Source: a virus. From it: a DNA stretch of 64,000 nt. The position numbers and the translations under genes are program-made. The notes below the pieces were generated by a model. The model ran no database searches and had not been told where the DNA came from. It saw nothing but the letters and a program-made list of their open reading frames with translations. The stretch is from positions 6,280 to 70,279 of the IMG/VR virus record IMGVR_UViG_3300033148_002257. One strand, written 5' to 3'. This document shows, piece after piece, positions 1 to 64,000 of the stretch. The stretch's first letter is position 1. Each line of letters begins with the position of its first letter.

Positions 1-7
1 TATACCT

Positions 8-1216
8 ATGTTACGACATGTTAAACTTTCTGCTAACCTTGATTGGCAGACGTTTAGTATAACCGCGACCGATCTGAAGTTGTATGGTACTGAAACTGTA
101 CCGGCTAAAGTTGAGTATGATAGCGGGTACGGTGCGTGTTGTGTTGGATACGAACAGTTAGCAGAGACGGTTAAAGGAATAAACACTGAAACTGTAACGA
201 TTAAACTGGTATCTGCTAACGATAACGAACATCGCAACGAACGGTTATATGTTAATAACGCAGCGTTGTATACCATGCCCGTTGACGATTTTCCCGATAA
301 ACCGCCTATGGAAACGCCAGACTGGTATACATGTGTTACGTTGTCTTGTCTGGTACCGGTATACAAACAAATGTTACCGGTACTTAAAACTGTTGACAGG
401 TCTCGTGCCAGTCTGTTAGGTATCCGTCACGAGTTTTATGATAACAGCCTGTTTACGTTAATAGCTACAGACGGATGCAGGATGATTGTTAAACGCGATT
501 TGCCACATCGAGCTGTACCACAGAAACATAGAACGTTTACTTTGCCAATATATACCGTTCAGGATATTGTAGGATTATATAAGAAAACTTCTGCAAACAA
601 AGATATAACGTTTTTTGGCGTTTCAAACGATCCTGGTACCAAAAATCCAAACGAAATCAAAGGACCGATAGAAATGCGTATCGGTAACCTAGACGATCCA
701 GACGAAACAAACACAACTACCATTACATCCTATCTAGTTGACAAACGGTATCCTAACTGGCAAAACATCATGCCAACTGACAATACATATAATCGTAACG
801 TTACACTGGACATTAACACGTTTCTGTCAGCAATCAAATGCGTGTCGCCTATGTGTGACAAACGCTTAAACTGCATATATATGGTAGTTGATTCAGAAGT
901 TACGTTGTATGCATATAATTCTGAAGTTGGCGTAACAGAATATAGTATCCCGTATATTATGCGGTCTAACGATAACAACATGTTCAGACTTGCATTTAAC
1001 TACAAATATATGGAAGATGCGTTAAAAGGTAGTAACAAAAGAGACGGTACAACTGTGACTATACAAACGAATATGGCGGGTATAGATACTGAAGAGGCGC
1101 TTAACATTGTTGTGCCCGGTACCAGTGATCAAGTACTTATGCCTATTAGAATGAGCGATAAGAATTGGAATACGGTGTTTGAAGCTGTTGAAAAGCAAAA
1201 AAAGGATACGGGATAA
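8..1216 (+). CDS. dnaN: DNA polymerase III beta sliding clamp-like protein (5' end may lie upstream of the window)
   Basis: Clamp motifs ITATDL, LIATDGCRM, YPNWQNIMP, LAFNYKYMEDAL and QVLMPIR. Confidence 0.8.
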   Translation: MLRHVKLSANLDWQTFSITATDLKLYGTETVPAKVEYDSGYGACCVGYEQLAETVKGINTETVTIKLVSANDNEHRNERLYVNNAALYTMPVDDFPDKPPMETPDWYTCVTLSCLVPVYKQMLPVLKTVDRSRASLLGIRHEFYDNSLFTLIATDGCRMIVKRDLPHRAVPQKHRTFTLPIYTVQDIVGLYKKTSANKDITFFGVSNDPGTKNPNEIKGPIEMRIGNLDDPDETNTTTITSYLVDKRYPNWQNIMPTDNTYNRNVTLDINTFLSAIKCVSPMCDKRLNCIYMVVDSEVTLYAYNSEVGVTEYSIPYIMRSNDNNMFRLAFNYKYMEDALKGSNKRDGTTVTIQTNMAGIDTEEALNIVVPGTSDQVLMPIRMSDKNWNTVFEAVEKQKKDTG

Positions 1217-1250
1217 GATGGTTCATGTAACTGATAACCGATATTTCCTC

Positions 1251-1280
1251 TTGACAAACTGTTGTATGATATGGTATACT
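1251..1280 (+). promoter_or_regulatory. sigma70-type promoter with extended -10
   Basis: TTGACA-18 nt-TATACT, preceded by TGG; near-identical copy at 22560. Confidence 0.75.
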
Positions 1281-1314
1281 GTATATAGAATAAGAGGCAC
1301 ATATACTAAAACAA

Positions 1315-1482
1315 CAGCTAACAGAGCTTAACAAAAATGAAGCTGGTGATAAGTGGCAGGTACCTTGGCATATGCGCCGCAAGGGTGTGAAAAGACATAC
1401 ACCGAGTTGTTGTGCACGACAACTTGCCTTGGATAAAAGCAACGACGGGCGGTGTTGGGTGTGGAATCCAACCTGTTAGCTG
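1315..1482 (+). ncRNA. structured tRNA-like ncRNA candidate 1
   Basis: 10-bp closing stem CAGCTAACAG/CTGTTAGCTG; D-like arm GCTT/AAGC; T-like arm GTTGG-GTGTGGAAT-CCAAC abutting the closing stem; internal hairpins; directly downstream of the promoter. Confidence 0.55.
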
Positions 1483-1730
1483 AAGGGTACAAGTCAAACG
1501 CCTATAACAACAAATGTTCAGATATGTTATGTGTTGTATAGACAGATATGTTGTTGTGTAGATGTGTTGTCGGGATAGCTAGACGTTTCTTATGGAGACC
1601 ACAGACTGGTAAACGTGATTGTGTTGAAATGGTTTACCGTATTGGTTGTATAGTAAAGCTTCCATGGTTTAGTCTCCTTACATTGTTTGTGGTCTCCATA
1701 AGAAGTGTTCATCTAAAAGGAACAACTGAC

Positions 1731-1949
1731 ATGTTTGATCCTCGTAACCAAACCGTTATATATCTTCTAATCGCCGGCGTTATAACAGGTGTTCTAACCG
1801 TATCGTTTGTTGTCCAATCAGCGGTGTATTGGTTGGCAGAAGATGATATGTCAATATGTCTAGGTTCAATATATCTAGCTAACGCAATTATGACTGGTAT
1901 AGCGTGTATAGTGTGTTTGGTAACCGCTGTTAATATCAACAGAATGTAA
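1731..1949 (+). CDS. small membrane protein (2 TM)
   Basis: AAAGGA RBS before the ATG at 1731; two hydrophobic segments. Confidence 0.55.
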   Translation: MFDPRNQTVIYLLIAGVITGVLTVSFVVQSAVYWLAEDDMSICLGSIYLANAIMTGIACIVCLVTAVNINRM

Positions 1950-1964
1950 GGTAGGACATATAAA

Positions 1965-2324
1965 ATGACGTTTATTCCTATAGACGATACACATTTCTTT
2001 GCGCTTGAAGATTTAACGCGGTTTCTAAATAATGAGACGAAAACGTATTTTGATAGAGATATAGAATCACATGAACTTAACCTTTTACCAGCAGAAATAT
2101 TGCTAATGATGAACGTTTTTGCACATAATGTCTTAAAAACGTCATGTTCTGATGGCGATACAGTTAAACCTTCTTCTATAGAAGCATGGTTATCTTTTAT
2201 AGTCGGCAGGTTAATACATGAAATCATACAGTTACGACCCGATTTACGTGAAAATACGTTGTCTGATGCAGAACATGTTGAACGGTTATTAGACAAATTA
2301 AAAGACGAGGAGGGTACAAGCTAA
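1965..2324 (+). CDS. hypothetical protein
   Basis: RBS AGGTAGGA; stop overlaps the next start (TAATG). Confidence 0.6.
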   Translation: MTFIPIDDTHFFALEDLTRFLNNETKTYFDRDIESHELNLLPAEILLMMNVFAHNVLKTSCSDGDTVKPSSIEAWLSFIVGRLIHEIIQLRPDLRENTLSDAEHVERLLDKLKDEEGTS

Positions 2325-3001
2325 TGACCAACGCTTACGGGTATGTTCGTGTATCGGGTGAAGGACAGATTACGGGACATGGACTTGAAAGGCAACGTGA
2401 AATTATCGAACGGTACGCTGCTGGCCATGATCTTAACCTTATACGTGTGTTTGTAGAACCGGGTACAACCGGTACAATTACAGACAGACCTGCGTTAGGT
2501 GATCTGTTGTTAGCAATTGAACGGAACGGTGTACGTCATGTTGTTGTCGAAAGTCTAGACAGATTAGCACGTGACCTGGTTGTACAAGAAGCTATTGCAG
2601 AGAACTTCAAACGACAAGGGGTTGATCTAATATCTGCTACACAAGGTGACGATCTTGCTAGCGACGATCCCGGTCGGAAACTTATCCGACAACTGTTAGG
2701 TGCGATAGCAGAATACGATAAAAGTATGACTGTGTTGCGGTTAGCGGCGGCACGACGTGCTAAACGTAAAGCTAACGGAGGTAAATGTGAAGGACGAAAA
2801 GCGTATGGAGAATGTGATCCAAAAGAACGAGCAGCTATAGCGCGATGTAAAGAGTTACGTGCTAAAACGGTTGGTAAAGGACGTGGGAAACGACAGTTGA
2901 GTATGACGGAAATTGCTAAAGTTATGAATCAGGAAGGGTATCCGACACGACAAGGTAGACCATGGACAGCGCAGACTGTTAGAAGTGTGTTACGGAAATA
3001 A
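2324..3001 (+). CDS. serine recombinase (resolvase/invertase family) with short C-terminal recombinase/HTH domain
   Basis: YGYVRVS catalytic motif, LDRLARD, AIAEYDK, and C-terminal IAKVMNQEGYPTRQGRPWT. Confidence 0.9.
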   Translation: MTNAYGYVRVSGEGQITGHGLERQREIIERYAAGHDLNLIRVFVEPGTTGTITDRPALGDLLLAIERNGVRHVVVESLDRLARDLVVQEAIAENFKRQGVDLISATQGDDLASDDPGRKLIRQLLGAIAEYDKSMTVLRLAAARRAKRKANGGKCEGRKAYGECDPKERAAIARCKELRAKTVGKGRGKRQLSMTEIAKVMNQEGYPTRQGRPWTAQTVRSVLRK

Positions 3002-3132
3002 CTGGGATTGGTAAAAAGGAAGGGAAAGGTATAACAATGGCTAATACAGGTCATAACAAAGGAATTGCGAGTGTTGACAGATAGTTGCTGTACGTGTTCG
3101 AAACGGAACGACCTAAAAGAAGGAGAACAACA

Positions 3133-3411
3133 ATGAAATATGAATCTGAAAGGTTAAGAAAAAAACCAACGTCTAAAAAACGATTGACAAAGAAACAAGC
3201 GAAAGAAATAGGGTTACAGGGCGGCGAATATGGAACACAGATATTAGAAGATGGTATATGGACAGAGTTTGTAAGTGAACGAACGTTAGCAAATGCACGA
3301 GACACTGTTGTTGATGAACGACGTCAGATTGCGAATAGAGAGGCAACTAACGTTCCTTTACCATATAATGATGTGCGTATTGTGCGAATGTGGTATGAAG
3401 TAATTGATTAA
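3133..3411 (+). CDS. hypothetical protein
   Basis: AAGGAG RBS before ATG 3133. Confidence 0.55.
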   Translation: MKYESERLRKKPTSKKRLTKKQAKEIGLQGGEYGTQILEDGIWTEFVSERTLANARDTVVDERRQIANREATNVPLPYNDVRIVRMWYEVID

Positions 3412-3667
3412 ACAACAACTTGTAAAGGAACAACATAACAATGGAAACTTTAATTCGTATAGTAATATACGTCTGGCTAATCAACGCTGGTATAACAGGT
3501 ATAATGGTGTTTTTATGTTTAACGTTAGGGTTGGCGCATTATCTGTTTGATAAAAGTTCAACAGACGGAAAAACAAAAGAATAACTGGACGGGTACTGGA
3601 ACAACTCGTTATTGCCACCGTCCTATGTATTGGAGAGAGATCGACGTAACGAGGAGGATACAACGAC

Positions 3668-4006
3668 ATGACTTTTGCAAAATGGCTAGAAGAAGTAGGC
3701 GCTTGTAAAGCAGCACGAGACTGGGTTGGAAACCACGGGTTACTGTGGGCATACAAAAACTGCACTCGTCCACACTGGATGTTATGGGTGTTGGAAATGG
3801 CATATCACTGCGAGACTTGGCCTACGTCGTTCGATCTCTCTCAATTGTGGCTCAAACTATACGATGCGGGGTTTGATATGGATGTTTGGTGTGCTACCAG
3901 AGAAGATAGTCGTCAATACCCCCGCATGTGTGATTTTATCCGAGCACACGTCAAACCGGGGACAGTTTCAAATCTGACGAGACGTTTCGAGGAGGAGATG
4001 ATATGA
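3668..4006 (+). CDS. hypothetical phage protein (GACxxAxxW...WMLW type)
   Basis: GAGGAGG RBS; ATGA overlap with next gene. Confidence 0.65.
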   Translation: MTFAKWLEEVGACKAARDWVGNHGLLWAYKNCTRPHWMLWVLEMAYHCETWPTSFDLSQLWLKLYDAGFDMDVWCATREDSRQYPRMCDFIRAHVKPGTVSNLTRRFEEEMI

Positions 4007-4677
4007 GCACGTTAGTACCATCACACGATCCACTACACGCAGACGAACAGCGGTATGTCGTAGTAGATTTGGGTGTAGATGATGATATAGATGATGATTG
4101 TAAATATCTTGGATGGATAAATGGAACGTTACAACTATGTACGCCTACTAAACTATGGCATTGTGCTGGTGATGACGAGTATATAGCTGATTGGCAGTTT
4201 GACAAAGCAACAGCAGAACAGGTTGCCGCTTGTGCTAGAGAGTATAATGCACATTGCGAGGTTCGGCCATGGCCAGAAAACACAGACGAACAGCGGTACA
4301 GTTCAGACGAAGCCGAAGACGACGATATGCTGGCCGCACAGACGAGTAACGCCGCCTTTGCGAGAATGCGCCAGCAGCGGGTAATTGCAGAAGCAGACGA
4401 ACAACAGATGTGGTGTGTTTACATCAGTGAAGCTGCATACCCTTGGCGTGGTCGGTTTGGCAAAGGCAGTACCAAGTTTTTTCGAGAGTATCCCGTCCCT
4501 CTTACACGACAGGAAGCAGAAGAAACAGTTGAAGCATGTCCTGGTCAGAACCCGCAGATATTGCCATATCCGCCACCGTATACGAAATCTTGTAGATGCG
4601 ATGCATGTGACGGTACAGGTAAATGTGACGCATGCAACAGTACAGGCGTTGTGTGGATACCAGACACAGAAGCATAG
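4003..4677 (+). CDS. hypothetical protein with C-terminal DnaJ-like CxxCxGxG zinc finger; paralog of 4689-5213
   Basis: CDACDGTGKCDACNSTG; shares EQxYVV.D.G, VRPWPE.T.EQR, YPWRGR and NPQILPYP with the next ORF. Confidence 0.7.
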   Translation: MSTLVPSHDPLHADEQRYVVVDLGVDDDIDDDCKYLGWINGTLQLCTPTKLWHCAGDDEYIADWQFDKATAEQVAACAREYNAHCEVRPWPENTDEQRYSSDEAEDDDMLAAQTSNAAFARMRQQRVIAEADEQQMWCVYISEAAYPWRGRFGKGSTKFFREYPVPLTRQEAEETVEACPGQNPQILPYPPPYTKSCRCDACDGTGKCDACNSTGVVWIPDTEA

Positions 4678-4688
4678 GAGAATGTGAT

Positions 4689-5213
4689 ATGAACACGTTA
4701 ATACCCAATCACGAACAGTACGTTGTAATAGATATAGGTGCAGAGGCGGCGGGCGAGGACAAATACGTCTCGCGAGTCGAGAACATCACAACTATCGCTA
4801 ACCAAGGATGGGCACGTTTCTCTACACCTTATGTCGCACAGTGTCTTTACGATACAAAACACGCAGCGATGCGTGCTATGTGGCAGGTTGCGGACGATCT
4901 TGGCTGGTGTTGCAAAGTTCGGCCATGGCCAGAAAAGACAGAGGAACAGCGGGTATGGTGTGTTTATGTCGGAGGCATATACCCTTGGAGAGGCAGAGTT
5001 GATAATGAGGAATATGCGGCAAGTTTTCTACAAAAGGAGCCTATTCCGCTTACACGAGAAGAAGCAGAAGAGATAGCAGCAGAGACTTGTTACGAAAACC
5101 CACAGATATTGCCGTATCCATTGACAGATATGCAACCCTGTATGTGTACGAACTGTGACGGTACAGGCGTTGTGTGGGTATCGGACAAAGAAACGATGGA
5201 GGATACTACATGA
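4689..5213 (+). CDS. hypothetical protein, paralog of 4003-4677
   Basis: AGGAG RBS; shared motifs; CTNCDGTG. Confidence 0.7.
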   Translation: MNTLIPNHEQYVVIDIGAEAAGEDKYVSRVENITTIANQGWARFSTPYVAQCLYDTKHAAMRAMWQVADDLGWCCKVRPWPEKTEEQRVWCVYVGGIYPWRGRVDNEEYAASFLQKEPIPLTREEAEEIAAETCYENPQILPYPLTDMQPCMCTNCDGTGVVWVSDKETMEDTT

Positions 5214-5440
5214 GTCAGAGAATGAACGGTAAGTTTTCGATTTTCTGCATACACCTATACGATACAGGTTATCACTTTCGGTTTAGTTTGAAAGACGATT
5301 TGGATAGACATATAGTTACTATAAAAATGTCGCCAGAACATCTTGCATTGGCATTAACTTCTGAAACCAATCTCCCTTGTACTTTTGAGTTGAGTCGTCT
5401 AAAGGTAGATACCGATGACCAAACCGAATGGAGTAACTAA
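5210..5440 (+). CDS. hypothetical protein
   Basis: GGAGG RBS; ATGA coupling. Confidence 0.55.
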   Translation: MSQRMNGKFSIFCIHLYDTGYHFRFSLKDDLDRHIVTIKMSPEHLALALTSETNLPCTFELSRLKVDTDDQTEWSN

Positions 5441-5708
5441 TTCTGCAATCTTGGATAGACGCAATCAAATGTTCAGGGAGTACCTTGTCCAAAAAGCCGT
5501 ACGTCTTGGCATACATGTTGAATATCGCGGGCCAGCATTAGTCGGTAACGCATGGGAGTATGCCCTTAAACGGGGCCGCTATGGGATGGTGTGGCTTCAA
5601 CCCGTTTCGGATATCATGATAGGGGAGGCACCGCTGGAGGATCAAGCAACGTGGATTGTACTCCAGTTTTGCAAACAGATATGTCGGAATGGAGAAAATG
5701 TATCATGA
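5415..5708 (+). CDS. hypothetical protein
   Basis: AAAGGT RBS; operon packing. Confidence 0.5.
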   Translation: MTKPNGVTNSAILDRRNQMFREYLVQKAVRLGIHVEYRGPALVGNAWEYALKRGRYGMVWLQPVSDIMIGEAPLEDQATWIVLQFCKQICRNGENVS

Positions 5709-5866
5709 CCAAACCGAAGTTTGACCGGCTGTTGATGACGATAATCGTGTCGAGTGTAGCGTTGATTGTAGCGGCGTCGGCAGGTGAACTGGTACGTAAC
5801 CAGATTGTGCGTGGGAAAGGCAGATGTATCGAAAAGATTGTTACGTATGAACTGAAAGGGGATTGA
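5705..5866 (+). CDS. small secreted/membrane protein, paralog of the 6055 N-terminus
   Basis: MTIIVSSVALIVAASAGEL...VRGKGR versus MTIIVVSLILIGIATAGEEL...IRGKGR. Confidence 0.55.
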   Translation: MTKPKFDRLLMTIIVSSVALIVAASAGELVRNQIVRGKGRCIEKIVTYELKGD

Positions 5867-6054
5867 TAGTATGGGTTCGACAGAGAAACCAATACCTGTT
5901 ACTATTTGTAAGTCTAGGATAGATAACCTTTTTGAAACGGGTTGTGGTCTTATGGGTTGTGGTTGTTTAACGTTACTGATTCTGGTGTTCCTATTGTTGT
6001 TTATAGGTGTCGTGGTATGAATATCAAATAAACAAACAAAGAGGACAAACATCA

Positions 6055-6459
6055 ATGGTCAAACCTATGACAATAATAGTAGTGAGTTTGATACTAATAG
6101 GTATTGCAACTGCTGGTGAAGAGCTATATAGATTTAAGACTATACGTGGGAAAGGCAGGTATACCGTGGTTGCGCAGGTACCCGACACATCAGAGTTTAG
6201 CGACGTTGTAGGTGTACATTTCTACCAGCGCGATACAGACGAGACGGTTACACGATATTGTGAGTTGCCGGCGTGCCCGGGACAGCGGTTACATATCGTC
6301 ATCGAGTCGCCGCCTATCGGTCGTATCCAATGGGGATGTATGGTTGAGGATGCAGCGGGTAACTTGTCGCCGTTGGATTGGGGTGATGTGCGCGAGACGA
6401 TGCCGCCGTTGCGAATTAGCGGTCAAGCGCGGTTTGAAGGGTGGGGGAAACTTGAATAA
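6055..6459 (+). CDS. exported beta-rich protein with signal peptide
   Basis: GAGGA RBS; hydrophobic N-terminus; VEDAAGNLS resembles the end of an FN3/Ig-like domain. Confidence 0.55.
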   Translation: MVKPMTIIVVSLILIGIATAGEELYRFKTIRGKGRYTVVAQVPDTSEFSDVVGVHFYQRDTDETVTRYCELPACPGQRLHIVIESPPIGRIQWGCMVEDAAGNLSPLDWGDVRETMPPLRISGQARFEGWGKLE

Positions 6460-6472
6460 GGACAAAAAGGAA

Positions 6473-6682
6473 ATGATGTTCTTCGATGAAACAAAAGATT
6501 CAATGATGGACGTGCAACTTGCACGAAATATTCAAGAGATTGTCTTTCTGGGAACTAAAGCAGCTAAAAGAATAATCAACCTCAATCTTTCTCAAGAGTC
6601 TAGTTACGAACGAGGTGTAATAGATACAATTCAATGGATGTTAGGTAAAGATGAAAGGGTTGAAATAGAAATTGGCGTATAA
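6473..6682 (+). CDS. hypothetical protein
   Basis: RBS within a repeated linker; SYERGVIDTIQWMLG. Confidence 0.5.
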   Translation: MMFFDETKDSMMDVQLARNIQEIVFLGTKAAKRIINLNLSQESSYERGVIDTIQWMLGKDERVEIEIGV

Positions 6683-7215
6683 TGTTGTTGTTATGGATCG
6701 AGAATGTGGGTAGTGAAACGTGGGTTGGTGGATGTGGAAGGCTTGAATAAGGAGAAAAGACAATGATATACGGCAGTGTAGGTGTCGGAGTAACAGAGCT
6801 AGTCATCACGTGCAAAACGCGATCAAGCGGTCGAGTGGATATTGCCAAGCATGATGCCGTGATGTTGGTTGGAGAGTATACGGTGGACAATAAACCTGTA
6901 GAATGTGAATCTCGTATCTTCGGGCAAGCGCTTGCTGATTCTAGAGCTAACGCAGAAGCTATTCCTGTAAAGGTACGAGGTATGTTCATTTTTAACTACG
7001 ATGGTCCCGCACCTGTCGTAAACGGCATAGCTGGTGTCTTAATGTCAAGCAGAGGCAAAGTCAAGGCTCCCGTATTTTCTAATGGACAGGGCATTAACCT
7101 GAAGGTTGATACTACAACCAAACAAGTTCACGTATTGTTGTAGTTGTTGTTACGGATCGAGAATGTGGATGGGAAAACGCGGGTTAGCGGATGGGGGACG
7201 TTGAAATGAAAGGAC
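6682..7215 (+). repeat. imperfect direct-repeat intergenic linkers (~60-80 bp) at ~6682-6762 and ~7141-7215, partial copies at ~6430, ~7470 and ~7725
   Basis: GTTGTTGTTAYGGATCGAGAATGTGG...GGGTT.G.GGATG.GG...TTGAA in both main copies. Confidence 0.75.
6763..7143 (+). CDS. capsid cement/decoration-like protein (DUF2190-like beta fold)
   Basis: IAKHDAVML, IFGQALAD and IPVKVRG pattern typical of cement proteins; strong RBS. Confidence 0.45.
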   Translation: MIYGSVGVGVTELVITCKTRSSGRVDIAKHDAVMLVGEYTVDNKPVECESRIFGQALADSRANAEAIPVKVRGMFIFNYDGPAPVVNGIAGVLMSSRGKVKAPVFSNGQGINLKVDTTTKQVHVLL

Positions 7216-7472
7216 GAGATAATTATCGGGTGATTGTACATCCAGATGAACCTTGGTTTCTCAAGGACGGCGATCAGGAAGGAAACCACGAGAAATGGAT
7301 TGGTGTTTGCGAAAGGCTCATAATGGACATTACAAGGCATATTAACGGGATTGTGAGTACTGACTACGAATGGGATGACGTATGCGAGTATTGTGGTGAA
7401 CCATGGGAAGAACCGCCAGAATGTTGTGACGAAGCTATAGAAGAATGGGAGAAGACTGTTGCTGAGGGATAG
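7206..7472 (+). CDS. hypothetical zinc-binding protein
   Basis: CEYCG...ECC motif. Confidence 0.55.
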   Translation: MKGRDNYRVIVHPDEPWFLKDGDQEGNHEKWIGVCERLIMDITRHINGIVSTDYEWDDVCEYCGEPWEEPPECCDEAIEEWEKTVAEG

Positions 7473-7523
7473 CGGATGGGGGAAAGGAGAAAAGGATAAC
7501 GGAAGAAGAATAACTGATTCTCA

Positions 7524-7689
7524 GCGGCCAGTAGCGACGTGGTAGCGTCAAGAGGAGGTCTCGACCGAACATCGCAAGCTCGTGTATCAGCGGTTGATGG
7601 TCTACCAGCGACAACCGACAGCACTGGGCACGAATATCGGTGAGAGGGTGAAGTCGGTAGGCGGCGGGTGAATCCGACCGCTGGCCGCA
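7524..7689 (+). ncRNA. structured tRNA-like ncRNA candidate 2
   Basis: Closing stem GCGGCCAG/CTGGCCGC; TA-GCGA...TCGC D-like stem; long arm TCGTGT/GCACGA and CGGTTG/CAACCG; T-like arm GTCGG...GAAT-CCGAC; GC-rich intergenic segment. Confidence 0.6.
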
Positions 7690-7743
7690 AGTAAAAAGGG
7701 TTGGACAATGGAGAATTGAATGAACGGCGAAGGAGAAAAGACA

Positions 7744-7989
7744 ATGGAAGAACAGACTACAGACGGACAATACATAGCTTTGTTTGCAACATGCGATTGC
7801 GGTAACCAGTTAAAGCTAGTTCCGATTGTTGACGAGACGGGAAGTGACGAATGGACGTGGATTGTATCTGATATGGTGTTAAAATGTGGCAGATGTTCGC
7901 GTTATATTCATCTTTCAGGTCTTCATGTCATCGAAATGAACAACAATGCCTTTTCTTTACCAATAAACCGTAAGGAGGATGACAAATGA
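7744..7989 (+). CDS. hypothetical zinc-ribbon protein
   Basis: AAGGAG RBS; CxC and CxxC. Confidence 0.55.
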   Translation: MEEQTTDGQYIALFATCDCGNQLKLVPIVDETGSDEWTWIVSDMVLKCGRCSRYIHLSGLHVIEMNNNAFSLPINRKEDDK

Positions 7990-8429
7990 TATATCGAATA
8001 GTGATCAGTGTGCCAGATAACGGAACAGAGTCTGTTGACCTGGTTTGCGAGGTTTTGACTGAATTGCGAAGACGGTTGATAGACAATCAGATGTTACTAA
8101 ATCATAGTTTACTATACGGTGTTGGATGTGCGAAATTGTTTACGGATAAAGAGTATGACGCGATAGAAGAAGACGTAGTAATTTTGGAAGGAGCAGAACA
8201 AATGAAAAGACGAACGTATACCGAAACAGTCTGTGAAAGTTGTGGCGCTGTAGGAAAGGTTGACTGGCCGTTTGGCGCTGTACCGGAGAACGAAGTTAGA
8301 AATGTAATACCGCCGGATTGGGTACAGATTAAACATCGCGGGCCGTTTGGCGAACAGAGATTAACTGATCTGTGTAAAGAGTGTGCTGACAGGCTTCTAG
8401 GCGGAGAGGATTGGTATGACGCTGTGTGA
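7986..8429 (+). CDS. hypothetical protein with C-terminal treble-clef zinc finger
   Basis: CESCG...DLCKEC. Confidence 0.55.
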   Translation: MIYRIVISVPDNGTESVDLVCEVLTELRRRLIDNQMLLNHSLLYGVGCAKLFTDKEYDAIEEDVVILEGAEQMKRRTYTETVCESCGAVGKVDWPFGAVPENEVRNVIPPDWVQIKHRGPFGEQRLTDLCKECADRLLGGEDWYDAV

Positions 8430-8743
8430 TTATCAAGAGGTGCATGAACACGAGGCGAGCAATGAGTAACGTACACATATGTAGAGCCTTCATGTGTCAA
8501 CCGGGCGAGGTGTTCGTGTGGGATGTTGACTATCCACGCGGTTGGCTTCGAGTGGCACAGAGCGCTGTAACAGACGACAGCGAAATTATACGTTGTGCCG
8601 ATTGTCGCGAACCGGCGATATATCTGGACTATTTTGCGCCGTATCATACGGAACGTAACCGCTGCGCGAACTGTGCGTGGGCGGAAGGAATCATTACGCG
8701 GGAAGAGCGGGACGAATATCTCAGTAAGGGAGATACGTCATGA
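8426..8743 (+). CDS. hypothetical zinc-finger protein
   Basis: CADC...CANC. Confidence 0.5.
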   Translation: MIIKRCMNTRRAMSNVHICRAFMCQPGEVFVWDVDYPRGWLRVAQSAVTDDSEIIRCADCREPAIYLDYFAPYHTERNRCANCAWAEGIITREERDEYLSKGDTS

Positions 8744-8979
8744 GTAAACCTACAAAAAACGGGAGGCGCATAACGAATAGCCATTTTCATTGGACAGCCG
8801 GCCCTGACCCTAGCTGGCATATACCGGACGCAACTATCTGTCCACCACAAACTGAACAGGAGAAATGTACGATGAGCGACAACCTATCGAGTGCGTGTGG
8901 GAAACGGATGTGGGCGACCTATCACCTGTCTAATCCCACTGTTGTGGTAAAGATGAGTTATGTTACGATTGTGCAATGA
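8740..8979 (+). CDS. hypothetical protein (contains a duplicated segment shared with the next gene)
   Basis: EQEKCTMS is present in both ORFs; GAACAGGAGAAATGTACGATGAG duplicated. Confidence 0.4.
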   Translation: MSKPTKNGRRITNSHFHWTAGPDPSWHIPDATICPPQTEQEKCTMSDNLSSACGKRMWATYHLSNPTVVVKMSYVTIVQ

Positions 8980-9428
8980 ATAGAAACGTCGAGATCGGTG
9001 AACTGAAATACGAGTTGTATCGTACCATAGAACAGGAGAAATGTACGATGAGTGAAGATCTGTTGGGTGGGTGTCAGAAAAGGGTTGGACATTATCACGC
9101 TGAAGGTCCGGAAGCTGAGACGGTAGAGTTAATTTGCGGGTTTAACTGTCGCTGTTTCGAGTGCGCAAAGAAGAAGAACGCCCAGATCACCGAACTGGAA
9201 AAGGCGCTGGCGAAAATAGACGAGGAGTATATCGGCCCTGACGAGACTTACGACCCGTATATGACATGGTCTGAGTTAGCTGTTGAGAACGGACGGTTAG
9301 ATGCTGAGATTGCAAAGCTACGATATAAAATGGCCCAGTTTGCAACGTGCATTGATTTTACAAAATATACCGCTAACCATCTTTTGATGGCGATAGACAA
9401 AACAAAAGGAAGAAATGATAATGGATGA
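8976..9428 (+). CDS. hypothetical coiled-coil/zinc protein (alternative start 9048)
   Basis: GGCQKR...CFECAKKKN, paralogous to 9648-9953. Confidence 0.55.
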   Translation: MNRNVEIGELKYELYRTIEQEKCTMSEDLLGGCQKRVGHYHAEGPEAETVELICGFNCRCFECAKKKNAQITELEKALAKIDEEYIGPDETYDPYMTWSELAVENGRLDAEIAKLRYKMAQFATCIDFTKYTANHLLMAIDKTKGRNDNG

Positions 9429-9627
9429 TATACACGACATTTCAGTAACTGAAACCAAACTCAAAGATACAATACTAGCTTTACAACAAGAGATTGCAGA
9501 GTTGCGAGACGCAGTGGCTTGGTTAAAAGGTCCAGAAGGTTGGTACAGCGGACACCCTGCCGATACGTTGTTGGCAGTATATAGAAGAGAAAAAAGAGTG
9601 GAGAAAAATGTTAAGACAGAAACATAA
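9415..9627 (+). CDS. hypothetical coiled-coil protein
   Basis: RBS AAAGGA; operon packing. Confidence 0.5.
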   Translation: MIMDDIHDISVTETKLKDTILALQQEIAELRDAVAWLKGPEGWYSGHPADTLLAVYRREKRVEKNVKTET

Positions 9628-9647
9628 TTACAGAAAAGGAGAAAGTT

Positions 9648-9953
9648 ATGACACAAATAGATAATCCTTTAGATGGATGTCGAAAACATGCCATTTCGGT
9701 ATTGGCAATAACTAATGATCGATTAGAACTGGCATGGGTTAATCTCGATGACACGGATACAATAACAAAACATATGAGTCTAGGCCGATGCGGTGATGGT
9801 GATGTTGGATTGTGTCCTATCTGTGCAAAGAAAAAGAACAAGGCACTAACAAAAACAGATTCAGTATCTATTGACATATTTGAAGATTCAGTATCCGTTG
9901 ACGTATCTGAACCGAAAACTGAATCTACAGAGTTAGAGGACGCAGTAGATTGA
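9648..9953 (+). CDS. hypothetical zinc protein, paralog of 9048-9428
   Basis: DGCRKH...CPICAKKKN. Confidence 0.55.
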   Translation: MTQIDNPLDGCRKHAISVLAITNDRLELAWVNLDDTDTITKHMSLGRCGDGDVGLCPICAKKKNKALTKTDSVSIDIFEDSVSVDVSEPKTESTELEDAVD

Positions 9954-10118
9954 TTTGGATGATTAGAGCTTGCAATATTAATGCCAGAGGTGATGTCGGA
10001 AATCCCAACTACTATGCGTAATAACCACTCGATGTCACCTTTGGCTATATATCTGGTTGTATATCTGAACGTAACTGGTTTTTGGCAGTATATAAAGAGA
10101 ACAAAAAGAGGTACAACG

Positions 10119-10313
10119 ATGGCTGATATATGGCGACAGACGCCTGTACGTGACGCAATATCTAGACTAAAAACAGAAATAGATTATGCTTATAGTTTAG
10201 TAATAGACTCTTATGAAGCTAAACTAAAAGATAGAGCAGATATGTTGGTGTATTGGAGGCAACGTGCAATAGAAGCTGAAAAACGTCTAGAACCAGAAGA
10301 AGGAGACAAATAA
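10119..10313 (+). CDS. hypothetical protein
   Basis: GAGGT RBS before ATG 10119; TAATG coupling. Confidence 0.5.
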   Translation: MADIWRQTPVRDAISRLKTEIDYAYSLVIDSYEAKLKDRADMLVYWRQRAIEAEKRLEPEEGDK

Positions 10314-10582
10314 TGCCATATATAGCACAGTATAGACGTGACGAAATAGACGTTGCACTTGACCCTTTACTCAATGTATTAGCAAACAACGAATTAGCAG
10401 AGATAGGAGATATAGTTTATGTAATATACAGAATTGTAAAAGAGATGTATGGTAACAGTGTTAGATTTTCTAACAAAGTACAGGGTATAACAGCGTTAGA
10501 ATCTGCAAAACTAGAGTATTATCGTCGTGTGATGGTGTCTCATGAAAACGAAGCTATAGAAAGAAACGGAGATATAGACTAA
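10313..10582 (+). CDS. conserved phage protein (MPYI...KLEYYRR...NGD family, DUF6899-like)
   Basis: Recognisable MPYI, LESAKLEYYRR and ERNGDI motifs. Confidence 0.7.
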   Translation: MPYIAQYRRDEIDVALDPLLNVLANNELAEIGDIVYVIYRIVKEMYGNSVRFSNKVQGITALESAKLEYYRRVMVSHENEAIERNGDID

Positions 10583-10640
10583 TGAACCGACAACCTTAAT
10601 ATAAGAGTAAAGATATATAAAAAAAGGGGGAAAGACTAAC

Positions 10641-10892
10641 ATGGCAAATAACAGAAAGAAAAAATCCAAACAGCCAACCAATCCAACGCCAACAGCGTGT
10701 AAAGATTGTCGACATATGTTGCCAAAATATAGAATAGTTAATGCTGTTGATAAAGATGAAATAGATTATCAGTGTGCTGCAAAGTTGCGACCTATAACGT
10801 TTAACGCTATAACGGGACAGAACGAGTTAGGTGAATATCCGTTGTGTAAAGATGTGAATGATGGCAAATGCGAGTTGTTTGAGAGGAAATAA
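10641..10892 (+). CDS. small cysteine-rich phage protein
   Basis: CKDCRH...C...C...NDGKCELF. Confidence 0.6.
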   Translation: MANNRKKKSKQPTNPTPTACKDCRHMLPKYRIVNAVDKDEIDYQCAAKLRPITFNAITGQNELGEYPLCKDVNDGKCELFERK

Positions 10893-10898
10893 CGGGTT

Positions 10899-11192
10899 AT
10901 GGTACAGGTTATAGTAAACGTTAACGGGGTTGTAGTAGCTAGTGTTGACATTACACAGACTAAAAGTAGTAATATAACCACTAATGATATAAGAAAAGGT
11001 GAACGCGAATATAATATAACTGCTATTCAACATTATACAACACACCACACATTAACGCATTGTTTAGAGAACAAAAACGAACCTAAAATAGATCAAATAA
11101 ACGTTGTATTACAAAGAGAACAGGGATATTATCTAACGTCACCGTTAGAGTTTGTATATATAGCGATTGGGAAAGTGTTAGGAGTGGGATAG
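10899..11192 (+). CDS. hypothetical protein
   Basis: ORF in the operon, coding-like composition. Confidence 0.5.
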   Translation: MVQVIVNVNGVVVASVDITQTKSSNITTNDIRKGEREYNITAIQHYTTHHTLTHCLENKNEPKIDQINVVLQREQGYYLTSPLEFVYIAIGKVLGVG

Positions 11193-11224
11193 ATAAAAAG
11201 GATGAGTGTGTATGAGATAGATGT

Positions 11225-11300
11225 ATTGCGGTGAGGTATGGTTCGGTGGGGTGAGGTAGGGTTGGGTCGGGTAAGGTGCGGTTTAGGTCAATTCGGTAGT
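11225..11300 (+). repeat. degenerate G/T-rich pentamer tract
   Basis: GCGGT GAGGT ATGGT TCGGT GGGGT GAGGT AGGGT TGGGT CGGGT AAGGT GCGGT. Confidence 0.8.
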
Positions 11301-11330
11301 ATAAGCTAAAAACAAGGTAAAAACATACAT

Positions 11331-11636
11331 ATGCCACGATTACATTATAAACATGAAAAAAGTATATCTCTTACAGATGCACGTGACATGGGACTGGAAA
11401 TCTTTTACGCTATCCGTCGTCGTGACCCGCATCTTAGCGTTAATGCATGTAACTGGTGGTGGCCTGACATAGGATGGTGCGTTGTACCGATGTTGTTCAA
11501 CTACGAAGACGATGCACGACAGTTTATGCAAGAGGCGATAGACGAAGATATTATAGACGACGCTATAGTTGTGCCGGCGTTTGCACCGTTACGGAAATCT
11601 AAAGAGAATGTGGATGTAACCGGAAAAATAAAGTAA
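11331..11636 (+). CDS. hypothetical protein
   Basis: RBS AAGGT; ORF in the operon. Confidence 0.5.
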   Translation: MPRLHYKHEKSISLTDARDMGLEIFYAIRRRDPHLSVNACNWWWPDIGWCVVPMLFNYEDDARQFMQEAIDEDIIDDAIVVPAFAPLRKSKENVDVTGKIK

Positions 11637-11661
11637 AGTACAGTGAAAGGTACAGATAACA

Positions 11662-12108
11662 ATGATAGCGCCAGATAACAAAACCACCGATAGCGAGTTG
11701 GTAGACGCTGCAAAACGGGTAATCGAACTTGCATCTCCAATAGTTCAAGGGTCTACAATCGACACAGAAATCCGAGAGAAAGCTAAAGATATAGAAAAAG
11801 ATGCTATACAACTTCAACAAAAGATGTTAGACCTTAAAGGCGATATGAACGATAGAGAACGTATACTCGAAACACGTGTAAAAGTTAAGGTAGACGAGTA
11901 TACGTGGTGTGAAGAGACCCTTTACATTATAGAGGATTTGTTGTATAGTATAGAGAGAATAATCAGCGGTATACGAACGTTACCGTTACAGAATATACCG
12001 AGTAAGAGACAGGATATATCAAGTAAGAGACAGATAACAAAACATGACGAATATAAAGGAGTCCAGTATGACAAGAGAACAACAGCCAAACTGGGAAACG
12101 TTACTTGA
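11662..12108 (+). CDS. hypothetical coiled-coil protein
   Basis: RBS AAAGGT; helical composition. Confidence 0.55.
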   Translation: MIAPDNKTTDSELVDAAKRVIELASPIVQGSTIDTEIREKAKDIEKDAIQLQQKMLDLKGDMNDRERILETRVKVKVDEYTWCEETLYIIEDLLYSIERIISGIRTLPLQNIPSKRQDISSKRQITKHDEYKGVQYDKRTTAKLGNVT

Positions 12109-12253
12109 AGATCGACAAAGAACAGACCCAGTACCAGGACTGGGATACCCGCAAGTTGTACCGGAAGAAGAAGACGTTGACAAATTAGGTAGCAGCGACT
12201 GGTACGAAAATCCAGTTAGTAAAAAGTCTAGAAGCATGAGTTCGACGTGTTAG
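12068..12253 (+). CDS. hypothetical protein
   Basis: AAGGAG RBS before ATG 12068. Confidence 0.45.
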   Translation: MTREQQPNWETLLEDRQRTDPVPGLGYPQVVPEEEDVDKLGSSDWYENPVSKKSRSMSSTC

Positions 12254-12269
12254 ATTATATAACTATAGA

Positions 12270-12335
12270 ATCATACCACACCTTACCATACCCAACCACA
12301 CTTAACCATACCATACCCAACCTAACTACACCATA
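12270..12335 (-). repeat. degenerate pentamer tract (ACCNN on +) at the convergence of the two transcription units
   Basis: ACCAC ACCTT ACCAT ACCCA ACCAC ACTTA ACCAT ACCAT ACCCA ACCTA. Confidence 0.75.
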
Positions 12336-12354
12336 TTTTTTTGTCAAATCCCGT

Positions 12355-13956
12355 TCACCATACCGCGTCCCGCCACCATTTAGGCGCTATACTCGGATAC
12401 CTACCTAACGTTTCAACCGCTTGCTGGTCTAATATATACGTTACACACCAATCATCTTTGCTACGCATCGCACGACCTGTACCCTGTACCAACGACATAA
12501 CCGCGCTGCTTTTATACCAATACGACCCCAGTTTTCCGCTCCATAACCGTTTTTCAGTCCGCTGATCGCCTCGACTCAAATATGGCATTTTAGCCCATAT
12601 AATAAACCGTGCATAGTCGTCTGGTAAATCTATCCCTCGTTCGCAACTGGGACTTATTAGTACTAACGGTTTGTTAGACGATTTAAATTTCTCTAACACA
12701 TCTATTTTGTTACGCGCATTATGAGTTATTATTCTATCTTTGTTCGCACCGTCTATGTTACGTACAATCTCTCGTGCAAGTTTATACGATACAGCATGTA
12801 TCAACCCTTTTTCGTTAGGATGATCATGTAATATGTCTCGTATAGCTATTACAACTTTCGGGATTTCGTCGTTAAACGTCTTTGCAGTTATATTAGCTAC
12901 AGGTCTCATATGTATAGGTCGTCGGTCTACGGGAAACGTACTGTCAATCTCTTTATAATCTATATCTCCTATAGGTATACCTAACAGTTTCGATAATACA
13001 GGTACAGGCGGCAGCGTCGCGCTCATTAACACAAACCTGTCCGCATGTCGCCAGAAATACTGGTACGCTAACTTTTCTGTCAACCATAACGGACTAAACG
13101 TCCATCGTGTACCGTACACTTTACTAACATGTTCTTCCATAATCCACGTTTCATCTACATATAACAAAAACAACGATAACTGACGTAACAGACTTTCTAT
13201 CCGATGTTTTTGACGTAACGCTTTTATATGTTCCTCTCCAAACTCGTCTTCTTGACTGTCTTCTAATATATGTTTAACCGTTACTAACTTCCTTCTAACA
13301 CTATCCTGCGCTTTTTCAGCCCACATTTTCCATTCCGCTAACCCGTTTTTAGCTGTAGGATTCTTATATTTAGGTAAATCCAATTTAAACATCTTTAACT
13401 GGCCAGACGTTATATTTAATCCTATAAACCCCGATAACAAACTCTCTATCATATCCGCTTCGTCACATATTATTAACGGTAACCCGCTAAACCGTCCGAC
13501 ATAGTTACATTCGTATAAATAATAACTGTAGTTTAGTATACGTAATGGTGCGTTTAATACTCTACGTTTAGCTGTTCTATACTCACATTCGTCAATATAT
13601 TCGCACGGTCGATGACTGCTATGTGTACATTCCGCCGCTGTCAACATAGGATGTGCAGTACAAGGATAATTGTTCCGACCCCATAACTTTTCCGCCTCCC
13701 CGAAATCCTCTATAATCTGGTTCTGAAGACTTTTGCTATGACACAAATATACCATATTCTTCTTTATAGCGCCACTACACATACCTATAAGCGATTTACC
13801 AGACCCTGTAGGTGCAGATAAAGCTACGACAGGTTTGTTTGACGATAATATAAAATCTATAGCTTCTGACTGATATTCACGAAAAGGTTTGTCTCGAAAA
13901 CTGGCAAAAGAGGCCTTAGCGCGGTTCATAGATTCAATGTCTGTTATCTGACACAT
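12355..13956 (-). CDS. DinG/XPD-family SF2 helicase with probable Fe-S cluster
   Basis: APTGSGKS, four-Cys cluster after GRNNYPC, ILNYSY, DEAD, MSATL, ERGIDLPDD, QGTGRAMRSKDD. Confidence 0.9.
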   Translation of the reverse strand: MCQITDIESMNRAKASFASFRDKPFREYQSEAIDFILSSNKPVVALSAPTGSGKSLIGMCSGAIKKNMVYLCHSKSLQNQIIEDFGEAEKLWGRNNYPCTAHPMLTAAECTHSSHRPCEYIDECEYRTAKRRVLNAPLRILNYSYYLYECNYVGRFSGLPLIICDEADMIESLLSGFIGLNITSGQLKMFKLDLPKYKNPTAKNGLAEWKMWAEKAQDSVRRKLVTVKHILEDSQEDEFGEEHIKALRQKHRIESLLRQLSLFLLYVDETWIMEEHVSKVYGTRWTFSPLWLTEKLAYQYFWRHADRFVLMSATLPPVPVLSKLLGIPIGDIDYKEIDSTFPVDRRPIHMRPVANITAKTFNDEIPKVVIAIRDILHDHPNEKGLIHAVSYKLAREIVRNIDGANKDRIITHNARNKIDVLEKFKSSNKPLVLISPSCERGIDLPDDYARFIIWAKMPYLSRGDQRTEKRLWSGKLGSYWYKSSAVMSLVQGTGRAMRSKDDWCVTYILDQQAVETLGRYPSIAPKWWRDAVW

Positions 13957-14425
13957 GGTCTAACCCCAAATTTGCGTTATCAGTCTCTTCCCTTACCTTA
14001 CCCCTTATCTCGACCGAGTTTGTCGTTTTTCTATAGCAAGAACGGGCCTTTTTAAGATTCTGGGCCATTCTCTCACGCTGTTCAGATGTCATTGTACGTT
14101 TGTATTCTTCTGGCGTACCGAGTCGCCATTTCCAGGACGGACAATCTTTAGCTGGACATAACTTCACTTCCCGCGCACTTTCACAGCAACACCAGAGACA
14201 ATGCCGCCTTATCGCCTGTCGAGGACTATATCGTGCACCGCAAATCTCGCCCAGCCATTCCTTCGGACGGTGTCCCATACGATACGGCCATAACGCACAC
14301 CATGTAAAATTACATTCCCGTACCCGTTTCGGACTGAATCCTACACAGTCTAAACATTGTTGTCGAATTATCCATAACGGGCTACGTTGCGAATCCGTCA
14401 TTAGTTTATTCCTTTTCTCCGTCAT
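13934..14425 (-). CDS. protein with two tandem Cys-rich zinc domains
   Basis: IRQQCLDC...VREC...CALWPYRMG repeated as IRRHCLWC...VKLC...CPSWKWRLG. Confidence 0.7.
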   Translation of the reverse strand: MTEKRNKLMTDSQRSPLWIIRQQCLDCVGFSPKRVRECNFTWCALWPYRMGHRPKEWLGEICGARYSPRQAIRRHCLWCCCESAREVKLCPAKDCPSWKWRLGTPEEYKRTMTSEQRERMAQNLKKARSCYRKTTNSVEIRGKVREETDNANLGLDHVSDNRH

Positions 14426-14429
14426 TGGT

Positions 14430-16484
14430 TCATAACTTTAACATTCTCTGTCGCGTATTCTCTTTAATACGAATACACGCTAACTCAAAGTATTCTTCAT
14501 CCTTTTCAATACCAATAAACTTGCGACCTGTATTATGTGCTGCAATTCCAGTTGTACCGCTACCCATAAACGGGTCAAGTACTATACCACCAGTAGGCGT
14601 AGACGTGAGACGACATAGCCATTCCATCAAGGCTATAGGTTTTACAGTTGGATGCGTATTACGTCGTAACGTTTTACCCCGCTGATAGGCGTTGTCAATA
14701 GGTTTCTGTCGTCCGTCATCAGTCGTGTCAGCAGGTATCCCGTTCAACCCAGCGTTTCGTTCCGCGCTGGATGCTTTACTTTGATAGCTGAACCTCGTCG
14801 GGCCGTGTGCGATTTCCATTTCGTTTATTAGGGTGGAGTTTAGCATGGCATTTTGCACATAGCCAAACCACAACTTCAGGTTCGGTATAGTCGGGATGGT
14901 GTCGATGTTGCCCCAATTTTCCGCACATAACACAAGGCTCTGGTATAGGATTCGCTTTTTGTGCTCGCTGATAGAAACCTTGCCAAGTTCGGAATCCGGG
15001 TCTTGGCCTCGCTTGATTGCTACAAGACTTCGAGCAATAGCGGTTGCGCATAAGTCGCACAGGTTTCCCACAGACTTCACAGCGCGGGCGATCTTTTCGT
15101 CTTGCGTCATGGGCACATTGTGCCGAGCAATACTTTTGGTGGTTTCCTGCATAGGCAATGAAATGCTTTCCACATTGTGGACAGACTCCCTCAATTTGCC
15201 CGATTTGCCCCCTTCGTCTTGCAGTATCTTTTCCAGCACAGGAATATGAACAGAACTGTTGTCTTCTTCGTTTGGGAATAAATTCTCTTTGGCAGACTGG
15301 GCATTGCATAATAACTCTCCTTTCTTTGTTGTGTTCATTATACCATGCCGTTGCCCCATTGTTAACCCACAAAGAACGCAACACATATCATGTTCAATCA
15401 CCTTAAAGAAACGTGACGCGCCACCAGTGTCATTAAAATGAGTACCACTCTTGATGTTATGGGCAATATGCACAGGGTTGTTGTTGTTGCTATTATCCCA
15501 GTCATATCCACTAGGAACAGATATGCTTGTTCCACTCTGCTCATCCAACATCCGTACCGGACATTCTGCATAACACACCCCGCCCTCGACACATTCGGGA
15601 TGATGCGACAACAACACGTTCGCAGGCCAACGACCCTGCTCAGAACCAACATACTGTGTGTTTCCGCCAACATCCCCCATCTGCCACGGGCGCTTGCCTT
15701 TACCAAAACCACCAGAACGCAAGTCGGTTGTCTCTATCCGCGTGCTATCAATCGCCAACCCAGCAACCCCCCACTTTTCCGCGTTCTGCGCATACGTCCC
15801 GTCTAACGGTTTCATCGCAAGCACAATCGGTTCATAGTGTGGCTTCAAAGCCGTGCCCCAGCCAGACCACAGCTTTGCGACGTCTGTAGCAGGGGCGGTT
15901 GACATATACTCCCCGCCAGCAAAATCCCCAGCCATTGAATGCCGTTTACTTCCAGACTTGCCAGCAACACCAACCACTCTCCGCTTAGCCCCCGCCGCTC
16001 GATCAATCCCTTTACTAATATCGTACGATTTCGGGAAGCCACTACCATATACCCACATGAGCGTATCGCGTATCTGCCATCCCGCATCTTCAACCGCGCA
16101 TGTGAGTCTATGACTCGTTCTTGTACCTCCAAACGCTACCAACATCGCGCCAGGTTTCGCTACACGCAAACATTCACGTGCCCATGTATAACACCATTCC
16201 TGAAACTCGTTGTTACGAGAATAATCATACGCGCCAGCATCTGCTGCATTGCCCCAAGCTACTACTTTTCTACCGTCAGTCCGAGGTTGTCGTTTTTTAT
16301 CAGATTCACGTCGTTTATTAAGATACTCTTGTTGAAACGTATCCCATGCCATACTTAGGAATCCAAGTCCATACGGAGGATCGCAAATTACGCTGTCAAC
16401 ACTGTTCTCTGGTAACTCCTGCAACACGTCCAGACAGTCACCTTGATATAACGTACACTCGCCGATATCAACACTCTTTGCCAT
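14430..16484 (-). CDS. DNA methyltransferase (N4/N6, beta class) with a ~200-aa internal insertion
   Basis: GDCLDVL, DPPY, VYGSGFPKS, GRWPAN, HPTVKP, LDPFMGSGTTG. Confidence 0.9.
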   Translation of the reverse strand: MAKSVDIGECTLYQGDCLDVLQELPENSVDSVICDPPYGLGFLSMAWDTFQQEYLNKRRESDKKRQPRTDGRKVVAWGNAADAGAYDYSRNNEFQEWCYTWARECLRVAKPGAMLVAFGGTRTSHRLTCAVEDAGWQIRDTLMWVYGSGFPKSYDISKGIDRAAGAKRRVVGVAGKSGSKRHSMAGDFAGGEYMSTAPATDVAKLWSGWGTALKPHYEPIVLAMKPLDGTYAQNAEKWGVAGLAIDSTRIETTDLRSGGFGKGKRPWQMGDVGGNTQYVGSEQGRWPANVLLSHHPECVEGGVCYAECPVRMLDEQSGTSISVPSGYDWDNSNNNNPVHIAHNIKSGTHFNDTGGASRFFKVIEHDMCCVLCGLTMGQRHGIMNTTKKGELLCNAQSAKENLFPNEEDNSSVHIPVLEKILQDEGGKSGKLRESVHNVESISLPMQETTKSIARHNVPMTQDEKIARAVKSVGNLCDLCATAIARSLVAIKRGQDPDSELGKVSISEHKKRILYQSLVLCAENWGNIDTIPTIPNLKLWFGYVQNAMLNSTLINEMEIAHGPTRFSYQSKASSAERNAGLNGIPADTTDDGRQKPIDNAYQRGKTLRRNTHPTVKPIALMEWLCRLTSTPTGGIVLDPFMGSGTTGIAAHNTGRKFIGIEKDEEYFELACIRIKENTRQRMLKL
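14776..15309 (-). CDS. HNH homing endonuclease with three CxxC...CSxxC zinc repeats, nested in an alternate frame of the methyltransferase
   Basis: CPVC/CSYSC, CPQC/CSAQC, CEVC/CSKSC, then CVMC...HRHHPDY...WLCAKCHAKLH; AAAGGAG RBS. Confidence 0.85.
   Translation of the reverse strand: MQCPVCQREFIPKRRRQQFCSYSCAGKDTARRRGQIGQIEGVCPQCGKHFIAYAGNHQKYCSAQCAHDARRKDRPRCEVCGKPVRLMRNRYCSKSCSNQARPRPGFRTWQGFYQRAQKANPIPEPCVMCGKLGQHRHHPDYTEPEVVVWLCAKCHAKLHPNKRNGNRTRPDEVQLSK
15337..15365 (-). promoter_or_regulatory. internal sigma70 promoter driving the nested HNH
   Basis: TTAACA-17 nt-TATAAT with TG extension, ~28 nt upstream of the HNH ATG. Confidence 0.75.
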
Positions 16485-16833
16485 TCCCCAAACCTCTAAC
16501 CCTATTAGCATCACACATTACACAATCTTCACCTACACGAGACATTAAAACGCCATCTTTAATTACATTTCTACATACAACACCCGTATCTTTACAATAA
16601 ACGCACGTATGCCCTTCTCTATAACTACGTTCTTTTAACTCGTCATAATGTTCATAAACAGTTACAGGATTATTTTCATCGTCATACTCATAAAACTCTA
16701 ACCGCCAATACGTCTGACATTCCATACAGAATAAACTGGGATTATGCGGTAAAGCAGACAAAACGTCGCCAATAACAGTCATATAATTTACTTCACCACA
16801 TTTAGGACAATAAACCTTAATAGCCATACTCAT
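16468..16833 (-). CDS. zinc-finger protein
   Basis: Four CxxC pairs. Confidence 0.6.
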   Translation of the reverse strand: MSMAIKVYCPKCGEVNYMTVIGDVLSALPHNPSLFCMECQTYWRLEFYEYDDENNPVTVYEHYDELKERSYREGHTCVYCKDTGVVCRNVIKDGVLMSRVGEDCVMCDANRVRGLGNGKEC

Positions 16834-17290
16834 TGTTAATACCTTTTATATTCTTAAATATATAGGCCATATCCTGTACTATACTTTCAACCCGTTCTTG
16901 AAACTCGTTTTCCAAAATATCGTTCATCTGTTTGTTGTTTTTGACATTTTCATCTATTACAAGCCATAACCGTCTTTTTACCCATTCAGTAAGTCCAGCA
17001 ACAAAAGTATGACACAATTCATGATACATATCTAATTGTTGATCTTTTATAGTAGTATCGAAAAACTTAGTATACAATACAATTTGTACCTGTCGATATT
17101 CAGGACGAAAAGTAATAGACGCGCAACTAGAAGGGTCTTCTTTAGATGGACCACCAGCACAATCTACAATAACTGAATAGACCCAAAATGGCAAATAATC
17201 TAATATAGGTTCTATAGCATCTTTTGCCATAGATTTCAGTTTTGTATTTTCAAAGAACCGATATTCAACGTCTGGCCTATTTTTTAACAT
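16817..17290 (-). CDS. putative zinc metallopeptidase-like protein
   Basis: HELCH (HExxH) plus a downstream Glu; AAAGGA RBS. Confidence 0.55.
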   Translation of the reverse strand: MLKNRPDVEYRFFENTKLKSMAKDAIEPILDYLPFWVYSVIVDCAGGPSKEDPSSCASITFRPEYRQVQIVLYTKFFDTTIKDQQLDMYHELCHTFVAGLTEWVKRRLWLVIDENVKNNKQMNDILENEFQERVESIVQDMAYIFKNIKGINNEYGY

Positions 17291-17319
17291 AATTCCGTTT
17301 CCTTTTATACCACTACTAC

Positions 17320-17486
17320 ACACACCGCACAGGTACACGCAACCACGCACTCCACGCAACCACGCATACACGACATCACGCAAATCTCCCTATATATATA
17401 AGATCAATACCTGCGTGTTGGTCGAAAAAAGTGCACGCAGTAATTATACACGCTTGCACGCAATCACGCAACCACGCATACACGCA
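17320..17486. repeat. clustered CACGCA repeats flanking an AT-rich TATATATA segment (iteron-like)
   Basis: CACGCAACCACGCATACACG occurs twice, plus several single CACGCA copies. Confidence 0.6.
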
Positions 17487-17565
17487 AAAGGTATAAGATA
17501 AAGCTGTAAGGCTGTGTAACGCGCTGTGACGCTTGAACTTATAACATGTCAGCCTCTTAACACCT

Positions 17566-18042
17566 TTAACCATTACTTAATATACGTCCTATTTCTGCTT
17601 TATTTTCCCATATCGCAGCTATAGCTTCTTCTTTGTTAGTTATGTTAGAATCATTGATATTCGATTCTAATTTAGCCAAATCTTTGTATAACTGCGCAAC
17701 ACGTTCTTTTTTTGCTAACTTGTTCATAATCTCTAAACGTTTCTTTAATTCCCCTATGTTTAATTCTGTATTATAATCTTCGTCTAATAAATGTAATATA
17801 ACCCATGTACCTATACATAATATAGACCTGTGTAAACTAGCTTTTGTTTTAAACCAGCCTTTAGGCGCTTTCTCTCTTACCTCTTCTAATATATCTATAT
17901 GCGCCTGTCGTACTCTATAATTAACGTTTACACTATGTCCTTTATCGTCCTGCGCTGGTACGCCAAACAACGCAAACTGTTCTAAATCCTGTTTTAAATG
18001 GTCCCAACTAATAGTCGCGTTTCGTGTTCCTTGCGTTTTCAT
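17566..18042 (-). CDS. putative ribbon-helix-helix DNA-binding protein
   Basis: VNVNYRV strand followed by helices and FKTKASLHRSIL. Confidence 0.4.
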   Translation of the reverse strand: MKTQGTRNATISWDHLKQDLEQFALFGVPAQDDKGHSVNVNYRVRQAHIDILEEVREKAPKGWFKTKASLHRSILCIGTWVILHLLDEDYNTELNIGELKKRLEIMNKLAKKERVAQLYKDLAKLESNINDSNITNKEEAIAAIWENKAEIGRILSNG

Positions 18043-18223
18043 CTCCTATTCTATCCTCCTTATCATTATAATCATCCGTTTCGTCATGCTGCTGTTCTTC
18101 ATCCGCTACCAACTGCTCGTCTGTCATACCGTCCATCCGATAAGGAGTCAGTCTACCGCATCGAAGACATATCTTCTGACCTACATGCCATATCGCACCA
18201 CATTTACATTCAAATTCACTCAT
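18008..18223 (-). CDS. small zinc-ribbon protein
   Basis: CKCG...CLRCG. Confidence 0.5.
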   Translation of the reverse strand: MSEFECKCGAIWHVGQKICLRCGRLTPYRMDGMTDEQLVADEEQQHDETDDYNDKEDRIGDENARNTKRDY

Positions 18224-18443
18224 TAACCGTCTCTTGAACTTTTTTTGATTCTTTGTGTACTGTACCGCAATTAAGACAACGGTTTACAACCAATACGCTT
18301 TTTACAAATTCCTCCTCTAAACTATCTGCTATTTCTTTTCCATCTTTATTATGCATACGCGACTCTAAGTTGCTGCTAAACTCGTATACACTATGTCGAT
18401 ACGCCGCAGATACACCACAGTTCGGACAAATCCAGTCTCTCAT
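18216..18443 (-). CDS. small zinc-ribbon protein
   Basis: CPNCG...CLNCG; GAGGT RBS. Confidence 0.55.
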   Translation of the reverse strand: MRDWICPNCGVSAAYRHSVYEFSSNLESRMHNKDGKEIADSLEEEFVKSVLVVNRCLNCGTVHKESKKVQETVNE

Positions 18444-18577
18444 TTTCTACCTCTCCCAACCCGTTGCGTTGTTTTACATCCGCCACGACCTCGGTTTGCA
18501 CGACGTCCTTTACCACTACCGTCTCGACGCGGTATACCTTTCTTTTTTGTAGCCATTTCTATCACCTAAACTTCCTT

Positions 18578-18823
18578 TCATGAATATATCTTTTTTTCTA
18601 CCCAGCAACGTCTAATACGCGCTTTATTCCCTTTTTTTTCTACCATTCGTTTTACTTGTCGCGCATCTTCTCTTGTCCAATACCGTTGATACTCTTCCCA
18701 ACGGAAAGTTGTTGGATCTTCAGAAATATCTTTATCCTTACATTGCATATTTACATATTCTACAATCCAAGGATATTCAGGAGATTCCCAATCAATGTAC
18801 GTATGTTGATTAATGTTAGCCAT
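18578..18823 (-). CDS. hypothetical protein
   Basis: TAATG coupling with the ERCC4 gene. Confidence 0.5.
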   Translation of the reverse strand: MANINQHTYIDWESPEYPWIVEYVNMQCKDKDISEDPTTFRWEEYQRYWTREDARQVKRMVEKKGNKARIRRCWVEKKIYS

Positions 18824-19380
18824 TATCCCGTCTCCCGCATTACGTTATACCCTTTAACCAATCTATCCAACACCCACCGTTCACATACTGTCCTGTCTCT
18901 GTTCATATACACATGTACCCCGTACCGTACACTACAACTTACTAAAAATCCACGTACCTGTTCCGGCGTAATAGAACCGCCATACATCTGTGGCATATAC
19001 AAATCATTCTCGTCCGCTTCTACTACCAACCCCGACCATCGTTGGTCTCGTAACCGTTCTAACTTTTCAACAGTCTTTTTACGTTCAACACCTATATACG
19101 AAAAGAAATCCGATAACTGTTTGCGTTCAACACACAACGGCATTCCCGCAACAGCATAATCGCCGTTATGTAAAGTTTCTCCTATACACAACAAACGTTC
19201 GTTACCAATATCAACTATCCGCGTTTCGCCTTTGTTTATTCTATGTCTTATAAAAAACGGTTGCTGTTCTCGTGTGTCGATTTGTAAATAAAACCCGTTT
19301 GGTATCTTTGTAGGTTTCCAATCGACTCGTGTAGTTTTCGGTCGATTAACAGCTATTTTAGTTTTACCTTGTACTCTCAT
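18823..19380 (-). CDS. ERCC4/XPF-domain structure-specific nuclease
   Basis: IDTREQQP, GDYAV, VERKQLSDF, GLVVE. Confidence 0.85.
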   Translation of the reverse strand: MRVQGKTKIAVNRPKTTRVDWKPTKIPNGFYLQIDTREQQPFFIRHRINKGETRIVDIGNERLLCIGETLHNGDYAVAGMPLCVERKQLSDFFSYIGVERKKTVEKLERLRDQRWSGLVVEADENDLYMPQMYGGSITPEQVRGFLVSCSVRYGVHVYMNRDRTVCERWVLDRLVKGYNVMRETG

Positions 19381-19489
19381 AACATAAAAAAAGTGGTCTG
19401 TAGGGGTACATATAACAGTATAGATGTAAACAACAGGTTCGTACACGTTATTTGCACTAAACTAAAGTTATATGTACCCCTTACCACTG

Positions 19490-20083
19490 TTACCAGCTAG
19501 ACTCGGTTTCTGTTACAGGTTCTGTTACAGGGTTCGTTGCTTTTGGTTGCGGAACAGATTTACCGTCCACCAACGAGACTTTAGCTATATCAGCAATTGT
19601 TTTGCCATTATACTCTCGGTTAGTAACAGTTGCACGTGTAACTTTTTCTGGCAACTTCATTTTGATTTGGTTTATAACCGCATCGTCAAACCAAGAGTCA
19701 GCGTTAAGATGTGCTTGGAACTCAGCTTCTAACGTTGTACCCGGAGTTGACCCTTGTACGTTCGCAAGTATATCCGCTATCCGCTGTTCGCTAATTCGTG
19801 TTAAAGTTTCGTGTCCCGGTAAACCCAAATTGATGTTCAAGAACACTCGACCAATATCCTCGTCAATATCCTCGAACCGTTCTGTCCCGTCTGCCGCTTT
19901 TACAATTCTAGATATAGGTTTAGTTGGAATTGCAAGTACTTTAGCGACAGATTCGCTTCTACTACCGTCTGGCCTTTCTCGTGGTTCTTGAAATGTTATA
20001 CCTTCAAGATACTGTAACAGATACTCGCCAGCCGGTACCGCCGGGAACCCAAATTCCGCGTTTTGTCGTCCAGTCGTTTTCAT
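19490..20083 (-). CDS. putative ssDNA-binding protein (DUF669-like)
   Basis: VPAGEY N-terminus, REYNGKTIADI, flexible acidic tail; adjacent to the AAA_24 gene. Confidence 0.55.
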   Translation of the reverse strand: MKTTGRQNAEFGFPAVPAGEYLLQYLEGITFQEPRERPDGSRSESVAKVLAIPTKPISRIVKAADGTERFEDIDEDIGRVFLNINLGLPGHETLTRISEQRIADILANVQGSTPGTTLEAEFQAHLNADSWFDDAVINQIKMKLPEKVTRATVTNREYNGKTIADIAKVSLVDGKSVPQPKATNPVTEPVTETESSW

Positions 20084-20142
20084 TTTTTCGTCTCTCCTTT
20101 TCTTTTACAAACCAAACGTTACACAACAACATCTAAACGCCA

Positions 20143-20352
20143 TTAACCACCCCCTTCGTTCTGTTCTAAATAACGTCTGCCAGTTTCGATAATCTGTCGA
20201 ATTTGCCGTTTTGTAAGCGTTAAAACAGCTACGTTATCGCTATCGTCAACGCCATGAATCTGAAACCGGTTAGAAGTAATACCAGCCCAAATGTTGTTAA
20301 CACTCAAATCGTCTATATCGTCAGAACCTATAATCGCAACAGATAGACTCAT
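20143..20352 (-). CDS. hypothetical protein
   Basis: ATGA coupling. Confidence 0.5.
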   Translation of the reverse strand: MSLSVAIIGSDDIDDLSVNNIWAGITSNRFQIHGVDDSDNVAVLTLTKRQIRQIIETGRRYLEQNEGGG

Positions 20353-21131
20353 TTTTCTTCTCCCTGCAATTTCGCCAGTATTTTCTCTAAATCCAACGGA
20401 CCTGCTATTGGCATATAACTACCATCTTCAGTTTTTGGTCTAACTCCCGTCCATTTAGCCATAAACCCTTCACCATCAAATATCACCGTTGGCGGGAACA
20501 CTATTTTACCGCTATTATCGTATCTGGTTTCTACACGACCTATAAAATCCAAGTATCCTGGCATTTCGTTTGGAAACTTACGGCCTGACAACAGCGGCGC
20601 AGCAGCTAACGTTCGATCCCATTTAGCACGTTGATCTTCTCGTGCCGTCATAACTACACAAATACCAGTTTTTGATAGTCTACCTAACGGGTCAACTATT
20701 CGTGACGTTAACGACGCTAATATGCCATATCCTTCTTCTGTCATTTTAGCTTGTGACATTAACATCCGTTCAACTTTACCTTTTTTAGACCGCGATTCAT
20801 GCGCTTCATCTTCAATCTCACCCATTAACCCTACACCCATAAAATGTGACAATCCGTCAAACACAATCGTTTTATATTTACTAAAATCGTTCGTCTCTAA
20901 AAACTCTTTCAACTCGTTCCAATCCGTATAATCTACAAACTCAACATCTTTAGGACTACCAGCAGCTACCCAAAAGTCACGTGCACTTCGCGGTTCGGTA
21001 TTAATATGTAGAAGCGGTTTCGGTCCGGTCTGTATCAACGATGTAGTTTTACCTACACCAGTCGGACCATAAATAACACCAAACTTGCCAAACTTAGGTA
21101 ACTGTTCTGCTGTTTTAATGGACATAGGCAT
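20349..21131 (-). CDS. AAA_24 / Sak4-like ATPase recombinase
   Basis: IYGPTGVGKTT, YKTIVFDGLS, VVMTARE, DFIGR. Confidence 0.85.
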   Translation of the reverse strand: MPMSIKTAEQLPKFGKFGVIYGPTGVGKTTSLIQTGPKPLLHINTEPRSARDFWVAAGSPKDVEFVDYTDWNELKEFLETNDFSKYKTIVFDGLSHFMGVGLMGEIEDEAHESRSKKGKVERMLMSQAKMTEEGYGILASLTSRIVDPLGRLSKTGICVVMTAREDQRAKWDRTLAAAPLLSGRKFPNEMPGYLDFIGRVETRYDNSGKIVFPPTVIFDGEGFMAKWTGVRPKTEDGSYMPIAGPLDLEKILAKLQGEEK

Positions 21132-21390
21132 CAGACTTTTCCTCCGCAATTTCTGTTATTTTGTCCAACGTAACAAGTATTCCATCCGTATCTAACTCAA
21201 TCTGTTCCCATCTCAAAACGTCTGTATACTTAACATAAGCTATAAAAGATGCAACGAACCCCGATAAAAACTTTCGTGCATCTCTTTTAGAAAGTCCAGC
21301 TCGATGAAGAACCGCTATTCCACTTTTAAGATACCGATAAAACAGTTCCGCCGCTACACGACAATCGTTGTCAGCCTCGCGCATAGACAT
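21115..21390 (-). CDS. hypothetical protein
   Basis: GGAGG RBS. Confidence 0.5.
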   Translation of the reverse strand: MSMREADNDCRVAAELFYRYLKSGIAVLHRAGLSKRDARKFLSGFVASFIAYVKYTDVLRWEQIELDTDGILVTLDKITEIAEEKSDAYVH

Positions 21391-22393
21391 CTTTATCCCT
21401 CCGTTCAAATATCTCTTCACTTACCCCGCCAGTATCACATATAGGACGATATTCACACATGTCACCATAGCGTATACATGCATTCTCGTTCTGATAAAAC
21501 GACCCACGTTCTTCACATTCTCGTATCTCTTGCGCTACAAACATATACCGATGAATTAACGCACTAAAATCAAACTCGTTACGATAAAACCTTTTACCAA
21601 ACGTTTTAGCCTTTTTATCCCAACCAACAAAATAATATGACGGGCGACTGATTATATCTTGAAATATACGTTCTTCAAACCCGTCAACAGATTCAGCAAC
21701 GTTACGTGATCTACCAGCTTTTAGCGGTTTCTGTCCAGGTCGTCGTACAACTTGCATAATACAGTATTGTAAAGAGGAGTCTAACATAAAATATGTACCA
21801 ACCTGTGAAGTTATGTTAGGTACAGCTAAATAGTTTTGCGGATTACCTACAAACTTGTTTTCAATAAAGAATCCTGGCCCTTTACCGTCATAAACAGCCT
21901 TTACAAACGGCATAGTATAATTTTCAACTGGCGGCAAAAGTTCTGTGACAGCGACTTGGGGTGTGATTTTTTTTGGCAACTGAAGTTGTAAAGATTCAGT
22001 TGCGCGTATAACAGCTAGAACTTTTGCCGCCTCATAAGGGGGAATTTCCAGTTTATCTATTATCTCCGTTAACCCGTCAAACATAAAAGTATTCTCGTTA
22101 TAATAACTATCACACGCTTTATCCCATATTTTACCTAACTTAATAGCGTTACTCGCTTTTGCGTCTTTAACCCTAATCCCCTGTATATAAGAGTAATAAT
22201 ACTCTCGCCGACATCTACACCAGGTTTGTACTGCGCTATGTGACAGTCGAGGAGCTAACGTTTTTATCGCTTCCGTACATAAAAACTTTGAACCTAGTTT
22301 ACACAGCCCAGGTTGACCTTGCGCTGTCCGTATATAATGAATACACGGTAACTGTCCGCCAGGTACTATCTGTCGTTTTTCACATTTAGACAT
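21371..22393 (-). CDS. PD-(D/E)XK RecB/Cas4-like exonuclease
   Basis: LSHSAVQTWCRCRR, D...IENK, QVGTY, C-terminal C...CEYRPIC. Confidence 0.8.
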   Translation of the reverse strand: MSKCEKRQIVPGGQLPCIHYIRTAQGQPGLCKLGSKFLCTEAIKTLAPRLSHSAVQTWCRCRREYYYSYIQGIRVKDAKASNAIKLGKIWDKACDSYYNENTFMFDGLTEIIDKLEIPPYEAAKVLAVIRATESLQLQLPKKITPQVAVTELLPPVENYTMPFVKAVYDGKGPGFFIENKFVGNPQNYLAVPNITSQVGTYFMLDSSLQYCIMQVVRRPGQKPLKAGRSRNVAESVDGFEERIFQDIISRPSYYFVGWDKKAKTFGKRFYRNEFDFSALIHRYMFVAQEIRECEERGSFYQNENACIRYGDMCEYRPICDTGGVSEEIFERRDKDVYARG

Positions 22394-22415
22394 AACCGGT
22401 TATCCAATAGAAATA

Positions 22416-22533
22416 ATAGGCAGTACAGAAACGGGCACAAAGGAGCATAAGGGGGAACAGTTACGGTTGTTACGAATAGAACAAGAGGGGTCGGTAAGAT
22501 AAAGTAACAACCACAACAATCTGTACTGCCTAT
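22416..22533. ncRNA. candidate structured RNA/leader with a 14-bp terminal stem
   Basis: ATAGGCAGTACAGA/TCTGTACTGCCTAT perfect inverted repeat; inner GGTTGTTAC/GTAACAACC stem. Confidence 0.5.
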
Positions 22534-22559
22534 ACTTCAACATTTTCAAGCTTTTCCTA

Positions 22560-22589
22560 TTGACAAATGTTTAGCCGATATGGTATACT
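22560..22589 (+). promoter_or_regulatory. sigma70 promoter antisense to the surrounding genes
   Basis: TTGACA-18 nt-TATACT; shares TTTCCTNTTGACAAA and GATATGGTATACTGT with the 1251 promoter. Confidence 0.65.
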
Positions 22590-22599
22590 GTCTAACGTC

Positions 22600-22652
22600 C
22601 TTCCGAAAGGGAGACACCCCTTAGGCTGTCGGACTTCTGTCCTTCAGCCTTT
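22600..22652 (-). other. hairpin element 1 of the AAGGGAGACACCCC family
   Basis: Minus strand GGCTG-AA-GGAC-AGAA-GTCC-GA-CAGCC then GGGGTGTCTCCCTT. Confidence 0.55.
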
Positions 22653-22959
22653 TATTTTCATCTTCGACAAGGTGACTCCGTACCGTTGCCACGGGATATG
22701 AACAGGGTATGAAATGTTTAACCGACAGATTCTAACGACGTTTCTCCGTCCAGACTGTTCGTTATCAGCTATGTTCATTCTTATCTATTCCCCACCGTTA
22801 TCGCTATGAAACGAAGGTATAAACACCGATCTTCGTAACCGTTCGACAAGTTCATACCGTCGAACCATTTGTCTGTACGCAATCGATTGAACCAAAAATG
22901 CAAACCATCCTATAAACGCTATAAATATCAGTATCGCTTTCACTATATCTCCTAAAAAT

Positions 22960-23120
22960 AGACTTGGCTGGACTTAGCTTTTGGCTTACCAGCACAACTG
23001 AAAGCAGATTAGCGTATCATGCTAAATTCAGTTGACCTGCCCTGTGACCATACGGTGATCGTGCCGTACCAGCGACAGTGCGTTACCCCACCTGCTATAA
23101 GGTTTTTCCGCCACAAGCCT
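22960..23120 (-). ncRNA. structured tRNA-like ncRNA candidate 3 (clearest cloverleaf)
   Basis: Acceptor AGGCTTG/CAAGTCT; TGGCGGAA...AACGC D-arm; CTGT/ACAG arm with TACGG/CCGTA; variable arm CAACTGAA/TTCAGTTG; T-arm GCTGG...AAGT-CCAGC. Confidence 0.65.
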
Positions 23121-23166
23121 ACAGACTCTTGGGTTTTCCTTCTTGTTCCTTCCGACTACAGCTATT

Positions 23167-23196
23167 AGTATAACACATCCTGTACCAAAAAGTCAA
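23167..23196 (-). promoter_or_regulatory. sigma70 promoter upstream of ncRNA 3 and the recombination operon
   Basis: TTGACT-18 nt-TATACT with TG extension. Confidence 0.7.
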
Positions 23197-23591
23197 GCGG
23201 AAAACCGTTGCCATACTTTCCGCCACCACGGCTGCCTGTGATTGTACGTTTCAATACGAGAAACAACCAGTCGTCGTCGCGGTTCAATATCTTCAACAGC
23301 AACATCAGACGTATCCATCTCTTTATGCAACTCTAACAACCCATAATCCTGTAACCGTTTTCGTACAAGCACATTAACTCCACGATCCATTCTACTCAAC
23401 CGTCGTCTGGTAATAGATTTCGCAACCGTGTCACGTAACGATATTAACTCTATACTTTCTAACAACGCATTTAACGCTGCATCTTTTTTCTTTTCACGAC
23501 GTTTAGCCAGTTGCCATAAAGTGTTGCCAAACACAGCTATTCCAGCCCAAAACCATTCTTGTTGTAATAACCATATAACTTTATTTACCAT
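23193..23591 (-). CDS. membrane-anchored hypothetical protein
   Basis: N-terminal hydrophobic helix; C-terminal QPWWRKVW. Confidence 0.55.
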   Translation of the reverse strand: MVNKVIWLLQQEWFWAGIAVFGNTLWQLAKRREKKKDAALNALLESIELISLRDTVAKSITRRRLSRMDRGVNVLVRKRLQDYGLLELHKEMDTSDVAVEDIEPRRRLVVSRIETYNHRQPWWRKVWQRFSA

Positions 23592-23910
23592 CTGGTATTG
23601 CCTTTATATTATAAAATACACGTTTACCCCAAAGTTGTGCGTTTTCGTGTTCGTTAATTGAACCTTGACTGTCATGCCATCCGTTTACCATATATATAGC
23701 GTCACAAAACCGTTCGAGAATATCCAACCCTGCATCTAGGAACACCGTATCGTCAACTATACCACCCATACCTTCCCATAACAAATGTGGCGAAACAGGA
23801 ATATGACCTCGTTTTAATATTTCAACCGCTGCTTCTCTCGCTTTAATAATATTTTCACGTACTTCATTTTCCGTTTCAGCACGATACGGTCCTGCAACAT
23901 AAATAATCAT
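23581..23910 (-). CDS. DUF4406/DUF1937 nucleoside deoxyribosyltransferase-like protein
   Basis: IYVAGPY, PVSPH, CDAIYMVNGWHDSQGSINE. Confidence 0.8.
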   Translation of the reverse strand: MIIYVAGPYRAETENEVRENIIKAREAAVEILKRGHIPVSPHLLWEGMGGIVDDTVFLDAGLDILERFCDAIYMVNGWHDSQGSINEHENAQLWGKRVFYNIKAIPDGK

Positions 23911-24830
23911 ACGTTGTTAACCTCAATTCGAACGCTAATATATTCTTCTTTGTTCATACGTTTTCTAACTGGCGTTATCTCTATTTCCGGTGTACCTATA
24001 ACCGCAGGTGGCCGATGTTGTCGCGCTACATAGTTGTCCGCTCCTACCATATACCCACGTCTATATCCGCCACATCGAACGTATCTAACCGGTCTAAACA
24101 ACATATGCGGTCTTTTACGCCACATAGTTAATCGTAAAGGATTATCGCCGGTAGCTTGTTTATCATGATTATGTCCTGCTAAATAAAGGTTAGCATCTGC
24201 AATATCTCTTAACTTTACAACAGCGTTTATACTTCCACCTTTTGTACGACCGCCACCTATCGTCTCGCCATGTACCGCTAAAATGTCTATTGCAGTTGTT
24301 TTATTAGTCCGTTCAGCGGTAATTGACATATGTATCAACGCCATACCACCTAAATTTACAGCACGTAACTCGTCCGGTTGTAACTTTTTGTTATACTGTT
24401 GCGCTAAATAGTCTGTAGAGTTCTGCCACCCATCTTTACCTAACCTAATAACGCCACGATGGTTACCGTCTAACATCCATCCTATCCGACCACGCATATA
24501 CGAAGTGGTATCCGCAAAATCGTCTAGTTCAGCTTTAAACTGGTTTGAAAGTCTGTCAAAATGTTCGCTATGAAAGTCAGGGTTCATTAACGCAGCCCGT
24601 TCAGACCGCGACATACCTTCTATCTCGTCACCCATAAGTCCAAACACAACACAATCGCCATTATCAATTCGCGCTTTACATTTGTCGTTAAAAGCCTTAA
24701 AAGCGTCTTTGTCATGAAAAGCACAATATCGGTGAACGTCGCTAAGAGGATATAAATAGATAGGTTGACCAAACTTGCGAGTGGTTACAGTAAACTGGTG
24801 AACTGTAAATAGATACGGTTCAAATATCAT
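23907..24830 (-). CDS. calcineurin-like metallophosphoesterase
   Basis: SDVH, GD, GNH, VHG and GHNH motifs. Confidence 0.8.
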   Translation of the reverse strand: MIFEPYLFTVHQFTVTTRKFGQPIYLYPLSDVHRYCAFHDKDAFKAFNDKCKARIDNGDCVVFGLMGDEIEGMSRSERAALMNPDFHSEHFDRLSNQFKAELDDFADTTSYMRGRIGWMLDGNHRGVIRLGKDGWQNSTDYLAQQYNKKLQPDELRAVNLGGMALIHMSITAERTNKTTAIDILAVHGETIGGGRTKGGSINAVVKLRDIADANLYLAGHNHDKQATGDNPLRLTMWRKRPHMLFRPVRYVRCGGYRRGYMVGADNYVARQHRPPAVIGTPEIEITPVRKRMNKEEYISVRIEVNNV

Positions 24831-25300
24831 ATCGTATCTTTTTTGTCGTTTTTCAACACCTTTTCTGCTGCCTGTTGTAATTTCTGTAATCGCGTAGCTT
24901 TTAACCATCCAAACAGTGCATACGCAGCTATGTCAAGAAACTCTTCTGCAATATCTTGAGTTTCATCTTTTTTTAGATAACTATACGCACTATAACTTGC
25001 ACAACCTTTAACTAAACGTTTTTCAACAGCAGATATAAACTCGGTTAAATCTTCTGTATCAATGTCAGGAGGTAAACTTGTCGGATCGGGTTTTAATATA
25101 GGTTTACAATCAAATGCATGTTCATCATATACTGTACGCAAATGATTTTTGATACGGAAATGGTCGTCTATATCAGATAAACTAACGATATTACCAACTT
25201 GCGGTTGTACAGTTGCTTGTTCTGTATTAAAAACCTTGTTAAAATCTTGAGGTTGTGTAAGTTGTTGTGGTTTATCGTTCAGTGGCATACCTTTACTCAT
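24827..25300 (-). CDS. putative all-alpha dNTP pyrophosphohydrolase-like protein
   Basis: RLVKG..SY...DIAEEFLDIAAY. Confidence 0.45.
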   Translation of the reverse strand: MSKGMPLNDKPQQLTQPQDFNKVFNTEQATVQPQVGNIVSLSDIDDHFRIKNHLRTVYDEHAFDCKPILKPDPTSLPPDIDTEDLTEFISAVEKRLVKGCASYSAYSYLKKDETQDIAEEFLDIAAYALFGWLKATRLQKLQQAAEKVLKNDKKDTI

Positions 25301-25727
25301 TATCGTTATCCCTATCTTCGTTATTGTTTATACCAGCTTCTATATCTTCAGAACCTGCTTTTACATCAGCAACAGACGCTTTAACTTCACCTAACTCTAC
25401 TTCGTCGTACCCCGACATACGTGTATAAACTGTAGCAGAATCCGCTGCTCCGAATACAGGGAACGTTGCACCTATACCACGTCCTAACGCGCTAACAGCT
25501 TCGCCAATACCCGACGTTAACGGAGTAGCCGCGGTAGCCATAGATTCAGCAACTTTACCAACAGGTTCAACTACAGCTTTTACAATCTCTACAACCGCAC
25601 CTTTATCAGGCGCTTTATGTGTATGTACAACGTTCACAGTTTCAGGTTGTTCTTGTCGTCTATCTAAAGTAGCGCAACCTGCTAGTAACATCATGCTAAC
25701 CGAAAAACAAACCAACAACCGTTTCAT
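25293..25727 (-). CDS. lipoprotein (possible spanin/lysis accessory)
   Basis: Lipobox LLAGC after the signal peptide; in the lysis module. Confidence 0.6.
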   Translation of the reverse strand: MKRLLVCFSVSMMLLAGCATLDRRQEQPETVNVVHTHKAPDKGAVVEIVKAVVEPVGKVAESMATAATPLTSGIGEAVSALGRGIGATFPVFGAADSATVYTRMSGYDEVELGEVKASVADVKAGSEDIEAGINNNEDRDNDNE

Positions 25728-25738
25728 AACGTTTCCCT

Positions 25739-26056
25739 CTATACCTGTTTTACTTTTCTGATAGCTACTTTTTCCAGATACGTTTCAAGACCGCCAGACG
25801 GTACAACATCAAAATCTTTTTCAATCTTTTCACGTAACAACGATAACAGTTTAGCTATCTTTTCTTCATACGGCAACTCGATTTCATCTTCTAAAATCGC
25901 TTCACCAACCGTATCTAATATTTCAGGCAAATATTTGTGTACAGCTCTACGATATTTTAACGGACACCGCTGGTTCATCCATGTAACTATTGTGCCAGCT
26001 ATAATTGCCAACATAACTCCTGACAAAACTAAATGTTCTAATATCCACGCTGTCAT
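25739..26056 (-). CDS. holin-like membrane protein
   Basis: N-terminal TM helix; next to the endolysin. Confidence 0.5.
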   Translation of the reverse strand: MTAWILEHLVLSGVMLAIIAGTIVTWMNQRCPLKYRRAVHKYLPEILDTVGEAILEDEIELPYEEKIAKLLSLLREKIEKDFDVVPSGGLETYLEKVAIRKVKQV

Positions 26057-26550
26057 TTTATATCTCTCCTTACTTTCAACCCACCTGCCCTGTTATCGGC
26101 ATGTACGTGACCGTCCCGATAATCGTCTTTAACCCAATCAAAAAACTGTCTACACACGCTACCTAATTCTCGTTGAGGTACACGTTTTCGTGGACAGAAC
26201 CCTCCGCCAGCGTTGTTTGTTCTTAACGCCACTAAATCTATTCCACAACATCCTTTTTCCCCCAACCTGTTTTCGTAATTAACCAGATGCGTTGAATAAC
26301 GACTGACTTGTCCCCCGTTACACGTCCATCCTAACTTCTGTGCCAACGCTACGTTATCAGCTTCTGTCCGTGCAAGTCCTTTGATCTCTAACGTTATCCC
26401 GCCGCCATGTAGCTCGTTGAGTTTTGCACGTACACGTTCTGCCGATACCAAAACAGTCCAATGGACTCGCACAATCTCGTGCAACGCGAAATGGCTTGTC
26501 CAAACGCCATTAACGTAACTATATACAGGATTACGATGTTGTTCGTTCAT
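26053..26550 (-). CDS. endolysin, peptidase M15 family
   Basis: HFALHE, R...STH...GIDL, GHVHAD zinc ligands. Confidence 0.75.
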   Translation of the reverse strand: MNEQHRNPVYSYVNGVWTSHFALHEIVRVHWTVLVSAERVRAKLNELHGGGITLEIKGLARTEADNVALAQKLGWTCNGGQVSRYSTHLVNYENRLGEKGCCGIDLVALRTNNAGGGFCPRKRVPQRELGSVCRQFFDWVKDDYRDGHVHADNRAGGLKVRRDIK

Positions 26551-26567
26551 ATCTCTTGCTCGTTAGT

Positions 26568-26597
26568 AGTATACCACATCCAACAGGTCTTTGTCAA
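26568..26597 (-). promoter_or_regulatory. sigma70 promoter for the lysis genes
   Basis: TTGACA-18 nt-TATACT, GATGTGG extension as in the other promoters. Confidence 0.7.
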
Positions 26598-26770
26598 CCG
26601 GAAATCTGACCGTTCAACCGTATTATTAGCTGAACCACTATACCTGCTAGTGTAGCAATAACTAACCACAATATCTTGTTGAGTTTGCTATCCATTCTGT
26701 TTACACGTTCTTTCAAGTTTTCAATATCTGCTCTGTTACGAGCGCCTAATGCACATTTGTCATTTGCCAT
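26594..26770 (-). CDS. small XhlA-like coiled-coil + TM protein (not in the ORF track)
   Basis: Translates as MANDKCALGARNRADIENLKERVNRMDSKLNKILWLVIATLAGIVVQLIIRLNGQISG. Confidence 0.6.
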   Translation of the reverse strand: MANDKCALGARNRADIENLKERVNRMDSKLNKILWLVIATLAGIVVQLIIRLNGQISG

Positions 26771-27080
26771 CTGTCTGACTTTCTAACATTTTATACGTTT
26801 GCGCTACCACCAACGGTACAGGATACATCTGCGGGATAACTTGTTTTAGTAACGCAATTTCGTTTTCAGAAACATCTATTTTGCCACCTTTATGAATCTT
26901 TAACCCCAAATCGAACTGTTTGAGATATTCGCTACCAGACATTTTCTGTCCTTTAGCATATACAAGCGCGTTTGAACATGCCCGCGCTAATGTTAATGGT
27001 ACACTCTGTCCCATGTTATTACCGTCAGAAACGAAGTTACCGTCTAAATCTTTTACAACCTGATCAAAGTCTACCAACAT
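26760..27080 (-). CDS. conserved phage protein downstream of the tail fiber (possible chaperone)
   Basis: LDG...LTL..AC..AL...K..LGLKI...E..LLK pattern. Confidence 0.55.
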   Translation of the reverse strand: MLVDFDQVVKDLDGNFVSDGNNMGQSVPLTLARACSNALVYAKGQKMSGSEYLKQFDLGLKIHKGGKIDVSENEIALLKQVIPQMYPVPLVVAQTYKMLESQTDGK

Positions 27081-27081
27081 T

Positions 27082-27390
27082 CTATATACCCCCTAACTCT
27101 TCTGATTTTGGTTTTGTGCTATTAAGGTTACTCAACACTTCTATTCCACATCCAGGACTACAACAGTATATTTCTCTTTGTAACTCTTCTGACACCGTTT
27201 CGTCGTTTGGATATAGGCTAGACAACTTTATCCAACCTTTCATAGTTCTCTTCCTCTGATTCCATAACCCTTTTTTGTTACAACTTTCAGCAGCGCAGGT
27301 AACAACACGCATAGTAGCTTTTCCTTCCGGGATACCTACAGCAGTGGCAACGTCTACTTCGACTTCACTAAACTGTTCTGTTCTTGACAT
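27082..27390 (-). CDS. zinc-binding hypothetical protein
   Basis: CAAESC...CCSPGC; GGAGGT RBS. Confidence 0.55.
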   Translation of the reverse strand: MSRTEQFSEVEVDVATAVGIPEGKATMRVVTCAAESCNKKGLWNQRKRTMKGWIKLSSLYPNDETVSEELQREIYCCSPGCGIEVLSNLNSTKPKSEELGGI

Positions 27391-27409
27391 TCTGGTTCAC
27401 CTCCTTTTC

Positions 27410-30400
27410 TTACCAATGATCATCCGCACCAAGACTGTCAGCCATATACTCGATATGTAACGCTATCAGAAACGCATCGTTATCGTAATCGTCAGATGGG
27501 TTGCTAGCGTTCCGGTATATTCTAAAATGTACTACCATATCCGATTCAATGTTTTCGCCGTCTATAGTTGCTGTTGAACTTTGGATATGTTCTTCTGCAA
27601 TCTCGTTTGTTGGACTTGACATAGTTAATGTAGCATCGGGTGCAGCACCTATATCGTCTCCCTCGTTTGGTTCAGTTACAAGATATTCGAACTTCCATAC
27701 AACTGTACCTTCCCCATCATCGTCTGGTGCCCAATGGACATGAACGTGTAAATCTGTTCCATCTTCATAGTCAGGCGGTACACCCCAATGTCCGTAAAGC
27801 ATCTCGTCGCTGGCTTTGTCAAACGCATAACAACCACTTGTTGTGCTACCGTCTATCAACTCAAAATTAGGATCGTTTGCAGGGCCTTTTATAAGATTTT
27901 CGCTGGGGATCACTGCACGTTGAGTCGGTCGTGCTGTACCTGCAAAAGATATAAAACCGTCTGTAGCGAATGTGGTCTTGTTTGTAGCGTCTCCAATAAC
28001 AGCGCCAGCACTATAAAGTGTATGCCATCTTTTTGCAGCATCGCCTAAATTGTTCTGCACATCAACATAAGGACTAAAGTTGGCTGTTGCGAATTGATAC
28101 TCAACATTCCCACCAACATAGGTATAAATTACTCCTGCCCGAAGTTCAAAGAAATTGTCAACATTTTGGCCAACACGAATGTTACCGCCAGATTCCGTTA
28201 CACCATGATTGGCTGTACCATTAACCAAGAAAGCCGTACCATTAACTGTGCTATCACTTGTAATACTACCATTCGCTTGTAATACACCTGTTGCAGAAAT
28301 AGTTACGCCAGTTGCACCGTATCCGCCACCAATCGAAAGGTCAGCGTTCGCTACCGTTAGTTTATCGGTTGCACCTACTTCTGTAAACACAAGTCGTCCA
28401 CTACCGCTGCTGAGACCTATCCATTTACCAGAAACCATGTCAATGCTATCGTTAAGTTTAAGAAGACCGTCGCTATCAAACTCACCGACAGTATTACCAT
28501 CGTTCACAAAATAGATGGATTTATCGCCATAACCTTCGTCGTCAGCTTCGAGATAAAGGTCTTCAGTCGCTATAAGATGACAATCGCCATCTGTAGTGAT
28601 ATTGTCGCCATTAACTGCAAGGTTACCTGTAATAGTTAAACTGCCAGCGGTAGTTAAAGTTAAAACCGTGTTTGCATTTACGTTATGGTCAGTTGCAATT
28701 TTTAGCGGGTCACCGGACGCGGAATTGTCACAAGCTATACGCCAACGTTGACCGCCAGTAAGAAGAAGGTCTATAGAAGCGTCACCTGTACTATCTTGTT
28801 CAACGACGAGATGGCCTACAGTGGAATCGGCAACGGAATCTGCACGACGAGCAATGATGGCTTTAGCTGACGATCCCGTTGCATCGAAGTATCCGGCTAT
28901 ACCTGAAACGGAAGATCCGAGAATACCGGTGCTTGTATCAGACACCCCACGGACCCCAACAGATGAATCTGAAGAGCCATAGACACCCCACGAGGAAGCA
29001 GACCGTCCATAAACCCCATAGAGTGAACCAGATTGTCCATAGACTCCATAGTTTGAATTAGACCACCCATAAACTCCAATAGATGAATCAGAGATTCCAT
29101 GAACTCCATGTTCTGAATCAGATGTTCCCCAAACTCCATAAGATGAACTGGATCGTCCATAAACTCCTACTCTGCTTGAATCAGCAGAGCCGAAATAACC
29201 TATAACGATATCGCCGCCAACTGTTTTAATTCCAATAGTAGCAATTTCTTCAACAACTCCATCGCCACGATCACCAAAGAAAACGCCTTCACCACGAGCC
29301 ATACTAACTTCAAAATGCTGTTTAGCTTCAGGCGTAACCATACAACCTCGACCGTGAGATGTAAGTGCAAACTCGCCAGCATCAGGAATGCCTTGAAGTT
29401 CTCCGCCTACAATACCAGTATAGGTAAAAGTATCTAACCCGGTTGTAGGATCATGTAGATACGCTTCTTTTGTCTCGCCACTCGACGGTACAGGCCAATC
29501 TGTGGCGTTAGCAACCACCATTTCCGTATCGCCTGCATTGACATTATTTACGTTCCAGGAACCGAAAGTTGTAATGCTACCTACAGAAGCTACCCCTGAG
29601 ATAAGATGTTCTGTTTTAACCGTTTCAGCCTGAATCATACCGCCATGGATAATACGAGATGCCAGACGTAACGAGTATTGTCCGTCGTCGTTAATAGCAA
29701 TAAGCCATATGTCAGGGTCTCCTATAAACTGGTTCTGGTTGTTAGTAGTGTCAAACTCGTCAGTATCATCGTTCGGAGACCAGAACACATATTTGTCGTT
29801 TGTATTATCCGCATATATATCTCCATGAACATGGTTTCCACCACTATCTACATATTCGACCGTACAAGCGTCCCACGAAATATAGCCAGAAGATGGAGTA
29901 TCGTGATGAAACACGAGACCATCAAATGTCGGAATGCCAAACGCAGTATCCGAAGCGTCAATATAGGGGACTACGGCATGGAATGTACCAGAATCTTGGG
30001 TTGAAAGACGAAACATGTCACGCGCATATACTTTAACGTAAAGATCATCTCCACCAGCGAGTGATGTAAAAGTATGTGTTGTTGTTTCTACATAATAATG
30101 AGCCGTAGGAGGATCAGTTGATCCATACCAAATTTCGTACCCGACTATATCTGGATGCTCACTATGTGGTTCGGGCGGGTCCCATACAACTCGAACCCCT
30201 TGCGGAATTCCAGCCATAGATCTCATCGTAGGTGCAGTCGGTTCAGGATTCGTCAACGTCACCGTATCATAATTTTCCGACCATAACCCGCTACGATTAC
30301 GCGCTTTAATATAATACGTATGTTCGTAAGTGTCAGGATAATGGATACATTTCGTTGCCAGACCCCGGTATATTAAATGTTCGTCATCGTCACCCCAAGT

Positions 30401-33400
30401 TGACCCGCTACTAACCTCGTCCCGCACTTCATACCACGCTAAATCCTTGTTACTATCAGGATCAACCGGATGCCATACAAGTTCTGCAAATATATCATAA
30501 AACTGGCATTTTTCGTTGTCACCAGACGCGGTATGGTCAAAAGACACGTCACTTGGCGGGTTTGGCGGGCCTTCTACAGTAACATTATACGCTGTTAGTG
30601 TTGATAAAGGTTCTTCTGTACTGTCATCATTAACAGACGCAACTTTAACATATACGATCTGTTCTGCAACAAACCCATACGATGTACCTTCTAAAATTGC
30701 AGGCGACTTTTTGGCTATAAAAGGATTAGTAATATCGTAACTTCCATCTCCAGGCACATCGTCACCGCTATCTATAACCGCTACATATATCGCCACATGG
30801 TTCCAATGAATACTTTCTGGCGGAGTAAACCCTACAGCTACATAAGGTCGCCATGTCCCGTCGTTATCTATATTTCCGCCACTAGCCAAAGCGATGTTCG
30901 TACATGGCGACACGTCAGACGGATGAGGTAAATATGTATAATCTTTCGGCGGCACAACTATACCGCTATCGTCATATATTTCAGCGTTATACTCCGTACC
31001 AACAATTTCAACTTCAAGGTTAGTGTGCCGCCGAAGACTTAAACATCGAAACTTTTTAGTTACAACGTTGCCATGTTCTTCTGTATCGTTGTACCCTATA
31101 GCAAACAGGTCATAATCGGCAGGTACAGGGTCAGGAGTAACCCCGTTACCAAAATAGATATGGTCGCCGGCATCTGAATTAGCAACAATGTTTCCTGCCA
31201 ACGCATATGTAGTAACGTCACCGTTAGTTGTTCTAACAGCTATTGCCAGTTTACCTAAAGCTACATAACACGGTGCTCCCGGCGAAGCGTTATGGTCGTC
31301 TAAAGCATATTCGTTACCGCTATCAGTAGGTATTCCTGTCAACGTGTTACCCGATATACCTGTATACGAAAACACGTCTAACACGCCAGTCTGGTCATAT
31401 AACCACCCGTATCCACCGTCATCGTCAAAATCAGATGAATCAGTTACGTCAAGTGTAGACTGTAACGCGGTTACGTTGCTGGTAACAGTTGACCCTTCAA
31501 CAGGTACATTTTCGTATAACGTTACATACGGCCATCCAGCATCTGTACCGTACCCTGAAATTCTGCCGCTATGTAAACTCCATTGCGGTACATCATACGA
31601 AAAGTCGAACACGTCTCCCGGTAACACAGCTACAGCGTCTGTAGCCGCTCGAAACCCAATAACTCGTGGCGAATATTTGTCTATATTAATAAGATATCGT
31701 GCTAACCGAATCGCTTGACTTTCTCGTGTAACTCCTAACGCCTGGATAGTAGCTTCTCGTATAGGATCGCCATCGGTTTCTATACTTTCAGCGTCCTGTA
31801 CCATAACAACGTCACGTTCGTACATGTTATCTCTGTCATGATACTCGATCCGATATAAGTTTTTTGTATCTTTTATTGACCGAAACTGTTCTGTAAACGA
31901 TTCAGGAATAATGTTACCCATTCCGAACATTTGGGTAGAAGATGTAGGTTTGTCAATAACAAGGTTTACATTGTCGCCAGACCAGAACGGCCAACAGTTA
32001 AACGATGCACATAGTTTATTAACTATATCAGCAGCAGGTTGTTGAACGTCTATTACAGCGTCAAGTTCATACCTTTTTTCCGTTTCACCCGAATCCAATA
32101 CTTTAGTTATATATTCGTCACAATAATCAGCTTCAGACACCAAATCCGGTAAAGTAACATTGTCAACAGTAACATAATCACCTAACCCGTAACGAGTGTT
32201 AGTAAGAAAATCATAAACACACCATATTGGATTGTTACTATATTGTACTGACGTATCGCCAGACGAGTTTTGTGTATAGACTTTTAACCCTTCAACTTCA
32301 ACAGAAACGTTCGGAACGTTACCGTTAAGCTGTTCAGACGCTAGAAGTTTAAGACCAAGAAGCGCAGTATACGGATACGTAAACCCTGTCGTATTGTTCG
32401 TGTCGCCAGTATCAGAATACGTTATTTCGTCTACACTATCCAGATATAAGTTACGATACTCGTTATTTTCTTCTTCGTTATCTTCACAACCTTTAATAAT
32501 ACGGACTTCATATTTACCAGCGTCTAACCCTTTAATTACTATCGTTCGACGTAACGAAACTTTACTCTTTTTTCGCGGAAACAGTTCACATGCAGGGACA
32601 ACTAAATGTCGATGCGATCCCGATGCATGCGTTTCAAGATCAAGATCGTTAGGATCAGATGCAGGGATACCTTTTAACTTATATGGAAGTTGCGGATACT
32701 TTTCCCAATACTCAACAGTATCATACGTAAACGCATCACTTTCACGAGTATCATAGTCCATAACAGACGCAACAGTAGTCAACCCTTCTTTGGTATACCC
32801 ATCGCCATGAAACGCTTTACTTCCTCTAGCAGACAGTTCAATCTCCGTATCGCCAGCAGTTGTATATTCAACTTTACCCCATCGACCAAGATTTTTAGGG
32901 CTAGACTCGTCTTCGTTAAGAAAATGTCGTTTCCACGGTTCGCCAGATATATCTGCTTTCCGATATTCTACCAACAACGTAACCGGACCTTGAGGGTGTT
33001 CTGTTGAACCTATTCGAATTAAAGTAGGACACCGGAAATGTAACTGAATCTCATTTACATTTTCCCCTGTAGTAGTATACGTATATGGTGATTCATGTAT
33101 CAGTTGCCAATTAACAGGAACCAAATTATGAGTACGTTCAAACCCTGGTATAACAGTCTGGTCATGAGTACCAGTACGAGTATATACTTTACATCCTGGA
33201 AAATTATTAATCGCAGAACCGTTTATAAGAATCTTTTCGCCAATAGCGTTTAACCGTTCCTGTTGTTCAGACGTATCACCGTCAAGATCGCTAGGTTCAG
33301 GAAAATCCGTATGACCAGTCAACCCTGCAATAGACTCTACTTCACCTTCACACAAAGCAAGTAACATGTTAAGATAGTTTTTATTGTCTTCCGTCTCGAT

Positions 33401-33958
33401 AAACATGTTAACGATGTTACCGCCAACACGATTTTTACCATAAACTACAGGAACTGCACCGTAAGGAGTAGCTGTAGTTTTTATGTTATCCCATCCGTAA
33501 GTAGGCGATTCAGACGAAAATGTAGGGGGTTTATAGGTCATAGCAGAATAAATGCTATAACCTACTGAAAAAAGGCTCATTGCAGCAAATAGCGTAGCAC
33601 CCCACATCATTTCCCCGCCAGCAGCCGCAACAGCACCCCAAGTTGCAAACCCTTCTGAAACAACACCTGGACCTGAAACCCAAACAGGAAAAAGAGATAC
33701 AAGAAAAGAAATAGGGTCAGCAGCTTTTTGGATAATTATAATTTCGTCGTCTGGCAGAACTTCTACAACAGACCAGTTCTCGTAGTCTACACTACCATAC
33801 CGGTTATGAATAACCCGCCATTCGTCGTTCCGACACTTTTTAGGTATATACCGGTACAATTCCGACGAACGCCAAACTCTCCGTCGTTCCCAACGCCCTT
33901 GTTTGGTCATTATGTCAGGAATATATCTTACCGTGACTTTATTGTCGTTTTGTGCCAT
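27410..33958 (-). CDS. tail tip / host-specificity protein (lambda I+J-like fusion) with FN3 and fiber-like C-terminal regions
   Basis: SPTYGW, VPVVYG, LALCEGEV, YPYTALL, SNNPIWCVYDFLTNTRYGLG, GVTRESQAIR; GVYG repeats. Confidence 0.9.
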   Translation of the reverse strand: MAQNDNKVTVRYIPDIMTKQGRWERRRVWRSSELYRYIPKKCRNDEWRVIHNRYGSVDYENWSVVEVLPDDEIIIIQKAADPISFLVSLFPVWVSGPGVVSEGFATWGAVAAAGGEMMWGATLFAAMSLFSVGYSIYSAMTYKPPTFSSESPTYGWDNIKTTATPYGAVPVVYGKNRVGGNIVNMFIETEDNKNYLNMLLALCEGEVESIAGLTGHTDFPEPSDLDGDTSEQQERLNAIGEKILINGSAINNFPGCKVYTRTGTHDQTVIPGFERTHNLVPVNWQLIHESPYTYTTTGENVNEIQLHFRCPTLIRIGSTEHPQGPVTLLVEYRKADISGEPWKRHFLNEDESSPKNLGRWGKVEYTTAGDTEIELSARGSKAFHGDGYTKEGLTTVASVMDYDTRESDAFTYDTVEYWEKYPQLPYKLKGIPASDPNDLDLETHASGSHRHLVVPACELFPRKKSKVSLRRTIVIKGLDAGKYEVRIIKGCEDNEEENNEYRNLYLDSVDEITYSDTGDTNNTTGFTYPYTALLGLKLLASEQLNGNVPNVSVEVEGLKVYTQNSSGDTSVQYSNNPIWCVYDFLTNTRYGLGDYVTVDNVTLPDLVSEADYCDEYITKVLDSGETEKRYELDAVIDVQQPAADIVNKLCASFNCWPFWSGDNVNLVIDKPTSSTQMFGMGNIIPESFTEQFRSIKDTKNLYRIEYHDRDNMYERDVVMVQDAESIETDGDPIREATIQALGVTRESQAIRLARYLINIDKYSPRVIGFRAATDAVAVLPGDVFDFSYDVPQWSLHSGRISGYGTDAGWPYVTLYENVPVEGSTVTSNVTALQSTLDVTDSSDFDDDGGYGWLYDQTGVLDVFSYTGISGNTLTGIPTDSGNEYALDDHNASPGAPCYVALGKLAIAVRTTNGDVTTYALAGNIVANSDAGDHIYFGNGVTPDPVPADYDLFAIGYNDTEEHGNVVTKKFRCLSLRRHTNLEVEIVGTEYNAEIYDDSGIVVPPKDYTYLPHPSDVSPCTNIALASGGNIDNDGTWRPYVAVGFTPPESIHWNHVAIYVAVIDSGDDVPGDGSYDITNPFIAKKSPAILEGTSYGFVAEQIVYVKVASVNDDSTEEPLSTLTAYNVTVEGPPNPPSDVSFDHTASGDNEKCQFYDIFAELVWHPVDPDSNKDLAWYEVRDEVSSGSTWGDDDEHLIYRGLATKCIHYPDTYEHTYYIKARNRSGLWSENYDTVTLTNPEPTAPTMRSMAGIPQGVRVVWDPPEPHSEHPDIVGYEIWYGSTDPPTAHYYVETTTHTFTSLAGGDDLYVKVYARDMFRLSTQDSGTFHAVVPYIDASDTAFGIPTFDGLVFHHDTPSSGYISWDACTVEYVDSGGNHVHGDIYADNTNDKYVFWSPNDDTDEFDTTNNQNQFIGDPDIWLIAINDDGQYSLRLASRIIHGGMIQAETVKTEHLISGVASVGSITTFGSWNVNNVNAGDTEMVVANATDWPVPSSGETKEAYLHDPTTGLDTFTYTGIVGGELQGIPDAGEFALTSHGRGCMVTPEAKQHFEVSMARGEGVFFGDRGDGVVEEIATIGIKTVGGDIVIGYFGSADSSRVGVYGRSSSSYGVWGTSDSEHGVHGISDSSIGVYGWSNSNYGVYGQSGSLYGVYGRSASSWGVYGSSDSSVGVRGVSDTSTGILGSSVSGIAGYFDATGSSAKAIIARRADSVADSTVGHLVVEQDSTGDASIDLLLTGGQRWRIACDNSASGDPLKIATDHNVNANTVLTLTTAGSLTITGNLAVNGDNITTDGDCHLIATEDLYLEADDEGYGDKSIYFVNDGNTVGEFDSDGLLKLNDSIDMVSGKWIGLSSGSGRLVFTEVGATDKLTVANADLSIGGGYGATGVTISATGVLQANGSITSDSTVNGTAFLVNGTANHGVTESGGNIRVGQNVDNFFELRAGVIYTYVGGNVEYQFATANFSPYVDVQNNLGDAAKRWHTLYSAGAVIGDATNKTTFATDGFISFAGTARPTQRAVIPSENLIKGPANDPNFELIDGSTTSGCYAFDKASDEMLYGHWGVPPDYEDGTDLHVHVHWAPDDDGEGTVVWKFEYLVTEPNEGDDIGAAPDATLTMSSPTNEIAEEHIQSSTATIDGENIESDMVVHFRIYRNASNPSDDYDNDAFLIALHIEYMADSLGADDHW
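28880..29200 (-). repeat. 11-aa (33-nt) GVYGxSxSxx repeats in the tail tip protein
   Basis: About 9 units such as GVYGRSSSSY, GVWGTSDSEH, GVHGISDSSI. Confidence 0.85.
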
Positions 33959-34340
33959 TAAACCTATAAAACCCTTTTATTTTTCTACAAAACGGTTGCG
34001 CTGTAAGTTTAGTCGTAATAACTCCCATAGGTCGAGTACAATGTAAAAATCTGTTAGAATCAAGCATAAACCCTATATGAACCGACGACCCTAAAACAGC
34101 GTTAAACACGACAAGATCGCCAAACTGAACGTCTTTACGAGAGACAGGAGAAACATGTTCATGAAAATGTTCTATAAACACAGATTCAGTTTTGTTGTCA
34201 TATTCGTAGTCTGGAAGATCGTATCCTATATCTTTACAAACAACACGAACCAGACCATAACAGTCTAACCCCGTTTTTGGATCACGACCGCCATCTACAA
34301 ACGGACATCCGATATATTTTTCTGCTATCCCGTTGTTCAT
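33939..34340 (-). CDS. NlpC/P60 tail assembly protein (lambda K-like)
   Basis: GGRD..GLDCYGLV, HIG, FLH. Confidence 0.85.
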   Translation of the reverse strand: MNNGIAEKYIGCPFVDGGRDPKTGLDCYGLVRVVCKDIGYDLPDYEYDNKTESVFIEHFHEHVSPVSRKDVQFGDLVVFNAVLGSSVHIGFMLDSNRFLHCTRPMGVITTKLTAQPFCRKIKGFYRFNGTKRQ

Positions 34341-35029
34341 TATATAACCACTAACCTTCGTGCAGGAACTGAAGGGAACCCGCCAAACCGAGTAGAGTTA
34401 TGGTGTCGTCTACAGTCTGTAAGCGTTTTATCACATTCGTCGCCGCCGGACGGGTCTGCATCAAAACCGTCTGGCTCTTCATAGTCTACTGAACCCGTAC
34501 CTTCTTTCCAACATCCTCGACCTTTATATATCCACGGACAATGGTTACGAGAATACAGACGTCGCGGCAGTCTAATCTGTAAAATGTCTAGTTTACCTGT
34601 AAGATGAAAATCTATCGTCCGTCCGCCATCTTTAACCTGCGGATAATCTATCCAGTATTCATCTTCAATATAAGTATACGGATCGTCCAGATGGTCATAC
34701 CAAACCTGTCGAATTGTAACCTTTTTGCCACGTAACCCGTCGTGATATTCAAGATAAGATTGTATCGATCTGTTTACATTAGATACAGTTATAACAAGTT
34801 CAGCAATCTCGCTGTCACGACTTTGTGAAATGCTTTGATGAGTTATATCAAAAGCAGTATACGTTTGAGGAGTAGAATCATCTTTATAAAAATCAACGTC
34901 TTCGTCATATTCAGCTAAAAACAAGTCGTTTACACGATCGTCCGTTGTCTCGATTCTATATAACCAGATAGGTTTGTTAGTCTCTTTATTCTTTTCAGCC
35001 TCAAAATCCGAAGTTATTGTTCGTGGCAT
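34340..35029 (-). CDS. minor tail protein (lambda L-like)
   Basis: CPWIYKGRGC...CDKTLTDC...RFGGFP. Confidence 0.85.
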   Translation of the reverse strand: MPRTITSDFEAEKNKETNKPIWLYRIETTDDRVNDLFLAEYDEDVDFYKDDSTPQTYTAFDITHQSISQSRDSEIAELVITVSNVNRSIQSYLEYHDGLRGKKVTIRQVWYDHLDDPYTYIEDEYWIDYPQVKDGGRTIDFHLTGKLDILQIRLPRRLYSRNHCPWIYKGRGCWKEGTGSVDYEEPDGFDADPSGGDECDKTLTDCRRHHNSTRFGGFPSVPARRLVVI

Positions 35030-35035
35030 TAGATT

Positions 35036-35377
35036 TTATTCCTCAGGATAATCTAAAATAACAAGATCGTATACACATTTAAACACACCTCGCGCGTATC
35101 TGGTTCTGATCGGACTGTTAAACCGTACTGTATAAGTCACATCGTCAAACGGACTTGTATAATCAAACGAGTTTAGTTTTCCAACACGTGCAATTAAAAA
35201 GTCTCGATACGCCTGCATATCAGTTTTAGTTGCAAACGGAGTTTCTACATGGAACCCTATTAACCTTTTCTGTCGAGTTGCCCGTCGCTGTTCAGACTCA
35301 TTAGCAAAACGTGAAACTAGTACAGGATAATCTAATATCTCTTCTACTACCTGTTCTTTTAGATTTAACGTTGCCAT
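35036..35377 (-). CDS. distal tail protein (lambda M-like)
   Basis: EQRR, FL.AR.G...F...VRF; directly after the tape measure gene. Confidence 0.7.
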   Translation of the reverse strand: MATLNLKEQVVEEILDYPVLVSRFANESEQRRATRQKRLIGFHVETPFATKTDMQAYRDFLIARVGKLNSFDYTSPFDDVTYTVRFNSPIRTRYARGVFKCVYDLVILDYPEE

Positions 35378-35378
35378 A

Positions 35379-38351
35379 TTATGCCCCTACCAAAACTCTA
35401 CGGATCGCACCGTTTCTTAACATATTAGCTGTAACATGGTTTATAACAAGGTTCTCGCCTATTGGCCCCGAAAGTGCAGAAGCTAAAGCGTCTGGCGACA
35501 GAACAGTTATAAGATTGATTTCTTGACCTTTACCCTTTTCCGACGCTTCGCTGCTAGTTACACCAGCGGGTTTTACACTTTCACCACGATGTAACCAATG
35601 TAACCCTTCACGCGGTACATAATCTGTACCACCTTGTTTTTCAGGGAACAATCCCGGAAACGCAACTTTCAAACCTTTCATAACCCATAAAGTCGCTATT
35701 TGCGAAGCTACAGTTGACATAACGTCCATTAACATGTCGCCAAACCCGCGAAACAGGTCTTGTAACGAATGTATCTCGCCACGTAATACGTCCGAAAAGA
35801 ATGTTTTAAACGAGTCTGCCATTCCACGCCATAGTCCTGTCATAAACTCGTCAAGAGGATCAAACTCACGCATCAAAGTTTGAATCATAGACTTTGCCTC
35901 TTTCCCTATTACTTCACGCTCTATCATTCCACGAGATTCCATATATTTTCTAAGTCCTGGCGCTCGTTCTATTTTGCCTAAAGCGCCAAGAGAAAATTCA
36001 AAACCAAATGTAGGCATTTTAATGTCAAGTCCAAGTGACCGCCGTCTACGTTCTTCAGCTTGGTCTCGCTGTTCATTTAACGCTTTTAACGCATCAACAG
36101 CTTTCCAATATACTCTTGTCCCATACTCTTCAACACGTATAACTTCTCGAAGTGCATCAGCTTGTTTTTCTAACACATCTTCTGTTGTAATACCAGCCTG
36201 CTCATATATGGTCTCAACTTCCTCTACTTTATCACCAAGTTTAGCAAGAGCGTCATCCATCTTTTTTTGCCAATTTCGTAACGCTCTAGGATCGCCAAGT
36301 TTAACAATTTGTTCTTCTAGCGATTTCAACTCTTTAATCGCTTTCCAAATATCTTCAGTCGTTTCAATACCTAACTCTTTTAATCGCTTCCGAAGTTTCT
36401 CTACCTCGTCAACCGTCATCTGAGTACTTTCTTTTATAGAATCCATCTGTTGTTTAACTTCTACTGGTCCTGTTATCCCTAACAAAGTTTCAAAAGGAGA
36501 GGTACTACGAAAAGTCTCCGTTGCCTGCTTTTGTGTCTGCATAGTCTGTATAATTTTACTATATACATTATCCAACTCCGAAACTTTATTTTTTGCCCGT
36601 TCTATTGTAACGATTTGTTCATCTAAAGATGATTTAGAATCATCTATAGTTGCCTTGAAAGCCTTTAACGCCAAATCTGCATTTTTAAGATGATCATTAA
36701 CTTCCTTCCATTTACCAACCAATACAAACGCTGCCCCGCCAAGCAAACCAACAACCCCAAGCACTCTTAAAATCTTAGTTACCAAGAAACCAAACGCTTT
36801 TCCTGTCGCTATAGATACAAGAGCAAGATCGCCAATTACTTTCAAAGCAGTACCCATTGTTATAATAGATACGCCTATTGTTAAAACGCCACCAGCAACA
36901 AATGTTCTAAACATTTCCCATTTCTCATTTGCTTCAATAAGACGTTCAGTCATTAGCTGCAACTTCTCGTTTACTGCTGCTATACCAGGAACCAAACCTT
37001 CACCAAATTCTCGCACTAAATCTAAAACAATTTGTTTAGTTCTTCCCAATTGCTCGTTTAATCCAACCATTTGTCGCTGAACCATTTTATCAACTATATC
37101 AGTTGCATTAGCAATCCATTCTGTATACCGTTTTAAGGCTTCCGTACCTTTATTAAATATCGCTACCTGTCCAGTAAGAGCACGTACACCGAATATAGCT
37201 TTAAACGCGAGGTTTTTTTCTTCTTCAGACGCATTAACAAGCGCATCACTTAATTCGCCAAGAATTTGAATAAACGGTTTCATTCGACCAGTAGCATCAT
37301 ACGCTGTTATATTATACTGTTTCATAATTTTAGCAGCTTCTGAAGTTGGCGCAGCAAGGTTGAGTAACGCACGACGCATAGCTACACCTGCACGCGATCC
37401 CTTAAACCCCACATCCGCCATAGTCGCAAGTGCAGCTATAATTTCTGCAAGACTACTATGCATAACATGCGCTTGACCAGAAACGTAACTTAACGCTTCT
37501 GTTAAATCTTTCATCTCTTGTACAGATGTTGCAAACCCCATAGCCATCTGATTAACTACAGATTCAGTTTTTTCAAATGGTATATGGAACCCACGCATAA
37601 CGTTAATAACAGATTTAGCCGTCTCGTTAATTTCCTGTAACCCGCCTTTAGCAAGCATAGCAATATGAGGAAACGCTTGCATCTGTTCTGTAACCGTTAA
37701 ACCAGCATAACCAAGCTGCCGATAACCTTCAGCCAATTCAACCGCGCTTATGTTAAGCTGTTTAGACGTTGCCCGTACAGAATCGCGCATTTTATTAAAT
37801 TCAAATACAGTTGCGTTTGTTGCAGATGTAGCTTTTCGCATAGCTTGGTCTAAATCGCCAAACGCTTTAACAGCAAACCCCATAGACGCAGTTATAGCAG
37901 TGCCAACAATCATCATTTGTCGGCCAACACGTTTAGCCATTGTCGCCGTTCGTCGTATTTGCTGTTCTCGTTCACGATCAAGTCGTTGTAAAGCTGCTTG
38001 TTCAGCTTTTATAGCTCTAGCACGTTCACGAACAGCTTTTTCATGTTCACGGGCAAGTTCTTTAACTCGACGACTTTCCTCTTTTATAGCTCTTTCGCGT
38101 TCACGAGCAAGTTCTTTTGTCTGTTGACTTGCTAAACGTGCGTTTCTAGTTCTAAGCCGGTTCATCAGAGTTAAACCTTGTCTAACTCTTGCACGAGAAA
38201 CATCGTCAGCTTTATACCAACGCTGTGCATGTTCACTAAGCTCAGCATACATACGTTGGGAATCATGTTTAATTTTAGATATTTGTGTGTCCCAATGGGT
38301 CGTATCTAACCGCATACTAGCTTTAATAGAACCAACATCCAAACCAGCCAT
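35379..38351 (-). CDS. tail tape measure protein
   Basis: 990 aa, helical, TP901-family core (ADVGFKGSRAGVAMRRALLNL), C-terminal LHRGESV. Confidence 0.92.
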   Translation of the reverse strand: MAGLDVGSIKASMRLDTTHWDTQISKIKHDSQRMYAELSEHAQRWYKADDVSRARVRQGLTLMNRLRTRNARLASQQTKELARERERAIKEESRRVKELAREHEKAVRERARAIKAEQAALQRLDREREQQIRRTATMAKRVGRQMMIVGTAITASMGFAVKAFGDLDQAMRKATSATNATVFEFNKMRDSVRATSKQLNISAVELAEGYRQLGYAGLTVTEQMQAFPHIAMLAKGGLQEINETAKSVINVMRGFHIPFEKTESVVNQMAMGFATSVQEMKDLTEALSYVSGQAHVMHSSLAEIIAALATMADVGFKGSRAGVAMRRALLNLAAPTSEAAKIMKQYNITAYDATGRMKPFIQILGELSDALVNASEEEKNLAFKAIFGVRALTGQVAIFNKGTEALKRYTEWIANATDIVDKMVQRQMVGLNEQLGRTKQIVLDLVREFGEGLVPGIAAVNEKLQLMTERLIEANEKWEMFRTFVAGGVLTIGVSIITMGTALKVIGDLALVSIATGKAFGFLVTKILRVLGVVGLLGGAAFVLVGKWKEVNDHLKNADLALKAFKATIDDSKSSLDEQIVTIERAKNKVSELDNVYSKIIQTMQTQKQATETFRSTSPFETLLGITGPVEVKQQMDSIKESTQMTVDEVEKLRKRLKELGIETTEDIWKAIKELKSLEEQIVKLGDPRALRNWQKKMDDALAKLGDKVEEVETIYEQAGITTEDVLEKQADALREVIRVEEYGTRVYWKAVDALKALNEQRDQAEERRRRSLGLDIKMPTFGFEFSLGALGKIERAPGLRKYMESRGMIEREVIGKEAKSMIQTLMREFDPLDEFMTGLWRGMADSFKTFFSDVLRGEIHSLQDLFRGFGDMLMDVMSTVASQIATLWVMKGLKVAFPGLFPEKQGGTDYVPREGLHWLHRGESVKPAGVTSSEASEKGKGQEINLITVLSPDALASALSGPIGENLVINHVTANMLRNGAIRRVLVGA

Positions 38352-38578
38352 TATTTTTTATCCTGTTTTAGCTTTGCCCAAGTTGAAGCAATTTCATCGT
38401 CAATTTCCTTTTGAGATTTCAACAAATCCTGATACTGCCTTTCAAGCCTGTTTACACCGCGTTTATAATCGTTACTTTCCGCGTTCGCTAACCGTATAAT
38501 ATACACCTGTCGCAATAGTTGACCTAACAATGCAGCTTGTGCTTCCCGATCCAGAATGGTTCGGTCACGTGAATCCAT
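38351..38578 (-). CDS. tail assembly chaperone frameshift extension (gpT-like)
   Basis: Reached in frame by -1 slippage at G GGA AAC with no stop in between. Confidence 0.75.
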   Translation of the reverse strand: MDSRDRTILDREAQAALLGQLLRQVYIIRLANAESNDYKRGVNRLERQYQDLLKSQKEIDDEIASTWAKLKQDKK

Positions 38579-38625
38579 ACGGTTTAGAAGTTCAAAAGAA
38601 AATAAGCCCGGAAAAGCCGCAGCAA

Positions 38626-38961
38626 CTATTCCGTCGCGCCTGAACCGGGCTTTGACTCGTTTCCCTCTTCGCCTTCACCACTCATTTGTTTGCTGATTTT
38701 ATCAACAACAAACTGAGCAACAAGCATCTTCTGACGAACATCTACGTTTTCAAAATGTTTAGCATCTTTACCAAACATAATTCCCAACTGTCGATTAAGA
38801 ACATTAGTATCAGGGTCTTTTTTATCGTCTTGCGTAAGATTAATAATATCAGTCATCATTTTATCTGTAACAACTGAAATAGTATAATCTTCGCCACCAA
38901 AATTCTTAATCTCAATTGGTTCAAACTGCGTAGCATATTCATTTAGATCAAAAGTAGGCAC
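38626..38961 (-). CDS. tail assembly chaperone (gpG-like)
   Basis: Between tail tube and TMP; slippery heptamer near the 3' end. Confidence 0.8.
   Translation of the reverse strand: MPTFDLNEYATQFEPIEIKNFGGEDYTISVVTDKMMTDIINLTQDDKKDPDTNVLNRQLGIMFGKDAKHFENVDVRQKMLVAQFVVDKISKQMSGEGEEGNESKPGSGATE
38659..38665 (-). other. programmed -1 frameshift site GGGAAAC
   Basis: X XXY YYZ in the correct frame; downstream AAGCCCGG/CCGGGCTT stem. Confidence 0.8.
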
Positions 38962-39002
38962 AAGTTATACCCCCTTCTTTTTTTAAACCAACTTCACAAC
39001 TA

Positions 39003-39527
39003 TTATGAAGTTTCGCCATATCCAATTGCACCATAATCGCCAGCTTCATACGTCTCGCCAGACGGCACTGTTACAACTTCATAACATCTAAACACAGCGT
39101 GCGTTACACGTTGGGTCGCAGCGTCAAACGTCCATTCCGACACATTCCTTGGACTAGCAACGAAATATGTCAGATAATCTTCCGCATCCGTCGAAACCGC
39201 ACCGTCTTTATACGGTCGAAGTTCCAAATGATGTGCGTTATCTCGCATAGACGTTCCTACAGGCGTTGCGATCATTAACTCGCTGGAAGTAACTGTAGAC
39301 GCAGGAATAACATCTTCAAGTTCCGTCAACGAACTTAAAGCCAAATCCATTTCAACTTCAATTACACGACCAGTTATAATATCGTCATACGATGCCGTTC
39401 CATGTTGTGCGGTATGAACAGGCGCAGTTTCGTCTGTCATTCTAGCTACAACATTTAGATTATCGCCAAGTGACACATCGTTAAAATATACGTCACATGG
39501 CCCTAAATTTCCTATAGGAAGCTCCAT
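39003..39527 (-). CDS. major tail tube protein
   Basis: LGPCDVYFNDVSLG; position in the tail module. Confidence 0.75.
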   Translation of the reverse strand: MELPIGNLGPCDVYFNDVSLGDNLNVVARMTDETAPVHTAQHGTASYDDIITGRVIEVEMDLALSSLTELEDVIPASTVTSSELMIATPVGTSMRDNAHHLELRPYKDGAVSTDAEDYLTYFVASPRNVSEWTFDAATQRVTHAVFRCYEVVTVPSGETYEAGDYGAIGYGETS

Positions 39528-39553
39528 ATTACCTTTTTATCTCCTTTACTCGT

Positions 39554-39964
39554 TTACCCATCTTCTATATGCATAACATAGTTAGCTGTGAACTCGTCCC
39601 TATTTCTGTCATCTTCCCCTAACCATGCAGGTTTTGTCCCTTCACAACTATTTATTCGATAGGTATTTCCGCCAGACGTTATTGCTGGTAACAATATACC
39701 AGCGTTACTTTTCCCACAAAGTATATTGTGAACTGTTAAAGCGTGAGTTTCCGCTGTATGATAATCCGTGCTACGTGTTAGAACCTGTATAAACGCAGTT
39801 TCAGTATGGTTTTTGTCAAGCGCGAAATTGACAAGAGACCCTACCCGCTGTAACAGCGTTATACACGTATCCGGCGCATCTTGCGGTCGGCTACCAGAAA
39901 ACAAGTTCGTTCCAATAACCCAACTCGTATTGTTCTCAATATACTGAGCAAGCTCTTTAATCAC
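39554..39964 (-). CDS. tail terminator / completion protein
   Basis: IGTNLF, PD.CI.L, IQVLTRS..Y, LGEDDRNR.EFTANY. Confidence 0.75.
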   Translation of the reverse strand: MIKELAQYIENNTSWVIGTNLFSGSRPQDAPDTCITLLQRVGSLVNFALDKNHTETAFIQVLTRSTDYHTAETHALTVHNILCGKSNAGILLPAITSGGNTYRINSCEGTKPAWLGEDDRNRDEFTANYVMHIEDG

Positions 39965-39965
39965 G

Positions 39966-40475
39966 TTACCGTCCTCGAACAGACTTTCTAAGTTCGTTCA
40001 TAGCTATTTCAAAATACTTTTGCGCGTTATGGTACAAAGGTTTTTCAAGATACTTCGCACCGGCACCAATTTTAGTGTACCGTAACGGTTTACCAGAAAA
40101 CCTGCTTATACCTTCATGCTGGTACGCAGCATACGCCTCTAAAAACGCTACAGTCGCAACCGTTTCTTTATCAGGTTGTAAACTATCTACAGGTCTAGCG
40201 TTCTCCTGAGACTGTGCATATGCAGAACGTTGTCCTGAACTGAACGGAGACCGCGACACAAGTTCGTTATCAACCCACAACGTTCCGCTAGCCCGTAACG
40301 TACCCATATATATAGGCGCCTGCGGTAACTCAAAAATGGCGTCAGATAATAGTTGTTGACCAGCCCGTTTCATAGCATTTTTCTGGCTATCTTTACCAGT
40401 CATCGCAACATCAACTCTATCCATATCATGCATAAACCTGCTAAAATCTATTGTCATACCACTTTGACCAGCCAT
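39966..40475 (-). CDS. neck/tail completion protein (HK97 gp10-like)
   Basis: AP...GTLRASG, YAAYQHEG, AKYLEKPL. Confidence 0.8.
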   Translation of the reverse strand: MAGQSGMTIDFSRFMHDMDRVDVAMTGKDSQKNAMKRAGQQLLSDAIFELPQAPIYMGTLRASGTLWVDNELVSRSPFSSGQRSAYAQSQENARPVDSLQPDKETVATVAFLEAYAAYQHEGISRFSGKPLRYTKIGAGAKYLEKPLYHNAQKYFEIAMNELRKSVRGR

Positions 40476-40777
40476 TATCGCAAATATATCCTCATAGCCT
40501 GATCGTCAAAATCTTTTAACTTCTGCCACCTGATTATACCATATTCTGTTCCGTCAAGCAACACTTTATCTTCATGAGTCACCGTTCGAGGCGATATAAC
40601 AACCTGTACACGAGACACCTCTTCGTTACCATCGAAATCAGTAACCATAACCGTTTCATATTCAACTCGCGCGTCTACCACAATTTGTGTTCCGCTACCT
40701 GTTGGCGTACCCCATTTGTCTTTAACAGGTTCTTGTACTAACGTTACAGCATCTTTATCTAAATATGATTCAATCAT
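40475..40777 (-). CDS. head closure / head-tail joining protein
   Basis: DKWGTP, DGNEEVS, D...DGTEY.I. Confidence 0.75.
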   Translation of the reverse strand: MIESYLDKDAVTLVQEPVKDKWGTPTGSGTQIVVDARVEYETVMVTDFDGNEEVSRVQVVISPRTVTHEDKVLLDGTEYGIIRWQKLKDFDDQAMRIYLR

Positions 40778-40808
40778 TTCTATATTATCCTATCATTCTT
40801 ATTTTAGA

Positions 40809-40837
40809 ATTATACAAAATCGACACTAATCTGTCAA
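40809..40837 (-). promoter_or_regulatory. consensus sigma70 promoter restarting the tail genes after the glycosylation cluster
   Basis: TTGACA-17 nt-TATAAT. Confidence 0.75.
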
Positions 40838-40893
40838 GACTAAACGCTTTGCTAAACTATTAACTTGCCAGAAATGAGAAAACTGTGTCACAA

Positions 40894-41820
40894 CTAATGT
40901 AACTTACACGTATTAACTAGAACCTGTGTAACTGTAACACCAAGTGCAGAATTATCTATATCTAAACTGCTATTTTCTAAAACATCTTTAAAATACTTAG
41001 CTGTATATGCTAGATTGTTCGTTTCATCGCTATAATATATCTTTCCTCGTCTAACTATAATCTGCGACTCTCGATCAAACCACGTTACATGTAACGATGG
41101 TTTAGTTTCCATACGATATTTTATTTTGCCATATGTACCTAATATAGTTACACCCATATGTTTTGCTGGATATATGCTAGATGCCAGCATTTGACCTGTT
41201 ATATCGTTATTAGAAAAGTTGATTATTCCAATACCTTCGTATGGTTTATACAGTTCAGTAAACTCAAACCCGTCTAAATCAGCAAACATGTCAATTATAG
41301 ATAACAAATGCGAAAACTTCGACGCGAGTAATTGATTATCTGTAAACCCATCTCTACGCGATAATTTAACTTCACGCATTAAACTCAAATCTATGTATCG
41401 TATATCGCCAATTGTGCCGCTAGACACTATACGCACAGCTTCTTGTAAAGCATATGAAAAACTATGAGTAAAATCAACAGCTAAATGTAAGTTTCGTAAC
41501 AGAGATTCGTTTCGTAACTCTATAGCTTGTTGAACGTTTAATGTTAAAGGTTTTTCACATAACACATGTTTACCACACTTAAAAGCTGCCATTACAATAT
41601 CGTAATGAGTTTTCATCGGGGTAGCAATTACAACAGCTTCTACATCGCTATCCCATATTAGTTGTATATTGTTAATAAACCGATTATGCGGACTAATAGA
41701 CCTGCCAAACACATATTGTACGTTAAACAATTGATCCAGATACGGTAACATAATTTTGCCCCAGTACCCGTATCCTATAAGTGCTATCTTTCTTTTTTGA
41801 ACCATTCCTGTTTTCCCCAT
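40894..41820 (-). CDS. Gfo/Idh/MocA NAD-dependent oxidoreductase
   Basis: IALIGYGYWG, VVIATP..TH, KHVLCEKP. Confidence 0.9.
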   Translation of the reverse strand: MGKTGMVQKRKIALIGYGYWGKIMLPYLDQLFNVQYVFGRSISPHNRFINNIQLIWDSDVEAVVIATPMKTHYDIVMAAFKCGKHVLCEKPLTLNVQQAIELRNESLLRNLHLAVDFTHSFSYALQEAVRIVSSGTIGDIRYIDLSLMREVKLSRRDGFTDNQLLASKFSHLLSIIDMFADLDGFEFTELYKPYEGIGIINFSNNDITGQMLASSIYPAKHMGVTILGTYGKIKYRMETKPSLHVTWFDRESQIIVRRGKIYYSDETNNLAYTAKYFKDVLENSSLDIDNSALGVTVTQVLVNTCKLH

Positions 41821-42461
41821 CGGTAATTATCATAACAATTAACAATTATCTTATCCAAAAACCCGATTCGTGCGCCAGTTTTCTTTATCCGACTCCACAT
41901 ATCCCAGTCTGTTGGAACCTTTTTGTCTCTATAACTATAAGAATCATACCGCATATGTCCTAATTTGCTAGCGTTATACAATACCGCAGCATGTTTTATA
42001 TGGCCACGTTCTAACGGCCACCGACCTATAACACGATTTCCTGACGACCATCCGGTACATCTAGCTTTACCATACACAAAATCGTATTTACCGTTCTGTG
42101 CAAACCGTAATAGTTCTTCAATACCTTCTGGAACAACTTCGTCATCGTCGTCTAACGGGAAAATCCATTTCCCTTCTGCTATATTTAGTCCTTTGTTACG
42201 AGGATACGCGCTACCAGCTTTCCATCGCGCAATACCTTCTTGTAACGCTACAGGATTAGAGTCAGGTAACACAACCCAAATAAGCCGTTTATCAACTATT
42301 CCAGGAATCTGTTTAAGAGTATCGTTATTTTTACTGCCATCTACTACTATAATAACTTCCAAGTTTTTGTACGTTTGGCTTAAAACAGACCGAACAGCAA
42401 CATAAATTAACGAATCTGTACCGTTATACGTGGGTATAATTACACTAACGAGTGGCTCCAT
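41784..42461 (-). CDS. glycosyltransferase family 2
   Basis: VSVIIPTYN, VVDGS, RNKGL, PLDDDD, DWDMW. Confidence 0.9.
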   Translation of the reverse strand: MEPLVSVIIPTYNGTDSLIYVAVRSVLSQTYKNLEVIIVVDGSKNNDTLKQIPGIVDKRLIWVVLPDSNPVALQEGIARWKAGSAYPRNKGLNIAEGKWIFPLDDDDEVVPEGIEELLRFAQNGKYDFVYGKARCTGWSSGNRVIGRWPLERGHIKHAAVLYNASKLGHMRYDSYSYRDKKVPTDWDMWSRIKKTGARIGFLDKIIVNCYDNYRWGKQEWFKKER

Positions 42462-43602
42462 TTTTGTACACATCTCTCCATGCATTATTAATTTCAACTG
42501 CACATCTATTACACCGACAATTGTTTTTTACACACGTTTCAGGTTTCCAGTCCGGCGATTGGTTACGACGTACCATATCACGAAACTTATCAAGATCATC
42601 TGTAATTTTGCCAAGTCGGTTAAACGCCATTGACGGGCTAGCTGCGCTAGAACATCGATATACATATCCGTCCGCACCGAACGTTATTTGAAAGTATCCA
42701 AACAGACAATATTCATATCGCATCTGGTCTACATCTTGTGCTTCCGGCGTTATCCAAAATATAAACGGTTTTTCATTGTTATCTTTAGACAAATACGGTT
42801 TAATCAATTCATATTTAGGTACACGTAACGGTACTTCAACCGCAGCTTTATACTTTCGCACTTCATCAAAAGGTTTATTATAATTGTCATATGGAATAGA
42901 AAATCGTAACGAATCTACGCCTATTTCTTTAGATAACCGCACTATATTAGCGATTTCTTCTGGCGATGAGTTCCATTCATTCATAAGATATACAATACGT
43001 AACGTCGGATAATCTTTGTTACCACGTAACTTAGCCGCTAACGCCATACCTTCAATAATACTGTCAAACCAATTCTTTTTAAGTCGTTTACTTTTCATAT
43101 GACTTTCTGGAAACCCCGCGTCAAGACTACAACTCAAATAATCCTGCGGCGACGTTGCAAGTTCACAATATTCTGATATTAACCCTTCATTTCCCTGTCG
43201 TTCCATTAACAGCGACCCGTTTGTATGTGTACCAAAATACGAACCATACTTTTTCGTTAACCGCATCAACGGCATAAGATCAGGACTAAGTAACGGTTCT
43301 GTATATTGGCCGCCAACAACTATAAACGGTATAACTCCGTTAAGTTTTTTAACCAACGAAAATGCTAACGGCACCCAACTGTCATCTACAACCTGATCGT
43401 AATATCGACCTTGACAATGTAAACAATGAAAATTACATCCGCGTTTACCGTCTCCTGGTAAATGAATGTCCAACTGGCGCGGATACACTAATTTGTCCGT
43501 AAATATACAACTTAAATCGCCACCTAAATAGTCTTTTAACAACTCAAAATAATAATAGTTAGTTGGCCGATCCGAATCCGTTATAAACTTTTCAACTTGC
43601 AT
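42445..43602 (-). CDS. radical SAM enzyme with SPASM/twitch domain
   Basis: CNFHCLHC, GG..EPL, TNG, SLDAG, C...ADGYVYRC...C..CRC. Confidence 0.9.
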   Translation of the reverse strand: MQVEKFITDSDRPTNYYYFELLKDYLGGDLSCIFTDKLVYPRQLDIHLPGDGKRGCNFHCLHCQGRYYDQVVDDSWVPLAFSLVKKLNGVIPFIVVGGQYTEPLLSPDLMPLMRLTKKYGSYFGTHTNGSLLMERQGNEGLISEYCELATSPQDYLSCSLDAGFPESHMKSKRLKKNWFDSIIEGMALAAKLRGNKDYPTLRIVYLMNEWNSSPEEIANIVRLSKEIGVDSLRFSIPYDNYNKPFDEVRKYKAAVEVPLRVPKYELIKPYLSKDNNEKPFIFWITPEAQDVDQMRYEYCLFGYFQITFGADGYVYRCSSAASPSMAFNRLGKITDDLDKFRDMVRRNQSPDWKPETCVKNNCRCNRCAVEINNAWRDVYKNGATR

Positions 43603-44347
43603 TTCGTTGTTCCTTCCTTTCTTTTCGCTTTTTCTGTAACAATAATTTAGATTCATGCTGAATACGTTTACGTTCTGGAATCAGTTTCATTGTTGCGCCA
43701 TGATCGTGATATACAAAACAGTTAAGACAAACATGAGTAACATATCCCGCTTCACGAATCCGGTCAGTTAAATCATTATCGCCACCTCCGATTCTGAACC
43801 TATCATCATACCAACCAACTTCAGATACTATTTTACGTCGCATTAAAGAACAAAAGTTAGAAACGTTACCAGACGTTGTAAACGAACAGGAAGATAAACT
43901 ATTAAAAAACGTTTCGGGATCTTTATCACTTGTATATCCAACTTTCGTACCCGCTTTGTCAATCCTGCATATTGAAGCAATATGATCTGTTACAGGTGCA
44001 ACAAGCGCAATTTTGGCGTCTAAACGAATTATAGTTAGCAGTTTATTTAACCATCCGTCTGTAACTATTACATCATTGTTCATCAACACAAAAAACTCAG
44101 AATCACCTAATTTCATACCATAATTAACTGCAACAGCAAAACCATAGTTTCGATCAAGTGCATTAAAAATATATGGTACATCTAAACTCGATAACAATGA
44201 AACTACATTATTAACATTCTGTTTATTTTCCGTTCCATCATCTATTAATACAATCCGATAATCAGAATGAGTATATTTTTTTATAGCTTTCAGACACCGA
44301 CATGTAAGATCAGTAGTTATATATTGTGGAATAATAATATCTACCAT
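43592..44347 (-). CDS. glycosyltransferase family 2
   Basis: DIIIP, IDDG, NYGFAVAVNYG, MNND, VGWYDDRF, FVYH. Confidence 0.9.
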   Translation of the reverse strand: MVDIIIPQYITTDLTCRCLKAIKKYTHSDYRIVLIDDGTENKQNVNNVVSLLSSLDVPYIFNALDRNYGFAVAVNYGMKLGDSEFFVLMNNDVIVTDGWLNKLLTIIRLDAKIALVAPVTDHIASICRIDKAGTKVGYTSDKDPETFFNSLSSCSFTTSGNVSNFCSLMRRKIVSEVGWYDDRFRIGGGDNDLTDRIREAGYVTHVCLNCFVYHDHGATMKLIPERKRIQHESKLLLQKKRKERKEQRNAS

Positions 44348-44376
44348 TACTATAAAAGTTCCTTGATATACGACAA

Positions 44377-45093
44377 TTATAACTCTTTTACCCCAAAATC
44401 TTTCAGAATCGCTAACACAGAATCATGATCTGTAACAATCAAATCACGTTCTTGCGGTAACAGTTTGTCTCGAACATGAGGTGATGTAGCAGAGTAATTT
44501 CGACTTTTATGATGTTTAATAACACACACCCGATGTTGAGATAATATTTTAGCACCTTTTCCTTTTCCGCCAGCTTCACTAAACGGTACAAAATGTTGAC
44601 TACTAAACTTTTTCCATTGGCTATATATTTTATAAGGGAACGTATGAGTAAAAAACGGTGTTGTAGGTCGATGATACGACCATATTCGTTGCGTTTCCTG
44701 ATCCCATACAAGATTTCTACGCCACTGAAGACATTTTCTTTTATCCTCTAAAACAACGTTATCTCGAACTTCTTCCATCGCAGTTTTACGAAACATATCG
44801 TCAGAATCAATTCGCGTTATACAAACGTGAGTTGTGTTCATAGACATATACCGTCGTTTACCCATATCATAACATACTTTAACCCGTTTATCCCACGGAT
44901 ACGACATAGTTACTGATTTATGTTTCTGTCCACACAGAACAAATATCTCAAAATCCTGAAACGACTGGTTTTTAAGGCTAGGTAACGTATATTTATGAAA
45001 AAAATCTATACGTTCTTCTACCCATTGCCGAGACAAATTCACGTTCGGCCACGACATATCCAAAAAAACCTGGACTATAAAAGTTACAGACAT
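44377..45093 (-). CDS. GT-A glycosyltransferase (putative rhamnosyltransferase-like family)
   Basis: R...F..YTLPSLKNQSFQDF, TRIDSDD; paralog of the next gene. Confidence 0.75.
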   Translation of the reverse strand: MSVTFIVQVFLDMSWPNVNLSRQWVEERIDFFHKYTLPSLKNQSFQDFEIFVLCGQKHKSVTMSYPWDKRVKVCYDMGKRRYMSMNTTHVCITRIDSDDMFRKTAMEEVRDNVVLEDKRKCLQWRRNLVWDQETQRIWSYHRPTTPFFTHTFPYKIYSQWKKFSSQHFVPFSEAGGKGKGAKILSQHRVCVIKHHKSRNYSATSPHVRDKLLPQERDLIVTDHDSVLAILKDFGVKEL

Positions 45094-45103
45094 AAATATA
45101 TTC

Positions 45104-45853
45104 TTATACCATCCACGGTTTAACGCCAAAATCTTTTAATATTTTTACTACATCATCTAACAAAATAGCTAACAACCGACCTTCTTTTAACTTTTTCTCT
45201 TTTTCTGCCCAGTCTATAGGCGGTTGCGTTGCTTTTGGGTTTGTCAACTTAATAACGCCATGATCATGTTTAATCACACATATTTTATGTTCCGATAGTT
45301 CTATTGCGCTAGATAAAGTTGAACCTGCACGATAACCATGAGATACATAATGTTCCGTACAAAACCGTTTAAAATCCTTATATATACGTCTAGGAAATAT
45401 ATGCGTATGAAACGGTGGACCAGACCGATAAAAAGTGTCAATATAAGAGTTCGTCCAACTCCATTGTATACATTTCCGAAAAATTAAACATTTACGAATA
45501 TGCGGATCGTATACTAATTTATCATGAACCTCTTGCATAGCATCTTTATGCATCATATCATCCGAATCTAACCGAGTAACTGCAACATAATCCGTATCAA
45601 GTTCCTGTAACGCTTGTTTACCTTTATCATAAACCAACTCACATCGTTCATGCCATTTAAGGTGTCTAGTACGATCAGGGTTTAACGAACTACATATAAT
45701 CCATACTCTAAAATCTTGAAACGATTGATTTAAAATGCTGTTTAACGTATATTGATGAAACAGTTTATATCGTATATTTATCCAGTCTTGCGTAATTTGA
45801 AATGTTGATCGTTCTAAATCAAACGGGATAGAGATAATATGCTGGACACTCAT
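45104..45853 (-). CDS. GT-A glycosyltransferase (putative rhamnosyltransferase-like family)
   Basis: YTLNSILNQSFQDF, TRLDSDD. Confidence 0.75.
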   Translation of the reverse strand: MSVQHIISIPFDLERSTFQITQDWINIRYKLFHQYTLNSILNQSFQDFRVWIICSSLNPDRTRHLKWHERCELVYDKGKQALQELDTDYVAVTRLDSDDMMHKDAMQEVHDKLVYDPHIRKCLIFRKCIQWSWTNSYIDTFYRSGPPFHTHIFPRRIYKDFKRFCTEHYVSHGYRAGSTLSSAIELSEHKICVIKHDHGVIKLTNPKATQPPIDWAEKEKKLKEGRLLAILLDDVVKILKDFGVKPWMV

Positions 45854-46518
45854 GTTACATCTTCAATCGTATAAAACCTGCTATTATATTTCTGTACCAC
45901 ATCCGCCATAACTCGTAACACATTTTCAAGTGGTTTATGCATATAAAATGCTACTAGACTACCTTTTTTAAGAGACTGTTCAAGCAACGCTAAATGCCGC
46001 AATTCGCCTTGTTGGTTAAGTCTACTAAAATCAAATGCACTATAAACAGAAGGAAAACTGGATATAGGATATTGCCCTCGACCACCGCGTCGTAACGTTT
46101 TGAACTTCTGTAACAGAACTTTATGACTCTCTTCGTTACAGTTACCGTACGGATACGAATAATGTTTACAAGAGAGACCATGTACCGCCATAGCTTTTAA
46201 CCCCGGATCAATATCCGCCGCTAAAAACTGTTGCCACGTTTTGAATATCGGTTCGTTTTTAAGTCGTTTATTGTTAGGATCACGTTCTTTTGTAACTTCG
46301 CCAGCACGTCGATGGTTAACGCCATGATGACCTATAACATGTCCTCGTCGTTGCAGATTCCGTAACATAGCCCATTGCATTTCTGTTAGACTGTTCATAC
46401 ACGAAACATAAAACGTAGCTTTAATTTGCAGATCGTCAAACAAAGAAACAGCGTTACACCATAACCCTATATTCTCGCCATCGTCAAAAGATAATATAAC
46501 GCCAGGACGGTCTACCAT
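45850..46518 (-). CDS. polysaccharide deacetylase (CE4/NodB)
   Basis: LSFDDG, ATFY, GHHGVNH, SYPYG, YMH. Confidence 0.9.
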   Translation of the reverse strand: MVDRPGVILSFDDGENIGLWCNAVSLFDDLQIKATFYVSCMNSLTEMQWAMLRNLQRRGHVIGHHGVNHRRAGEVTKERDPNNKRLKNEPIFKTWQQFLAADIDPGLKAMAVHGLSCKHYSYPYGNCNEESHKVLLQKFKTLRRGGRGQYPISSFPSVYSAFDFSRLNQQGELRHLALLEQSLKKGSLVAFYMHKPLENVLRVMADVVQKYNSRFYTIEDVT

Positions 46519-47177
46519 TATCCGTTATACCCCCATATTAACCCAGCTTTACGACGAGTTGCCATTAACCTATGGTCTTGTTCTCTGTACACTCGTGCTT
46601 CGTTATGCGTCTCATCCATTTCATTAGGAAAATATATCGGATGATAATGTTCAATTATAGCGCGACGATCGTATAGAAACTTGTTAAGTCGTTCTGCGTG
46701 CCAATGGACTTCCTGACATGAAAAATGAAAATAGTTAGGACAGAACAGTTGACGGTCTTTATATCTATCTAAAAACGCAGAACCTACTAAAGCTACGCCA
46801 GTAGGAGAATGAGATACAGTCTGTTTAAATCCTACTACACCGTCATCGTCTGGAAAAGTTTCGTTAAACATTTCAAAAGCATGTTCTATTGCACCTCGGA
46901 AAAAGACTATATCGTCTGTAGCATACAGAAGTCCGTCAGGTATATCTTTCATTATCACACTGTTACGCGCGTGTACTGAACCTACATGTTCTTTAATCAA
47001 ACGAATACTTATATATTCGTCACCTTCATATCGACGAGACAGATACTCGTAACTAGCTTCGTCACCGTCACAAACTATTATAGTGTGTATCCAGTCTAAA
47101 AGCGGAATAGACGTTATAGTACGTTGAAGTTTGTCAACGCGATTCCGAGTCGGAATAACTATTGTGATATGTTGCAT
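46518..47177 (-). CDS. glycosyltransferase family 2-like
   Basis: IVIPTRNR, VCDGD, ATDD, IEHYHP. Confidence 0.85.
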   Translation of the reverse strand: MQHITIVIPTRNRVDKLQRTITSIPLLDWIHTIIVCDGDEASYEYLSRRYEGDEYISIRLIKEHVGSVHARNSVIMKDIPDGLLYATDDIVFFRGAIEHAFEMFNETFPDDDGVVGFKQTVSHSPTGVALVGSAFLDRYKDRQLFCPNYFHFSCQEVHWHAERLNKFLYDRRAIIEHYHPIYFPNEMDETHNEARVYREQDHRLMATRRKAGLIWGYNG

Positions 47178-47197
47178 GATATATTCTCCTTTTTTCC

Positions 47198-47280
47198 TAA
47201 CCGAAGGGAGACACCCCCGGGAACGCTGCGCGGCTATCGCCGCTTGCTAAAGAGGGGAAGGTCGCTACCGCGACCTGGCA
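47198..47280 (-). other. hairpin element 2 of the AAGGGAGACACCCC family
   Basis: Minus strand AGGTCGC/GCGACCT hairpin, GCAA-GCGGC-GATA-GCCGC-GCAG, then GGGGTGTCTCCCTT. Confidence 0.55.
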
Positions 47281-47333
47281 AAACCAGCATACCAATTCAC
47301 CTATATCCTAATAATAGTTGATATATATAACGT

Positions 47334-48710
47334 TTATGGCCCTACAACACGTTTTAATCGTCTTGACGCCTGTAGTTGTTCTATAACAATCGGTTCGGTA
47401 CAGTTCATAGTGTCAATAGCACAATACGAACGAGGCAACTCTCGTACAATAAACCCATGACAACGTTGTTTAAACTGTTCGACAACGTTCTGTAAATTTG
47501 TTTGTTCAAAAGGTCGTTCTTTATAATTCTGTTCGTTTGCGTCTATCCACGCATTAACCAACATACGCATATCAGTGTTGTTACGAATGTACATTGTACC
47601 AGATAACAGTTCGTAAGGTTTATCTCTCGATCTATGTGTCCAATCGCGGTAATGTACACCAAAATCCGCATCGAAATTGTCAAATATGTCAGGATACCGT
47701 AACATTCTAGCGTCAACGTCCAGCCACAACAAATCTCTGTCAGAATGTTTATCCATCATTTCACGTATAAACACAGCTTTATAATACGTGTTAGCTTTCC
47801 ATCCGCCTTTAGTTTCAATCGGTACAACGTCATATTCAAACCCAAACCGACGAACTGACCGTTTCATCTTTTGGGCTTCCTGCTCGTAGCCCGTTTGGGG
47901 GGTATAAAAGGATATGATTAACGGGCGACGAACAGGTTCAAGATCGTCAAACGATCCAAACCTAAAACATGTTAACGCGCTGTTAGGAGTAAGATTTATT
48001 ACCCGATGTCCAATTTGCGGTGCAACTCGTTCAAAATGTTTTCTAAACCGTTCGTATACCCCCGCTTTCTGTACGTCAGGATGACCGTTATGCCACCATG
48101 TTTGGTTACCTGTCTCGCCGCCACGCATATCGAATCCTAACAGGTATATTGGGTCTGCACCTAACACCCACGCGATGTTCAACGCGCCGAACCCCGAATT
48201 GCTACCGCCGGCTATCCCGTCCGCAAACGAGTTTCCCCATCTATGTACTGCTTTAGAATCTTGCGGTTGGTTAATTTTATAAATACTTGGATGATACTCT
48301 TGTTTAGTACTCCATAACCACGCTTTTACACCTTCAAACTCCAACCATTTCTGTTTAACATCTTCCCCGTAGTTGCCTATAAGAATGTTTCGTAAATATC
48401 GCCAATCCATAGAATACATTATAGCAGCCCACGGACATTGTTCAAACGCCCGGTTAATAGCTATTACAAGTTCGCCACGTAACCTGTCCCAGTCAAAGTC
48501 TCGCAGACTCGGTCCGCCACCTATAACAAAACATCTTCGCCCTTGCCATAACCCGTCTGGCAATATATCTGTTAGTTTGTCTAACGCTGTTTGACTGTAC
48601 AATGGTTTACGTACCTTTCGTGGCAGTCGATACCAATATCTTTTACCAGTTTTAGATATTGATATAACAGGTGGTTTTAGATTGCTATACTGTACCCCCA
48701 AATCGGTCAT
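47334..48710 (-). CDS. two-domain glycosyltransferase: Maf/DUF115 (sialyltransferase-like fold) plus GT-A (GT34/77-like)
   Basis: CFVIGGGPSL, IAINRA, SNSGFGALNIA..LGADPIYLLGFDM; second domain ISFYT...K..FI...LLWLDVDA. Confidence 0.8.
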   Translation of the reverse strand: MTDLGVQYSNLKPPVISISKTGKRYWYRLPRKVRKPLYSQTALDKLTDILPDGLWQGRRCFVIGGGPSLRDFDWDRLRGELVIAINRAFEQCPWAAIMYSMDWRYLRNILIGNYGEDVKQKWLEFEGVKAWLWSTKQEYHPSIYKINQPQDSKAVHRWGNSFADGIAGGSNSGFGALNIAWVLGADPIYLLGFDMRGGETGNQTWWHNGHPDVQKAGVYERFRKHFERVAPQIGHRVINLTPNSALTCFRFGSFDDLEPVRRPLIISFYTPQTGYEQEAQKMKRSVRRFGFEYDVVPIETKGGWKANTYYKAVFIREMMDKHSDRDLLWLDVDARMLRYPDIFDNFDADFGVHYRDWTHRSRDKPYELLSGTMYIRNNTDMRMLVNAWIDANEQNYKERPFEQTNLQNVVEQFKQRCHGFIVRELPRSYCAIDTMNCTEPIVIEQLQASRRLKRVVGP

Positions 48711-48713
48711 AAA

Positions 48714-49427
48714 CTAATCCGGCAAATCAAATTTGAATCCTAACCCATATTTGTTGTATGGCGTTAAAGCTTTTAACGCACGGACACATATAGGTATACC
48801 ATTTATGAGTTCATACTTCTCTTTTATAACGCCTGCGGTTGTTACACCTTGCGATTGAAGACCCATACGTTTATCAATCGCCGCAGCTTGTTGGACAAGA
48901 AACAGTGCCTGTTCATATACCGCAGTTTTCATGGCAGTTGTAGGTGAATCTGTTAGACCAGACGCAGTAAAATCGAATCGACCACAATTTTCTATATCCC
49001 ATTGAGCGGATACTAACGCTGCTTCTTTATCTATATTAGATGTCCAATACGTTTGCGCTCCATATCGGGTTTGAAAAAAGACGTTTGCACTTTCTGTTGT
49101 AACCCATAATGCGCTTGGTATTGTACCTGTTAGAACGTCACGAACCTTAATTAACAGAGTATCTTCTATTTTTTCGCCAGCGGTAGTAGTTATCTGTAAT
49201 CTAACTATATAGTCTTGTCCGTCTGTCCCGCCTTTAATCTTCTGTAATATGTTTGTACCGCTAATAGACGCATCACCATCTATCATCGTAGACGCACTAT
49301 CTCCCGCAGCGTCATAAATGGTTACAGACGCAGAAGATATAGTGTCCGTACTAGCAACAGCATTTCCAGCGTCAAACGTTATAGTTATTTCTTCCCAAGA
49401 CGCTTTTGTCCAACTTTTTTCTTCCAT
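48714..49427 (-). CDS. head-tail adaptor fused to an N-terminal Ig-like fiber-adaptor domain
   Basis: N-terminal TK..WE...TFD...GGTDGQDY...TT.GE; C-terminal WVTTESANVFFQTR...W...KEAALVSA...AVYEQALFL. Confidence 0.6.
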   Translation of the reverse strand: MEEKSWTKASWEEITITFDAGNAVASTDTISSASVTIYDAAGDSASTMIDGDASISGTNILQKIKGGTDGQDYIVRLQITTTAGEKIEDTLLIKVRDVLTGTIPSALWVTTESANVFFQTRYGAQTYWTSNIDKEAALVSAQWDIENCGRFDFTASGLTDSPTTAMKTAVYEQALFLVQQAAAIDKRMGLQSQGVTTAGVIKEKYELINGIPICVRALKALTPYNKYGLGFKFDLPD

Positions 49428-49446
49428 AACTATACCTCACACATTA

Positions 49447-49944
49447 TTACGCCGCACTAGCTGTTAAACTATACGTAACTTTTAACGTATCACCGCTAAC
49501 TACAGACCTGTCACCGCCACTAAACAATGCCGTACAGAACAGAATTTCGCCACTATCGCCAGTATCGCTCGAACACAAAAACGCGCCTTTCATCGTTTCA
49601 GTATCGTTAATAGAAAAGTTTACTGCACTAGCATTTGTTATTATACCATCTGCCGATGCACCTTCAGTCCATTCTTTCCTGTCGCCAGTATACTCATCGG
49701 CTTCTTCCCAACCGGGATGACTAGTTAACGTATCGCTAGCAGCTAACGCGCTATAATTATCGTCTCGAATTAAACCTATATACCATGTACTTTTAGCAGA
49801 ACTGCCATGAAACGTAACGTCAAGTATATGGTTCAACCCTTCTGTCGTTACAGCGTTTTTGGCAATATCGAACCATTTAACTTTACCGTTTGTGTCAATA
49901 CACAGAATGGTGAACAAACCACTAACATTTAGTCCGTTTTCCAT
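49447..49944 (-). CDS. virion structural protein
   Basis: NAVTTEGLNHIL, WYIGL, GDTLKVTY pattern common in virion proteins. Confidence 0.65.
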   Translation of the reverse strand: MENGLNVSGLFTILCIDTNGKVKWFDIAKNAVTTEGLNHILDVTFHGSSAKSTWYIGLIRDDNYSALAASDTLTSHPGWEEADEYTGDRKEWTEGASADGIITNASAVNFSINDTETMKGAFLCSSDTGDSGEILFCTALFSGGDRSVVSGDTLKVTYSLTASAA

Positions 49945-49963
49945 TCCTTTTTCTCCTTTTTTG

Positions 49964-50290
49964 TTATATTTCTACTGTATACTCGTTTTCGATGGTTTTA
50001 ACTGTAAACGTTGGTGTACCGTCTTTTATTGTAAATGATGGTGTACCGCTTTTAACTATAAACGTTATAGTAGGTTGTACCGTAACATTTAAAGTTGATG
50101 CTGCTAAACTTAACGCTACTGAAGATGAACCTTCACGATCTGCTGTTACAGACGTTGTAACCGCTAAACCAAACGTTACAGCCGCAGATTCAAAATATTC
50201 TGCACTATGCCAGAAATATTTACCGTCAGCATAATATCCGCTAGTATCTACCCAGAACGCGCCGCCATCTGCAAAATATAAGTTAGCCAT
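49964..50290 (-). CDS. putative structural protein
   Basis: Thr/Ser-rich; head module context. Confidence 0.5.
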   Translation of the reverse strand: MANLYFADGGAFWVDTSGYYADGKYFWHSAEYFESAAVTFGLAVTTSVTADREGSSSVALSLAASTLNVTVQPTITFIVKSGTPSFTIKDGTPTFTVKTIENEYTVEI

Positions 50291-50291
50291 T

Positions 50292-51569
50292 TTACGGATC
50301 AATCTCTACTTGCGGGTCTATATATACCATATCGCTTGCTTTAGATATAAACCCTTCTACATGTAATACACCTGACGAATCGGCAACATAAGTTATATCT
50401 ACATGTTGCCAGCTAGTTATACTATGATCCCAGCTTTTAACTGGCATAACAGATTTGCTTATTGTCCCGTCATCTTCTAGTTCTGTTAATTGAAACCATA
50501 ACTCTGTTTCGTCTAACGTTTCACCAGAAATCGCGTTAGGAAACTTCGCATAGAATCTATATGTATGTCCACCACTAACCGCGTCCTGGTTAATAAAATA
50601 GTCTAAGAATTTTACGGGAGTATTCACACCGCAGTTCGTGTTTGTCTGAACTCTAATACCTTGCGTCGCACCGCCATCACGTTTCCAACTTTCATCTATG
50701 TCATACTCACCGCCATATTGCCAACCCCACTGTCGGCCTTTATCATAAGTGTTAGTGTCCATGTTCACGCCGTCAGAATAGACACGAAAAGATTGTGAAC
50801 TGCCTCCGACAACCTGGTTGCTGCTAGGTAGAACTGTATTCCGAAGAAATATCTCTGTTGCACATGCAATATAGATTCTTAGATTGGCACCTTGAGTACT
50901 AAAATTGCTGTTGTCAAATAAGATAGTTGAGGAGAATGCTAATACACTAATACTCTGGCCACAATCCGTATGCGGGTCAAAGATACATTGTTTGAATGAA
51001 GCAACACTGTTTTTTATGATGACAGACGCTGAATATTGCCAGTTACCTTTTTCTCCATCGTTTACAAATTCGCATGATTCAGCAACAAAATTGTCTACAC
51101 TCTCCAGATAAAGACCGCAGTTATAGTTATCTTCTGTACGTACATTATATAAATAAATACCATCACAGTCACGATTATGTATTGTAAACCCACCCACGTC
51201 TGGTTCTTGATGACTGTCAAGGATTCTAATATTATAAAAATGCCAAAAAGCCTTTCTATAAAGTCTCAAATAATTAGTTGTTCCATTGAAGTTAATCGTT
51301 GGTCGTATGTCAGAACTATCATTCCACGGATCAATCCCTTGAGTAGCGTTACATCCAATAAGCTGAATCGGCGCGGCAGACGTGCCATTGCTCGCAAACG
51401 TAATGTTCCCCGCCGGTATCTCCGTCGTGTTCGCCCGTACATAAGCGATCTCGCCAGGATTACGAGCGTTAGCAGTAAACTTCTCAATAGTCTTCCACGC
51501 ATTACCCGTAGTCAACCCGTCTTTAGCGTCGTCACCAGCGTTCAGATCAATGTAAAATGGGCCTGCCAT
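50292..51569 (-). CDS. beta-helix (pectin lyase-like) virion protein
   Basis: YIDLNAGDDAKDGLTTGNAWKTI, PGE, beta-helix-like N/C repeats. Confidence 0.65.
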   Translation of the reverse strand: MAGPFYIDLNAGDDAKDGLTTGNAWKTIEKFTANARNPGEIAYVRANTTEIPAGNITFASNGTSAAPIQLIGCNATQGIDPWNDSSDIRPTINFNGTTNYLRLYRKAFWHFYNIRILDSHQEPDVGGFTIHNRDCDGIYLYNVRTEDNYNCGLYLESVDNFVAESCEFVNDGEKGNWQYSASVIIKNSVASFKQCIFDPHTDCGQSISVLAFSSTILFDNSNFSTQGANLRIYIACATEIFLRNTVLPSSNQVVGGSSQSFRVYSDGVNMDTNTYDKGRQWGWQYGGEYDIDESWKRDGGATQGIRVQTNTNCGVNTPVKFLDYFINQDAVSGGHTYRFYAKFPNAISGETLDETELWFQLTELEDDGTISKSVMPVKSWDHSITSWQHVDITYVADSSGVLHVEGFISKASDMVYIDPQVEIDP

Positions 51570-51913
51570 TACAGTTGTTCCGCCTTAATGTTTGTCACTT
51601 CCATCTGCAGATCGTCCCAGTTATCGCTTTCAATCCGACCAGCTTTCTTGAGTTTTACCAATATAGCGTCAAGGTCAGCCCGTTCAATAGGCATATTCGC
51701 CTGAACTTCAGCCGCAGCGTCGAGATCGGCCTGTACAAAAGCCATAGCTTCGTCTGCCAACTCTTGTGACGTTTTAGTACCTTTCAATATACGTGGCCAC
51801 CAATCGCGGGTAGAACCGTCTTCTAACGTTATAACCATTTTAACTCGTTCATATACACCATGATCAGTATATATTTCATATCCAGGCAACTGTTTTGCAC
51901 TTATAACTTTCAT
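51569..51913 (-). CDS. hypothetical protein
   Basis: TAATG coupling; head module. Confidence 0.55.
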   Translation of the reverse strand: MKVISAKQLPGYEIYTDHGVYERVKMVITLEDGSTRDWWPRILKGTKTSQELADEAMAFVQADLDAAAEVQANMPIERADLDAILVKLKKAGRIESDNWDDLQMEVTNIKAEQL

Positions 51914-51915
51914 AA

Positions 51916-52377
51916 CTATTTTTTATACACAGGAACACGTTTCATGTTTTCGATAGTGTACCCAACAATTTCTTTGTCTGAAACAACTTCCGGGGTGACG
52001 TTCTCTTTTTGTGGTTTATTGATCGGGACAACATCAGAACCAACGTTAGATTTAGAATTTGGTTGTACAGGTATAGCCTCCTTAGATTCTTCCCCGCACA
52101 TAACTGCTATCTGACCTTCAACAGCCTCTATTCCCGACCGCTGAAGTTCTTCTGCTCGGTCTATCTCTTTTTGTTTCTGTTGTTCTATCCAATCTTTCTC
52201 GTCTTTTTCTGCACGTTTGCGTGCCAGTAACCGTTCCCGTTGGTCGCCACCAGTATACTCGTACATTGTGCCTTCCGGCCCGAACCTATACGCAGGTTTC
52301 CGGCCAACCATACAATGTTCAATCTGCATGTCAGTCTTTCCTAAATCTGTGAGGGGTATATATACGTGTCTATACAT
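51916..52377 (-). CDS. hypothetical head-module protein
   Basis: C..GRKPAYRFGPEG..Y.Y...A pattern. Confidence 0.55.
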   Translation of the reverse strand: MYRHVYIPLTDLGKTDMQIEHCMVGRKPAYRFGPEGTMYEYTGGDQRERLLARKRAEKDEKDWIEQQKQKEIDRAEELQRSGIEAVEGQIAVMCGEESKEAIPVQPNSKSNVGSDVVPINKPQKENVTPEVVSDKEIVGYTIENMKRVPVYKK

Positions 52378-52394
52378 ACCCCTCGGTTGGGGTT

Positions 52395-52784
52395 CTACCG
52401 ACGAACATATATACGAATTATACCTTGACTAGCGTTACCGGCGTTTGACACTGACAGATCAAGTTGTCCGCAAGTAGCAAACGGTAACACAGGGTCTGAA
52501 CCGGTTTCCAGAACAGATGTAGACGATGCGGCTGACAGATTCGCGCCTTTACCAGAGAACACGTCTATACCGTTATCGTCGGTTAAAGTTACATCGTATC
52601 CGGAATCAGGAACAACACCAGACGTTGCACTTGGCACAAATACAATTCGTTCTATAGTACCGTTAACGTCGCCAAACGTTTTTGTAGCGTTACCGCTAGC
52701 GTCCGCTGTCCATTCAAGCACTACACAAGACAAATCATCTTTAAACGGCGTTCTGTTTATATTAACTGTTCCTGCATCTGCCAT
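52395..52784 (-). CDS. virion structural protein
   Basis: EWTADASG, PDSGYDVTLTDDNGIDV, NAGNA. Confidence 0.65.
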   Translation of the reverse strand: MADAGTVNINRTPFKDDLSCVVLEWTADASGNATKTFGDVNGTIERIVFVPSATSGVVPDSGYDVTLTDDNGIDVFSGKGANLSAASSTSVLETGSDPVLPFATCGQLDLSVSNAGNASQGIIRIYVRR

Positions 52785-52798
52785 AATCTACATACTCC

Positions 52799-53416
52799 TT
52801 AAAGGGCTGTAGACCTAATATACAGCCGCGCCAGTTTAGAACCGTCTGGTGTACCAGCAAACGTATACGTACAATACTGCGTATTAACCGTACCAGCGTC
52901 GTTAGCTAGATTAAAGTTATGGATCAATACGTCGCTGCTTGAACCTATAACACAACATAACCCATACGTTTTAGCGTATCCAAGCACATAACTATCGCTA
53001 GAATCACATTCTGTCCCGCCGGTTACGGTAAACGACAGTTCTGTAAGTTTCGCATAAGCGTTAAGAAACGTTGCCGTCCACGTATCATTCGAATCTGTAG
53101 CTGCTATTGTTTCGCTAACAGCGTTGCCAAACTGGTCTATCCCTGTCATTGTAGCCGCTACAGAAGTCCACGACGTTTCGCCACTAGCTTTATCGTTTGT
53201 AATAACCAGAACCGGTTGAACCGGTATATCTATTACATACGACTTTGTCATATCGCCGGAAGCTAGTGTAGTAGTCTGTGCAGCTAGATTTGTACTGGTT
53301 TTAAAGTAATCGTCGTCAGCAGCGGCAGGTGCCCATTCAAGCGTCTGTATAACCTGCTGGTTAAACGCTTCTTTGATCTTTGGATTGTTAAGTCCGGTTT
53401 TCAAAGGACTACTCAT
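52799..53416 (-). CDS. putative head decoration protein
   Basis: AAAGGAG RBS; GIDQFGNAVSETI; directly after MCP. Confidence 0.6.
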   Translation of the reverse strand: MSSPLKTGLNNPKIKEAFNQQVIQTLEWAPAAADDDYFKTSTNLAAQTTTLASGDMTKSYVIDIPVQPVLVITNDKASGETSWTSVAATMTGIDQFGNAVSETIAATDSNDTWTATFLNAYAKLTELSFTVTGGTECDSSDSYVLGYAKTYGLCCVIGSSSDVLIHNFNLANDAGTVNTQYCTYTFAGTPDGSKLARLYIRSTAL

Positions 53417-53453
53417 TTCTATCTCCTTTTCTTTATACTCTCGCTGAGTGTGA

Positions 53454-53558
53454 GGGGCAGGCAAGCACTATTACCTGCCCCCATCCGTTGGTCGTCTGTT
53501 ATTGTTCCACGTAGAACAATAACGTTACTTTATCTGCTATTAATATATAACAGATAAT
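53454..53558 (-). terminator. three stacked hairpins after the MCP gene (mRNA stabiliser/attenuator)
   Basis: TTATCTG/CAGATAA, GTTATTGTT/AACAATAAC, GGGGCAGG/CCTGCCCC; no U-tract. Confidence 0.5.
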
Positions 53559-53572
53559 CTGCGGTTTTAAGA

Positions 53573-54535
53573 TTATGACGTTGCCAAATCTTTAATATAC
53601 CCGTGCAGATCGGCATGTCCATAATCAACTCCAAACTGACAGTACAACTGTTCGCGCTGACCAGCACCAATTTTAGCTAACGGTTCAAAAAACACAGCAG
53701 GTTTACCCGGTACAACCATAAATACCGGAGCAACTTTAGCTACGTCTATAATCGCTAAAACAGATGTGCTGATACACGGATCATAAGCTATCGGTACACG
53801 ACCAAGTACAGGTAGAGCAACAGTTTCAAGTGTTACACCACCAACAGTTTCAGACTCTTTAGCGTAACCGTAAAGATCGTTAATTTTCTGTGCCTGAAAC
53901 GCGCCACAAAACATTACAGGTCGTGCCGGTGGCCCGGTTTTAGCTAATATGGCAACTTCTAACTGTTCAATCAGACTTTTTGACAAAGCCGCGCCAGAAG
54001 CGTCAACTTCCGTGTCACCGTCAGCAGCTATAGCTGTAATAATCCCTCGCGTTTTGCCGTTCGTAGCAGCAGCAGACGGGTCTGTACCTGTGCCATGAAG
54101 CATAGAATATTCCAGATCAACAGCCAACTGTTTCAAATGCGCGTCCCGCTGATTTTGCGGGTTACCCATATCAACTACACCTTCGCCAACAACAGCTTCG
54201 CCGCTAACATAATTTTTCATACTCGACTTTTTATACGACAAATCAAACATCCGCTGATGGAGTTCGATATAGTTCGTCTGTTGACTCGGAGCATAAACAT
54301 CGCTAGCAGGAGCCGAAAGCGAAGACGTTTCAGATACAGTATACGATTGTGAAGCAGCGTCCAAACTAAGGAAGTTGCCCATAATAAACGTATCAGTACC
54401 AGTTGTACGGCCACCCGTCAACCCACCAGTCATGGTAAGTAACGGGGTTCGTCCTTCTTGACTTCCGATAGTAAACAACTCTCCAGCATAATTCGGAAGA
54501 GATATACTATCGCCTACACCATCAGTATGCGCCAT
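53573..54535 (-). CDS. major capsid protein (DUF5309/SU10-like)
   Basis: PNYAGELF...TPLL, NYIELHQ, DLEYSMLHG, EPLAKIGA...QLY.QFG.DYG. Confidence 0.85.
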   Translation of the reverse strand: MAHTDGVGDSISLPNYAGELFTIGSQEGRTPLLTMTGGLTGGRTTGTDTFIMGNFLSLDAASQSYTVSETSSLSAPASDVYAPSQQTNYIELHQRMFDLSYKKSSMKNYVSGEAVVGEGVVDMGNPQNQRDAHLKQLAVDLEYSMLHGTGTDPSAAATNGKTRGIITAIAADGDTEVDASGAALSKSLIEQLEVAILAKTGPPARPVMFCGAFQAQKINDLYGYAKESETVGGVTLETVALPVLGRVPIAYDPCISTSVLAIIDVAKVAPVFMVVPGKPAVFFEPLAKIGAGQREQLYCQFGVDYGHADLHGYIKDLATS

Positions 54536-54574
54536 TTCTAATTATCTCCATTACCTCCGTCATGGTATACCATA

Positions 54575-55279
54575 TTATACGTTAGCTATCTGATCGCTTA
54601 ACTGATTTTTCAGCATACGTACTCTAGCCCAATCTTCCGGACTTTTAGTCTGTATAGCTTTTCGTTCAGCTTCTGCAATCTTTTCAAGCAACGTCGGTTC
54701 AGATGCCGGCGGCGTTTCTTTTACTTTAGGCGGCGGTTCGTTTTCCAACCGTCTATCTATTTCTGCCTTTACCTTTTCATTAACCGCTTTCTCAAAGTTC
54801 TCTTTAAACGCATCTATAATCTCGTCTAAGTCCTCTAAAGCACCAGTAAACCCATGGAACAGTTCGCGCATCGGTAACAGTTCTGTTCCAACGATCTCCT
54901 TTTTGTCCAGCAACTTATCGATCTTCTCGCCGCGTTTATAAGCCTCTAACTCTTGAGTAGCCTGTTGTTCTCGTGCTTTTGCTTCTTCGAGAGCTTTTTC
55001 CAAGTTACCTTCTTTTAACAACTCGTCTTCTCGAATCTTACGTTCTAACTCTTCCCGTTCCTTTTTAAGCTGTTCGGCATATTTAGCTCTCTGTTTTCGC
55101 ACCGCAGCGGTTACTCGACGATCCGCTTCTTTTTGTAACAGTCTCTGGACGTCCGGATCGCGTCGTAACTCCTCTTCGCGTTGCTTTGCCTGTTCTTCTG
55201 GATTAAGAGTCTCTTCACTTTCAGTTGCGTCCTCTATACCCTCAGTATCCTGAGTATCGTCAACCTGATCCTCTACCAT
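54575..55279 (-). CDS. capsid scaffolding protein
   Basis: Acidic N-terminus, coiled coil EADRRVTAA; between portal and MCP. Confidence 0.8.
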   Translation of the reverse strand: MVEDQVDDTQDTEGIEDATESEETLNPEEQAKQREEELRRDPDVQRLLQKEADRRVTAAVRKQRAKYAEQLKKEREELERKIREDELLKEGNLEKALEEAKAREQQATQELEAYKRGEKIDKLLDKKEIVGTELLPMRELFHGFTGALEDLDEIIDAFKENFEKAVNEKVKAEIDRRLENEPPPKVKETPPASEPTLLEKIAEAERKAIQTKSPEDWARVRMLKNQLSDQIANV

Positions 55280-55325
55280 TAGATTAACTCCTTATTTGAT
55301 TTATAAAACTCGGTTTCTTGCACAA

Positions 55326-56756
55326 TTATACACTTATTTCAGCTAACCCATCACCTTCCTTTTCAACCGTATTACCAACATTATTGGTTGTCTCGACCTC
55401 TTCCTGCGTTATTTGCGCGTTTTGTAACGCCAAATCCCGCGCCATCTCGTCTAGTTTATTCTGCGCGGCAGTTACCGGATCGTCAATAGACGGAACAAAC
55501 CGTAACTGGTCTTCCCGCGACAACAGATGGTTTAACCCGCCAATTTTATCCCATATTTCCGTTTCAGCTACCGGCACATTATAATTAAACGTTATAGTAT
55601 AATTTTCTAAAAGCTGTTTCTTTTGTTTTTTCCACACTATATTAATAAGTTCTATTCGTCTTCGCAACCCGTTCTCGAAATATTTCGTAAATACACTTGC
55701 CTGTTCAATCTGCGGTTGTAGTTTGAGTTTTAAAGCTATACCAGACGTTCGACCTGTTGACCCTATAACCCGCGCTATATCCGCTACCCGACCCATACGA
55801 TGTAAATCGTTCCGAGTCGTCTCTAAATCCGTAGTTACTTTATCAGGTTCGTTACCTCGTGTCAAAAATTTAGCGTCACAATCTCTGTCCGGTAACGGAA
55901 GATGTTTGTTCTGCTGCATTTTATCCCAATATGTATACCCGCTACTATCTTTTTCGTAAAATGCATCGACAGGAAACCCTTTAGTCATTAACAGCGCATG
56001 AACATTATATCTTACATCATCCGCGTTAGCAGACCGGATCGTGTTCCACGCATCCTGTTGAGTTATAATGTCGTCAGTAATAAACGGAACCATATCTTGG
56101 TTACATGCAAACAATACTATAGGAATCTGACCGTATTCGTGGTTCTGAACGTTAATCTGGTCTAACGTTAAACTTTCATCTTCATCTTCCTTTTCGATAT
56201 ACGTCGTAATTCGTTTGTTATCGTATACCGTATACAACGTTTCTTTTTTATCTAAAATTTTACCGTTATAATATGTACCAACTTTAAGTTCTATTCGATA
56301 CACAGCGACCAACATGTTACCGTCTTTATCATACAAAAACGCCCAGTTCCGCGGATCATACCAGTCTATTACAATTTTACCTTTTTGATACGAATGGACT
56401 TCTACAGAAAACCCTTGTAGAATAGACGTTCTAAGATGTTCGGTATTAATAGACGGAATACTGTTTTCTTTTGACAGTTTAGCGTATTCGTCAAGAGGTT
56501 CGTTAGAAGCGTCGCTGTCTACCAACGTATACGAAAACGGTTTTGACGCTATAAACCCTACATGCGCATCTACAATATACCGTATCCAGTTCGTTACAAT
56601 TTTACATCGGTCAGACCCGTCTATAAGTTTATCGCTTTCGTCAAGAATATCCTGTTTACCGTTGTAGTAGTCTACACGATCTTCTTGAATGTCTCTTCGA
56701 GATTCATCGTTTTGCCATATTGTTAGTATATCTGAAGATGTTAATGTTATTGCCAT
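55326..56756 (-). CDS. portal protein (SPP1-like)
   Basis: YYNGKQDIL, NWIRYIVD, IPIV.F.N, TSGIALK. Confidence 0.9.
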   Translation of the reverse strand: MAITLTSSDILTIWQNDESRRDIQEDRVDYYNGKQDILDESDKLIDGSDRCKIVTNWIRYIVDAHVGFIASKPFSYTLVDSDASNEPLDEYAKLSKENSIPSINTEHLRTSILQGFSVEVHSYQKGKIVIDWYDPRNWAFLYDKDGNMLVAVYRIELKVGTYYNGKILDKKETLYTVYDNKRITTYIEKEDEDESLTLDQINVQNHEYGQIPIVLFACNQDMVPFITDDIITQQDAWNTIRSANADDVRYNVHALLMTKGFPVDAFYEKDSSGYTYWDKMQQNKHLPLPDRDCDAKFLTRGNEPDKVTTDLETTRNDLHRMGRVADIARVIGSTGRTSGIALKLKLQPQIEQASVFTKYFENGLRRRIELINIVWKKQKKQLLENYTITFNYNVPVAETEIWDKIGGLNHLLSREDQLRFVPSIDDPVTAAQNKLDEMARDLALQNAQITQEEVETTNNVGNTVEKEGDGLAEISV

Positions 56757-56759
56757 AAT

Positions 56760-57116
56760 TTACCTGTTTATACTGTTTATGTTTGGATTTAGATTATTGT
56801 TTATTATACCATCGTCTATTGTACTTGTAACTTCTATCCTACGCATAGTTAATATCGAACATCGCGGTATCATTACCATACCGGAACACTGTTGTCCTTC
56901 TGAACCTGTACTATTGACTATCATAACAAACTTATCACTTTCATCATATAACATTCCAATTGTCTGGATTATACCATCCTTATATAGGTTTGTAAAATCG
57001 TCTATTTCGTTTGGCATCATCCATCTCGTTTCGCCGGGAAACATGGAATCTATCCATTCGATATATACGAACTTCATACCTAACGGTAATTTAGGTTGTC
57101 TATGTTCAACATCCAT
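56760..57116 (-). CDS. conserved small phage protein (WxDS...GML...IP type)
   Basis: VYIEWIDS, TIGML, MIPRCSI. Confidence 0.6.
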   Translation of the reverse strand: MDVEHRQPKLPLGMKFVYIEWIDSMFPGETRWMMPNEIDDFTNLYKDGIIQTIGMLYDESDKFVMIVNSTGSEGQQCSGMVMIPRCSILTMRRIEVTSTIDDGIINNNLNPNINSINR

Positions 57117-57140
57117 ACATTACTTTATTCCTATATAAGA

Positions 57141-57170
57141 ATTATACACGAACAACTTATCCGGTGTCAA
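57141..57170 (-). promoter_or_regulatory. sigma70 promoter for the head genes
   Basis: TTGACA-18 nt-TATAAT. Confidence 0.7.
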
Positions 57171-57287
57171 GTAACTATCGCAAATAATTCCTGTCTGGCT
57201 GACAATAACCGGTAAATCGGGGTCTATACCCGCTAACCATACCTTTAAATCACCTACTGTCATAGCATCTTCAGGGATACTGTCCAT

Positions 57288-57351
57288 TATACTAATCCCA
57301 TTAAATTACTTATACTAACCTCATTAAACCATCTATACTAATCCCATTAAA
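57288..57351. repeat. three 23-bp-period tandem copies of the 3' end of the 57333 gene
   Basis: TATACTAATCCCATTAAA / TATACTAACCTCATTAAA / TATACTAATCCCATTAAA. Confidence 0.8.
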
Positions 57352-57677
57352 TCGTCTATCGTCGGTCGTATCCAATCAGCTATAGTTTTTGTAGACACTC
57401 GATAGTTGCCTAACACTAACATCTGGTCGCGGTTTAGATGATTTGCTAACATCTGAACAGCGTTAGACAACTTTGTATCGAACACAATCAGATCGTATGT
57501 CTCCTGCTTTTCTTGTTTATCTATCATTGACCTTTTTATTTCATATTGTAACGGTTGTCCTGTTATACTATTCCAGAACCCAACTTTCCATCCAGTATCA
57601 GTTTTAATAACTTTATATTCACAACCTGTTAATTTTGCAGCAAACTCACGTAACGTAACAGACTCTTTATCCGCCAT
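57333..57677 (-). CDS. hypothetical protein
   Basis: GGAG RBS; follows terL. Confidence 0.55.
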   Translation of the reverse strand: MADKESVTLREFAAKLTGCEYKVIKTDTGWKVGFWNSITGQPLQYEIKRSMIDKQEKQETYDLIVFDTKLSNAVQMLANHLNRDQMLVLGNYRVSTKTIADWIRPTIDDLMGLV

Positions 57678-57679
57678 TT

Positions 57680-59338
57680 CTATACTCCAAACGCGCTTCG
57701 TGACATCGGTTCAGGTAGTTTTGGAGATATTATATCGTTTGGGAAAAAGGTTAACGCTAACGCATCCGCACGGTCTGGCGACCGGTTAATACGTTCTCGA
57801 ATCTTATCTTTAGGTTCGATTTCTATATGTCCTTCACTAGAAACTTTCCATCGAGTTTCGCTTAACTCTTCAGCTAACATGTCATCTTGAGGTAACGCTA
57901 ACTGCCCGTTAAATGCAGGGTTTAACGATTCTCGTAACATCCAATACGTATACGCTCTCATGTTTCTAAACGTTCGTTCACCTGTAGAATCTTTTAACCG
58001 TTTACCTTGCGACTCACCGGTTTTGTCAATGTTAGGTCGTCGTCGCGCTGCATACGAGAACTTTGCACTTATAACCCTGTTTTCTTTTAACTCAGCAGCC
58101 CGATGCGCTACCCCAGCACCTACACCTACAGTATCAACTAAAGCTACATTTTCCCGGGATTTACCTAATATTTGTTGAATTGCACCAGTAACCTGCATAA
58201 GTATGTCGTCACCTTTATACCCAGGTACATCGAACTTTTCAACAATATCGCCATACCGATAACAGAACACCGATAAATCTGTTCCTTCACCGGCAACATC
58301 TACACCTAAACGTAAAGGACTAGTATACCGCCATCGTTTCTCTTCCGGTAACGCCATATTAAAATCGTACCATTCCTGCCATCGTCTGTTAGCAGATTCA
58401 ATCCATGTTAGCGGGATCAACGTATCGTCGCTGGTACGCGGAAACTCGCCTAACACTTTTATTAAAAACAGGTCGCTTGGCCGATACCAAACACCTGCAT
58501 ATTCAAAGTCATGATCGTCAGGATTAGCGTTTTCAGCAGGGATTTCCTGCGTCCACCCCGGTAACCCTAACTTTTCTTCTACCCACGAAGCGTCAACCTG
58601 TCCCGGTATAACTATTTTTCGAGCTTTAACGTTAGGCGACTCTAAACAGTTAAGCGCAAACCTGCTTTGTATACCTGTAGACTTCAGATCGTCACCTACC
58701 ATGTTGTACCGAGGGTCTTTAAACGCTTTATAAAAATGGCCCGCTAACCGTGTAGGGTTACCTACCATCAGAAACCTGCTGATTACACCTGTAAGCAACC
58801 CGTCTATAGCTTCAAACGTCTCGTCTTCTAATCCACTGGCTTCTGTAGCTACTACCAACTGATGCGCGCTATGTAACCCAGTCCAGTCTGTAGTCTTTTT
58901 ATCACTGGCCTTAAACCCTTCTAAAAACCTGTCAGTAGATATTGTCAACCGCAACCCCGTAAGTTTACCTCCAATTTCCATAGGTATATTGGGGTTAGAC
59001 TGGAGTTTGTTATACAAAGTTGCTAATTCTGCCATCATAACAGATTTTACCTGTCGTTCAGTCGGTGCTGTACTGATAACTTTAACAGGGTCATGCATGA
59101 GTAGAAAACATAACGACGCTACCGCCGCTACATAATCTTTACCTCGTGCATGACCCGACCGAACGACAGTACGACGGTTATACTGAACGGACTCTAATAT
59201 CTTCTGTTGATCGGAATCTAAACGAACCTGTAATATGTCTCGTGCAAACTTGTTCCAATCCTGTCTCCATTCAGCAACACGTTTTTTGGTTTCTGGCCCT
59301 ATAAGTTTCGCGCTATCTATAACGATAGGTTTCGACAC
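57680..59338 (-). CDS. terL: terminase large subunit
   Basis: RSGHARGKD Walker A variant, TEASG, GNPT, LGVDVAGEGTD, RSPDRADAL. Confidence 0.92.
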   Translation of the reverse strand: MSKPIVIDSAKLIGPETKKRVAEWRQDWNKFARDILQVRLDSDQQKILESVQYNRRTVVRSGHARGKDYVAAVASLCFLLMHDPVKVISTAPTERQVKSVMMAELATLYNKLQSNPNIPMEIGGKLTGLRLTISTDRFLEGFKASDKKTTDWTGLHSAHQLVVATEASGLEDETFEAIDGLLTGVISRFLMVGNPTRLAGHFYKAFKDPRYNMVGDDLKSTGIQSRFALNCLESPNVKARKIVIPGQVDASWVEEKLGLPGWTQEIPAENANPDDHDFEYAGVWYRPSDLFLIKVLGEFPRTSDDTLIPLTWIESANRRWQEWYDFNMALPEEKRWRYTSPLRLGVDVAGEGTDLSVFCYRYGDIVEKFDVPGYKGDDILMQVTGAIQQILGKSRENVALVDTVGVGAGVAHRAAELKENRVISAKFSYAARRRPNIDKTGESQGKRLKDSTGERTFRNMRAYTYWMLRESLNPAFNGQLALPQDDMLAEELSETRWKVSSEGHIEIEPKDKIRERINRSPDRADALALTFFPNDIISPKLPEPMSRSAFGV

Positions 59339-59512
59339 TTACTTTTTCCTTCTTTTACGCCGTGTACGTCGTGTAGGAGTCCAACCATGTTCTATACCCT
59401 GTAACAATCTTAACGCCCTTTTAGCCGCCTCTATACTGTTACACGTCTGTTTCTTTTTCCATTTACCGCCAACTTTATGGTAAATAGTTTTTCCAACACG
59501 TTTAAGTGGCAT
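59339..59512 (-). CDS. small basic protein (not in the ORF track)
   Basis: GAGGT RBS; MPLKRVGKTIYHKVGGKWKKKQTCNSIEAAKRALRLLQGIEHGWTPTRRTRRKRRKK. Confidence 0.6.
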   Translation of the reverse strand: MPLKRVGKTIYHKVGGKWKKKQTCNSIEAAKRALRLLQGIEHGWTPTRRTRRKRRKK

Positions 59513-59547
59513 ATCGGTTCACCTCTTTTCTATGTTAACTTTAGTCC

Positions 59548-59642
59548 ATCCTTCAAGGGAGACACCCCTTAAGACTGCGCGTTCCTTCCACCCCCCCAGG
59601 GGGGTTCCAGTCACTTGCCAAGACCCCGCCTAACGGCGGGAG
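59548..59642 (-). other. hairpin element 3 of the AAGGGAGACACCCC family
   Basis: Minus strand CCCGCC/GGCGGG hairpin, GCAAGTGACTGGAAC-CCCCCC/GGGGGG-GGAAGGAACGCGCAG, then GGGGTGTCTCCCTT. Confidence 0.55.
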
Positions 59643-59657
59643 ACTAAATCGATACAT

Positions 59658-59897
59658 TCAATCGTTCACCTTTTCATTATTATCATTATCGTAGCGCAAC
59701 GCACATGCGCCACCTTCGCATTCTATATCCGCTACCATCTGCCATACTTCGTCCCAATCTACTGCACTTATATCAACGTCCTGCCACGGGACGTTATGAT
59801 TACCTACGACATATTTCCCACGCTGTATATATTCTTCTATTGACATACCTATTATTTCTGACACGCTGGGTTCTGTTCTAACCGTCTGTGGTCGCAT
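59658..59897 (-). CDS. hypothetical protein ending in a CEGGAC motif
   Basis: GAGGG RBS; IECEGGACAL resembles ribonucleotide reductase C-terminal tails. Confidence 0.5.
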   Translation of the reverse strand: MRPQTVRTEPSVSEIIGMSIEEYIQRGKYVVGNHNVPWQDVDISAVDWDEVWQMVADIECEGGACALRYDNDNNEKVND

Positions 59898-60181
59898 GGT
59901 CTGTACCCTCTATATTTGTTACCATCTTCCTAGCTTCTATACTTATACCAGATATACTTATACCAGCACTTCCCAAGTTAGCTACATGTAGCATACATAT
60001 ATGCGTTCGATTCGCGTGTACCCACCCATTTCCCGCTGGTATACCTTTATTGATCACATACCTCTGTCTCGTTAATCTGTTTCGTTTGTTCTAACGTTAT
60101 AAATCTTGGCGCATTAAACATCGTGTCTTTAACAAACTCTACAAATATAAACATACTGCATATAAACCCGCGTCTGTCCAT

Positions 60182-60676
60182 TCACCTGAGTCCATACTTC
60201 TCTTGAAAACTTCCTTCAATTACATATTTTGTCCTGGGTTTCGTTGCATCTGTTTCCGATACTGTCGCTATTTGTGAAGCTGTTAATAGTCTAACAGCGC
60301 CAACTATGTTTAACGGCGTCCAGATGTTGTCTGTCTTTTCTAAACTATAATAGTCGTCTGAATATATCAGAAACCGTTTACCGCCTATTACTGTTGTTAG
60401 AAACGCGCTGGGATCAATAGAAAACACCTGTATACAGTCCATTATAGTATGTTTCGTTTGTCTACGCGAAGATTGGTCTAATTGCGAGTTTAACGTTTTC
60501 TGTAGTTCCGTAACAGACATCAATTCGCCTGACAGGTTATACCGTTCTTTTGTTTTGTTAGCAGCCCGAAAAGCCAGGATATTTTTAGGTAAAGGTTTTT
60601 TTGGTACAGGTGTAGGTTTTATAAACATCCATACCTTGGCAAACATCTTTATAACACGTTTAAACGCTTTGTTCAT
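60182..60676 (-). CDS. hypothetical protein
   Basis: GAGG RBS; 164 aa. Confidence 0.55.
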   Translation of the reverse strand: MNKAFKRVIKMFAKVWMFIKPTPVPKKPLPKNILAFRAANKTKERYNLSGELMSVTELQKTLNSQLDQSSRRQTKHTIMDCIQVFSIDPSAFLTTVIGGKRFLIYSDDYYSLEKTDNIWTPLNIVGAVRLLTASQIATVSETDATKPRTKYVIEGSFQEKYGLR

Positions 60677-60694
60677 CGTTCGTATCCTCGTTCG

Positions 60695-60895
60695 TTATTT
60701 ATCATCTTTTACAGGCACTATATAATTATACTCGCTACCATCTATCCTCTGCATTTCATCCATATATTCACCAACCTTTTCTGTCCCACGTAAACATAAC
60801 AACAACATCGTTGCTATAACCGCTAACCCTAACGCTAATATCACCAGCGCAACAAGAACTTCTAACAACGACAATCCACGGTCTATTAACGTCAT
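60695..60895 (-). CDS. small type IV pilin-like protein (PilV-like N-terminus)
   Basis: RG|LSLLEVLVALVILALGL class III signal with Glu at +5. Confidence 0.7.
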   Translation of the reverse strand: MTLIDRGLSLLEVLVALVILALGLAVIATMLLLCLRGTEKVGEYMDEMQRIDGSEYNYIVPVKDDK

Positions 60896-61064
60896 TTTAC
60901 ACTTTCATCTCGCACCATATTAGACAACCCCGCAGATATAGACGACGCATTTTTATCTCTTTTGTCTAACAACAACCCAGCTATGATACCCCAACTTATA
61001 ATGTCGCCTATAAACCAGCCAACTAAAAAACATACCAATATAAACGCTATATACGTAAACTCCA

Positions 61065-61262
61065 TTATTCTTCGTTATCCTCTACAGTATATACCCGTTT
61101 CCCTATACAACATTTCTTATACTTTTTCCCGCTACCACACGGACACGGTTCGTTACGTCCTACTTTCCGTTCCGTCCGTCTAATCGTCTTCTGTCTGTAT
61201 ACCTTCCGTACCCCGCCATGTCCTAACACGTCAAACTCTCTATCTAATACCCTAATATCCAT
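61065..61262 (-). CDS. SEC-C (SecA metal-binding) motif protein
   Basis: [20 protein letters not shown]. Confidence 0.85.
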
Positions 61263-61369
61263 CTTTGTTTCGTTCGTCTACCTTCTCGTTATGTGCTTCC
61301 CAAAACCCTAACACAGCTATAAACCCGCAAAAACCCGCTAATATCCACGCTAAAACCGCCATTACTTTA

Positions 61370-61690
61370 TATCCCTGTCAACTATCCAACCCGCTACCAA
61401 CACCACCACACCTAGTATACCAAATATCCCCGCACATAACCAACCTAAAATGTAATAGACCATGTCGCGTTACCTCTTATCTGTCTTTCATATTGCACCT
61501 CATTAATCACATCTCACCACGCTTACACGCAACTCCACGCACCACACCAACCCGCATCACCTCCACATTACTACACGCTTACACGCAACCATCACATCCA
61601 CACTACTACACGCCATCACTGTACGCCATTACCACTCTACCACACGCCACACCACACAATTACCACACCATCCCACACAAACACTACAAA
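61370..61690. repeat. C/A-rich low-complexity tract (CACCA/CACGC units)
   Basis: Numerous CACCAC and CTTACACGCAAC units; G/T-rich on the minus strand. Confidence 0.65.
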
Positions 61691-61834
61691 AAAAATAATA
61701 TATACTTGACAACCCGCACGCATAGTATGATGCGAGGTAGAAAATAATATAAAATTGTGCGTTATAGGCAACCCCTCGTCCTATGCAACCCCAAGGGGGG
61801 ATCGCTTGACATTTCTGCGATTCTAGCATAAACG

Positions 61835-62428
61835 CTACTCTGTAGGCTTGTCGTCGTAACCTATTGATACCATTGAGGTTATGTCGTCTATCTGTCTTAA
61901 TTCTGTAGAATTGACAACGACAGTATCGTCATTATTCCCCGCATATGCTGGCAATTCTGCGGGTTTATTGTTGACATTTTGTTCGATTTGTGCAATAGCG
62001 GTGTCTTGTGTTGTGTTGTGTTGTCTTGTGTCTTGTATTACCTTGATGTTCTCTTGACAGGATTGCGCGAACAGCGCTGCTAACGTGACGTCGGTCGACA
62101 CAATGTGACGTTCTGCGAGTGCACCGAAATGTTGGCCCAGGAGTTTGAGAGCTTCGAGCGCGTATTTTCGGTCATTATCCTGGCGTGCTTCCCGGGCTAT
62201 CTCCGTCAGCTCGTGGATAATCCACTCTGCGTTGACCTCGATCGCACGTGCTTTCGACCGTTTGATCTCCATGATACGTTCGCGGATCTCAGTATCGTGT
62301 ATCAACCTATGCGCTTGTCGTTTAGCATTTCGCGGCGAGTATCCAGCAGCGATAGCGGCTTGAGTCGCATTTTCACCCTCGGCGTAACGTTGACAAAACG
62401 CCTCTTGTCGCTTATTTAGCTTGTTCAT
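61835..62428 (-). CDS. terS: terminase small subunit
   Basis: LNKRQEAFCQRY...NATQAAIAAGYS...ALKLLGQHFG. Confidence 0.9.
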   Translation of the reverse strand: MNKLNKRQEAFCQRYAEGENATQAAIAAGYSPRNAKRQAHRLIHDTEIRERIMEIKRSKARAIEVNAEWIIHELTEIAREARQDNDRKYALEALKLLGQHFGALAERHIVSTDVTLAALFAQSCQENIKVIQDTRQHNTTQDTAIAQIEQNVNNKPAELPAYAGNNDDTVVVNSTELRQIDDITSMVSIGYDDKPTE

Positions 62429-62449
62429 AGTCGCTAGTTGTCGTTAGGT

Positions 62450-62530
62450 TGACATTTTTGGGACACTTTCGGACATTTTGGGACATTTTCGTACACTTTT
62501 CGGACATTAGGTTATCATATTCGGACATAT
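62450..62530. repeat. ~10-bp tandem repeats (GGACAYTTTY) upstream of terS
   Basis: GGACACTTTC GGACATTTTG GGACATTTTC GTACACTTTTC GGACATT. Confidence 0.8.
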
Positions 62531-62912
62531 CTTGTCAACTCAACGGTTTCCCACCTTTGTCAACAGTTTACTGCTAACTATTGACAGGAGTTAGCGAATC
62601 GAAATGTTCACGTTGATAAACATCTGCTATGATGGCGGTAAATGGATGATATAGCGGGATCGATCACTGGCGACACGTTTAGGGCAGAAAGTTTGTCAAC
62701 TGATGAAAATAGTTGATCTGTATCGGGTGCTGTCAACAGTTGTAAGTTATTGGTATATATAGGGTTATAGCGGGGATATTGTTGACGGAAAGAAAAGTGT
62801 GTGCAACTGGGAAATGGAAGCGGGGTAGGTAGGTATACGTGGTATAATAGGGATAGGCAAAAGGTAATGGTAGGTAGTAGGAGTCACAACAACGTATAAG
62901 GAGGGCAAGACA

Positions 62913-63131
62913 ATGCAGAAGTGGCACGACGCATGCGAAGTGCACCCGGTCGAGGTGCAATGCCCGGAGTGTGGTCGTACACACACGATTATGACGTACT
63001 ACTCGACAGACTACGCGCAACGTAGCAGATCGCGTGATGCGGTCTACGATCGTTGGTGCCCGGAGTGTGACCGGCACGCATCGATCTACGCTGGCGAGAG
63101 GCAAGCGGAGCGGGATGCTGGTATCATCTGA
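62913..63131 (+). CDS. zinc-ribbon early protein
   Basis: AAGGAGG RBS; CPEC twice; TGGTATAAT upstream at ~62840. Confidence 0.65.
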   Translation: MQKWHDACEVHPVEVQCPECGRTHTIMTYYSTDYAQRSRSRDAVYDRWCPECDRHASIYAGERQAERDAGII

Positions 63132-63161
63132 TACCGACGCAACAGTAGAGGAGACGAGACA

Positions 63162-63413
63162 ATGACCCACACACACAATATCATAGCAGCGCAACCAATC
63201 GACGCGCGACAGTATCGTGCACCTGAGTGGATTGTATCGCCACTCGGGCGTGCAAGCGGGGTCGAGGATATGATGGCCACTGCGCAGGCGATCGAGCAGT
63301 ACGGGATCGAGCTTACACCTGTGCAAGGTTGGGCGCCGTATACCCATATCGCCGATCTGGGTATACTGGGAGTTGCACCGTATCTTGTGCAGGTTGTGGA
63401 TGATCTCAGATAA
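63162..63413 (+). CDS. hypothetical early protein
   Basis: GAGGAG RBS. Confidence 0.55.
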   Translation: MTHTHNIIAAQPIDARQYRAPEWIVSPLGRASGVEDMMATAQAIEQYGIELTPVQGWAPYTHIADLGILGVAPYLVQVVDDLR

Positions 63414-63414
63414 C

Positions 63415-63471
63415 GCCGAAACCGGGCTCCGGCCCGGTCTGCTAGACGTGGTGGTCTGGCACTGACGAGGT
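63415..63471 (+). ncRNA. type II hammerhead ribozyme
   Basis: GCC-GAAA, stem III CCGGGC/GCCCGG, GUC cleavage triplet (C63439), stem I TGCTAGAC/GTCTGGCA, CTGACGA, GGT closing stem II. Confidence 0.88.
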
Positions 63472-63498
63472 AGCCGAAACATAAGGAGGGTCAGAACA

Positions 63499-63768
63499 AT
63501 GACGCACAGTATGACGTGGGAACAGTGTCTCGACCGTTGGCCACGGCTGGTCCGCGCTTGTCAATGGTACGGTACTCTTGGTCAGGTTGAAGCGGCCTGC
63601 ACGTTACGCGATTATCGTGTTGGCCGTCAGTTGGGGGTTGCCGATTATGGCGGCGGCGAAGCCGCATGGAGTTGTGGCGGTCCGTTGAAACTTATCCAGG
63701 ATGCTATATGCCACCGAAATCAAGCCAGACATTATCGCCGGCACCAGTTGAGCTTATCGCTTGATTGA
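63499..63768 (+). CDS. hypothetical early protein
   Basis: AAGGAGG RBS directly after the ribozyme. Confidence 0.6.
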   Translation: MTHSMTWEQCLDRWPRLVRACQWYGTLGQVEAACTLRDYRVGRQLGVADYGGGEAAWSCGGPLKLIQDAICHRNQARHYRRHQLSLSLD

Positions 63769-63888
63769 CGCGGTATGTAGTTCTATATTGACATCGAAGC
63801 CAAAAGTACTAGTGCTAGTGTTGTCAAGAGAGAATGTGCCAGTTGAGAGAAAAGGCGATTGGGAGATACGGATTGACAACAAGACAAG

Positions 63889-64000
63889 GTGTTGTGTTGT
63901 GTTGGCTGTGTTGCGGTGTGTTGTTGTGTTGTGTTGGCTGTGTTGCGGTGTGTTGTTGTGTTGTGTTGGCTGTGTTGCGGTGTGTTGTTGTGTTGTGTTG
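63889..64000. repeat. 32-bp perfect tandem repeat built from GTGTT units, running off the window end
   Basis: Unit GGCTGTGTTGCGGTGTGTTGTTGTGTTGTGTT starting at 63904, 63936 and 63968. Confidence 0.9.

What the first reader, a model, noticed from the sequence alone, without database searches (positions are those of the whole stretch)
1315..23120. Family of three ~165-nt enlarged tRNA-like RNAs (1315-1482 +, 7524-7689 +, 22960-23120 -)
Seen: three intergenic segments of similar length and unrelated sequence. Each folds by eye into a cloverleaf: a closing acceptor-like stem, an RGC-initiated D-like stem, and a 5-bp T-like stem whose loop ends in GAAT or AAGT followed by CC next to the acceptor. 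Each carries extra hairpins inserted in its loops or central arms. Two lie directly behind strong promoters. None has a normal 7-nt anticodon loop or encoded CCA. Inference: an undescribed class of tRNA-mimic RNAs, acting for example as decoys for anticodon nucleases or tRNA-sensing defences, as RNase P/Z processing signals for phage operons, or as YrlA-like scaffolds.
Basis: partly seen in the sequence, partly recalled or inferred. Interest (0 to 1): 0.8.

Follow-up and report, generated by a model that had tools for sequence, protein, structure and literature searches.

The report
Three tRNA-shaped manA-type phage RNAs
A 70-kb tailed phage with no tRNA genes carries three folded RNAs of about 165 bases that close like a tRNA; one is a distant member of the known manA RNA family and the other two share only its size and closing end.

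Summary
Three gene-free segments (1315-1482 +, 7524-7688 +, 22959-23122 -) are 168, 165 and 164 nt. Each is closed by an 8-10 bp stem whose 3' strand directly follows a 5-bp T-arm-like hairpin (G-N-N-G-G / loop ending A-R-U / C-C-N-N-C). The genome holds 3 such modules; 300 shuffles averaged 0.013. Two sit behind strong promoters.

The reading as an undescribed class does not hold for E3. E3 matches Rfam manA (RF01745) over its full length at 31.8 bits, E 8e-5, below the 55.2-bit cut-off. It is also the only significant hit of my own cyanophage manA model.

E1 and E2 match no Rfam family, neither manA model, and no tRNA model. They share only size and the closing module. E2 also carries the manA motifs GUGGU and ACCA and is the GC-richest 165-nt stretch of the window.

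No homologues were found, so covariation could not be tested.

Best reading: manA-superfamily RNAs on a tRNA-like scaffold, with unknown function. This scan has already noted many manA-type RNAs in other phages, so this is a new variant of a known kind.

The parts
1315..1482 (+). E1: 168-nt folded RNA. It has a 10-bp closing stem (1315-1324 / 1473-1482) and 5-6 internal hairpins.
   Evidence: (MFE -59.8, z -3.41, 0 of 200 shuffles as stable). No Rfam or manA-model hit.
1454..1472 (+). E1 T-arm-like / manA-P5-like hairpin GTTGG-GTGTGGAAT-CCAAC, followed directly by the 3' strand of the closing stem.
   Evidence: The cyanophage manA consensus has GTTGG...AATCCAACC at the same place. Local P5 alignment to model R2 scores -0.8 bits.
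1251..1280 (+). Promoter-like site TTGACA-18-TATACT (11 of 12, TG extended -10), about 35 nt upstream of E1.
7524..7688 (+). E2: 165-nt folded RNA between two + strand genes. It has an 8-9 bp GC-rich closing stem. Its first hairpin has a GUGGUA loop (7536-7549), and UACCAG lies at 7603-7608.
   Evidence: MFE -68.9, z -2.47; GC-richest 165-nt window, 61.8%. No Rfam or manA-model hit.
7653..7678 (+). E2 T-arm-like / manA-P5-like hairpin GTCGG-TAGGCGGCGGGTGAAT-CCGAC. This pairing costs 3.2 kcal/mol more than the MFE alternative.
22957..23135 (-). E3: divergent manA-type RNA. The range is the Rfam match; the core from closing stem to closing stem is 22959-23122 (164 nt).
   Evidence: RF01745 at 31.8 bits, E 8.4e-5 in 25 kb, model 1-192. 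Own model R1 at 16.1 bits, E 4.5e-4, sole significant hit. 29 of 42 model pairs kept.
22967..22993 (-). E3 P5 / T-arm-like hairpin GCTGG-17 nt ending AAGT-CCAGC.
   Evidence: 5 of 5 pairs.
23167..23196 (-). Promoter-like site TTGACT-18-TATACT (10 of 12, TG), about 38 nt upstream of the E3 closing stem.
22941..22953 (-). AGGAG (22953-22949) and the GTG start (22943-22941) of a 52-aa small hydrophobic ORF (22785-22943). The AGGAG begins 5 nt after the E3 closing stem.
   Evidence: No family match for the ORF.

Best explanation
The three segments are non-coding, tRNA-scaffold RNAs of the manA type, carried by a tailed phage that has no tRNA genes.

E3 is a true but divergent manA RNA. It has a closing helix P1 and a first arm with a conserved internal loop. 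It has a long arm where a tRNA has its anticodon arm, and a long arm where a class II tRNA has its variable arm. It has a 5-bp T-arm-like P5 stacked next to P1.

E1 and E2 have the same size (165-168 nt against about 173 nt for cyanophage manA) and the same P1-P5 closure, but different interiors. I take them as further, more diverged members of the same superfamily.

Shown: the anatomy, the non-random shared module, the promoters, and the manA match of E3.

Inferred: all three are made as parts of early transcripts (E1 and E3 as leaders, E2 as a spacer). They act as compact folded RNA particles, not as decoders. They are probably released or protected by their tRNA-like closure. They probably associate through exposed loops, as manA RNAs were reported to do in vitro when they form closed oligomers.
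For: E3:
- Full-length RF01745 alignment at 31.8 bits. It keeps GUG.C.GAA.AA, GGUAA.G, UGGU, CAGGU, UG..GGUA and CC..CC.
- An independent model built from 9 cyanophage manAs puts E3 first in 25 kb on both strands (16.1 bits, E 4.5e-4). The next hit scores 5.5 bits.
- P1 5/5, P4 7/7 and P5 5/5 pairs are kept, mostly through changes on both sides.

Shared module: 3 in the genome against 0.013 in 300 shuffles. The lengths are 168, 165 and 164 nt. The module lies on the transcribed strand each time.

E2: GC 61.8%, the maximum of the window. It has GUGGU then ACCA in manA order (invariant columns; sequence).

tRNA-like scaffold:
- The manA+E3 model's best hits in 60 kb of relatives (both strands) are the class II tRNA-Leu(UAA) genes of G002 (12.2 bits, E 0.034, rank 1) and G001 (8.0 bits, E 0.59, rank 2). 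P1 aligns to the acceptor stem, P4 to the variable arm and P5 to the T arm.
- E3 begins ...UG-GCG-GAA.. and continues ..CGC-A, like the tRNA-Leu D arm.

Synteny: E3 lies between homologues of the 25293-26056 genes and the PD-(D/E)XK exonuclease gene. In relative G001 that interval holds 26 tRNA genes.

manA oligomers come from passages of preprint 10.64898/2026.07.01.735769.
Against: E3 is below Rfam's cut-off (31.8 against 55.2 bits). It lacks the P3b and P3c hairpins, and only 29 of 42 pairs of my model are kept. Its folding z-score is only -1.34.

E1 and E2 get no global alignment to either manA model. None of the 27 (R1) or 38 (R2) hits at E<=10 overlaps them, and their best local scores are 1.5 and 1.4 bits. 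A real tRNA-Leu scores higher on that model than they do.

With the cyanophage-only model the tRNA-Leu hit is in the noise (7.2 bits, E 0.7, rank 2). The tRNA likeness of manA proper is therefore weak by this test.

No homologue of any element was found, so no covariation supports any E1 or E2 helix. Their interiors have competing folds. The module pattern was defined post hoc. There are no expression data. Three complete relatives (portal identity 40-46%) have no manA match and no such module outside tRNA genes.
Confidence: 0.45

Rival explanations
1. The elements are cis-acting leader elements, riboswitch-like or translational. Each folded domain controls the gene(s) directly downstream, which is how manA was originally classed.
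For: E3 ends 5 nt before the AGGAG of a 52-aa ORF. E1 lies in a roughly 440-nt leader behind a strong promoter (sequence). Rfam and Weinberg 2010 class manA as cis-regulatory in 5' UTRs (passages). The extended MFE of E3 pairs upstream CC/AAGA with UUUUUAGG and touches the SD. E1 holds duplicated segments, GGGTGTGAAA and GGGTGTGGAA (D10), that allow alternative pairings.
Against: No terminator or anti-terminator pair and no clear SD-sequestering helix was found. E1 lies about 250 nt from the next start (1731) and E2 about 55 nt from the next start (7744). Three unrelated sequences would need three signals. No ligand is known for manA after 16 years (passages). The cryo-EM work points to an RNA-only assembly.
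Confidence: 0.25
2. One reading: a new class of tRNA mimics that act through tRNA-binding machinery, as decoys for anticodon nucleases or tRNA-sensing defences, as RNase P/Z processing signals, or as YrlA-like scaffolds.
For: The closure resembles a T arm plus acceptor stem. E3 can be threaded on a class II tRNA-Leu. The phage has no tRNA genes. The E3 locus corresponds to a tRNA array in relative G001. E2 has a D-arm-like UA-GC..GUGGUA.. start.
Against: There are no hits from ARAGORN, RF00005 at E<=10, tmRNA or Y RNA. The T-like loops are 9, 16 and 17 nt, not the 7-nt T loop. The acceptor-like stems are 8-10 bp, not 7. There is no discriminator-CCA, and no anticodon loop for an anticodon nuclease to cut. 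E3 belongs to a known family, so the class is not undescribed.
Confidence: 0.12
3. Only E3 is a functional RNA gene. E1 and E2 are unrelated structured spacers, for example mRNA-stabilising or RNase III/E processing hairpins. Their T-arm-like closure is convergent, or a remnant of decayed tRNA genes.
For: No covariance model links E1 or E2 to E3 or manA. A MAFFT alignment of the three is not in register. The interiors differ in helix number. The same leader also has another unrelated long hairpin (1576-1715).
Against: The module count is 3 against 0.013 expected. The three lengths are almost identical. E2's extreme GC is typical of an RNA gene. E2 has the manA motifs in order.
Confidence: 0.15
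4. The elements are promoter-proximal RNAs that bind RNA polymerase and make it terminator-resistant, like the put RNAs of phage HK022 (recalled, not checked in any call).
For: E1 and E3 start about 30-40 nt after strong promoters.
Against: E2 has no promoter. The elements are more than twice the size of put RNAs and have a different architecture. There is no Rfam match.
Confidence: 0.03

Closest known systems
manA RNA motif (Rfam RF01745; Weinberg et al. 2010, PMC2864571; cryo-EM preprint 10.64898/2026.07.01.735769)
   Same: For E3: the same order of helices P1-P2-P3-P4-P5 and the same conserved junction letters. The 5-bp P5 (G..GG / loop ..AAU / CC..C) abuts the 3' strand of P1. The size is similar and the position is in a 5' leader. 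For E1 and E2: the size and the P1-P5 closure. For E2: also the GUGGU and ACCA motifs.
   Different: E3 scores 31.8 bits against the 55.2-bit cut-off. It lacks P3b and P3c and the consensus CUGUA/UACAG loop-loop pairing. E1 and E2 do not align to manA models at all. The host phage is a 70-kb siphovirus-like phage with sigma-70/AGGAG signals, not a T4-like cyanophage. There are three dissimilar copies in one genome.
Class II tRNAs (tRNA-Leu), e.g. the tRNA-Leu(UAA) genes of relative phages G001 and G002
   Same: Five helices in the same order. After the closing stem come UG, a GCG...CGC stem and a single A before the next arm. There is a long arm at the variable-arm position and a 5-bp G..GG/CC..C arm next to the 3' strand.
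   Different: There is no anticodon loop, no 7-nt T loop, no CCA, and the closing stem is 8-10 bp. Hairpins sit inside the D-like and T-like loops. tRNA finders do not detect the elements.
Stable tRNA-like RNAs of phage tRNA clusters (T4 species 1 and 2 RNAs, also called RNA C and D; T5 RNA1 and RNA2). Recalled, and named in earlier notes of this scan; no paper was found in my search.
   Same: They are phage-encoded, non-decoding RNAs of 120-150 nt with tRNA-like ends and unknown function.
   Different: Those lie inside tRNA clusters and are cut out by tRNA-processing enzymes. Here there is no tRNA cluster, the sequences were not compared, and processing is untested.

Membership tests
manA (RF01745) | Covariance-model score at or above the family's gathering score (55.2 bits) | tested here: not met
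   E3 scores 31.8 bits (E 8.4e-5 in 25 kb). E1 and E2 have no match at E<=10. A genuine manA of P-SSM2 scores 181.6 bits.
manA (RF01745) | Helices P1, P2, P3, P4 and P5 in order, with pairs maintained | tested here: met
   This applies to E3 only. P1 5/5, P3 5/6 plus P3a 3/3, P4 outer 7/7 and P5 5/5 pairs are kept in my model alignment. P2 is aligned in the Rfam alignment. P3b and P3c are absent. It is not met for E1 or E2.
manA (RF01745) | Loop-loop pairing between the P4 loop and the P5 loop (NNGUA with UACNN, covarying in cyanophage copies) | tested here: inconclusive
   Covariation was seen among 9 cyanophage manAs: CUGUA/UACAG, AUGUA/UACAU and GAGUA/UACUC. E3 has no such pair between the apical P4 loop and the P5 loop. 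A 5-nt alternative, UUAGC in P4 with GCUAA in the P5 loop, exists by eye (sequence).
manA (RF01745) | Position in a potential 5' UTR | tested here: met
   E3 lies between a promoter-like site and the AGGAG/GTG of a 52-aa ORF. E1 lies in a leader. E2 lies between genes without a promoter.
manA (RF01745) | Self-assembly into closed oligomers (preprint) | not testable with these tools
   Known only from passages of preprint 10.64898/2026.07.01.735769. Its supplementary figures with the secondary structures were not available.
tRNA (RF00005 / ARAGORN) | Detection by tRNA models | tested here: not met
   ARAGORN finds 0 genes. RF00005 gives 0 matches at E<=10 in the whole genome, while 14 of 14 control genomes ring.
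tRNA (RF00005 / ARAGORN) | 7-nt anticodon loop, 7-nt T loop, 7-bp acceptor stem and 3' CCA or discriminator | tested here: not met
   The T-like loops are 9, 16 and 17 nt. The closing stems are 10, 8-9 and 8 bp. No CCA follows.
tmRNA / Y RNA (YrlA-like) | Match to the Rfam models | tested here: not met
   No such match at E<=10 in the three local cmscan runs. ARAGORN finds no tmRNA.

The most novel reading that the evidence does not exclude
This phage replaced a tRNA array with three diverged, tRNA-derived manA-type RNAs that work together. E2 and E3 would dock through their perfect 11-nt complementarity (E2 UACCAGCGACA with E3 UGUCGCUGGUA) to build a mixed RNA-only assembly in the infected cell. 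The set would then show both the descent of the manA family from class II tRNA and a hetero-oligomeric form of the RNA cages so far seen only as homo-oligomers in vitro.
Probability: 0.06. Interest if true: 0.8.

Novelty: new variant of a known kind. Interest (0 to 1): 0.45.

Why it matters
manA is an orphan RNA: a riboswitch candidate since 2010 with no ligand. A 2026 preprint reports that it forms RNA-only cages. Its known range is T4-like cyanophages, marine metagenomes and Photobacterium.

A sub-threshold member in an unrelated 70-kb tailed phage widens the family, as many other notes of this scan also suggest. It sits beside two same-sized RNAs that keep only the tRNA-like closure. That gives a small natural series in which the closure is constant and the interior varies. 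Such a series is useful for asking which part carries the function and whether the family descends from class II tRNA.

The value is limited because nothing here is supported by covariation or expression.

Tried and rejected
Searches for homologues:
- Megablast of window 1-12000 against GenBank phages gave no match.
- blastn 'distant' of each element against the phage collection gave nothing for E1 and E2. E3 gave one 48-nt chance-level hit (E 0.7).
- The sliding-clamp protein next to E1 has no relative among 2094 candidates in the 5.8-billion protein set apart from itself. Only two hits at 22% identity appear in phage records.
- The search for related loci with the clamp and with the exonuclease found nothing.

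Relatives reached through the portal alignment, 22 loci:
- RF01745 found nothing at E<=1 in 5 records, 3 of them complete.
- The 6.6-kb E1-E2 region found no DNA match in the other 19 records.
- No T-arm-plus-closing-stem module occurs outside tRNA genes in G001-G003. The one hit is tRNA-Cys.

Sequencing runs: none was listed, and no RNA holder was listed.

A joint model of E1, E2 and E3 was not built. MAFFT does not put their stems in register, so the third model slot was left unused.

ARAGORN:
- With introns allowed it calls one tRNA-Leu(UAA) with a 206-nt intron at window 52609-52903 (-). This lies inside two protein genes that have homologues in the relatives, and Rfam sees no intron there, so I take it as false.
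- At lowered thresholds it 'genes', which is noise.

ORFs overlapping the elements (7364-7744 -, 7435-7770 -, 1146-1442 -, 1318-1497 -, 23019-23168 +) match no Pfam or PHROG family at E<=0.1.

In my constrained fold the E1 hairpin constraint and the E3 closing-stem constraint were mis-set. Only the E2 result (-64.0 against -67.2 kcal/mol) is used.

Literature: the search for 'manA RNA' with 'tRNA-like' found 2 papers holding both terms and listed 1, the CaCoFold paper. In the passages I read earlier, manA serves there only as a toy alignment and a listed family. No listed paper describes manA as tRNA-like. The search for T4 'species 1 RNA' found none.

Full report
WHAT THE WINDOW IS

The window is bases 6280-70279 of a 70,279-bp IMG/VR virus record with direct terminal repeats. 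GC content is 42%. PHROG and Pfam matches show a tailed phage with terminase, portal, major head, tape measure and a 2182-aa tail protein. It also has a replication and recombination module with sliding clamp, helicase, methyltransferase, a Sak4-like protein and a PD-(D/E)XK exonuclease. Genes run on the + strand in 1-12300 and on the - strand from 12355 onward. ARAGORN finds no tRNA or tmRNA gene. At gathering thresholds Rfam finds only a type II hammerhead at 63414-63479.

THE OBSERVATION

The three segments are real. Measured from closing stem to closing stem they are 168, 165 and 164 nt.

- E1 is closed by a perfect 10-bp stem.
- E2 is closed by 8-9 GC-rich pairs.
- E3 is closed by 8 pairs.

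In each, the 3' strand of that stem is directly preceded by a 5-bp hairpin of the form G-N-N-G-G / loop ending A-R-U / C-C-N-N-C.

This hairpin occurs 4 times in the whole genome on both strands: the three elements and one inside an ORF at 8910-8939. In 300 dinucleotide shuffles the mean was 0.87. When I also require a closing stem of at least 8 bp whose 5' strand lies 80-200 nt upstream, the genome has 3. The shuffles average 0.013, 4 of 300 reach 1, and none reaches 2.

I wrote the pattern after seeing the elements. It is, however, simply the tRNA T-arm consensus. In the relatives it picks the T arms of tRNA-Gln, Pro, Cys and Ser in G001 and of tRNA-Asn and Leu in G002.

Folding energies are unusual only for E1 (z -3.41, 0 of 200 shuffles as stable). 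E2 has z -2.47 and E3 has z -1.34. E2 is the GC-richest 165-nt window of the 64 kb, at exactly 7524-7688: 61.8% against 41.7 +/- 5.5%.

Promoter-like sites of 11/12 and 10/12, both with an extended -10, lie about 35 nt before E1 and about 38 nt before E3. None lies before E2.

ORFs that overlap the elements match no protein family.

WHAT E3 IS

A relaxed Rfam scan of 25 kb gives one meaningful hit. E3 on the minus strand aligns over the whole manA model (RF01745, positions 1-192) at 31.8 bits, E 8.4e-5, below the 55.2-bit cut-off.

To check this independently I took 9 cyanophage manA RNAs. I found P-SSM2 with the Rfam model at 181.6 bits and the others by blastn. I aligned them. Their consensus fold has 42 pairs, 23 of them with compensatory changes.

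A model built from them (R1) finds E3 as the only significant hit in window 1-25000 on both strands, at 16.1 bits and E 4.5e-4. The next hit scores 5.5 bits.

In that alignment E3 keeps 29 of 42 pairs. P1 is 5/5, the outer P4 is 7/7 and P5 is 5/5, mostly through changes on both sides. The P3b and P3c hairpins are missing.

E3 ends 5 nt before the AGGAG and GTG of a 52-aa hydrophobic ORF. This fits the 5' UTR habit of manA (passages of PMC2864571). I conclude that E3 is a divergent manA-type RNA and not a member by Rfam's own threshold.

WHAT E1 AND E2 ARE NOT

Neither matches any Rfam family at E<=10 in 400-nt searches. Neither is among the 27 hits of R1. Neither is among the 38 hits of R2, a model built from manA plus E3, at E<=10. 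Searched alone, their best scores are 1.5 and 1.4 bits. Only E1's last hairpin aligns locally to P5, at -0.8 bits. RF00005 (tRNA) gives no match at E<=10 anywhere in the genome, while all 14 control genomes ring.

WHAT LINKS THE THREE

- Size. They are 164-168 nt, and cyanophage manA is about 173 nt from P1 to P1.
- The closing module. It is also the manA P5-P1 module. The cyanophage consensus reads TTGTTGGTATACAG.AATCCAACCTCCC. E1 reads TGTTGG-GTGTGGAATCCAACCT. E2 reads GTCGGTA...GTGAATCCGACC.
- manA motifs in E2. E2 has GUGGU in the loop of its first hairpin and ACCA about 60 nt later. These are the two invariant loop motifs of manA, in the same order. For a random 130-nt interior I estimate this at a few per cent. 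This is an inference, not a computed test.
- Strand. All three lie on the locally transcribed strand.

This is suggestive of one superfamily, but it is not a demonstration.

THE tRNA QUESTION

The manA+E3 model, run without filters over 60 kb of three relatives on both strands, gave as its best hit the class II tRNA-Leu(UAA) of G002 (12.2 bits, E 0.034). Its second hit was the tRNA-Leu(UAA) of G001 (8.0 bits, E 0.59). P1 aligned to the acceptor stem, P4 to the long variable arm and P5 to the T arm.

E3 reads stem-UG-GCG-GAAAAA[hairpin]GUAA-CGC-A-5-bp stem. The tRNA-Leu reads stem-UG-GCG-AAAUUGGCAAA-CGC-A-5-bp stem.

The cyanophage-only model scores the same tRNA at only 7.2 bits (E 0.7, rank 2), which is in the noise. 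The tRNA likeness is therefore mostly a property of E3, and it is weak as a statistic.

No tRNA-defining feature is met. There is no 7-nt T loop, no anticodon loop, no 7-bp acceptor stem and no CCA.

E3 sits in the interval between the homologues of genes 25293-26056 and the exonuclease gene. In relative G001 that interval holds an array of 26 tRNA genes.

Earlier notes of this scan had already read manA as built on a tRNA-like core. One of those notes was later marked as partly fallen. My own test gives only the marginal support described here.

In the searchable library, two papers hold both 'manA RNA' and 'tRNA-like', and one was listed, the CaCoFold paper. In the passages I read of it, manA is only a toy alignment and a listed family. 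I therefore found none that links the two.

NO COMPARATIVE OR EXPRESSION EVIDENCE

The phage is nearly alone in the databases.

- The clamp next to E1 has no relative.
- blastn finds nothing.
- The nearest phages share 40-48% portal identity.
- Those relatives have neither manA matches, nor DNA similarity, nor the module outside tRNA genes.
- No sequencing run was listed.

None of the helices of E1 or E2 could therefore be tested by covariation. Their interiors have competing folds. For E2 the manA-like P5 costs 3.2 kcal/mol more than the MFE alternative.

HOW IT MOST LIKELY WORKS

Shown: there are three compact, same-sized folds with a common closure. Two directly follow strong promoters. One is manA-like and abuts a ribosome-binding site.

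Inferred, with my odds:

- About 0.45: all three are manA-superfamily RNAs on a tRNA-like scaffold, made as parts of early transcripts, and they act as folded particles. The acceptor/T-like stack would give nuclease-resistant or processable ends. Exposed loops would mediate RNA-RNA contacts, as a 2026 preprint reports for manA RNAs that form 8-, 10- and 60-mers through kissing loops (passages).
- About 0.25: they are cis-acting leaders.
- About 0.12: they are tRNA mimics acting on tRNA machinery.
- About 0.15: only E3 is a functional RNA gene and E1 and E2 are unrelated spacers.
- About 0.03: they are put-like antiterminators.

One unexplained detail is that E2 (nt 80-90) and E3 (nt 46-56) are perfectly complementary over 11 nt. 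This was reached by 2 of 300 shuffled pairs. The other two hetero-pairs show only 6 nt.

VERDICT

This scan has already noted manA-type RNAs on other DNA (117 notes hold the words). The case is therefore a new variant of a known kind. Its modest extra interest comes from three diverged copies in a phage without tRNA genes.

Noticed in passing
window 22560-22660 (+): A strong + strand promoter-like site (TTGACA-18-TATACT, 11 of 12, TG) faces the E3 transcript. It is followed by two hairpins, the second of which (GGCUG..CAGCC) runs into UUUUAUUUU (z -3.58). This looks like a roughly 65-nt terminated small RNA, antisense to the minus-strand message downstream of E3.
   Followed up: partly
window 1483-1730 (+): The leader between E1 and the next plausible gene (ATG 1731, 72 aa) holds direct repeats (CAGATATGTT at 1519 and 1543; a 20-nt repeat at 1529 and 1562). 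It also holds a 31-nt inverted repeat (1576-1606 / 1685-1715) that folds into a hairpin with about 17 closing pairs.
   Followed up: partly
window 63414-63479 (+), within 62900-63700: A type II hammerhead ribozyme scores 63.9 bits. It lies in the second most GC-rich part of the window (60-61%) and is antisense to an unassigned 249-aa ORF (62733-63482 -).
   Followed up: no
window 7603-7613 (E2) and 23067-23077 (E3): E2 and E3 transcripts are perfectly complementary over 11 nt, reached by 2 of 300 shuffled pairs. The E3 part spans the 5' strand of its P3 and the UGGUA motif.
   Followed up: partly
window 2324-3001 (+): This serine recombinase ORF has only 225 aa. The Resolvase domain is complete, but the Recombinase domain stops at profile positions 18-50 of 102 (PHROG integrase positions 87-309 of 651). 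The gene may be truncated, split or interrupted.
   Followed up: no
window 6267-6431 (+): This is the third most GC-rich 165-nt stretch (60.6%). The surrounding 241 nt fold to -80 kcal/mol. It overlaps two unassigned overlapping ORFs (6007-6459, 6212-6682) and may be another structured RNA or a foreign insert.
   Followed up: no
window 52609-52903 (-): With introns allowed, ARAGORN calls a tRNA-Leu(UAA) with a 206-nt intron. It lies inside two protein genes conserved in the relatives and Rfam sees no intron there, so it is probably a false call.
   Followed up: partly
relatives G001 42664-42680 (+) and G002 51139-51155 (+), 23477-23493 (+): These are perfect T-arm-like hairpins (GTTGGTTCGAATCCAAC and others) that ARAGORN does not assign to a tRNA gene. 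They may be tRNA-like RNAs or missed tRNAs in the relatives.
   Followed up: no
window 8910-8939 (+): This is the fourth copy of the T-arm-like hairpin pattern. It lies inside an ORF and has no closing stem, which is consistent with the 0.87 expected by chance.
   Followed up: yes

Follow-up and report, generated by a model that had tools for sequence, protein, structure and literature searches.

An HNH gene nested within a methylase gene

The window analysed in this study is a stretch of 64,000 nucleotides from a virus (IMG/VR record IMGVR_UViG_3300033148_002257, positions 6,280 to 70,279). On its minus strand, a DNA methyltransferase ORF carries a second gene in another frame. The features of the locus, in window coordinates, are the following.

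14430..16514, minus: DNA methyltransferase ORF, 694 codons from the GTG start at 16514 or 684 from the ATG at 16484
15405..16484, minus: methylase 5' 'exon', the DPPY catalytic half with last residues ...GGASRFF (alignment; AF2 core pLDDT mostly >90)
14430..14786, minus: methylase 3' 'exon', the AdoMet-binding half and stop, YQSKASSAERN..HPTVKP..LDPFMGSGTT (AF2 pLDDT about 95)
14787..15404, minus: mobile insert of 618 nt, 206 codons in the methylase frame (K371..S576), from alignment with insert-free homologues
15360..15365, minus: -35 hexamer TTAACA of the predicted internal promoter (promoter search)
15337..15345, minus: TG-extended -10 of this promoter, TGGTATAAT (TATAAT at 15342-15337)
15317..15323, minus: Shine-Dalgarno AAAGGAG, 7 nt upstream of the HNH ATG (read from the sequence)
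14776..15309, minus: HNH endonuclease gene, 177 aa and TAA, ATG start, -1 frame relative to the methylase
14826..15104, minus: part of the insert with four predicted helices in the methylase frame (residues 471-563; AF2 block pLDDT 66-83)

The methylase ORF runs without a stop from its start codon to its terminator, insert included. By its motifs, profile and predicted fold, it is a beta-class N6-adenine/N4-cytosine DNA methyltransferase. Indeed, the Pfam profile PF01555 (N6_N4_Mtase) matches it with an E-value of 2.3e-36, split over two stretches, and the N-terminal DPPY (D45, P46, P47) and the C-terminal AdoMet motif FxGxG (F649, G651, G653) are invariant in the alignment of homologues. In the AF2 model, the two halves form a complete methylase core with pLDDT >90, and the confidence of the insert is low (pLDDT 26-37 at residues 381-460), helices excepted. 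Foldseek matched the methylase model to CcrM (6pbd, E 1.7e-8) and M.BceJIV (TM 0.78 of the target), and also to M.MboIIA and M.RsrI.

Alignment with insert-free homologues mapped the junctions and placed the 206-codon insert between ...GGASRFF upstream and YQSKAS... downstream. In the insert-free homologues P0002, P0003, P0008 and P0010, GGASRFF runs directly into Y; fifteen aligned methylase homologues have the insert at the same site. Both borders carry the short repeat 'RF' (SRFF ... TRFS-Y).

Each HNH codon starts 1 nt ahead of a methylase codon, so that the nested gene lies in the -1 (= +2) frame; a GTG-extended version of it covers 14776..15384 on the minus strand. The nested ORF matched phrog_1271 'HNH endonuclease' (PHROGs, E 2.9e-25); no Pfam HNH model matched it at E<=0.01, where only weak zinc-ribbon/DUF matches were found. 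The protein comprises three zinc ribbons followed by CxxCG..HRHHPDY..WLCxxCH, and C126, C129, H135, H137, H138, C151, C154, H155 and H159 are invariant. By its PHROGs profile and visible motif, it is an HNH (His-Me finger) protein. At its 3' end, the three last sense codons and the TAA overlap the conserved methylase motif YQSKAS, and the HNH ORF takes up all but about 95 nt of the insert.

The predicted internal promoter is of the sigma-70 type, with TTAACA, a 17-nt spacer and TATAAT (11/12 consensus matches) and a TG ahead of the -10. It was the top-scoring of 6 promoter-like sites in 14300-16700, shuffled sequence having 3.7 such sites on average. Its -10 element, whose translation is HGIMN in the methylase frame and YNE in the HNH frame, is kept in relatives. 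A strong promoter was scored in only 23/50 representatives, a count made with a crude start-codon finder. We infer from these signals that the promoter is used and that the HNH is expressed from it and from its own ribosome site.

The original prediction had described much of this arrangement. The coordinates and the phrog_1271 match bear out a complete zinc-ribbon HNH gene of 177 aa, placed inside the methylase in the -1 frame. The insert, announced as ~600 bp over which the methylase frame was stop-free, measures 618 nt, and ORF 14430..16514 is open throughout. The near-consensus promoter and AAAGGAG also hold, TG extension and spacing to the ATG included.

The methylase frame is kept free of stop codons

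Relatives were sampled from viral, metagenome and MAG collections. We found 94 loci with relatives of the window HNH between two methylase halves, and in every locus where the adjoining flank was found the methylase frame is the +1 frame of the HNH; most of these loci (L025-L109) were recovered via the HNH frame, not the methylase frame. Stops were counted in clusters defined at <90% nucleotide identity (n = 62; 9462 codons). Not one methylase-frame stop occurs across the HNH gene in 62/62 clusters, and the +2 frame over the same genes has 3-21 stops per gene. Within-gene shuffles of synonymous codons gave an expectation of 1.94 stops per gene over the 62 clusters (median P(0) 0.059), with single-gene P(0) ranging from 0.004 to 0.70. 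Multiplied over all 62 clusters, these probabilities come to 10^-76.5, a figure in which the 62 zeros are not independent trials because the clusters share ancestry.

For the window HNH protein, the codon usage of the window predicts 5.73 methylase-frame stops (analytic P(0) = 9.8e-5), and 0/20,000 redraws were stop-free. Shuffling its synonymous codons within the gene, which is the most conservative null, gave 2.36 stops and P(0) = 0.027. Free-standing HNH relatives (n = 12) have 25 stops in 1189 codons in the same frame and break the codon-context rules of the embedded genes. These controls (L002-L015) came from the first viral scan, which used a single HNH protein and found mostly such relatives and only one embedded copy (L001). 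In embedded genes, Leu, Val or Ile codons that precede an A-starting codon never end in A/G (0/217), as against 59% of those preceding C; an A-starting codon never comes after Met (0/181), and Met-Arg pairs always use CGN (52/52).

The HNH proteins diverge down to about 45-60% identity, and zero stops have arisen in the other frame. In the HNH frame, differences follow the order pos3 > pos1 > pos2, which the methylase exons at these loci share, and DPPY and FxGxG are retained in the exons of insert-bearing alleles, where pos3/pos2 ratios are 1.5-2.5. Altogether, these comparisons of sequences demonstrate that the HNH and the methylase exons are both under purifying selection, and that the stop-free methylase frame is selected and not due to chance.

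In 73 of the 78 loci having both flanks, the frame is open over the whole span between the first position of the N-half match and the last of the C-half match. Individual loci depart in different ways. In L100, a TAA lies three codons past the junction; in L092, the N half is in a different frame, with stops upstream of the HNH proper; in L088, a stop lies inside the HNH and the host frame is still open. Genetic code 25 accounts for the apparent exception L099. Four other loci have a split methylase: L016 and L039, whose host frame closes beyond the HNH with the C half far downstream, and L044 and L074, whose N-half match is far upstream in a different frame. This methylase family therefore also tolerates interruption of the gene. 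Split methylases with inserted genes are also found in PopTart and StevieRay.

Mobility of the insert

Some HNH copies show 100% identity over 420 nt while the exons around them are only 71-79% identical (L077/L078/L079 and L081/L082), and HNH and exon identities are weakly correlated (Spearman 0.21-0.26, 210 pairs). Judged by these identities, the insert is mobile and has spread horizontally. Several unrelated hidden HNH genes occupy other positions in the same methylase ORFs. In a tblastn search with the window HNH, one uncultured GenBank phage had a 53% identical copy, and the other matches were weak and of the zinc-ribbon type.

The peptide encoded by the insert in the methylase frame

The segment 14826..15104 overlaps HNH residues 69-161 and holds conserved Leu, Cys, Ile and Phe positions of the methylase frame. 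With the insert alone, AF2 predicted four helices with a block pLDDT of 66-83, a confidence that may simply reflect conservation. A Foldseek search of the PDB with the model of the host-frame insert gave no fold match (best E 0.74). On a 62-taxon tree, the six four-fold HNH sites at which the methylase frame reads Leu, Cys or Phe underwent 0-6 changes, and the other eleven 10-19. When a major third base T was taken to mark the hydrophobic class, Mann-Whitney tests gave p = 0.002 (4-fold) and p = 0.005 (2-fold), the classes having been set after the data were seen. At two Pro sites, CCT is used by 55/57 and 48/50 embedded genes versus 1/6 and 1/11 free-standing relatives, controls that are few and whose base composition may differ; the remaining Pro sites of the same embedded genes favour CCA.

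We see about an even chance that the read-through peptide is a four-helix spacer domain brought by the element, which would let the methylase halves assemble; ~95 codons would then encode two folded proteins, the HNH core in one frame and the spacer in the methylase frame. A zinc clasp made from two methylase-frame CxxC pairs was also considered and rejected: of the four Cys, a single one reaches >=90% conservation among 45 sequences, and in the second pair the second Cys is imposed by the HNH Met-Arg pair together with stop avoidance.

Relation to known systems

Homing endonucleases are usually said to persist within genes only inside introns or inteins. Phage genes split by free-standing homing endonucleases are also known, as with the mob/seg genes of T-even phages and the split nrdA of phage Aeh1. 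These resemble the present case in that a nuclease with its own signals sits in a conserved gene without intron or intein, but there the host gene is cut into two polypeptides, whereas here the host frame is continuous. Inteins with homing endonuclease domains are likewise co-translated with the host protein, occupy conserved sites and spread by homing. However, their nuclease lies in the host frame and they are self-splicing, whereas the window nuclease is in another frame, with no Hint domain or splice-junction residues.

Work on the ShiLan domain between 2023 and 2025 added a third way, with the nuclease out of frame and the host frame open (PMC11855218); ShiLan is a hidden out-of-frame HNH in mycobacteriophage DNA methylases (Gosselin et al. 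2023, PMC9957025; Arsenault, Gosselin and Gogarten 2025, PMC11855218). By its sequence, the element of the window is of the same kind as ShiLan, in a separate lineage, and its design is not new. The methylase family is shared, Pollywog gp67 and MISSy gp100 aligning to the window protein and mycobacteriophage matches being 37-44% identical. The HNH of Pollywog has a frame offset of +2 relative to the methylase, as in the window. The likeness extends to an insert of ~200 aa at a conserved site, a host frame without stop, no intein or intron signature, an insert less diverged than the host gene, an AlphaFold low-confidence loop with a small helical part, and a short border stretch that repeats the flanking exon.

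Several properties set the two lineages apart. The ShiLan site lies between ALKP and xxEPIVVAxKP, whereas that of the window is about 150 residues downstream, between GGASRFF and Y.AKAS. The ShiLan HNH is a mid-protein EHRxVME..HHVNG..DNR and that of the window a C-terminal CxxCG..HRHHPDY..WLCxxCH; in a tblastn search of GenBank phages, the window HNH matched none of the ShiLan-bearing phages at E<=1e-5. ShiLan hosts are actinobacteriophages, whereas those of the window lineage are uncultured environmental phages. In PMC11855218, no ribosome-binding site was found for ShiLan and leaderless GTG initiation was proposed, whereas the HNH gene described here has its own promoter and Shine-Dalgarno. 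That paper does not use the terms synonymous, purifying, promoter, codon usage or metagenom, and PMC9957025 does not use purifying, synonymous or stop codon. Relative to these papers, we add the own promoter and ribosome site, stop avoidance at the population scale and signs of constraint on the read-through peptide.

Pacc40 gp60, as described in PMC11855218, is also similar: an out-of-frame HNH-like ORF lies in a helicase-methylase gene whose host frame is open, and free-standing relatives occur beside related methylases. By that description, it differs in its methylase family and its nuclease lineage.

Proposed mechanism and alternatives

We propose that an HNH homing-endonuclease cassette of the free-standing type entered the conserved SRFF/Y site of a phage beta-class methylase, without intron or intein. 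The nuclease would be made in the -1 frame by means of a sigma-70 promoter and a ribosome site of its own, and ribosomes on the methylase mRNA would read through the cassette in the host frame, adding a loop of ~206 residues between the catalytic (DPPY) and AdoMet-binding (FxGxG) halves. Selection on codon choice keeps the host frame stop-free, so that the methylase would stay in a single piece and the invader would be of little cost to its host. In co-infection, the nuclease presumably cuts insert-free alleles at SRFF/Y, and repair would then copy the cassette in, that is, homing. We infer read-through translation, an active methylase and the cleavage target; homing activity of the HNH on the insert-free allele is suggested by the distribution of the insert. 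That the methylase gene holds an HNH cassette without intron or intein, with its host frame kept open and the loop tolerated, is in our view highly probable.

Alternatively, the insert could be removed by an unrecognised intron, ribosomal bypassing like that of T4 gene 60 or an atypical intein, the mature methylase being without the loop. The insert does lie exactly between conserved codons, and the 'RF' repeated at its borders could be interpreted as take-off and landing sites or an internal guide pairing. Nevertheless, ORF translations had no Pfam match to a Hint/intein domain. The first residue of the insert is K, M, P, R, F or A in aligned homologues and the next residue after it is Y, with no Cys/Ser/Thr start and no C-terminal His-Asn as terminal residues of an intein. 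Rfam gave 0 matches of any family, group I/II introns included, at E<=1 on both strands of 14000-17000; these searches, as those in Pfam, are limited to described families. A group I/II intron core needs more than about 95 nt, which is all that the insert has outside the HNH ORF, and substitutions are codon-patterned, not pairing-patterned. The marks of T4 gene 60-type bypassing are a stop right after the take-off codon and a matching landing codon; here, no stop follows the would-be take-off codon and none occurs anywhere in the host frame. Above all, a host frame open over about 140-200 codons in 62/62 clusters, by means of context-specific codons, would be purposeless if untranslated. Removal of the insert is thus very unlikely. 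The original prediction had seen no intein or intron core, which agrees with these searches, and had left two options, a tolerated loop in a host frame kept open by the invader or an unrecognised splicing or bypass mechanism. Since selection for an open frame is pointless if the insert is spliced or bypassed, the comparative data (stop depletion across homologous inserts in 62/62 clusters, context-tuned codons and exons under purifying selection) support the former and speak against the latter. The strategy it had called another one is thereby supported, but is not unknown to the field, ShiLan and hidden HNH genes having been published in 2025 (PMC11855218).

The HNH could also have been domesticated by the methylase as its partner, serving for example as a modification-linked nuclease or an anti-defence module, with nesting as a means of co-expression. 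Purifying selection on the HNH, its strong own promoter and its constant association with this methylase family in our sample would fit, although 'always in a methylase' is partly built in because the sample was collected with patterns from the window HNH; reuse as a DNA-binding module is also raised in PMC11855218. On the other hand, presence is patchy among close methylase homologues, identical cassettes occur in exons 21-29% divergent, the insertion site is both precise and conserved, the same methylase ORFs contain several unrelated hidden HNH genes elsewhere, and the HNH of L088 has an in-frame stop with the host frame open. A homing cycle accounts for these observations better than a fixed partnership does, and we regard the latter as unlikely. 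Finally, the open frame might be a by-product, with a dead or two-piece methylase and stops missing owing to HNH composition or recent common descent. Indeed, the HNH is poor in Leu, Ile, Val and Met and so offers few stop-prone contexts, some genes would be stop-free by chance under the most conservative shuffle (P(0) up to 0.70, down to 0.004), and split versions of the methylase exist. However, the combined shuffle probability (10^-76.5 over 62 clusters, though non-independent), the 25 stops of free-standing relatives of similar composition, the 5.73 stops predicted from window codon usage, and the DPPY, FxGxG and pos3/pos2 ratios (1.5-2.5) kept by insert-bearing exons all stand against it, as does not one other-frame stop among HNHs at about 45-60% identity. 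This makes a by-product extremely unlikely.

Significance

The tolerated out-of-frame cassette shows that the third way is not confined to mycobacteriophages, being used by an unrelated HNH lineage at another site of the same methylase family. At least 62 diverged variants of this lineage come from many environments, and one of the phages concerned reads TGA as glycine; the same methylase ORFs can carry further hidden nucleases. For this lineage, the internal promoter and ribosome site would answer a question left open by the 2025 paper (PMC11855218), namely how a hidden nuclease is made. The codon-context pattern is a testable mark of read-through selection, usable for automatic detection and against mis-annotation. 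If the host-frame helices are truly selected, the element would be a long natural case of two folded proteins encoded on the same strand.

Anatomy of the nested genes

The methylase ORF, the HNH gene nested within it and the signals of the latter were located as follows.

Features of the methylase locus
16514 (GTG; ATG at 16484) to 14430, minus strand: methylase ORF, matched by Pfam N6_N4_Mtase at both ends (two stretches, E 2.3e-36)
15404-14787, minus strand: insert of 206 codons, set by alignment with insert-free homologues
15365-15337, minus strand: promoter TTAACA-17-TATAAT with TG before the -10 box (11/12 matches)
15323-15317, minus strand: Shine-Dalgarno sequence AAAGGAG, upstream of the HNH ATG
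14776-15309, minus strand: nested HNH ORF of 177 aa, matching phrog_1271 'HNH endonuclease' (E 2.9e-25)

The coordinates place the HNH gene in the -1 frame, its codons beginning one base ahead of those of the methylase. Its product carries three CxxC...CxxxC zinc ribbons followed by a C-terminal CxxCG..HRHHPDY..WLCxxCH motif; none of the Pfam HNH models matched it at E<=0.01. All elements listed in the original prediction (both ORFs, the -1 frame, the promoter, AAAGGAG and the HNH nature of the product) proved real, as judged from the coordinates, the phrog_1271 match and a promoter scan. The HNH gene is present as one copy only in the window (1-64000), and the source record of 70,279 bases is a complete viral one (CheckV 100%) carrying direct terminal repeats. 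Two minus-strand ORFs come next downstream: one of 163 aa, rich in Cys (13934-14425), whose start adjoins the stop of the methylase, and a helicase-like one of 533 aa (12355-13956).

Alignment with insert-free homologues, which the original prediction had called for, maps the junctions to GGASRFF-Y. Among 19 aligned homologues, taken from the best 120 methylase homologues, four (P0002, P0003, P0008 and P0010; 52-57% identical) lack the insert and read ...GGASRFF-YCAKSS..., while 15/19 have 161-212 additional residues at exactly the same site; the insert of the window is thus 206 codons long. 'RF' is found at both of its borders (SRFF ... TRFS-Y). The HNH stop TAA falls within the conserved methylase motif YQSKAS, so that the final HNH codons overlap true methylase sequence.

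The methylase frame is kept open across the HNH gene

Relatives were gathered mostly via the HNH frame, thereby avoiding selection for open methylase frames: HNH alignments provided 80 metagenome and 5 MAG loci, and viral sources provided one locus from a single-protein scan and nine from a host-frame alignment. In total, 110 sequences were examined (109 loci and the window). The HNH gene adjoins at least one recognisable methylase half in 94 of them; in 13, an HNH relative has no flanks at E<=1e-5, 12 of these being free-standing and the thirteenth, L042, lying on inspection within a degraded methylase; in three, there was no HNH match at the same threshold. Every adjoining flank that was found puts the methylase in the HNH +1 frame, and matches to the N half (the DPPY catalytic part) are off-frame only in L044, L074 and L092.

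The 94 loci form 65 clusters at 90% nucleotide identity, reduced to 62 by dropping L088, L092 and L099, in which the HNH frame closes early. The methylase frame has no stop across the HNH gene in 62/62 clusters, and the +2 frame has 3-21 stops in each. Permuting synonymous codons within each gene, which preserves its already adapted codon usage, leads one to expect 1.94 stops per gene (median P(0) 0.059); the product of P(0) over clusters, 10^-76.5, is not a true probability, since the clusters are related. For the HNH gene of the window, P(0) is 0.027 under this shuffle and 9.8e-5 (5.73 expected stops) if codons follow the usage of the window itself. In 73 of the 78 loci with both flanks, the frame is open all the way from where the N-half match begins to where the match to the C half (the AdoMet-binding FxGxG part) ends.

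A +1-frame stop requires xTA|R or xTG|A, and in the 62 embedded genes codon choice avoids both. Indeed, Leu, Val and Ile codons end in A or G in 0/217 cases before an A-starting codon, against 59% before a C-starting one, and end in A in 0/199 cases before a G-starting codon; no Met precedes an A-starting codon (0/181), and Met-Arg pairs use CGN in 52/52 cases. The 12 free-standing relatives ignore these rules. Stops in the methylase frame of homologous inserts, which the original prediction held would speak against dual coding, number 0 in 9462 embedded codons, versus 25 stops in 1189 codons in the +1 frame of the free-standing relatives.

The open frame could also belong to an intron, an intein or a bypassed segment. 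We found no Rfam family in the methylase region at E<=1 and no Hint domain in the methylase or insert with Pfam, which bears out the earlier remark that intein termini and a group I/II intron core are missing. Nor do the borders offer splice residues, as among the aligned homologues the insert opens with K, M, P, R, F or A and is followed by Y, and no stop follows a would-be take-off codon in the methylase frame. We therefore rejected these readings; above all, selection for an open frame would be senseless if the segment were untranslated. Read-through of the host frame is the proposed mechanism, well supported at the level of sequence comparison, and the stop-free frames and codon-context choice support the main proposal of the original prediction, that the host frame stays open and the methylase would tolerate the loop.

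Predicted structure and possible constraint of the read-through peptide

AF2 modelling of the 684-aa protein (116-row alignment; numbering from the ATG, the GTG form adding 10) predicts a confident methylase core (pLDDT mostly 90-98 per block) to which both halves contribute. Foldseek matched beta-class methylases, namely CcrM 6pbd (E 1.7e-8) and M.BceJIV (TM 0.78 of target), then M.MboIIA and M.RsrI. Within the insert, residues 381-460 have a pLDDT of 26-37, two helices (461-491) reach about 70 and the rest 37-55. Modelled alone (45-row alignment), the insert shows a disordered first half and four helices in construct residues 111-203 (block pLDDT 66-83), a prediction that may simply reflect conservation; this host-frame model had no PDB match (best E 0.74).

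On a 62-taxon tree, HNH-synonymous four-fold third bases changed 10-19 times at eleven sites, while those of P83, V84, P121, P125, P144 and V148 are near-frozen (0-6 changes); in the methylase frame the latter sites encode Leu, Cys, Leu, Leu, Leu and Phe. Sites whose major third base is T differ from the others (Mann-Whitney, p = 0.002 for four-fold and p = 0.005 for two-fold sites), the classes being post hoc. At two Pro sites, embedded genes use CCT in 55/57 and 48/50 cases, against 1/6 and 1/11 for the homologous free-standing codons, a small set whose base composition may not be the same; other Pro codons of the same embedded genes favour CCA. Altogether, with post hoc site classes and few controls, these data suggest that the read-through peptide is itself constrained.

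Selection on the nuclease and its mobility

In every divergence bin, pairwise differences by HNH codon position rank third > first > second (0.364, 0.224 and 0.192 at 20-30% divergence), and HNH-frame identity exceeds methylase-frame identity throughout. The third-to-second position ratio, 1.6-2.0 across the HNH gene, matches the values for the methylase exons of these loci, which code in a single frame (C exon 1.7-2.5, N exon about 1.5), indicating that the HNH gene and the exons of insert-bearing alleles are under ordinary purifying selection.

The HNH gene is 100% identical (420 nt) in L077, L078 and L079, within the largest cluster, while their flanking exons share 71-79%; it is likewise 100% identical in L081/L082 (exons 74-75%) and L072/L080 (72% N exon, 95% C exon). 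Averaged across 210 pairs, amino-acid identity reaches 0.58 in the HNH, 0.51 in the C exon and 0.39 in the N exon, with weak correlation between HNH and exon identities (Spearman 0.21 and 0.26). Judged by these sequence identities, the cassette behaves as one that moves from one diverged allele to another.

Expression signals

The promoter of the window is the best of six promoter-like sites in the region, and its extended -10 box, CATGGTATAATGAAC, encodes the host-frame motif HGIMN. With a crude start finder, a promoter with at most two mismatches at -35 and one at -10 was found in 23 of 50 representatives, five of them having a perfect TTGACA-17-TATAAT with TG, and a Shine-Dalgarno-like word in 22/50. 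In six loci (L103, L096, L101, L037, L105 and L016), the -10 box stops 6-7 nt short of the ATG and no Shine-Dalgarno word precedes the HNH start, whereas the window has a 20-nt leader with AAAGGAG. These short variants suggest leaderless mRNAs.

Exceptions and further nested nucleases

The metagenome contig L099 (1578-3302) contains 29 TGA codons when read in the methylase frame and seven when read in the HNH frame. They sit on conserved glycines (FMGKxWD, YGSGFPKS, DPFNGSGSTG), and the locus is readable only under NCBI table 25 (TGA = Gly), with which both frames are open. L099 thus represents a phage whose host reads TGA as Gly and is no exception; the out-of-frame design persists even with a recoded host. 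In L088 (2495-2950), one in-frame HNH stop follows the first zinc ribbon and the methylase frame is open; the nuclease may be decaying there while the host gene is still intact. The N half of L092 lies in a different frame, but across the HNH gene the methylase frame is open.

In L100 (1028-1040), a TAA lies in the methylase frame three codons past the junction. The host frame of L016 (3023) and L039 closes after the HNH gene, with the C half a long way downstream (at 4341 and 1747, respectively). Read-through and split forms thus occur side by side. The N-half match of L044 and L074 is far upstream in another frame; we read all four loci (L016, L039, L044 and L074) as probably split by additional insertions elsewhere.

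Additional hidden HNH-like ORFs, some offset +2 and some +1, occupy other sites within these methylase ORFs.

Further hidden HNH-like ORFs
L001: 1933-2553
L093: 1499-1969
L016: 1177-1800
L046: 1589-2092
L107: 1523-2002
L021: 825-1664
L023: 792-1631
L047: 919-1674
L089: 817-1518
L097: 1054-1782

Those of L001 and L093 are of the ShiLan-like EHR..HHIN..DNR type. The multi-nested methylases contain at least two nuclease genes each, with a host frame open for up to 971 codons.

Relation to known systems

According to Arsenault, Gosselin and Gogarten 2025 (PMC11855218), mycobacteriophage DNA methylases contain a 202-aa 'ShiLan domain' with no stop in the host frame and a 195-aa HNH in the third frame, devoid of intein or intron features, patchily distributed and predicted to form a hairpin-like loop; Pacc40 gp60 is a second case. 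Gosselin et al. 2023 (PMC9957025) is earlier work on the ShiLan methylases. These methylases belong to the same family as that of the window (37-44% identity) and the frame relation is identical (HNH = methylase +2). However, the ShiLan insert aligns at ALKP|xxEPIVVAxKP instead of SRFF|Y, its HNH is of another type and was not recovered by tblastn with the window HNH, and the 2025 paper reports no RBS and proposes leaderless GTG initiation, unlike the window HNH with its AAAGGAG. The terms synonymous, purifying, promoter, codon usage and metagenom are absent from PMC11855218, as are purifying, synonymous and stop codon from PMC9957025. Other reports indicate that the out-of-frame idea is spreading (PMC12613952; bioRxiv 10.1101/2025.01.02.630785; and bioRxiv 10.64898/2026.09.14.751524, on a dnaX intein with an out-of-frame endonuclease). 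The window HNH is a new, widespread lineage of the kind published in 2025.

Follow-up and report, generated by a model that had tools for sequence, protein, structure and literature searches.

The window, which is the whole stretch of DNA that was analysed (64,000 nucleotides), spans bases 6280-70279 of a virus record that is complete at 70,279 bp and has direct terminal repeats. The genome encodes a tape measure protein, a J-like central tail fibre, a portal protein, a large terminase, a helicase, a Sak4-like annealing protein and a PD-(D/E)XK nuclease, a gene set that fits a long-tailed phage. The best cultured-phage matches of the terminase were at most 31% identical, and the only relatives of the portal and helicase proteins were found at seven loci, with 24–32% identity. 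No relatives of the flanking 340-aa and 132-aa proteins were detected among viral contigs, nor did a blastn search with positions 22000-24500 match any of 50,697 phage records, both in collections that may lack this genome itself and very close ones.

The RNA described here occupies a 249-nt gap between a 132-codon ORF (23591..23193) and a 52-codon ORF, both on the minus strand. The 52-codon ORF had neither a PHROG nor a Pfam match. As the first-pass annotation had reported, the RNA has a promoter-like site of its own upstream, ending 45 nt before the closing stem P1; by itself it carries little weight, since the region gave five such sites against 2.9 ± 1.6 in shuffles. The predicted transcript start is near 23160. 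The sequence right behind P1 is UUUUAGGAG; AGGAG and the GTG start follow P1 at 4 and 14 nt, respectively, with the GTG 5 nt after AGGAG. The features of the locus are listed in Table 1.

Table 1 Features of the RNA and its flanks on the minus strand, in window positions.
Feature	Position	Strand	Evidence or remark
Sigma-70-like promoter, TTGACT-18-TATACT with TG extension	23167..23196	-	10/12 hexamer matches
Purine-rich leader at the canonical P0 place, without a convincing hairpin	23123..23160	-	Rfam marks P0 pairs as non-standard
P1 5' strand GUAGGCUUG	23114..23122	-	5 modelled P1 pairs all standard
UG linker between P1 and arm 1	23112..23113	-	Both columns invariant in alignments A1 (55 sequences) and A2 (42)
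Arm 1, GCG/GAAAA/ACCUUAU-AGCAG-GUGGGGU/AA/CGC	23080..23111	-	8/8 modelled pairs standard
Arm 2, long interrupted 42-nt hairpin, base CUGUC/GGCAG, 8-nt loop CACGAUCA	23037..23078	-	
Arm 3, 40-nt hairpin, 8-bp base CAACUGAA/UUCAGUUG	22995..23034	-	Fold and Rfam alignment
Arm 4, 5-bp stem GCUGG/CCAGC, 17-nt loop UAAGCCAAAAGCUAAGU	22967..22993	-	5/5 pairs standard
P1 3' strand CAAGUCUAU	22958..22966	-	Pairs with GUAGGCUUG, 9 bp including two G-U
UUUU then Shine-Dalgarno AGGAG, directly after P1	22949..22957	-	Sequence
52-codon ORF, GTG start, hydrophobic N-terminus	22785..22943	-	No PHROG or Pfam match

The stretch is a genuine structured non-coding RNA of about 165 nt (23122..22958, minus strand). 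Both the minimum-energy fold and the centroid fold are exactly a five-way junction, in which the 9-bp P1 and the UG are followed by four arms. In arm 1, an outer stem of 3 bp (GCG/CGC) is separated by the conserved internal loops GAAAA and AA from an inner hairpin of 7 bp, which is capped by the loop AGCAG. Arm 2 is equated with arm 2 of the family named below by position only. Arm 4, the stem of which covaries across that family, runs straight into the P1 3' strand. Folding stability gave z = -2.41 for the 165-nt core (3/200 shuffles were as stable) and z = -1.55 with the flanks (15/200 as good). These energies are only modestly better than those of shuffles; the case beyond chance rests on homology and covariation instead. 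The earlier view that the RNA is something other than a simply decayed tRNA is supported.

The first-pass annotation had described tRNA-Leu/Ser-like landmarks in the stretch, with an extra hairpin in every loop. All the elements that it listed are present on the minus strand, among them the UG after the first stem, an extended arm at the anticodon position (arm 2), a long variable arm (arm 3) and the GCUGG/CCAGC stem that it called the T-stem (arm 4). Two others differ in extent or register: the stem taken for a 7-bp acceptor exists, with those 7 bp being the inner part of the full 9-bp P1, and the GCGGAA...ACGC D-arm is present as arm 1, the ACCU/AGGU hairpin seen within it being an alternative register of the inner stem. 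An assignment as a tRNA-Leu/Ser with such inserts is not supported. ARAGORN with default settings found no tRNA gene in the window, and at 95, 90 and 80% of its thresholds, with or without introns, it made no call on positions 22900-23200 (301 nt), the 80% setting being one at which 26/200 and 68/200 shuffles were already called. Its first call came at 70%, on the wrong (plus) strand, and there 105/200 and 172/200 shuffles were called as well. With the Rfam tRNA model (RF00005), nothing matched at E ≤ 10 in a local search of 1.3 kb, nor did the entire 70-kb genome contain a match at E ≤ 0.01, whereas 14/14 control genomes were positive.

The T-loop of tRNAs has 7 nt and the consensus UUCRANY. 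The RNA lacks a UUCRANY loop as well as a 5-bp stem bearing a 7-nt anticodon loop; the arm at the anticodon position is 42 nt long and carries an 8-nt loop. There is no CCA end, and the sequence behind P1 shows neither a discriminator base with CCA nor a processing site. An insertion in every loop was not borne out either, in that only the arm-4 loop is enlarged relative to most relatives, measuring 17 nt against 11–12 nt in most clades (13–17 nt in clade D). The likeness to a class-II tRNA is topological: it covers how many helices there are and in what order, the UG where tRNAs have bases 8-9, the G-C-closed 5-bp last stem and the absence of a linker between that stem and the closing stem. 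It does not extend to detector support, anticodon loop, T-loop sequence or CCA, and the arms measure 27–42 nt.

The sole Rfam family matching the locus was manA (RF01745), which aligned over its full model length with 31.8 bits, short of the gathering cut-off of 55.2 bits. The E-value was 4.4e-6 locally, 2.1e-4 when the window was searched with all 4227 families and 5.6e-8 when the genome was searched with manA by itself. We regard the RNA as very probably a divergent manA-class homologue. The family was defined by Weinberg et al. 2010 (PMC2864571), who met it mostly in marine metagenomes, in T4-like cyanophages and in two gamma-proteobacteria; there it lies in the 5' UTRs of genes of various kinds, and they rated it a probable riboswitch for its complex conserved structure and its 5'-UTR position; Rfam 14 (PMC7779021) reports a corrected manA alignment with 48 significant base pairs. 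The supposed tRNA landmarks are the conserved core of the manA superfamily, in which a UG follows the closing stem, a G-C-rich 3-bp stem is followed by GAANAA...GGUAA, and a 5-bp stem has the form G..GG/CC..C. These features account for the impression of an odd tRNA that such loci give when read from sequence alone.

A core pattern of 21 fixed bases with two gaps (GUG.C.GAA.AA, GGUAA.G and UG..GGUA at family spacing), the letters of which are columns invariant in both A1 and A2, matched once in the window and in 0/100 shuffles. In viral contigs it matched at least 120 loci. Clustering of the matches listed by shared 8-mers placed 56 loci in canonical cyanophage manA and 15, 8, 6, 5, 3 and 3 loci in clades E, C, D, B, F and G, respectively, with a further pair (L068/L126), three singletons (L055, L066 and the clade-D-like L051) and the present RNA as another singleton. 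About 20 of the matches listed, in coding-looking DNA, were treated as chance. When 20 sources were scored with RF01745, 18 matched and formed a continuum, and two chance loci had no match at E ≤ 0.01. Three canonical loci stood at the top with 110–125 bits, followed by clade E with 68.5 bits; the middle comprised scores of 51.5, 49, 44.9, 44.2, 43, 41.6, 40.3, 40.2, 39.2 and 35.2 bits; and the present RNA (31.8 bits) was followed by 26.4, 25.5 and 24.9 bits. Another pattern, of 27 bases and specific to clade B plus this RNA, had no match in genome contigs and matched 8 viral and 32 metagenome loci, all of the clade B or L051 type. In six of the seven records carrying the portal or helicase relatives (all but L004), the RF01745 search gave no manA match (0/6).

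An independent covariance model (R1) was built from 42 relatives with the present sequence excluded; clade E and the L018 group, which failed a simple stem finder, were left out of model building and used as held-out tests. R1 had one full-length match in the 64-kb window, at 43.6 bits (rough E 3e-10), and the next score was 5.5 bits. Among 19 chance pattern loci, five were matched at E ≤ 10, with 21.9, 21.8, 12.5, 12.5 and 5.7 bits. Held-out real clades scored 44.8 bits (clade F), 30.6–37.8 bits (clade E) and 73.8–78 bits (a canonical subgroup), so that the RNA falls among them, 21.7 bits above the best chance locus. The score itself is partly circular, because the relatives were gathered by a pattern that this RNA matches, and the 21.7-bit margin is the fair measure. 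A check of the stems pointed the same way. Six chance loci (L011, L016, L063, L097, L123 and L127) could form the 5-bp arm-4 stem, each with at most one contiguous P1 pair; the chance-locus maximum was two contiguous P1 pairs, at loci where arm 4 formed only 4/5 pairs. The RNA forms 5/5 arm-4 pairs and nine contiguous P1 pairs.

For covariation, 77 matches from 79 sources were aligned to R1 (A3), giving 21 modelled pairs; a model-based alignment was used because MAFFT misplaced the 3' half of this RNA. Standard pairs filled 94.2% of the A3 cells, compared with 43.6–52.6% when the 3' partner was slid by 1–3 columns, and 286 cells were changed on both sides, compared with 26–59 when slid; since A3 is fitted to the model, its pair counts lean towards it, and the slid controls are the fairer comparison. 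The covariation score was reached by 0/500 shuffles. Change on both sides occurred at 14/21 pairs, with P1, both arm-1 stems and arm 4 holding 2–4 each, counts that kinship among the sequences inflates. Covariation across the 77 sequences, an analysis that the first-pass annotation had proposed, is strong in the core helices. The RNA forms 19/21 pairs in A3, including rare types such as C-G at columns 6/220, and 18/18 pairs in P1, the outer and inner stems of arm 1, and arm 4. The two pairs that it does not form belong to a small hairpin within arm 2, in place of which it has a different one. As no close relative was found, arms 2 and 3 and the enlarged arm-4 loop are without covariation support of their own. 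A third pair of the arm-1 outer stem also covaries (A2 and A3, columns 14/47), where the Rfam consensus draws only two pairs; in A3 these columns hold G-C 28, U-G 8, C-G 7, A-U 6 and U-A 6 times and are unpaired in 22/77. A kissing or elbow-like pairing between the arm-1 and arm-4 loops, here 4 nt (UAGC/GCUA), was rejected as a family feature because the mean best complementarity across the 77 sequences was 3.44, against 3.59 ± 0.07 when permuted.

The RNA shares with canonical manA the closing stem and UG, an arm 1 with GAANAA/GGUAA round an inner hairpin, two further arms, and a 5-bp G..GG/CC..C arm with a loop starting UA that abuts P1. Both are phage-borne and lie behind a promoter, just upstream of a same-strand ORF. 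Canonical manA, by contrast, has the P0 hairpin, which is absent here, and a branched arm 2 with a GGUGGUG loop, where this RNA has a single interrupted hairpin that is skipped in the Rfam alignment; its P1 has 5 bp instead of 9 and its arm-4 loop 11–12 nt instead of 17. The carriers also differ, for this phage is not a T4-like cyanophage but a long-tailed-looking, 70-kb, tRNA-free phage unrelated to the T4-like cyanophages in which manA was defined. The sub-threshold clades B, C, D, F and G, together with L055, L066 and L068, have the same core, scoring 24.9–51.5 bits with RF01745, and in clades B, C and D as well as in L055 and L068 arm 2 is unbranched, as it is here. Clade B has UGUGGCGGAA.AAC...GGUAACGCA in common with this RNA almost letter for letter but, unlike it, carries a P0 hairpin. 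Clades B, C and D (e.g., L012, L019 and L031) differ further in an unpaired stretch, GU..(G/A)A(A/G)(G/U)UAG, between arms 2 and 3 that is absent here. This stretch is also absent from canonical manA.

The position relative to the downstream gene was compared across the clades. A same-strand ORF starts at most 40 nt downstream in 12/17 clade-B cores (after AAAGGA-type sites) and at 11–16 nt in 7/8 clade-C cores, the flank of the eighth being incomplete. This RNA fits the leader-type position of the family, in agreement with the description in Weinberg et al. 2010 (PMC2864571). At least five U directly after P1 were found in this RNA, in 5/7 clade-C and 7/8 clade-D cores, in 2/34 canonical cores and in 0/17 clade-B cores. 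In seven clade-C loci (L019, L030, L035, L036, L046, L114 and L128), a U run and no Shine-Dalgarno sequence precede the same protein, which starts 11–16 nt on and is small and rich in lysine and arginine (...KTKHAQRKAEK...). When the present RNA was folded with its flanks, leader bases formed weak pairs with the U run and with the GG of AGGAG.

Other arrangements occur as well. Among the matches listed, a terminator-like hairpin lies downstream of 10/70 cores overall, comprising 8/34 canonical and 2/8 clade-D cores; those with the hairpin and a U run at most 90 nt after the RNA are canonical L013, L014, L015, L025, L047, L067, L093 and L116 and clade-D L031 and L051. The hairpin suggests that these copies may be made as separate small RNAs. 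Seven loci (L027, L038, L039, L054, L098, L108 and L121) are flush with same-strand tRNA genes, some being flanked on both sides; among the matches listed, this applies to 7/34 distinct canonical loci and to 0/26 of the non-canonical loci examined. For relatives with a terminator-like hairpin or flush tRNA genes, a free-standing RNA fits better than a leader.

We conclude that the RNA is a new and divergent representative of the manA superfamily, found where manA leaders usually lie and in an unusual phage. We favour the reading of a manA-class homologue that acts as a cis-gating leader. The homology is very probable, whereas the gating mechanism is tentative, at somewhat below even odds, and our overall confidence of about 0.6 blends the two. 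On this reading, the RNA's own promoter would drive a message that has the RNA as its 5' leader, starts with the 52-codon ORF and, judging from gene order, probably continues into recombination and replication genes. The functional unit would be the folded core, most likely acting in cis on the message, and not a tRNA-like decoding activity. Arm 4 would stack directly on P1. Since P1 closes 4 nt before the Shine-Dalgarno sequence and has the U run behind it, completion of the fold could determine the amount of transcript or of translation that reaches the ORF, either by attenuation at P1 and the U run or through access to the ribosome-binding site. The latter route is opposed by the weakness of the pairing that would hide the Shine-Dalgarno sequence, which comprises four A-U or G-U pairs and two G-C pairs.

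The main rival to a cis leader is a free-standing, self-assembling RNA of the manA type, released or terminated after P1 and building an RNA particle (a pentamer-based oligomer or cage), with the ORF being incidental. It draws on a preprint by Ren et al. 2026 (bioRxiv 10.64898/2026.07.01.735769), which reports for five manA RNAs that pentamers, joined through kissing loops, assemble in vitro into octamers, decamers or a cage of 60 subunits, with a conserved core fold and variable peripheral helices; tRNA goes unmentioned in the available part of its text. The downstream hairpins and abutting tRNA genes of the relatives described above agree with it, as do two features of this RNA, the palindrome GAUC in the loop of arm 2 and the U run that immediately follows P1. 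The assembly described in that preprint was, however, in vitro only, at about 3 mg/mL RNA and 10 mM Mg, and this RNA, without P0 and a branched arm 2, offers fewer peripheral loops than the RNAs studied there. Moreover, the Shine-Dalgarno sequence lies so close to P1 that there is no room for another promoter, and expression of the ORF therefore needs read-through. We consider a particle-forming RNA unlikely here. Less likely still is that the RNA senses a metabolite, as a manA-class riboswitch aptamer in control of the ORF behind it. This would follow from the rating by Weinberg et al. 2010 (PMC2864571), which drew on structure and 5'-UTR position; the position is the same here. Our literature search found no paper on a ligand and no report of an in-vivo function of manA, no alternative expression-platform pairing was evident in the folds of this RNA, and the downstream genes have no common theme across clades, being transaldolase-like, plastocyanin-like, a basic small protein and, here, a small hydrophobic ORF (names such as transaldolase-like and plastocyanin-like were read from N-terminal sequences alone).

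RNase P measures the 12-bp stack of acceptor and T stems. A P1 that ranges from 4 to 9 bp among the clades is unfit for enzymes that measure in this way, which argues against a gene derived from tRNA-Leu/Ser that carries structured inserts in every loop and needs their removal or tRNA-type processing. Such a gene would explain the class-II order of the arms, the UG at 8-9, the 3-bp stem followed by A-rich and GG..A stretches, and the G-C-closed 5-bp last stem abutting the closing stem. A resemblance between the two families is already in print: CMCompare 2013 (PMC3692125) connects the models for tRNA and manA at a low 13 bits, through a cloverleaf-like consensus of low score, and describes manA as often beside tRNAs, so that the first-pass impression was of a known, faint family resemblance. 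Against descent of this gene from a tRNA-Leu/Ser stand the silence of ARAGORN and RF00005, the missing anticodon loop, T-loop consensus and CCA, the tRNA-free phage and the complementarity between arm-1 apex and arm-4 loop, which does not exceed the permuted value; we judge it very improbable. Somewhat less remote, but still quite improbable, is an older connection, in which the manA core shared by all clades would be a scaffold descended from a class-II tRNA. The UG would then be like U8/9, the 3-bp stem with its A-rich and GG..A stretches like a D-stem, and the 5-bp stem flush with the acceptor-like stem like a T-stem. A host tRNA-handling factor might still recognise the core, and phages might for that reason put it at mRNA 5' ends or in tRNA arrays; the present copy has a stripped periphery and, at 9 bp, the longest stem of acceptor type, and it would come nearest to a minimal functional core. 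Lastly, a chance fold in an ordinary spacer, or a coding stretch (a 47-aa ORF at 22995..22852 on the minus strand or a 49-aa ORF at 23019..23168 on the plus strand), would fit the modest folding z-score, the short overlapping ORFs and the lack of close relatives in which conservation could be tested. It is hard to square with the Rfam E-value of 5.6e-8, the margin over chance loci in R1 and the 19/21 family pairs kept with different bases, and neither ORF had a Pfam match; we give it as little credence as the tRNA-Leu/Ser gene.

This copy belongs to a known family, members of which are reported to form cages in the 2026 preprint (10.64898/2026.07.01.735769), and it keeps the core without P0 or a branched arm 2. 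Together with the sub-threshold clades, it suggests that the manA family is much wider than the Rfam cut-off shows and that selection acts on the core junction. It also suggests that there is a minimal natural variant on which leader function and assembly could be studied apart.

Two further Rfam matches were obtained in the window. A 37-nt match to CRISPR-DR51 (RF01364) at 23491-23527 on the minus strand (31.8 bits, cut-off 45) is single-copy in the window even with three mismatches, lies inside the 132-codon ORF and is probably due to chance. At 63414-63479 on the plus strand, the same phage carries a type II hammerhead ribozyme (RF02276; 63.9 bits against a gathering score of 37, E 6.4e-11), located opposite the end of a 249-codon minus-strand ORF.
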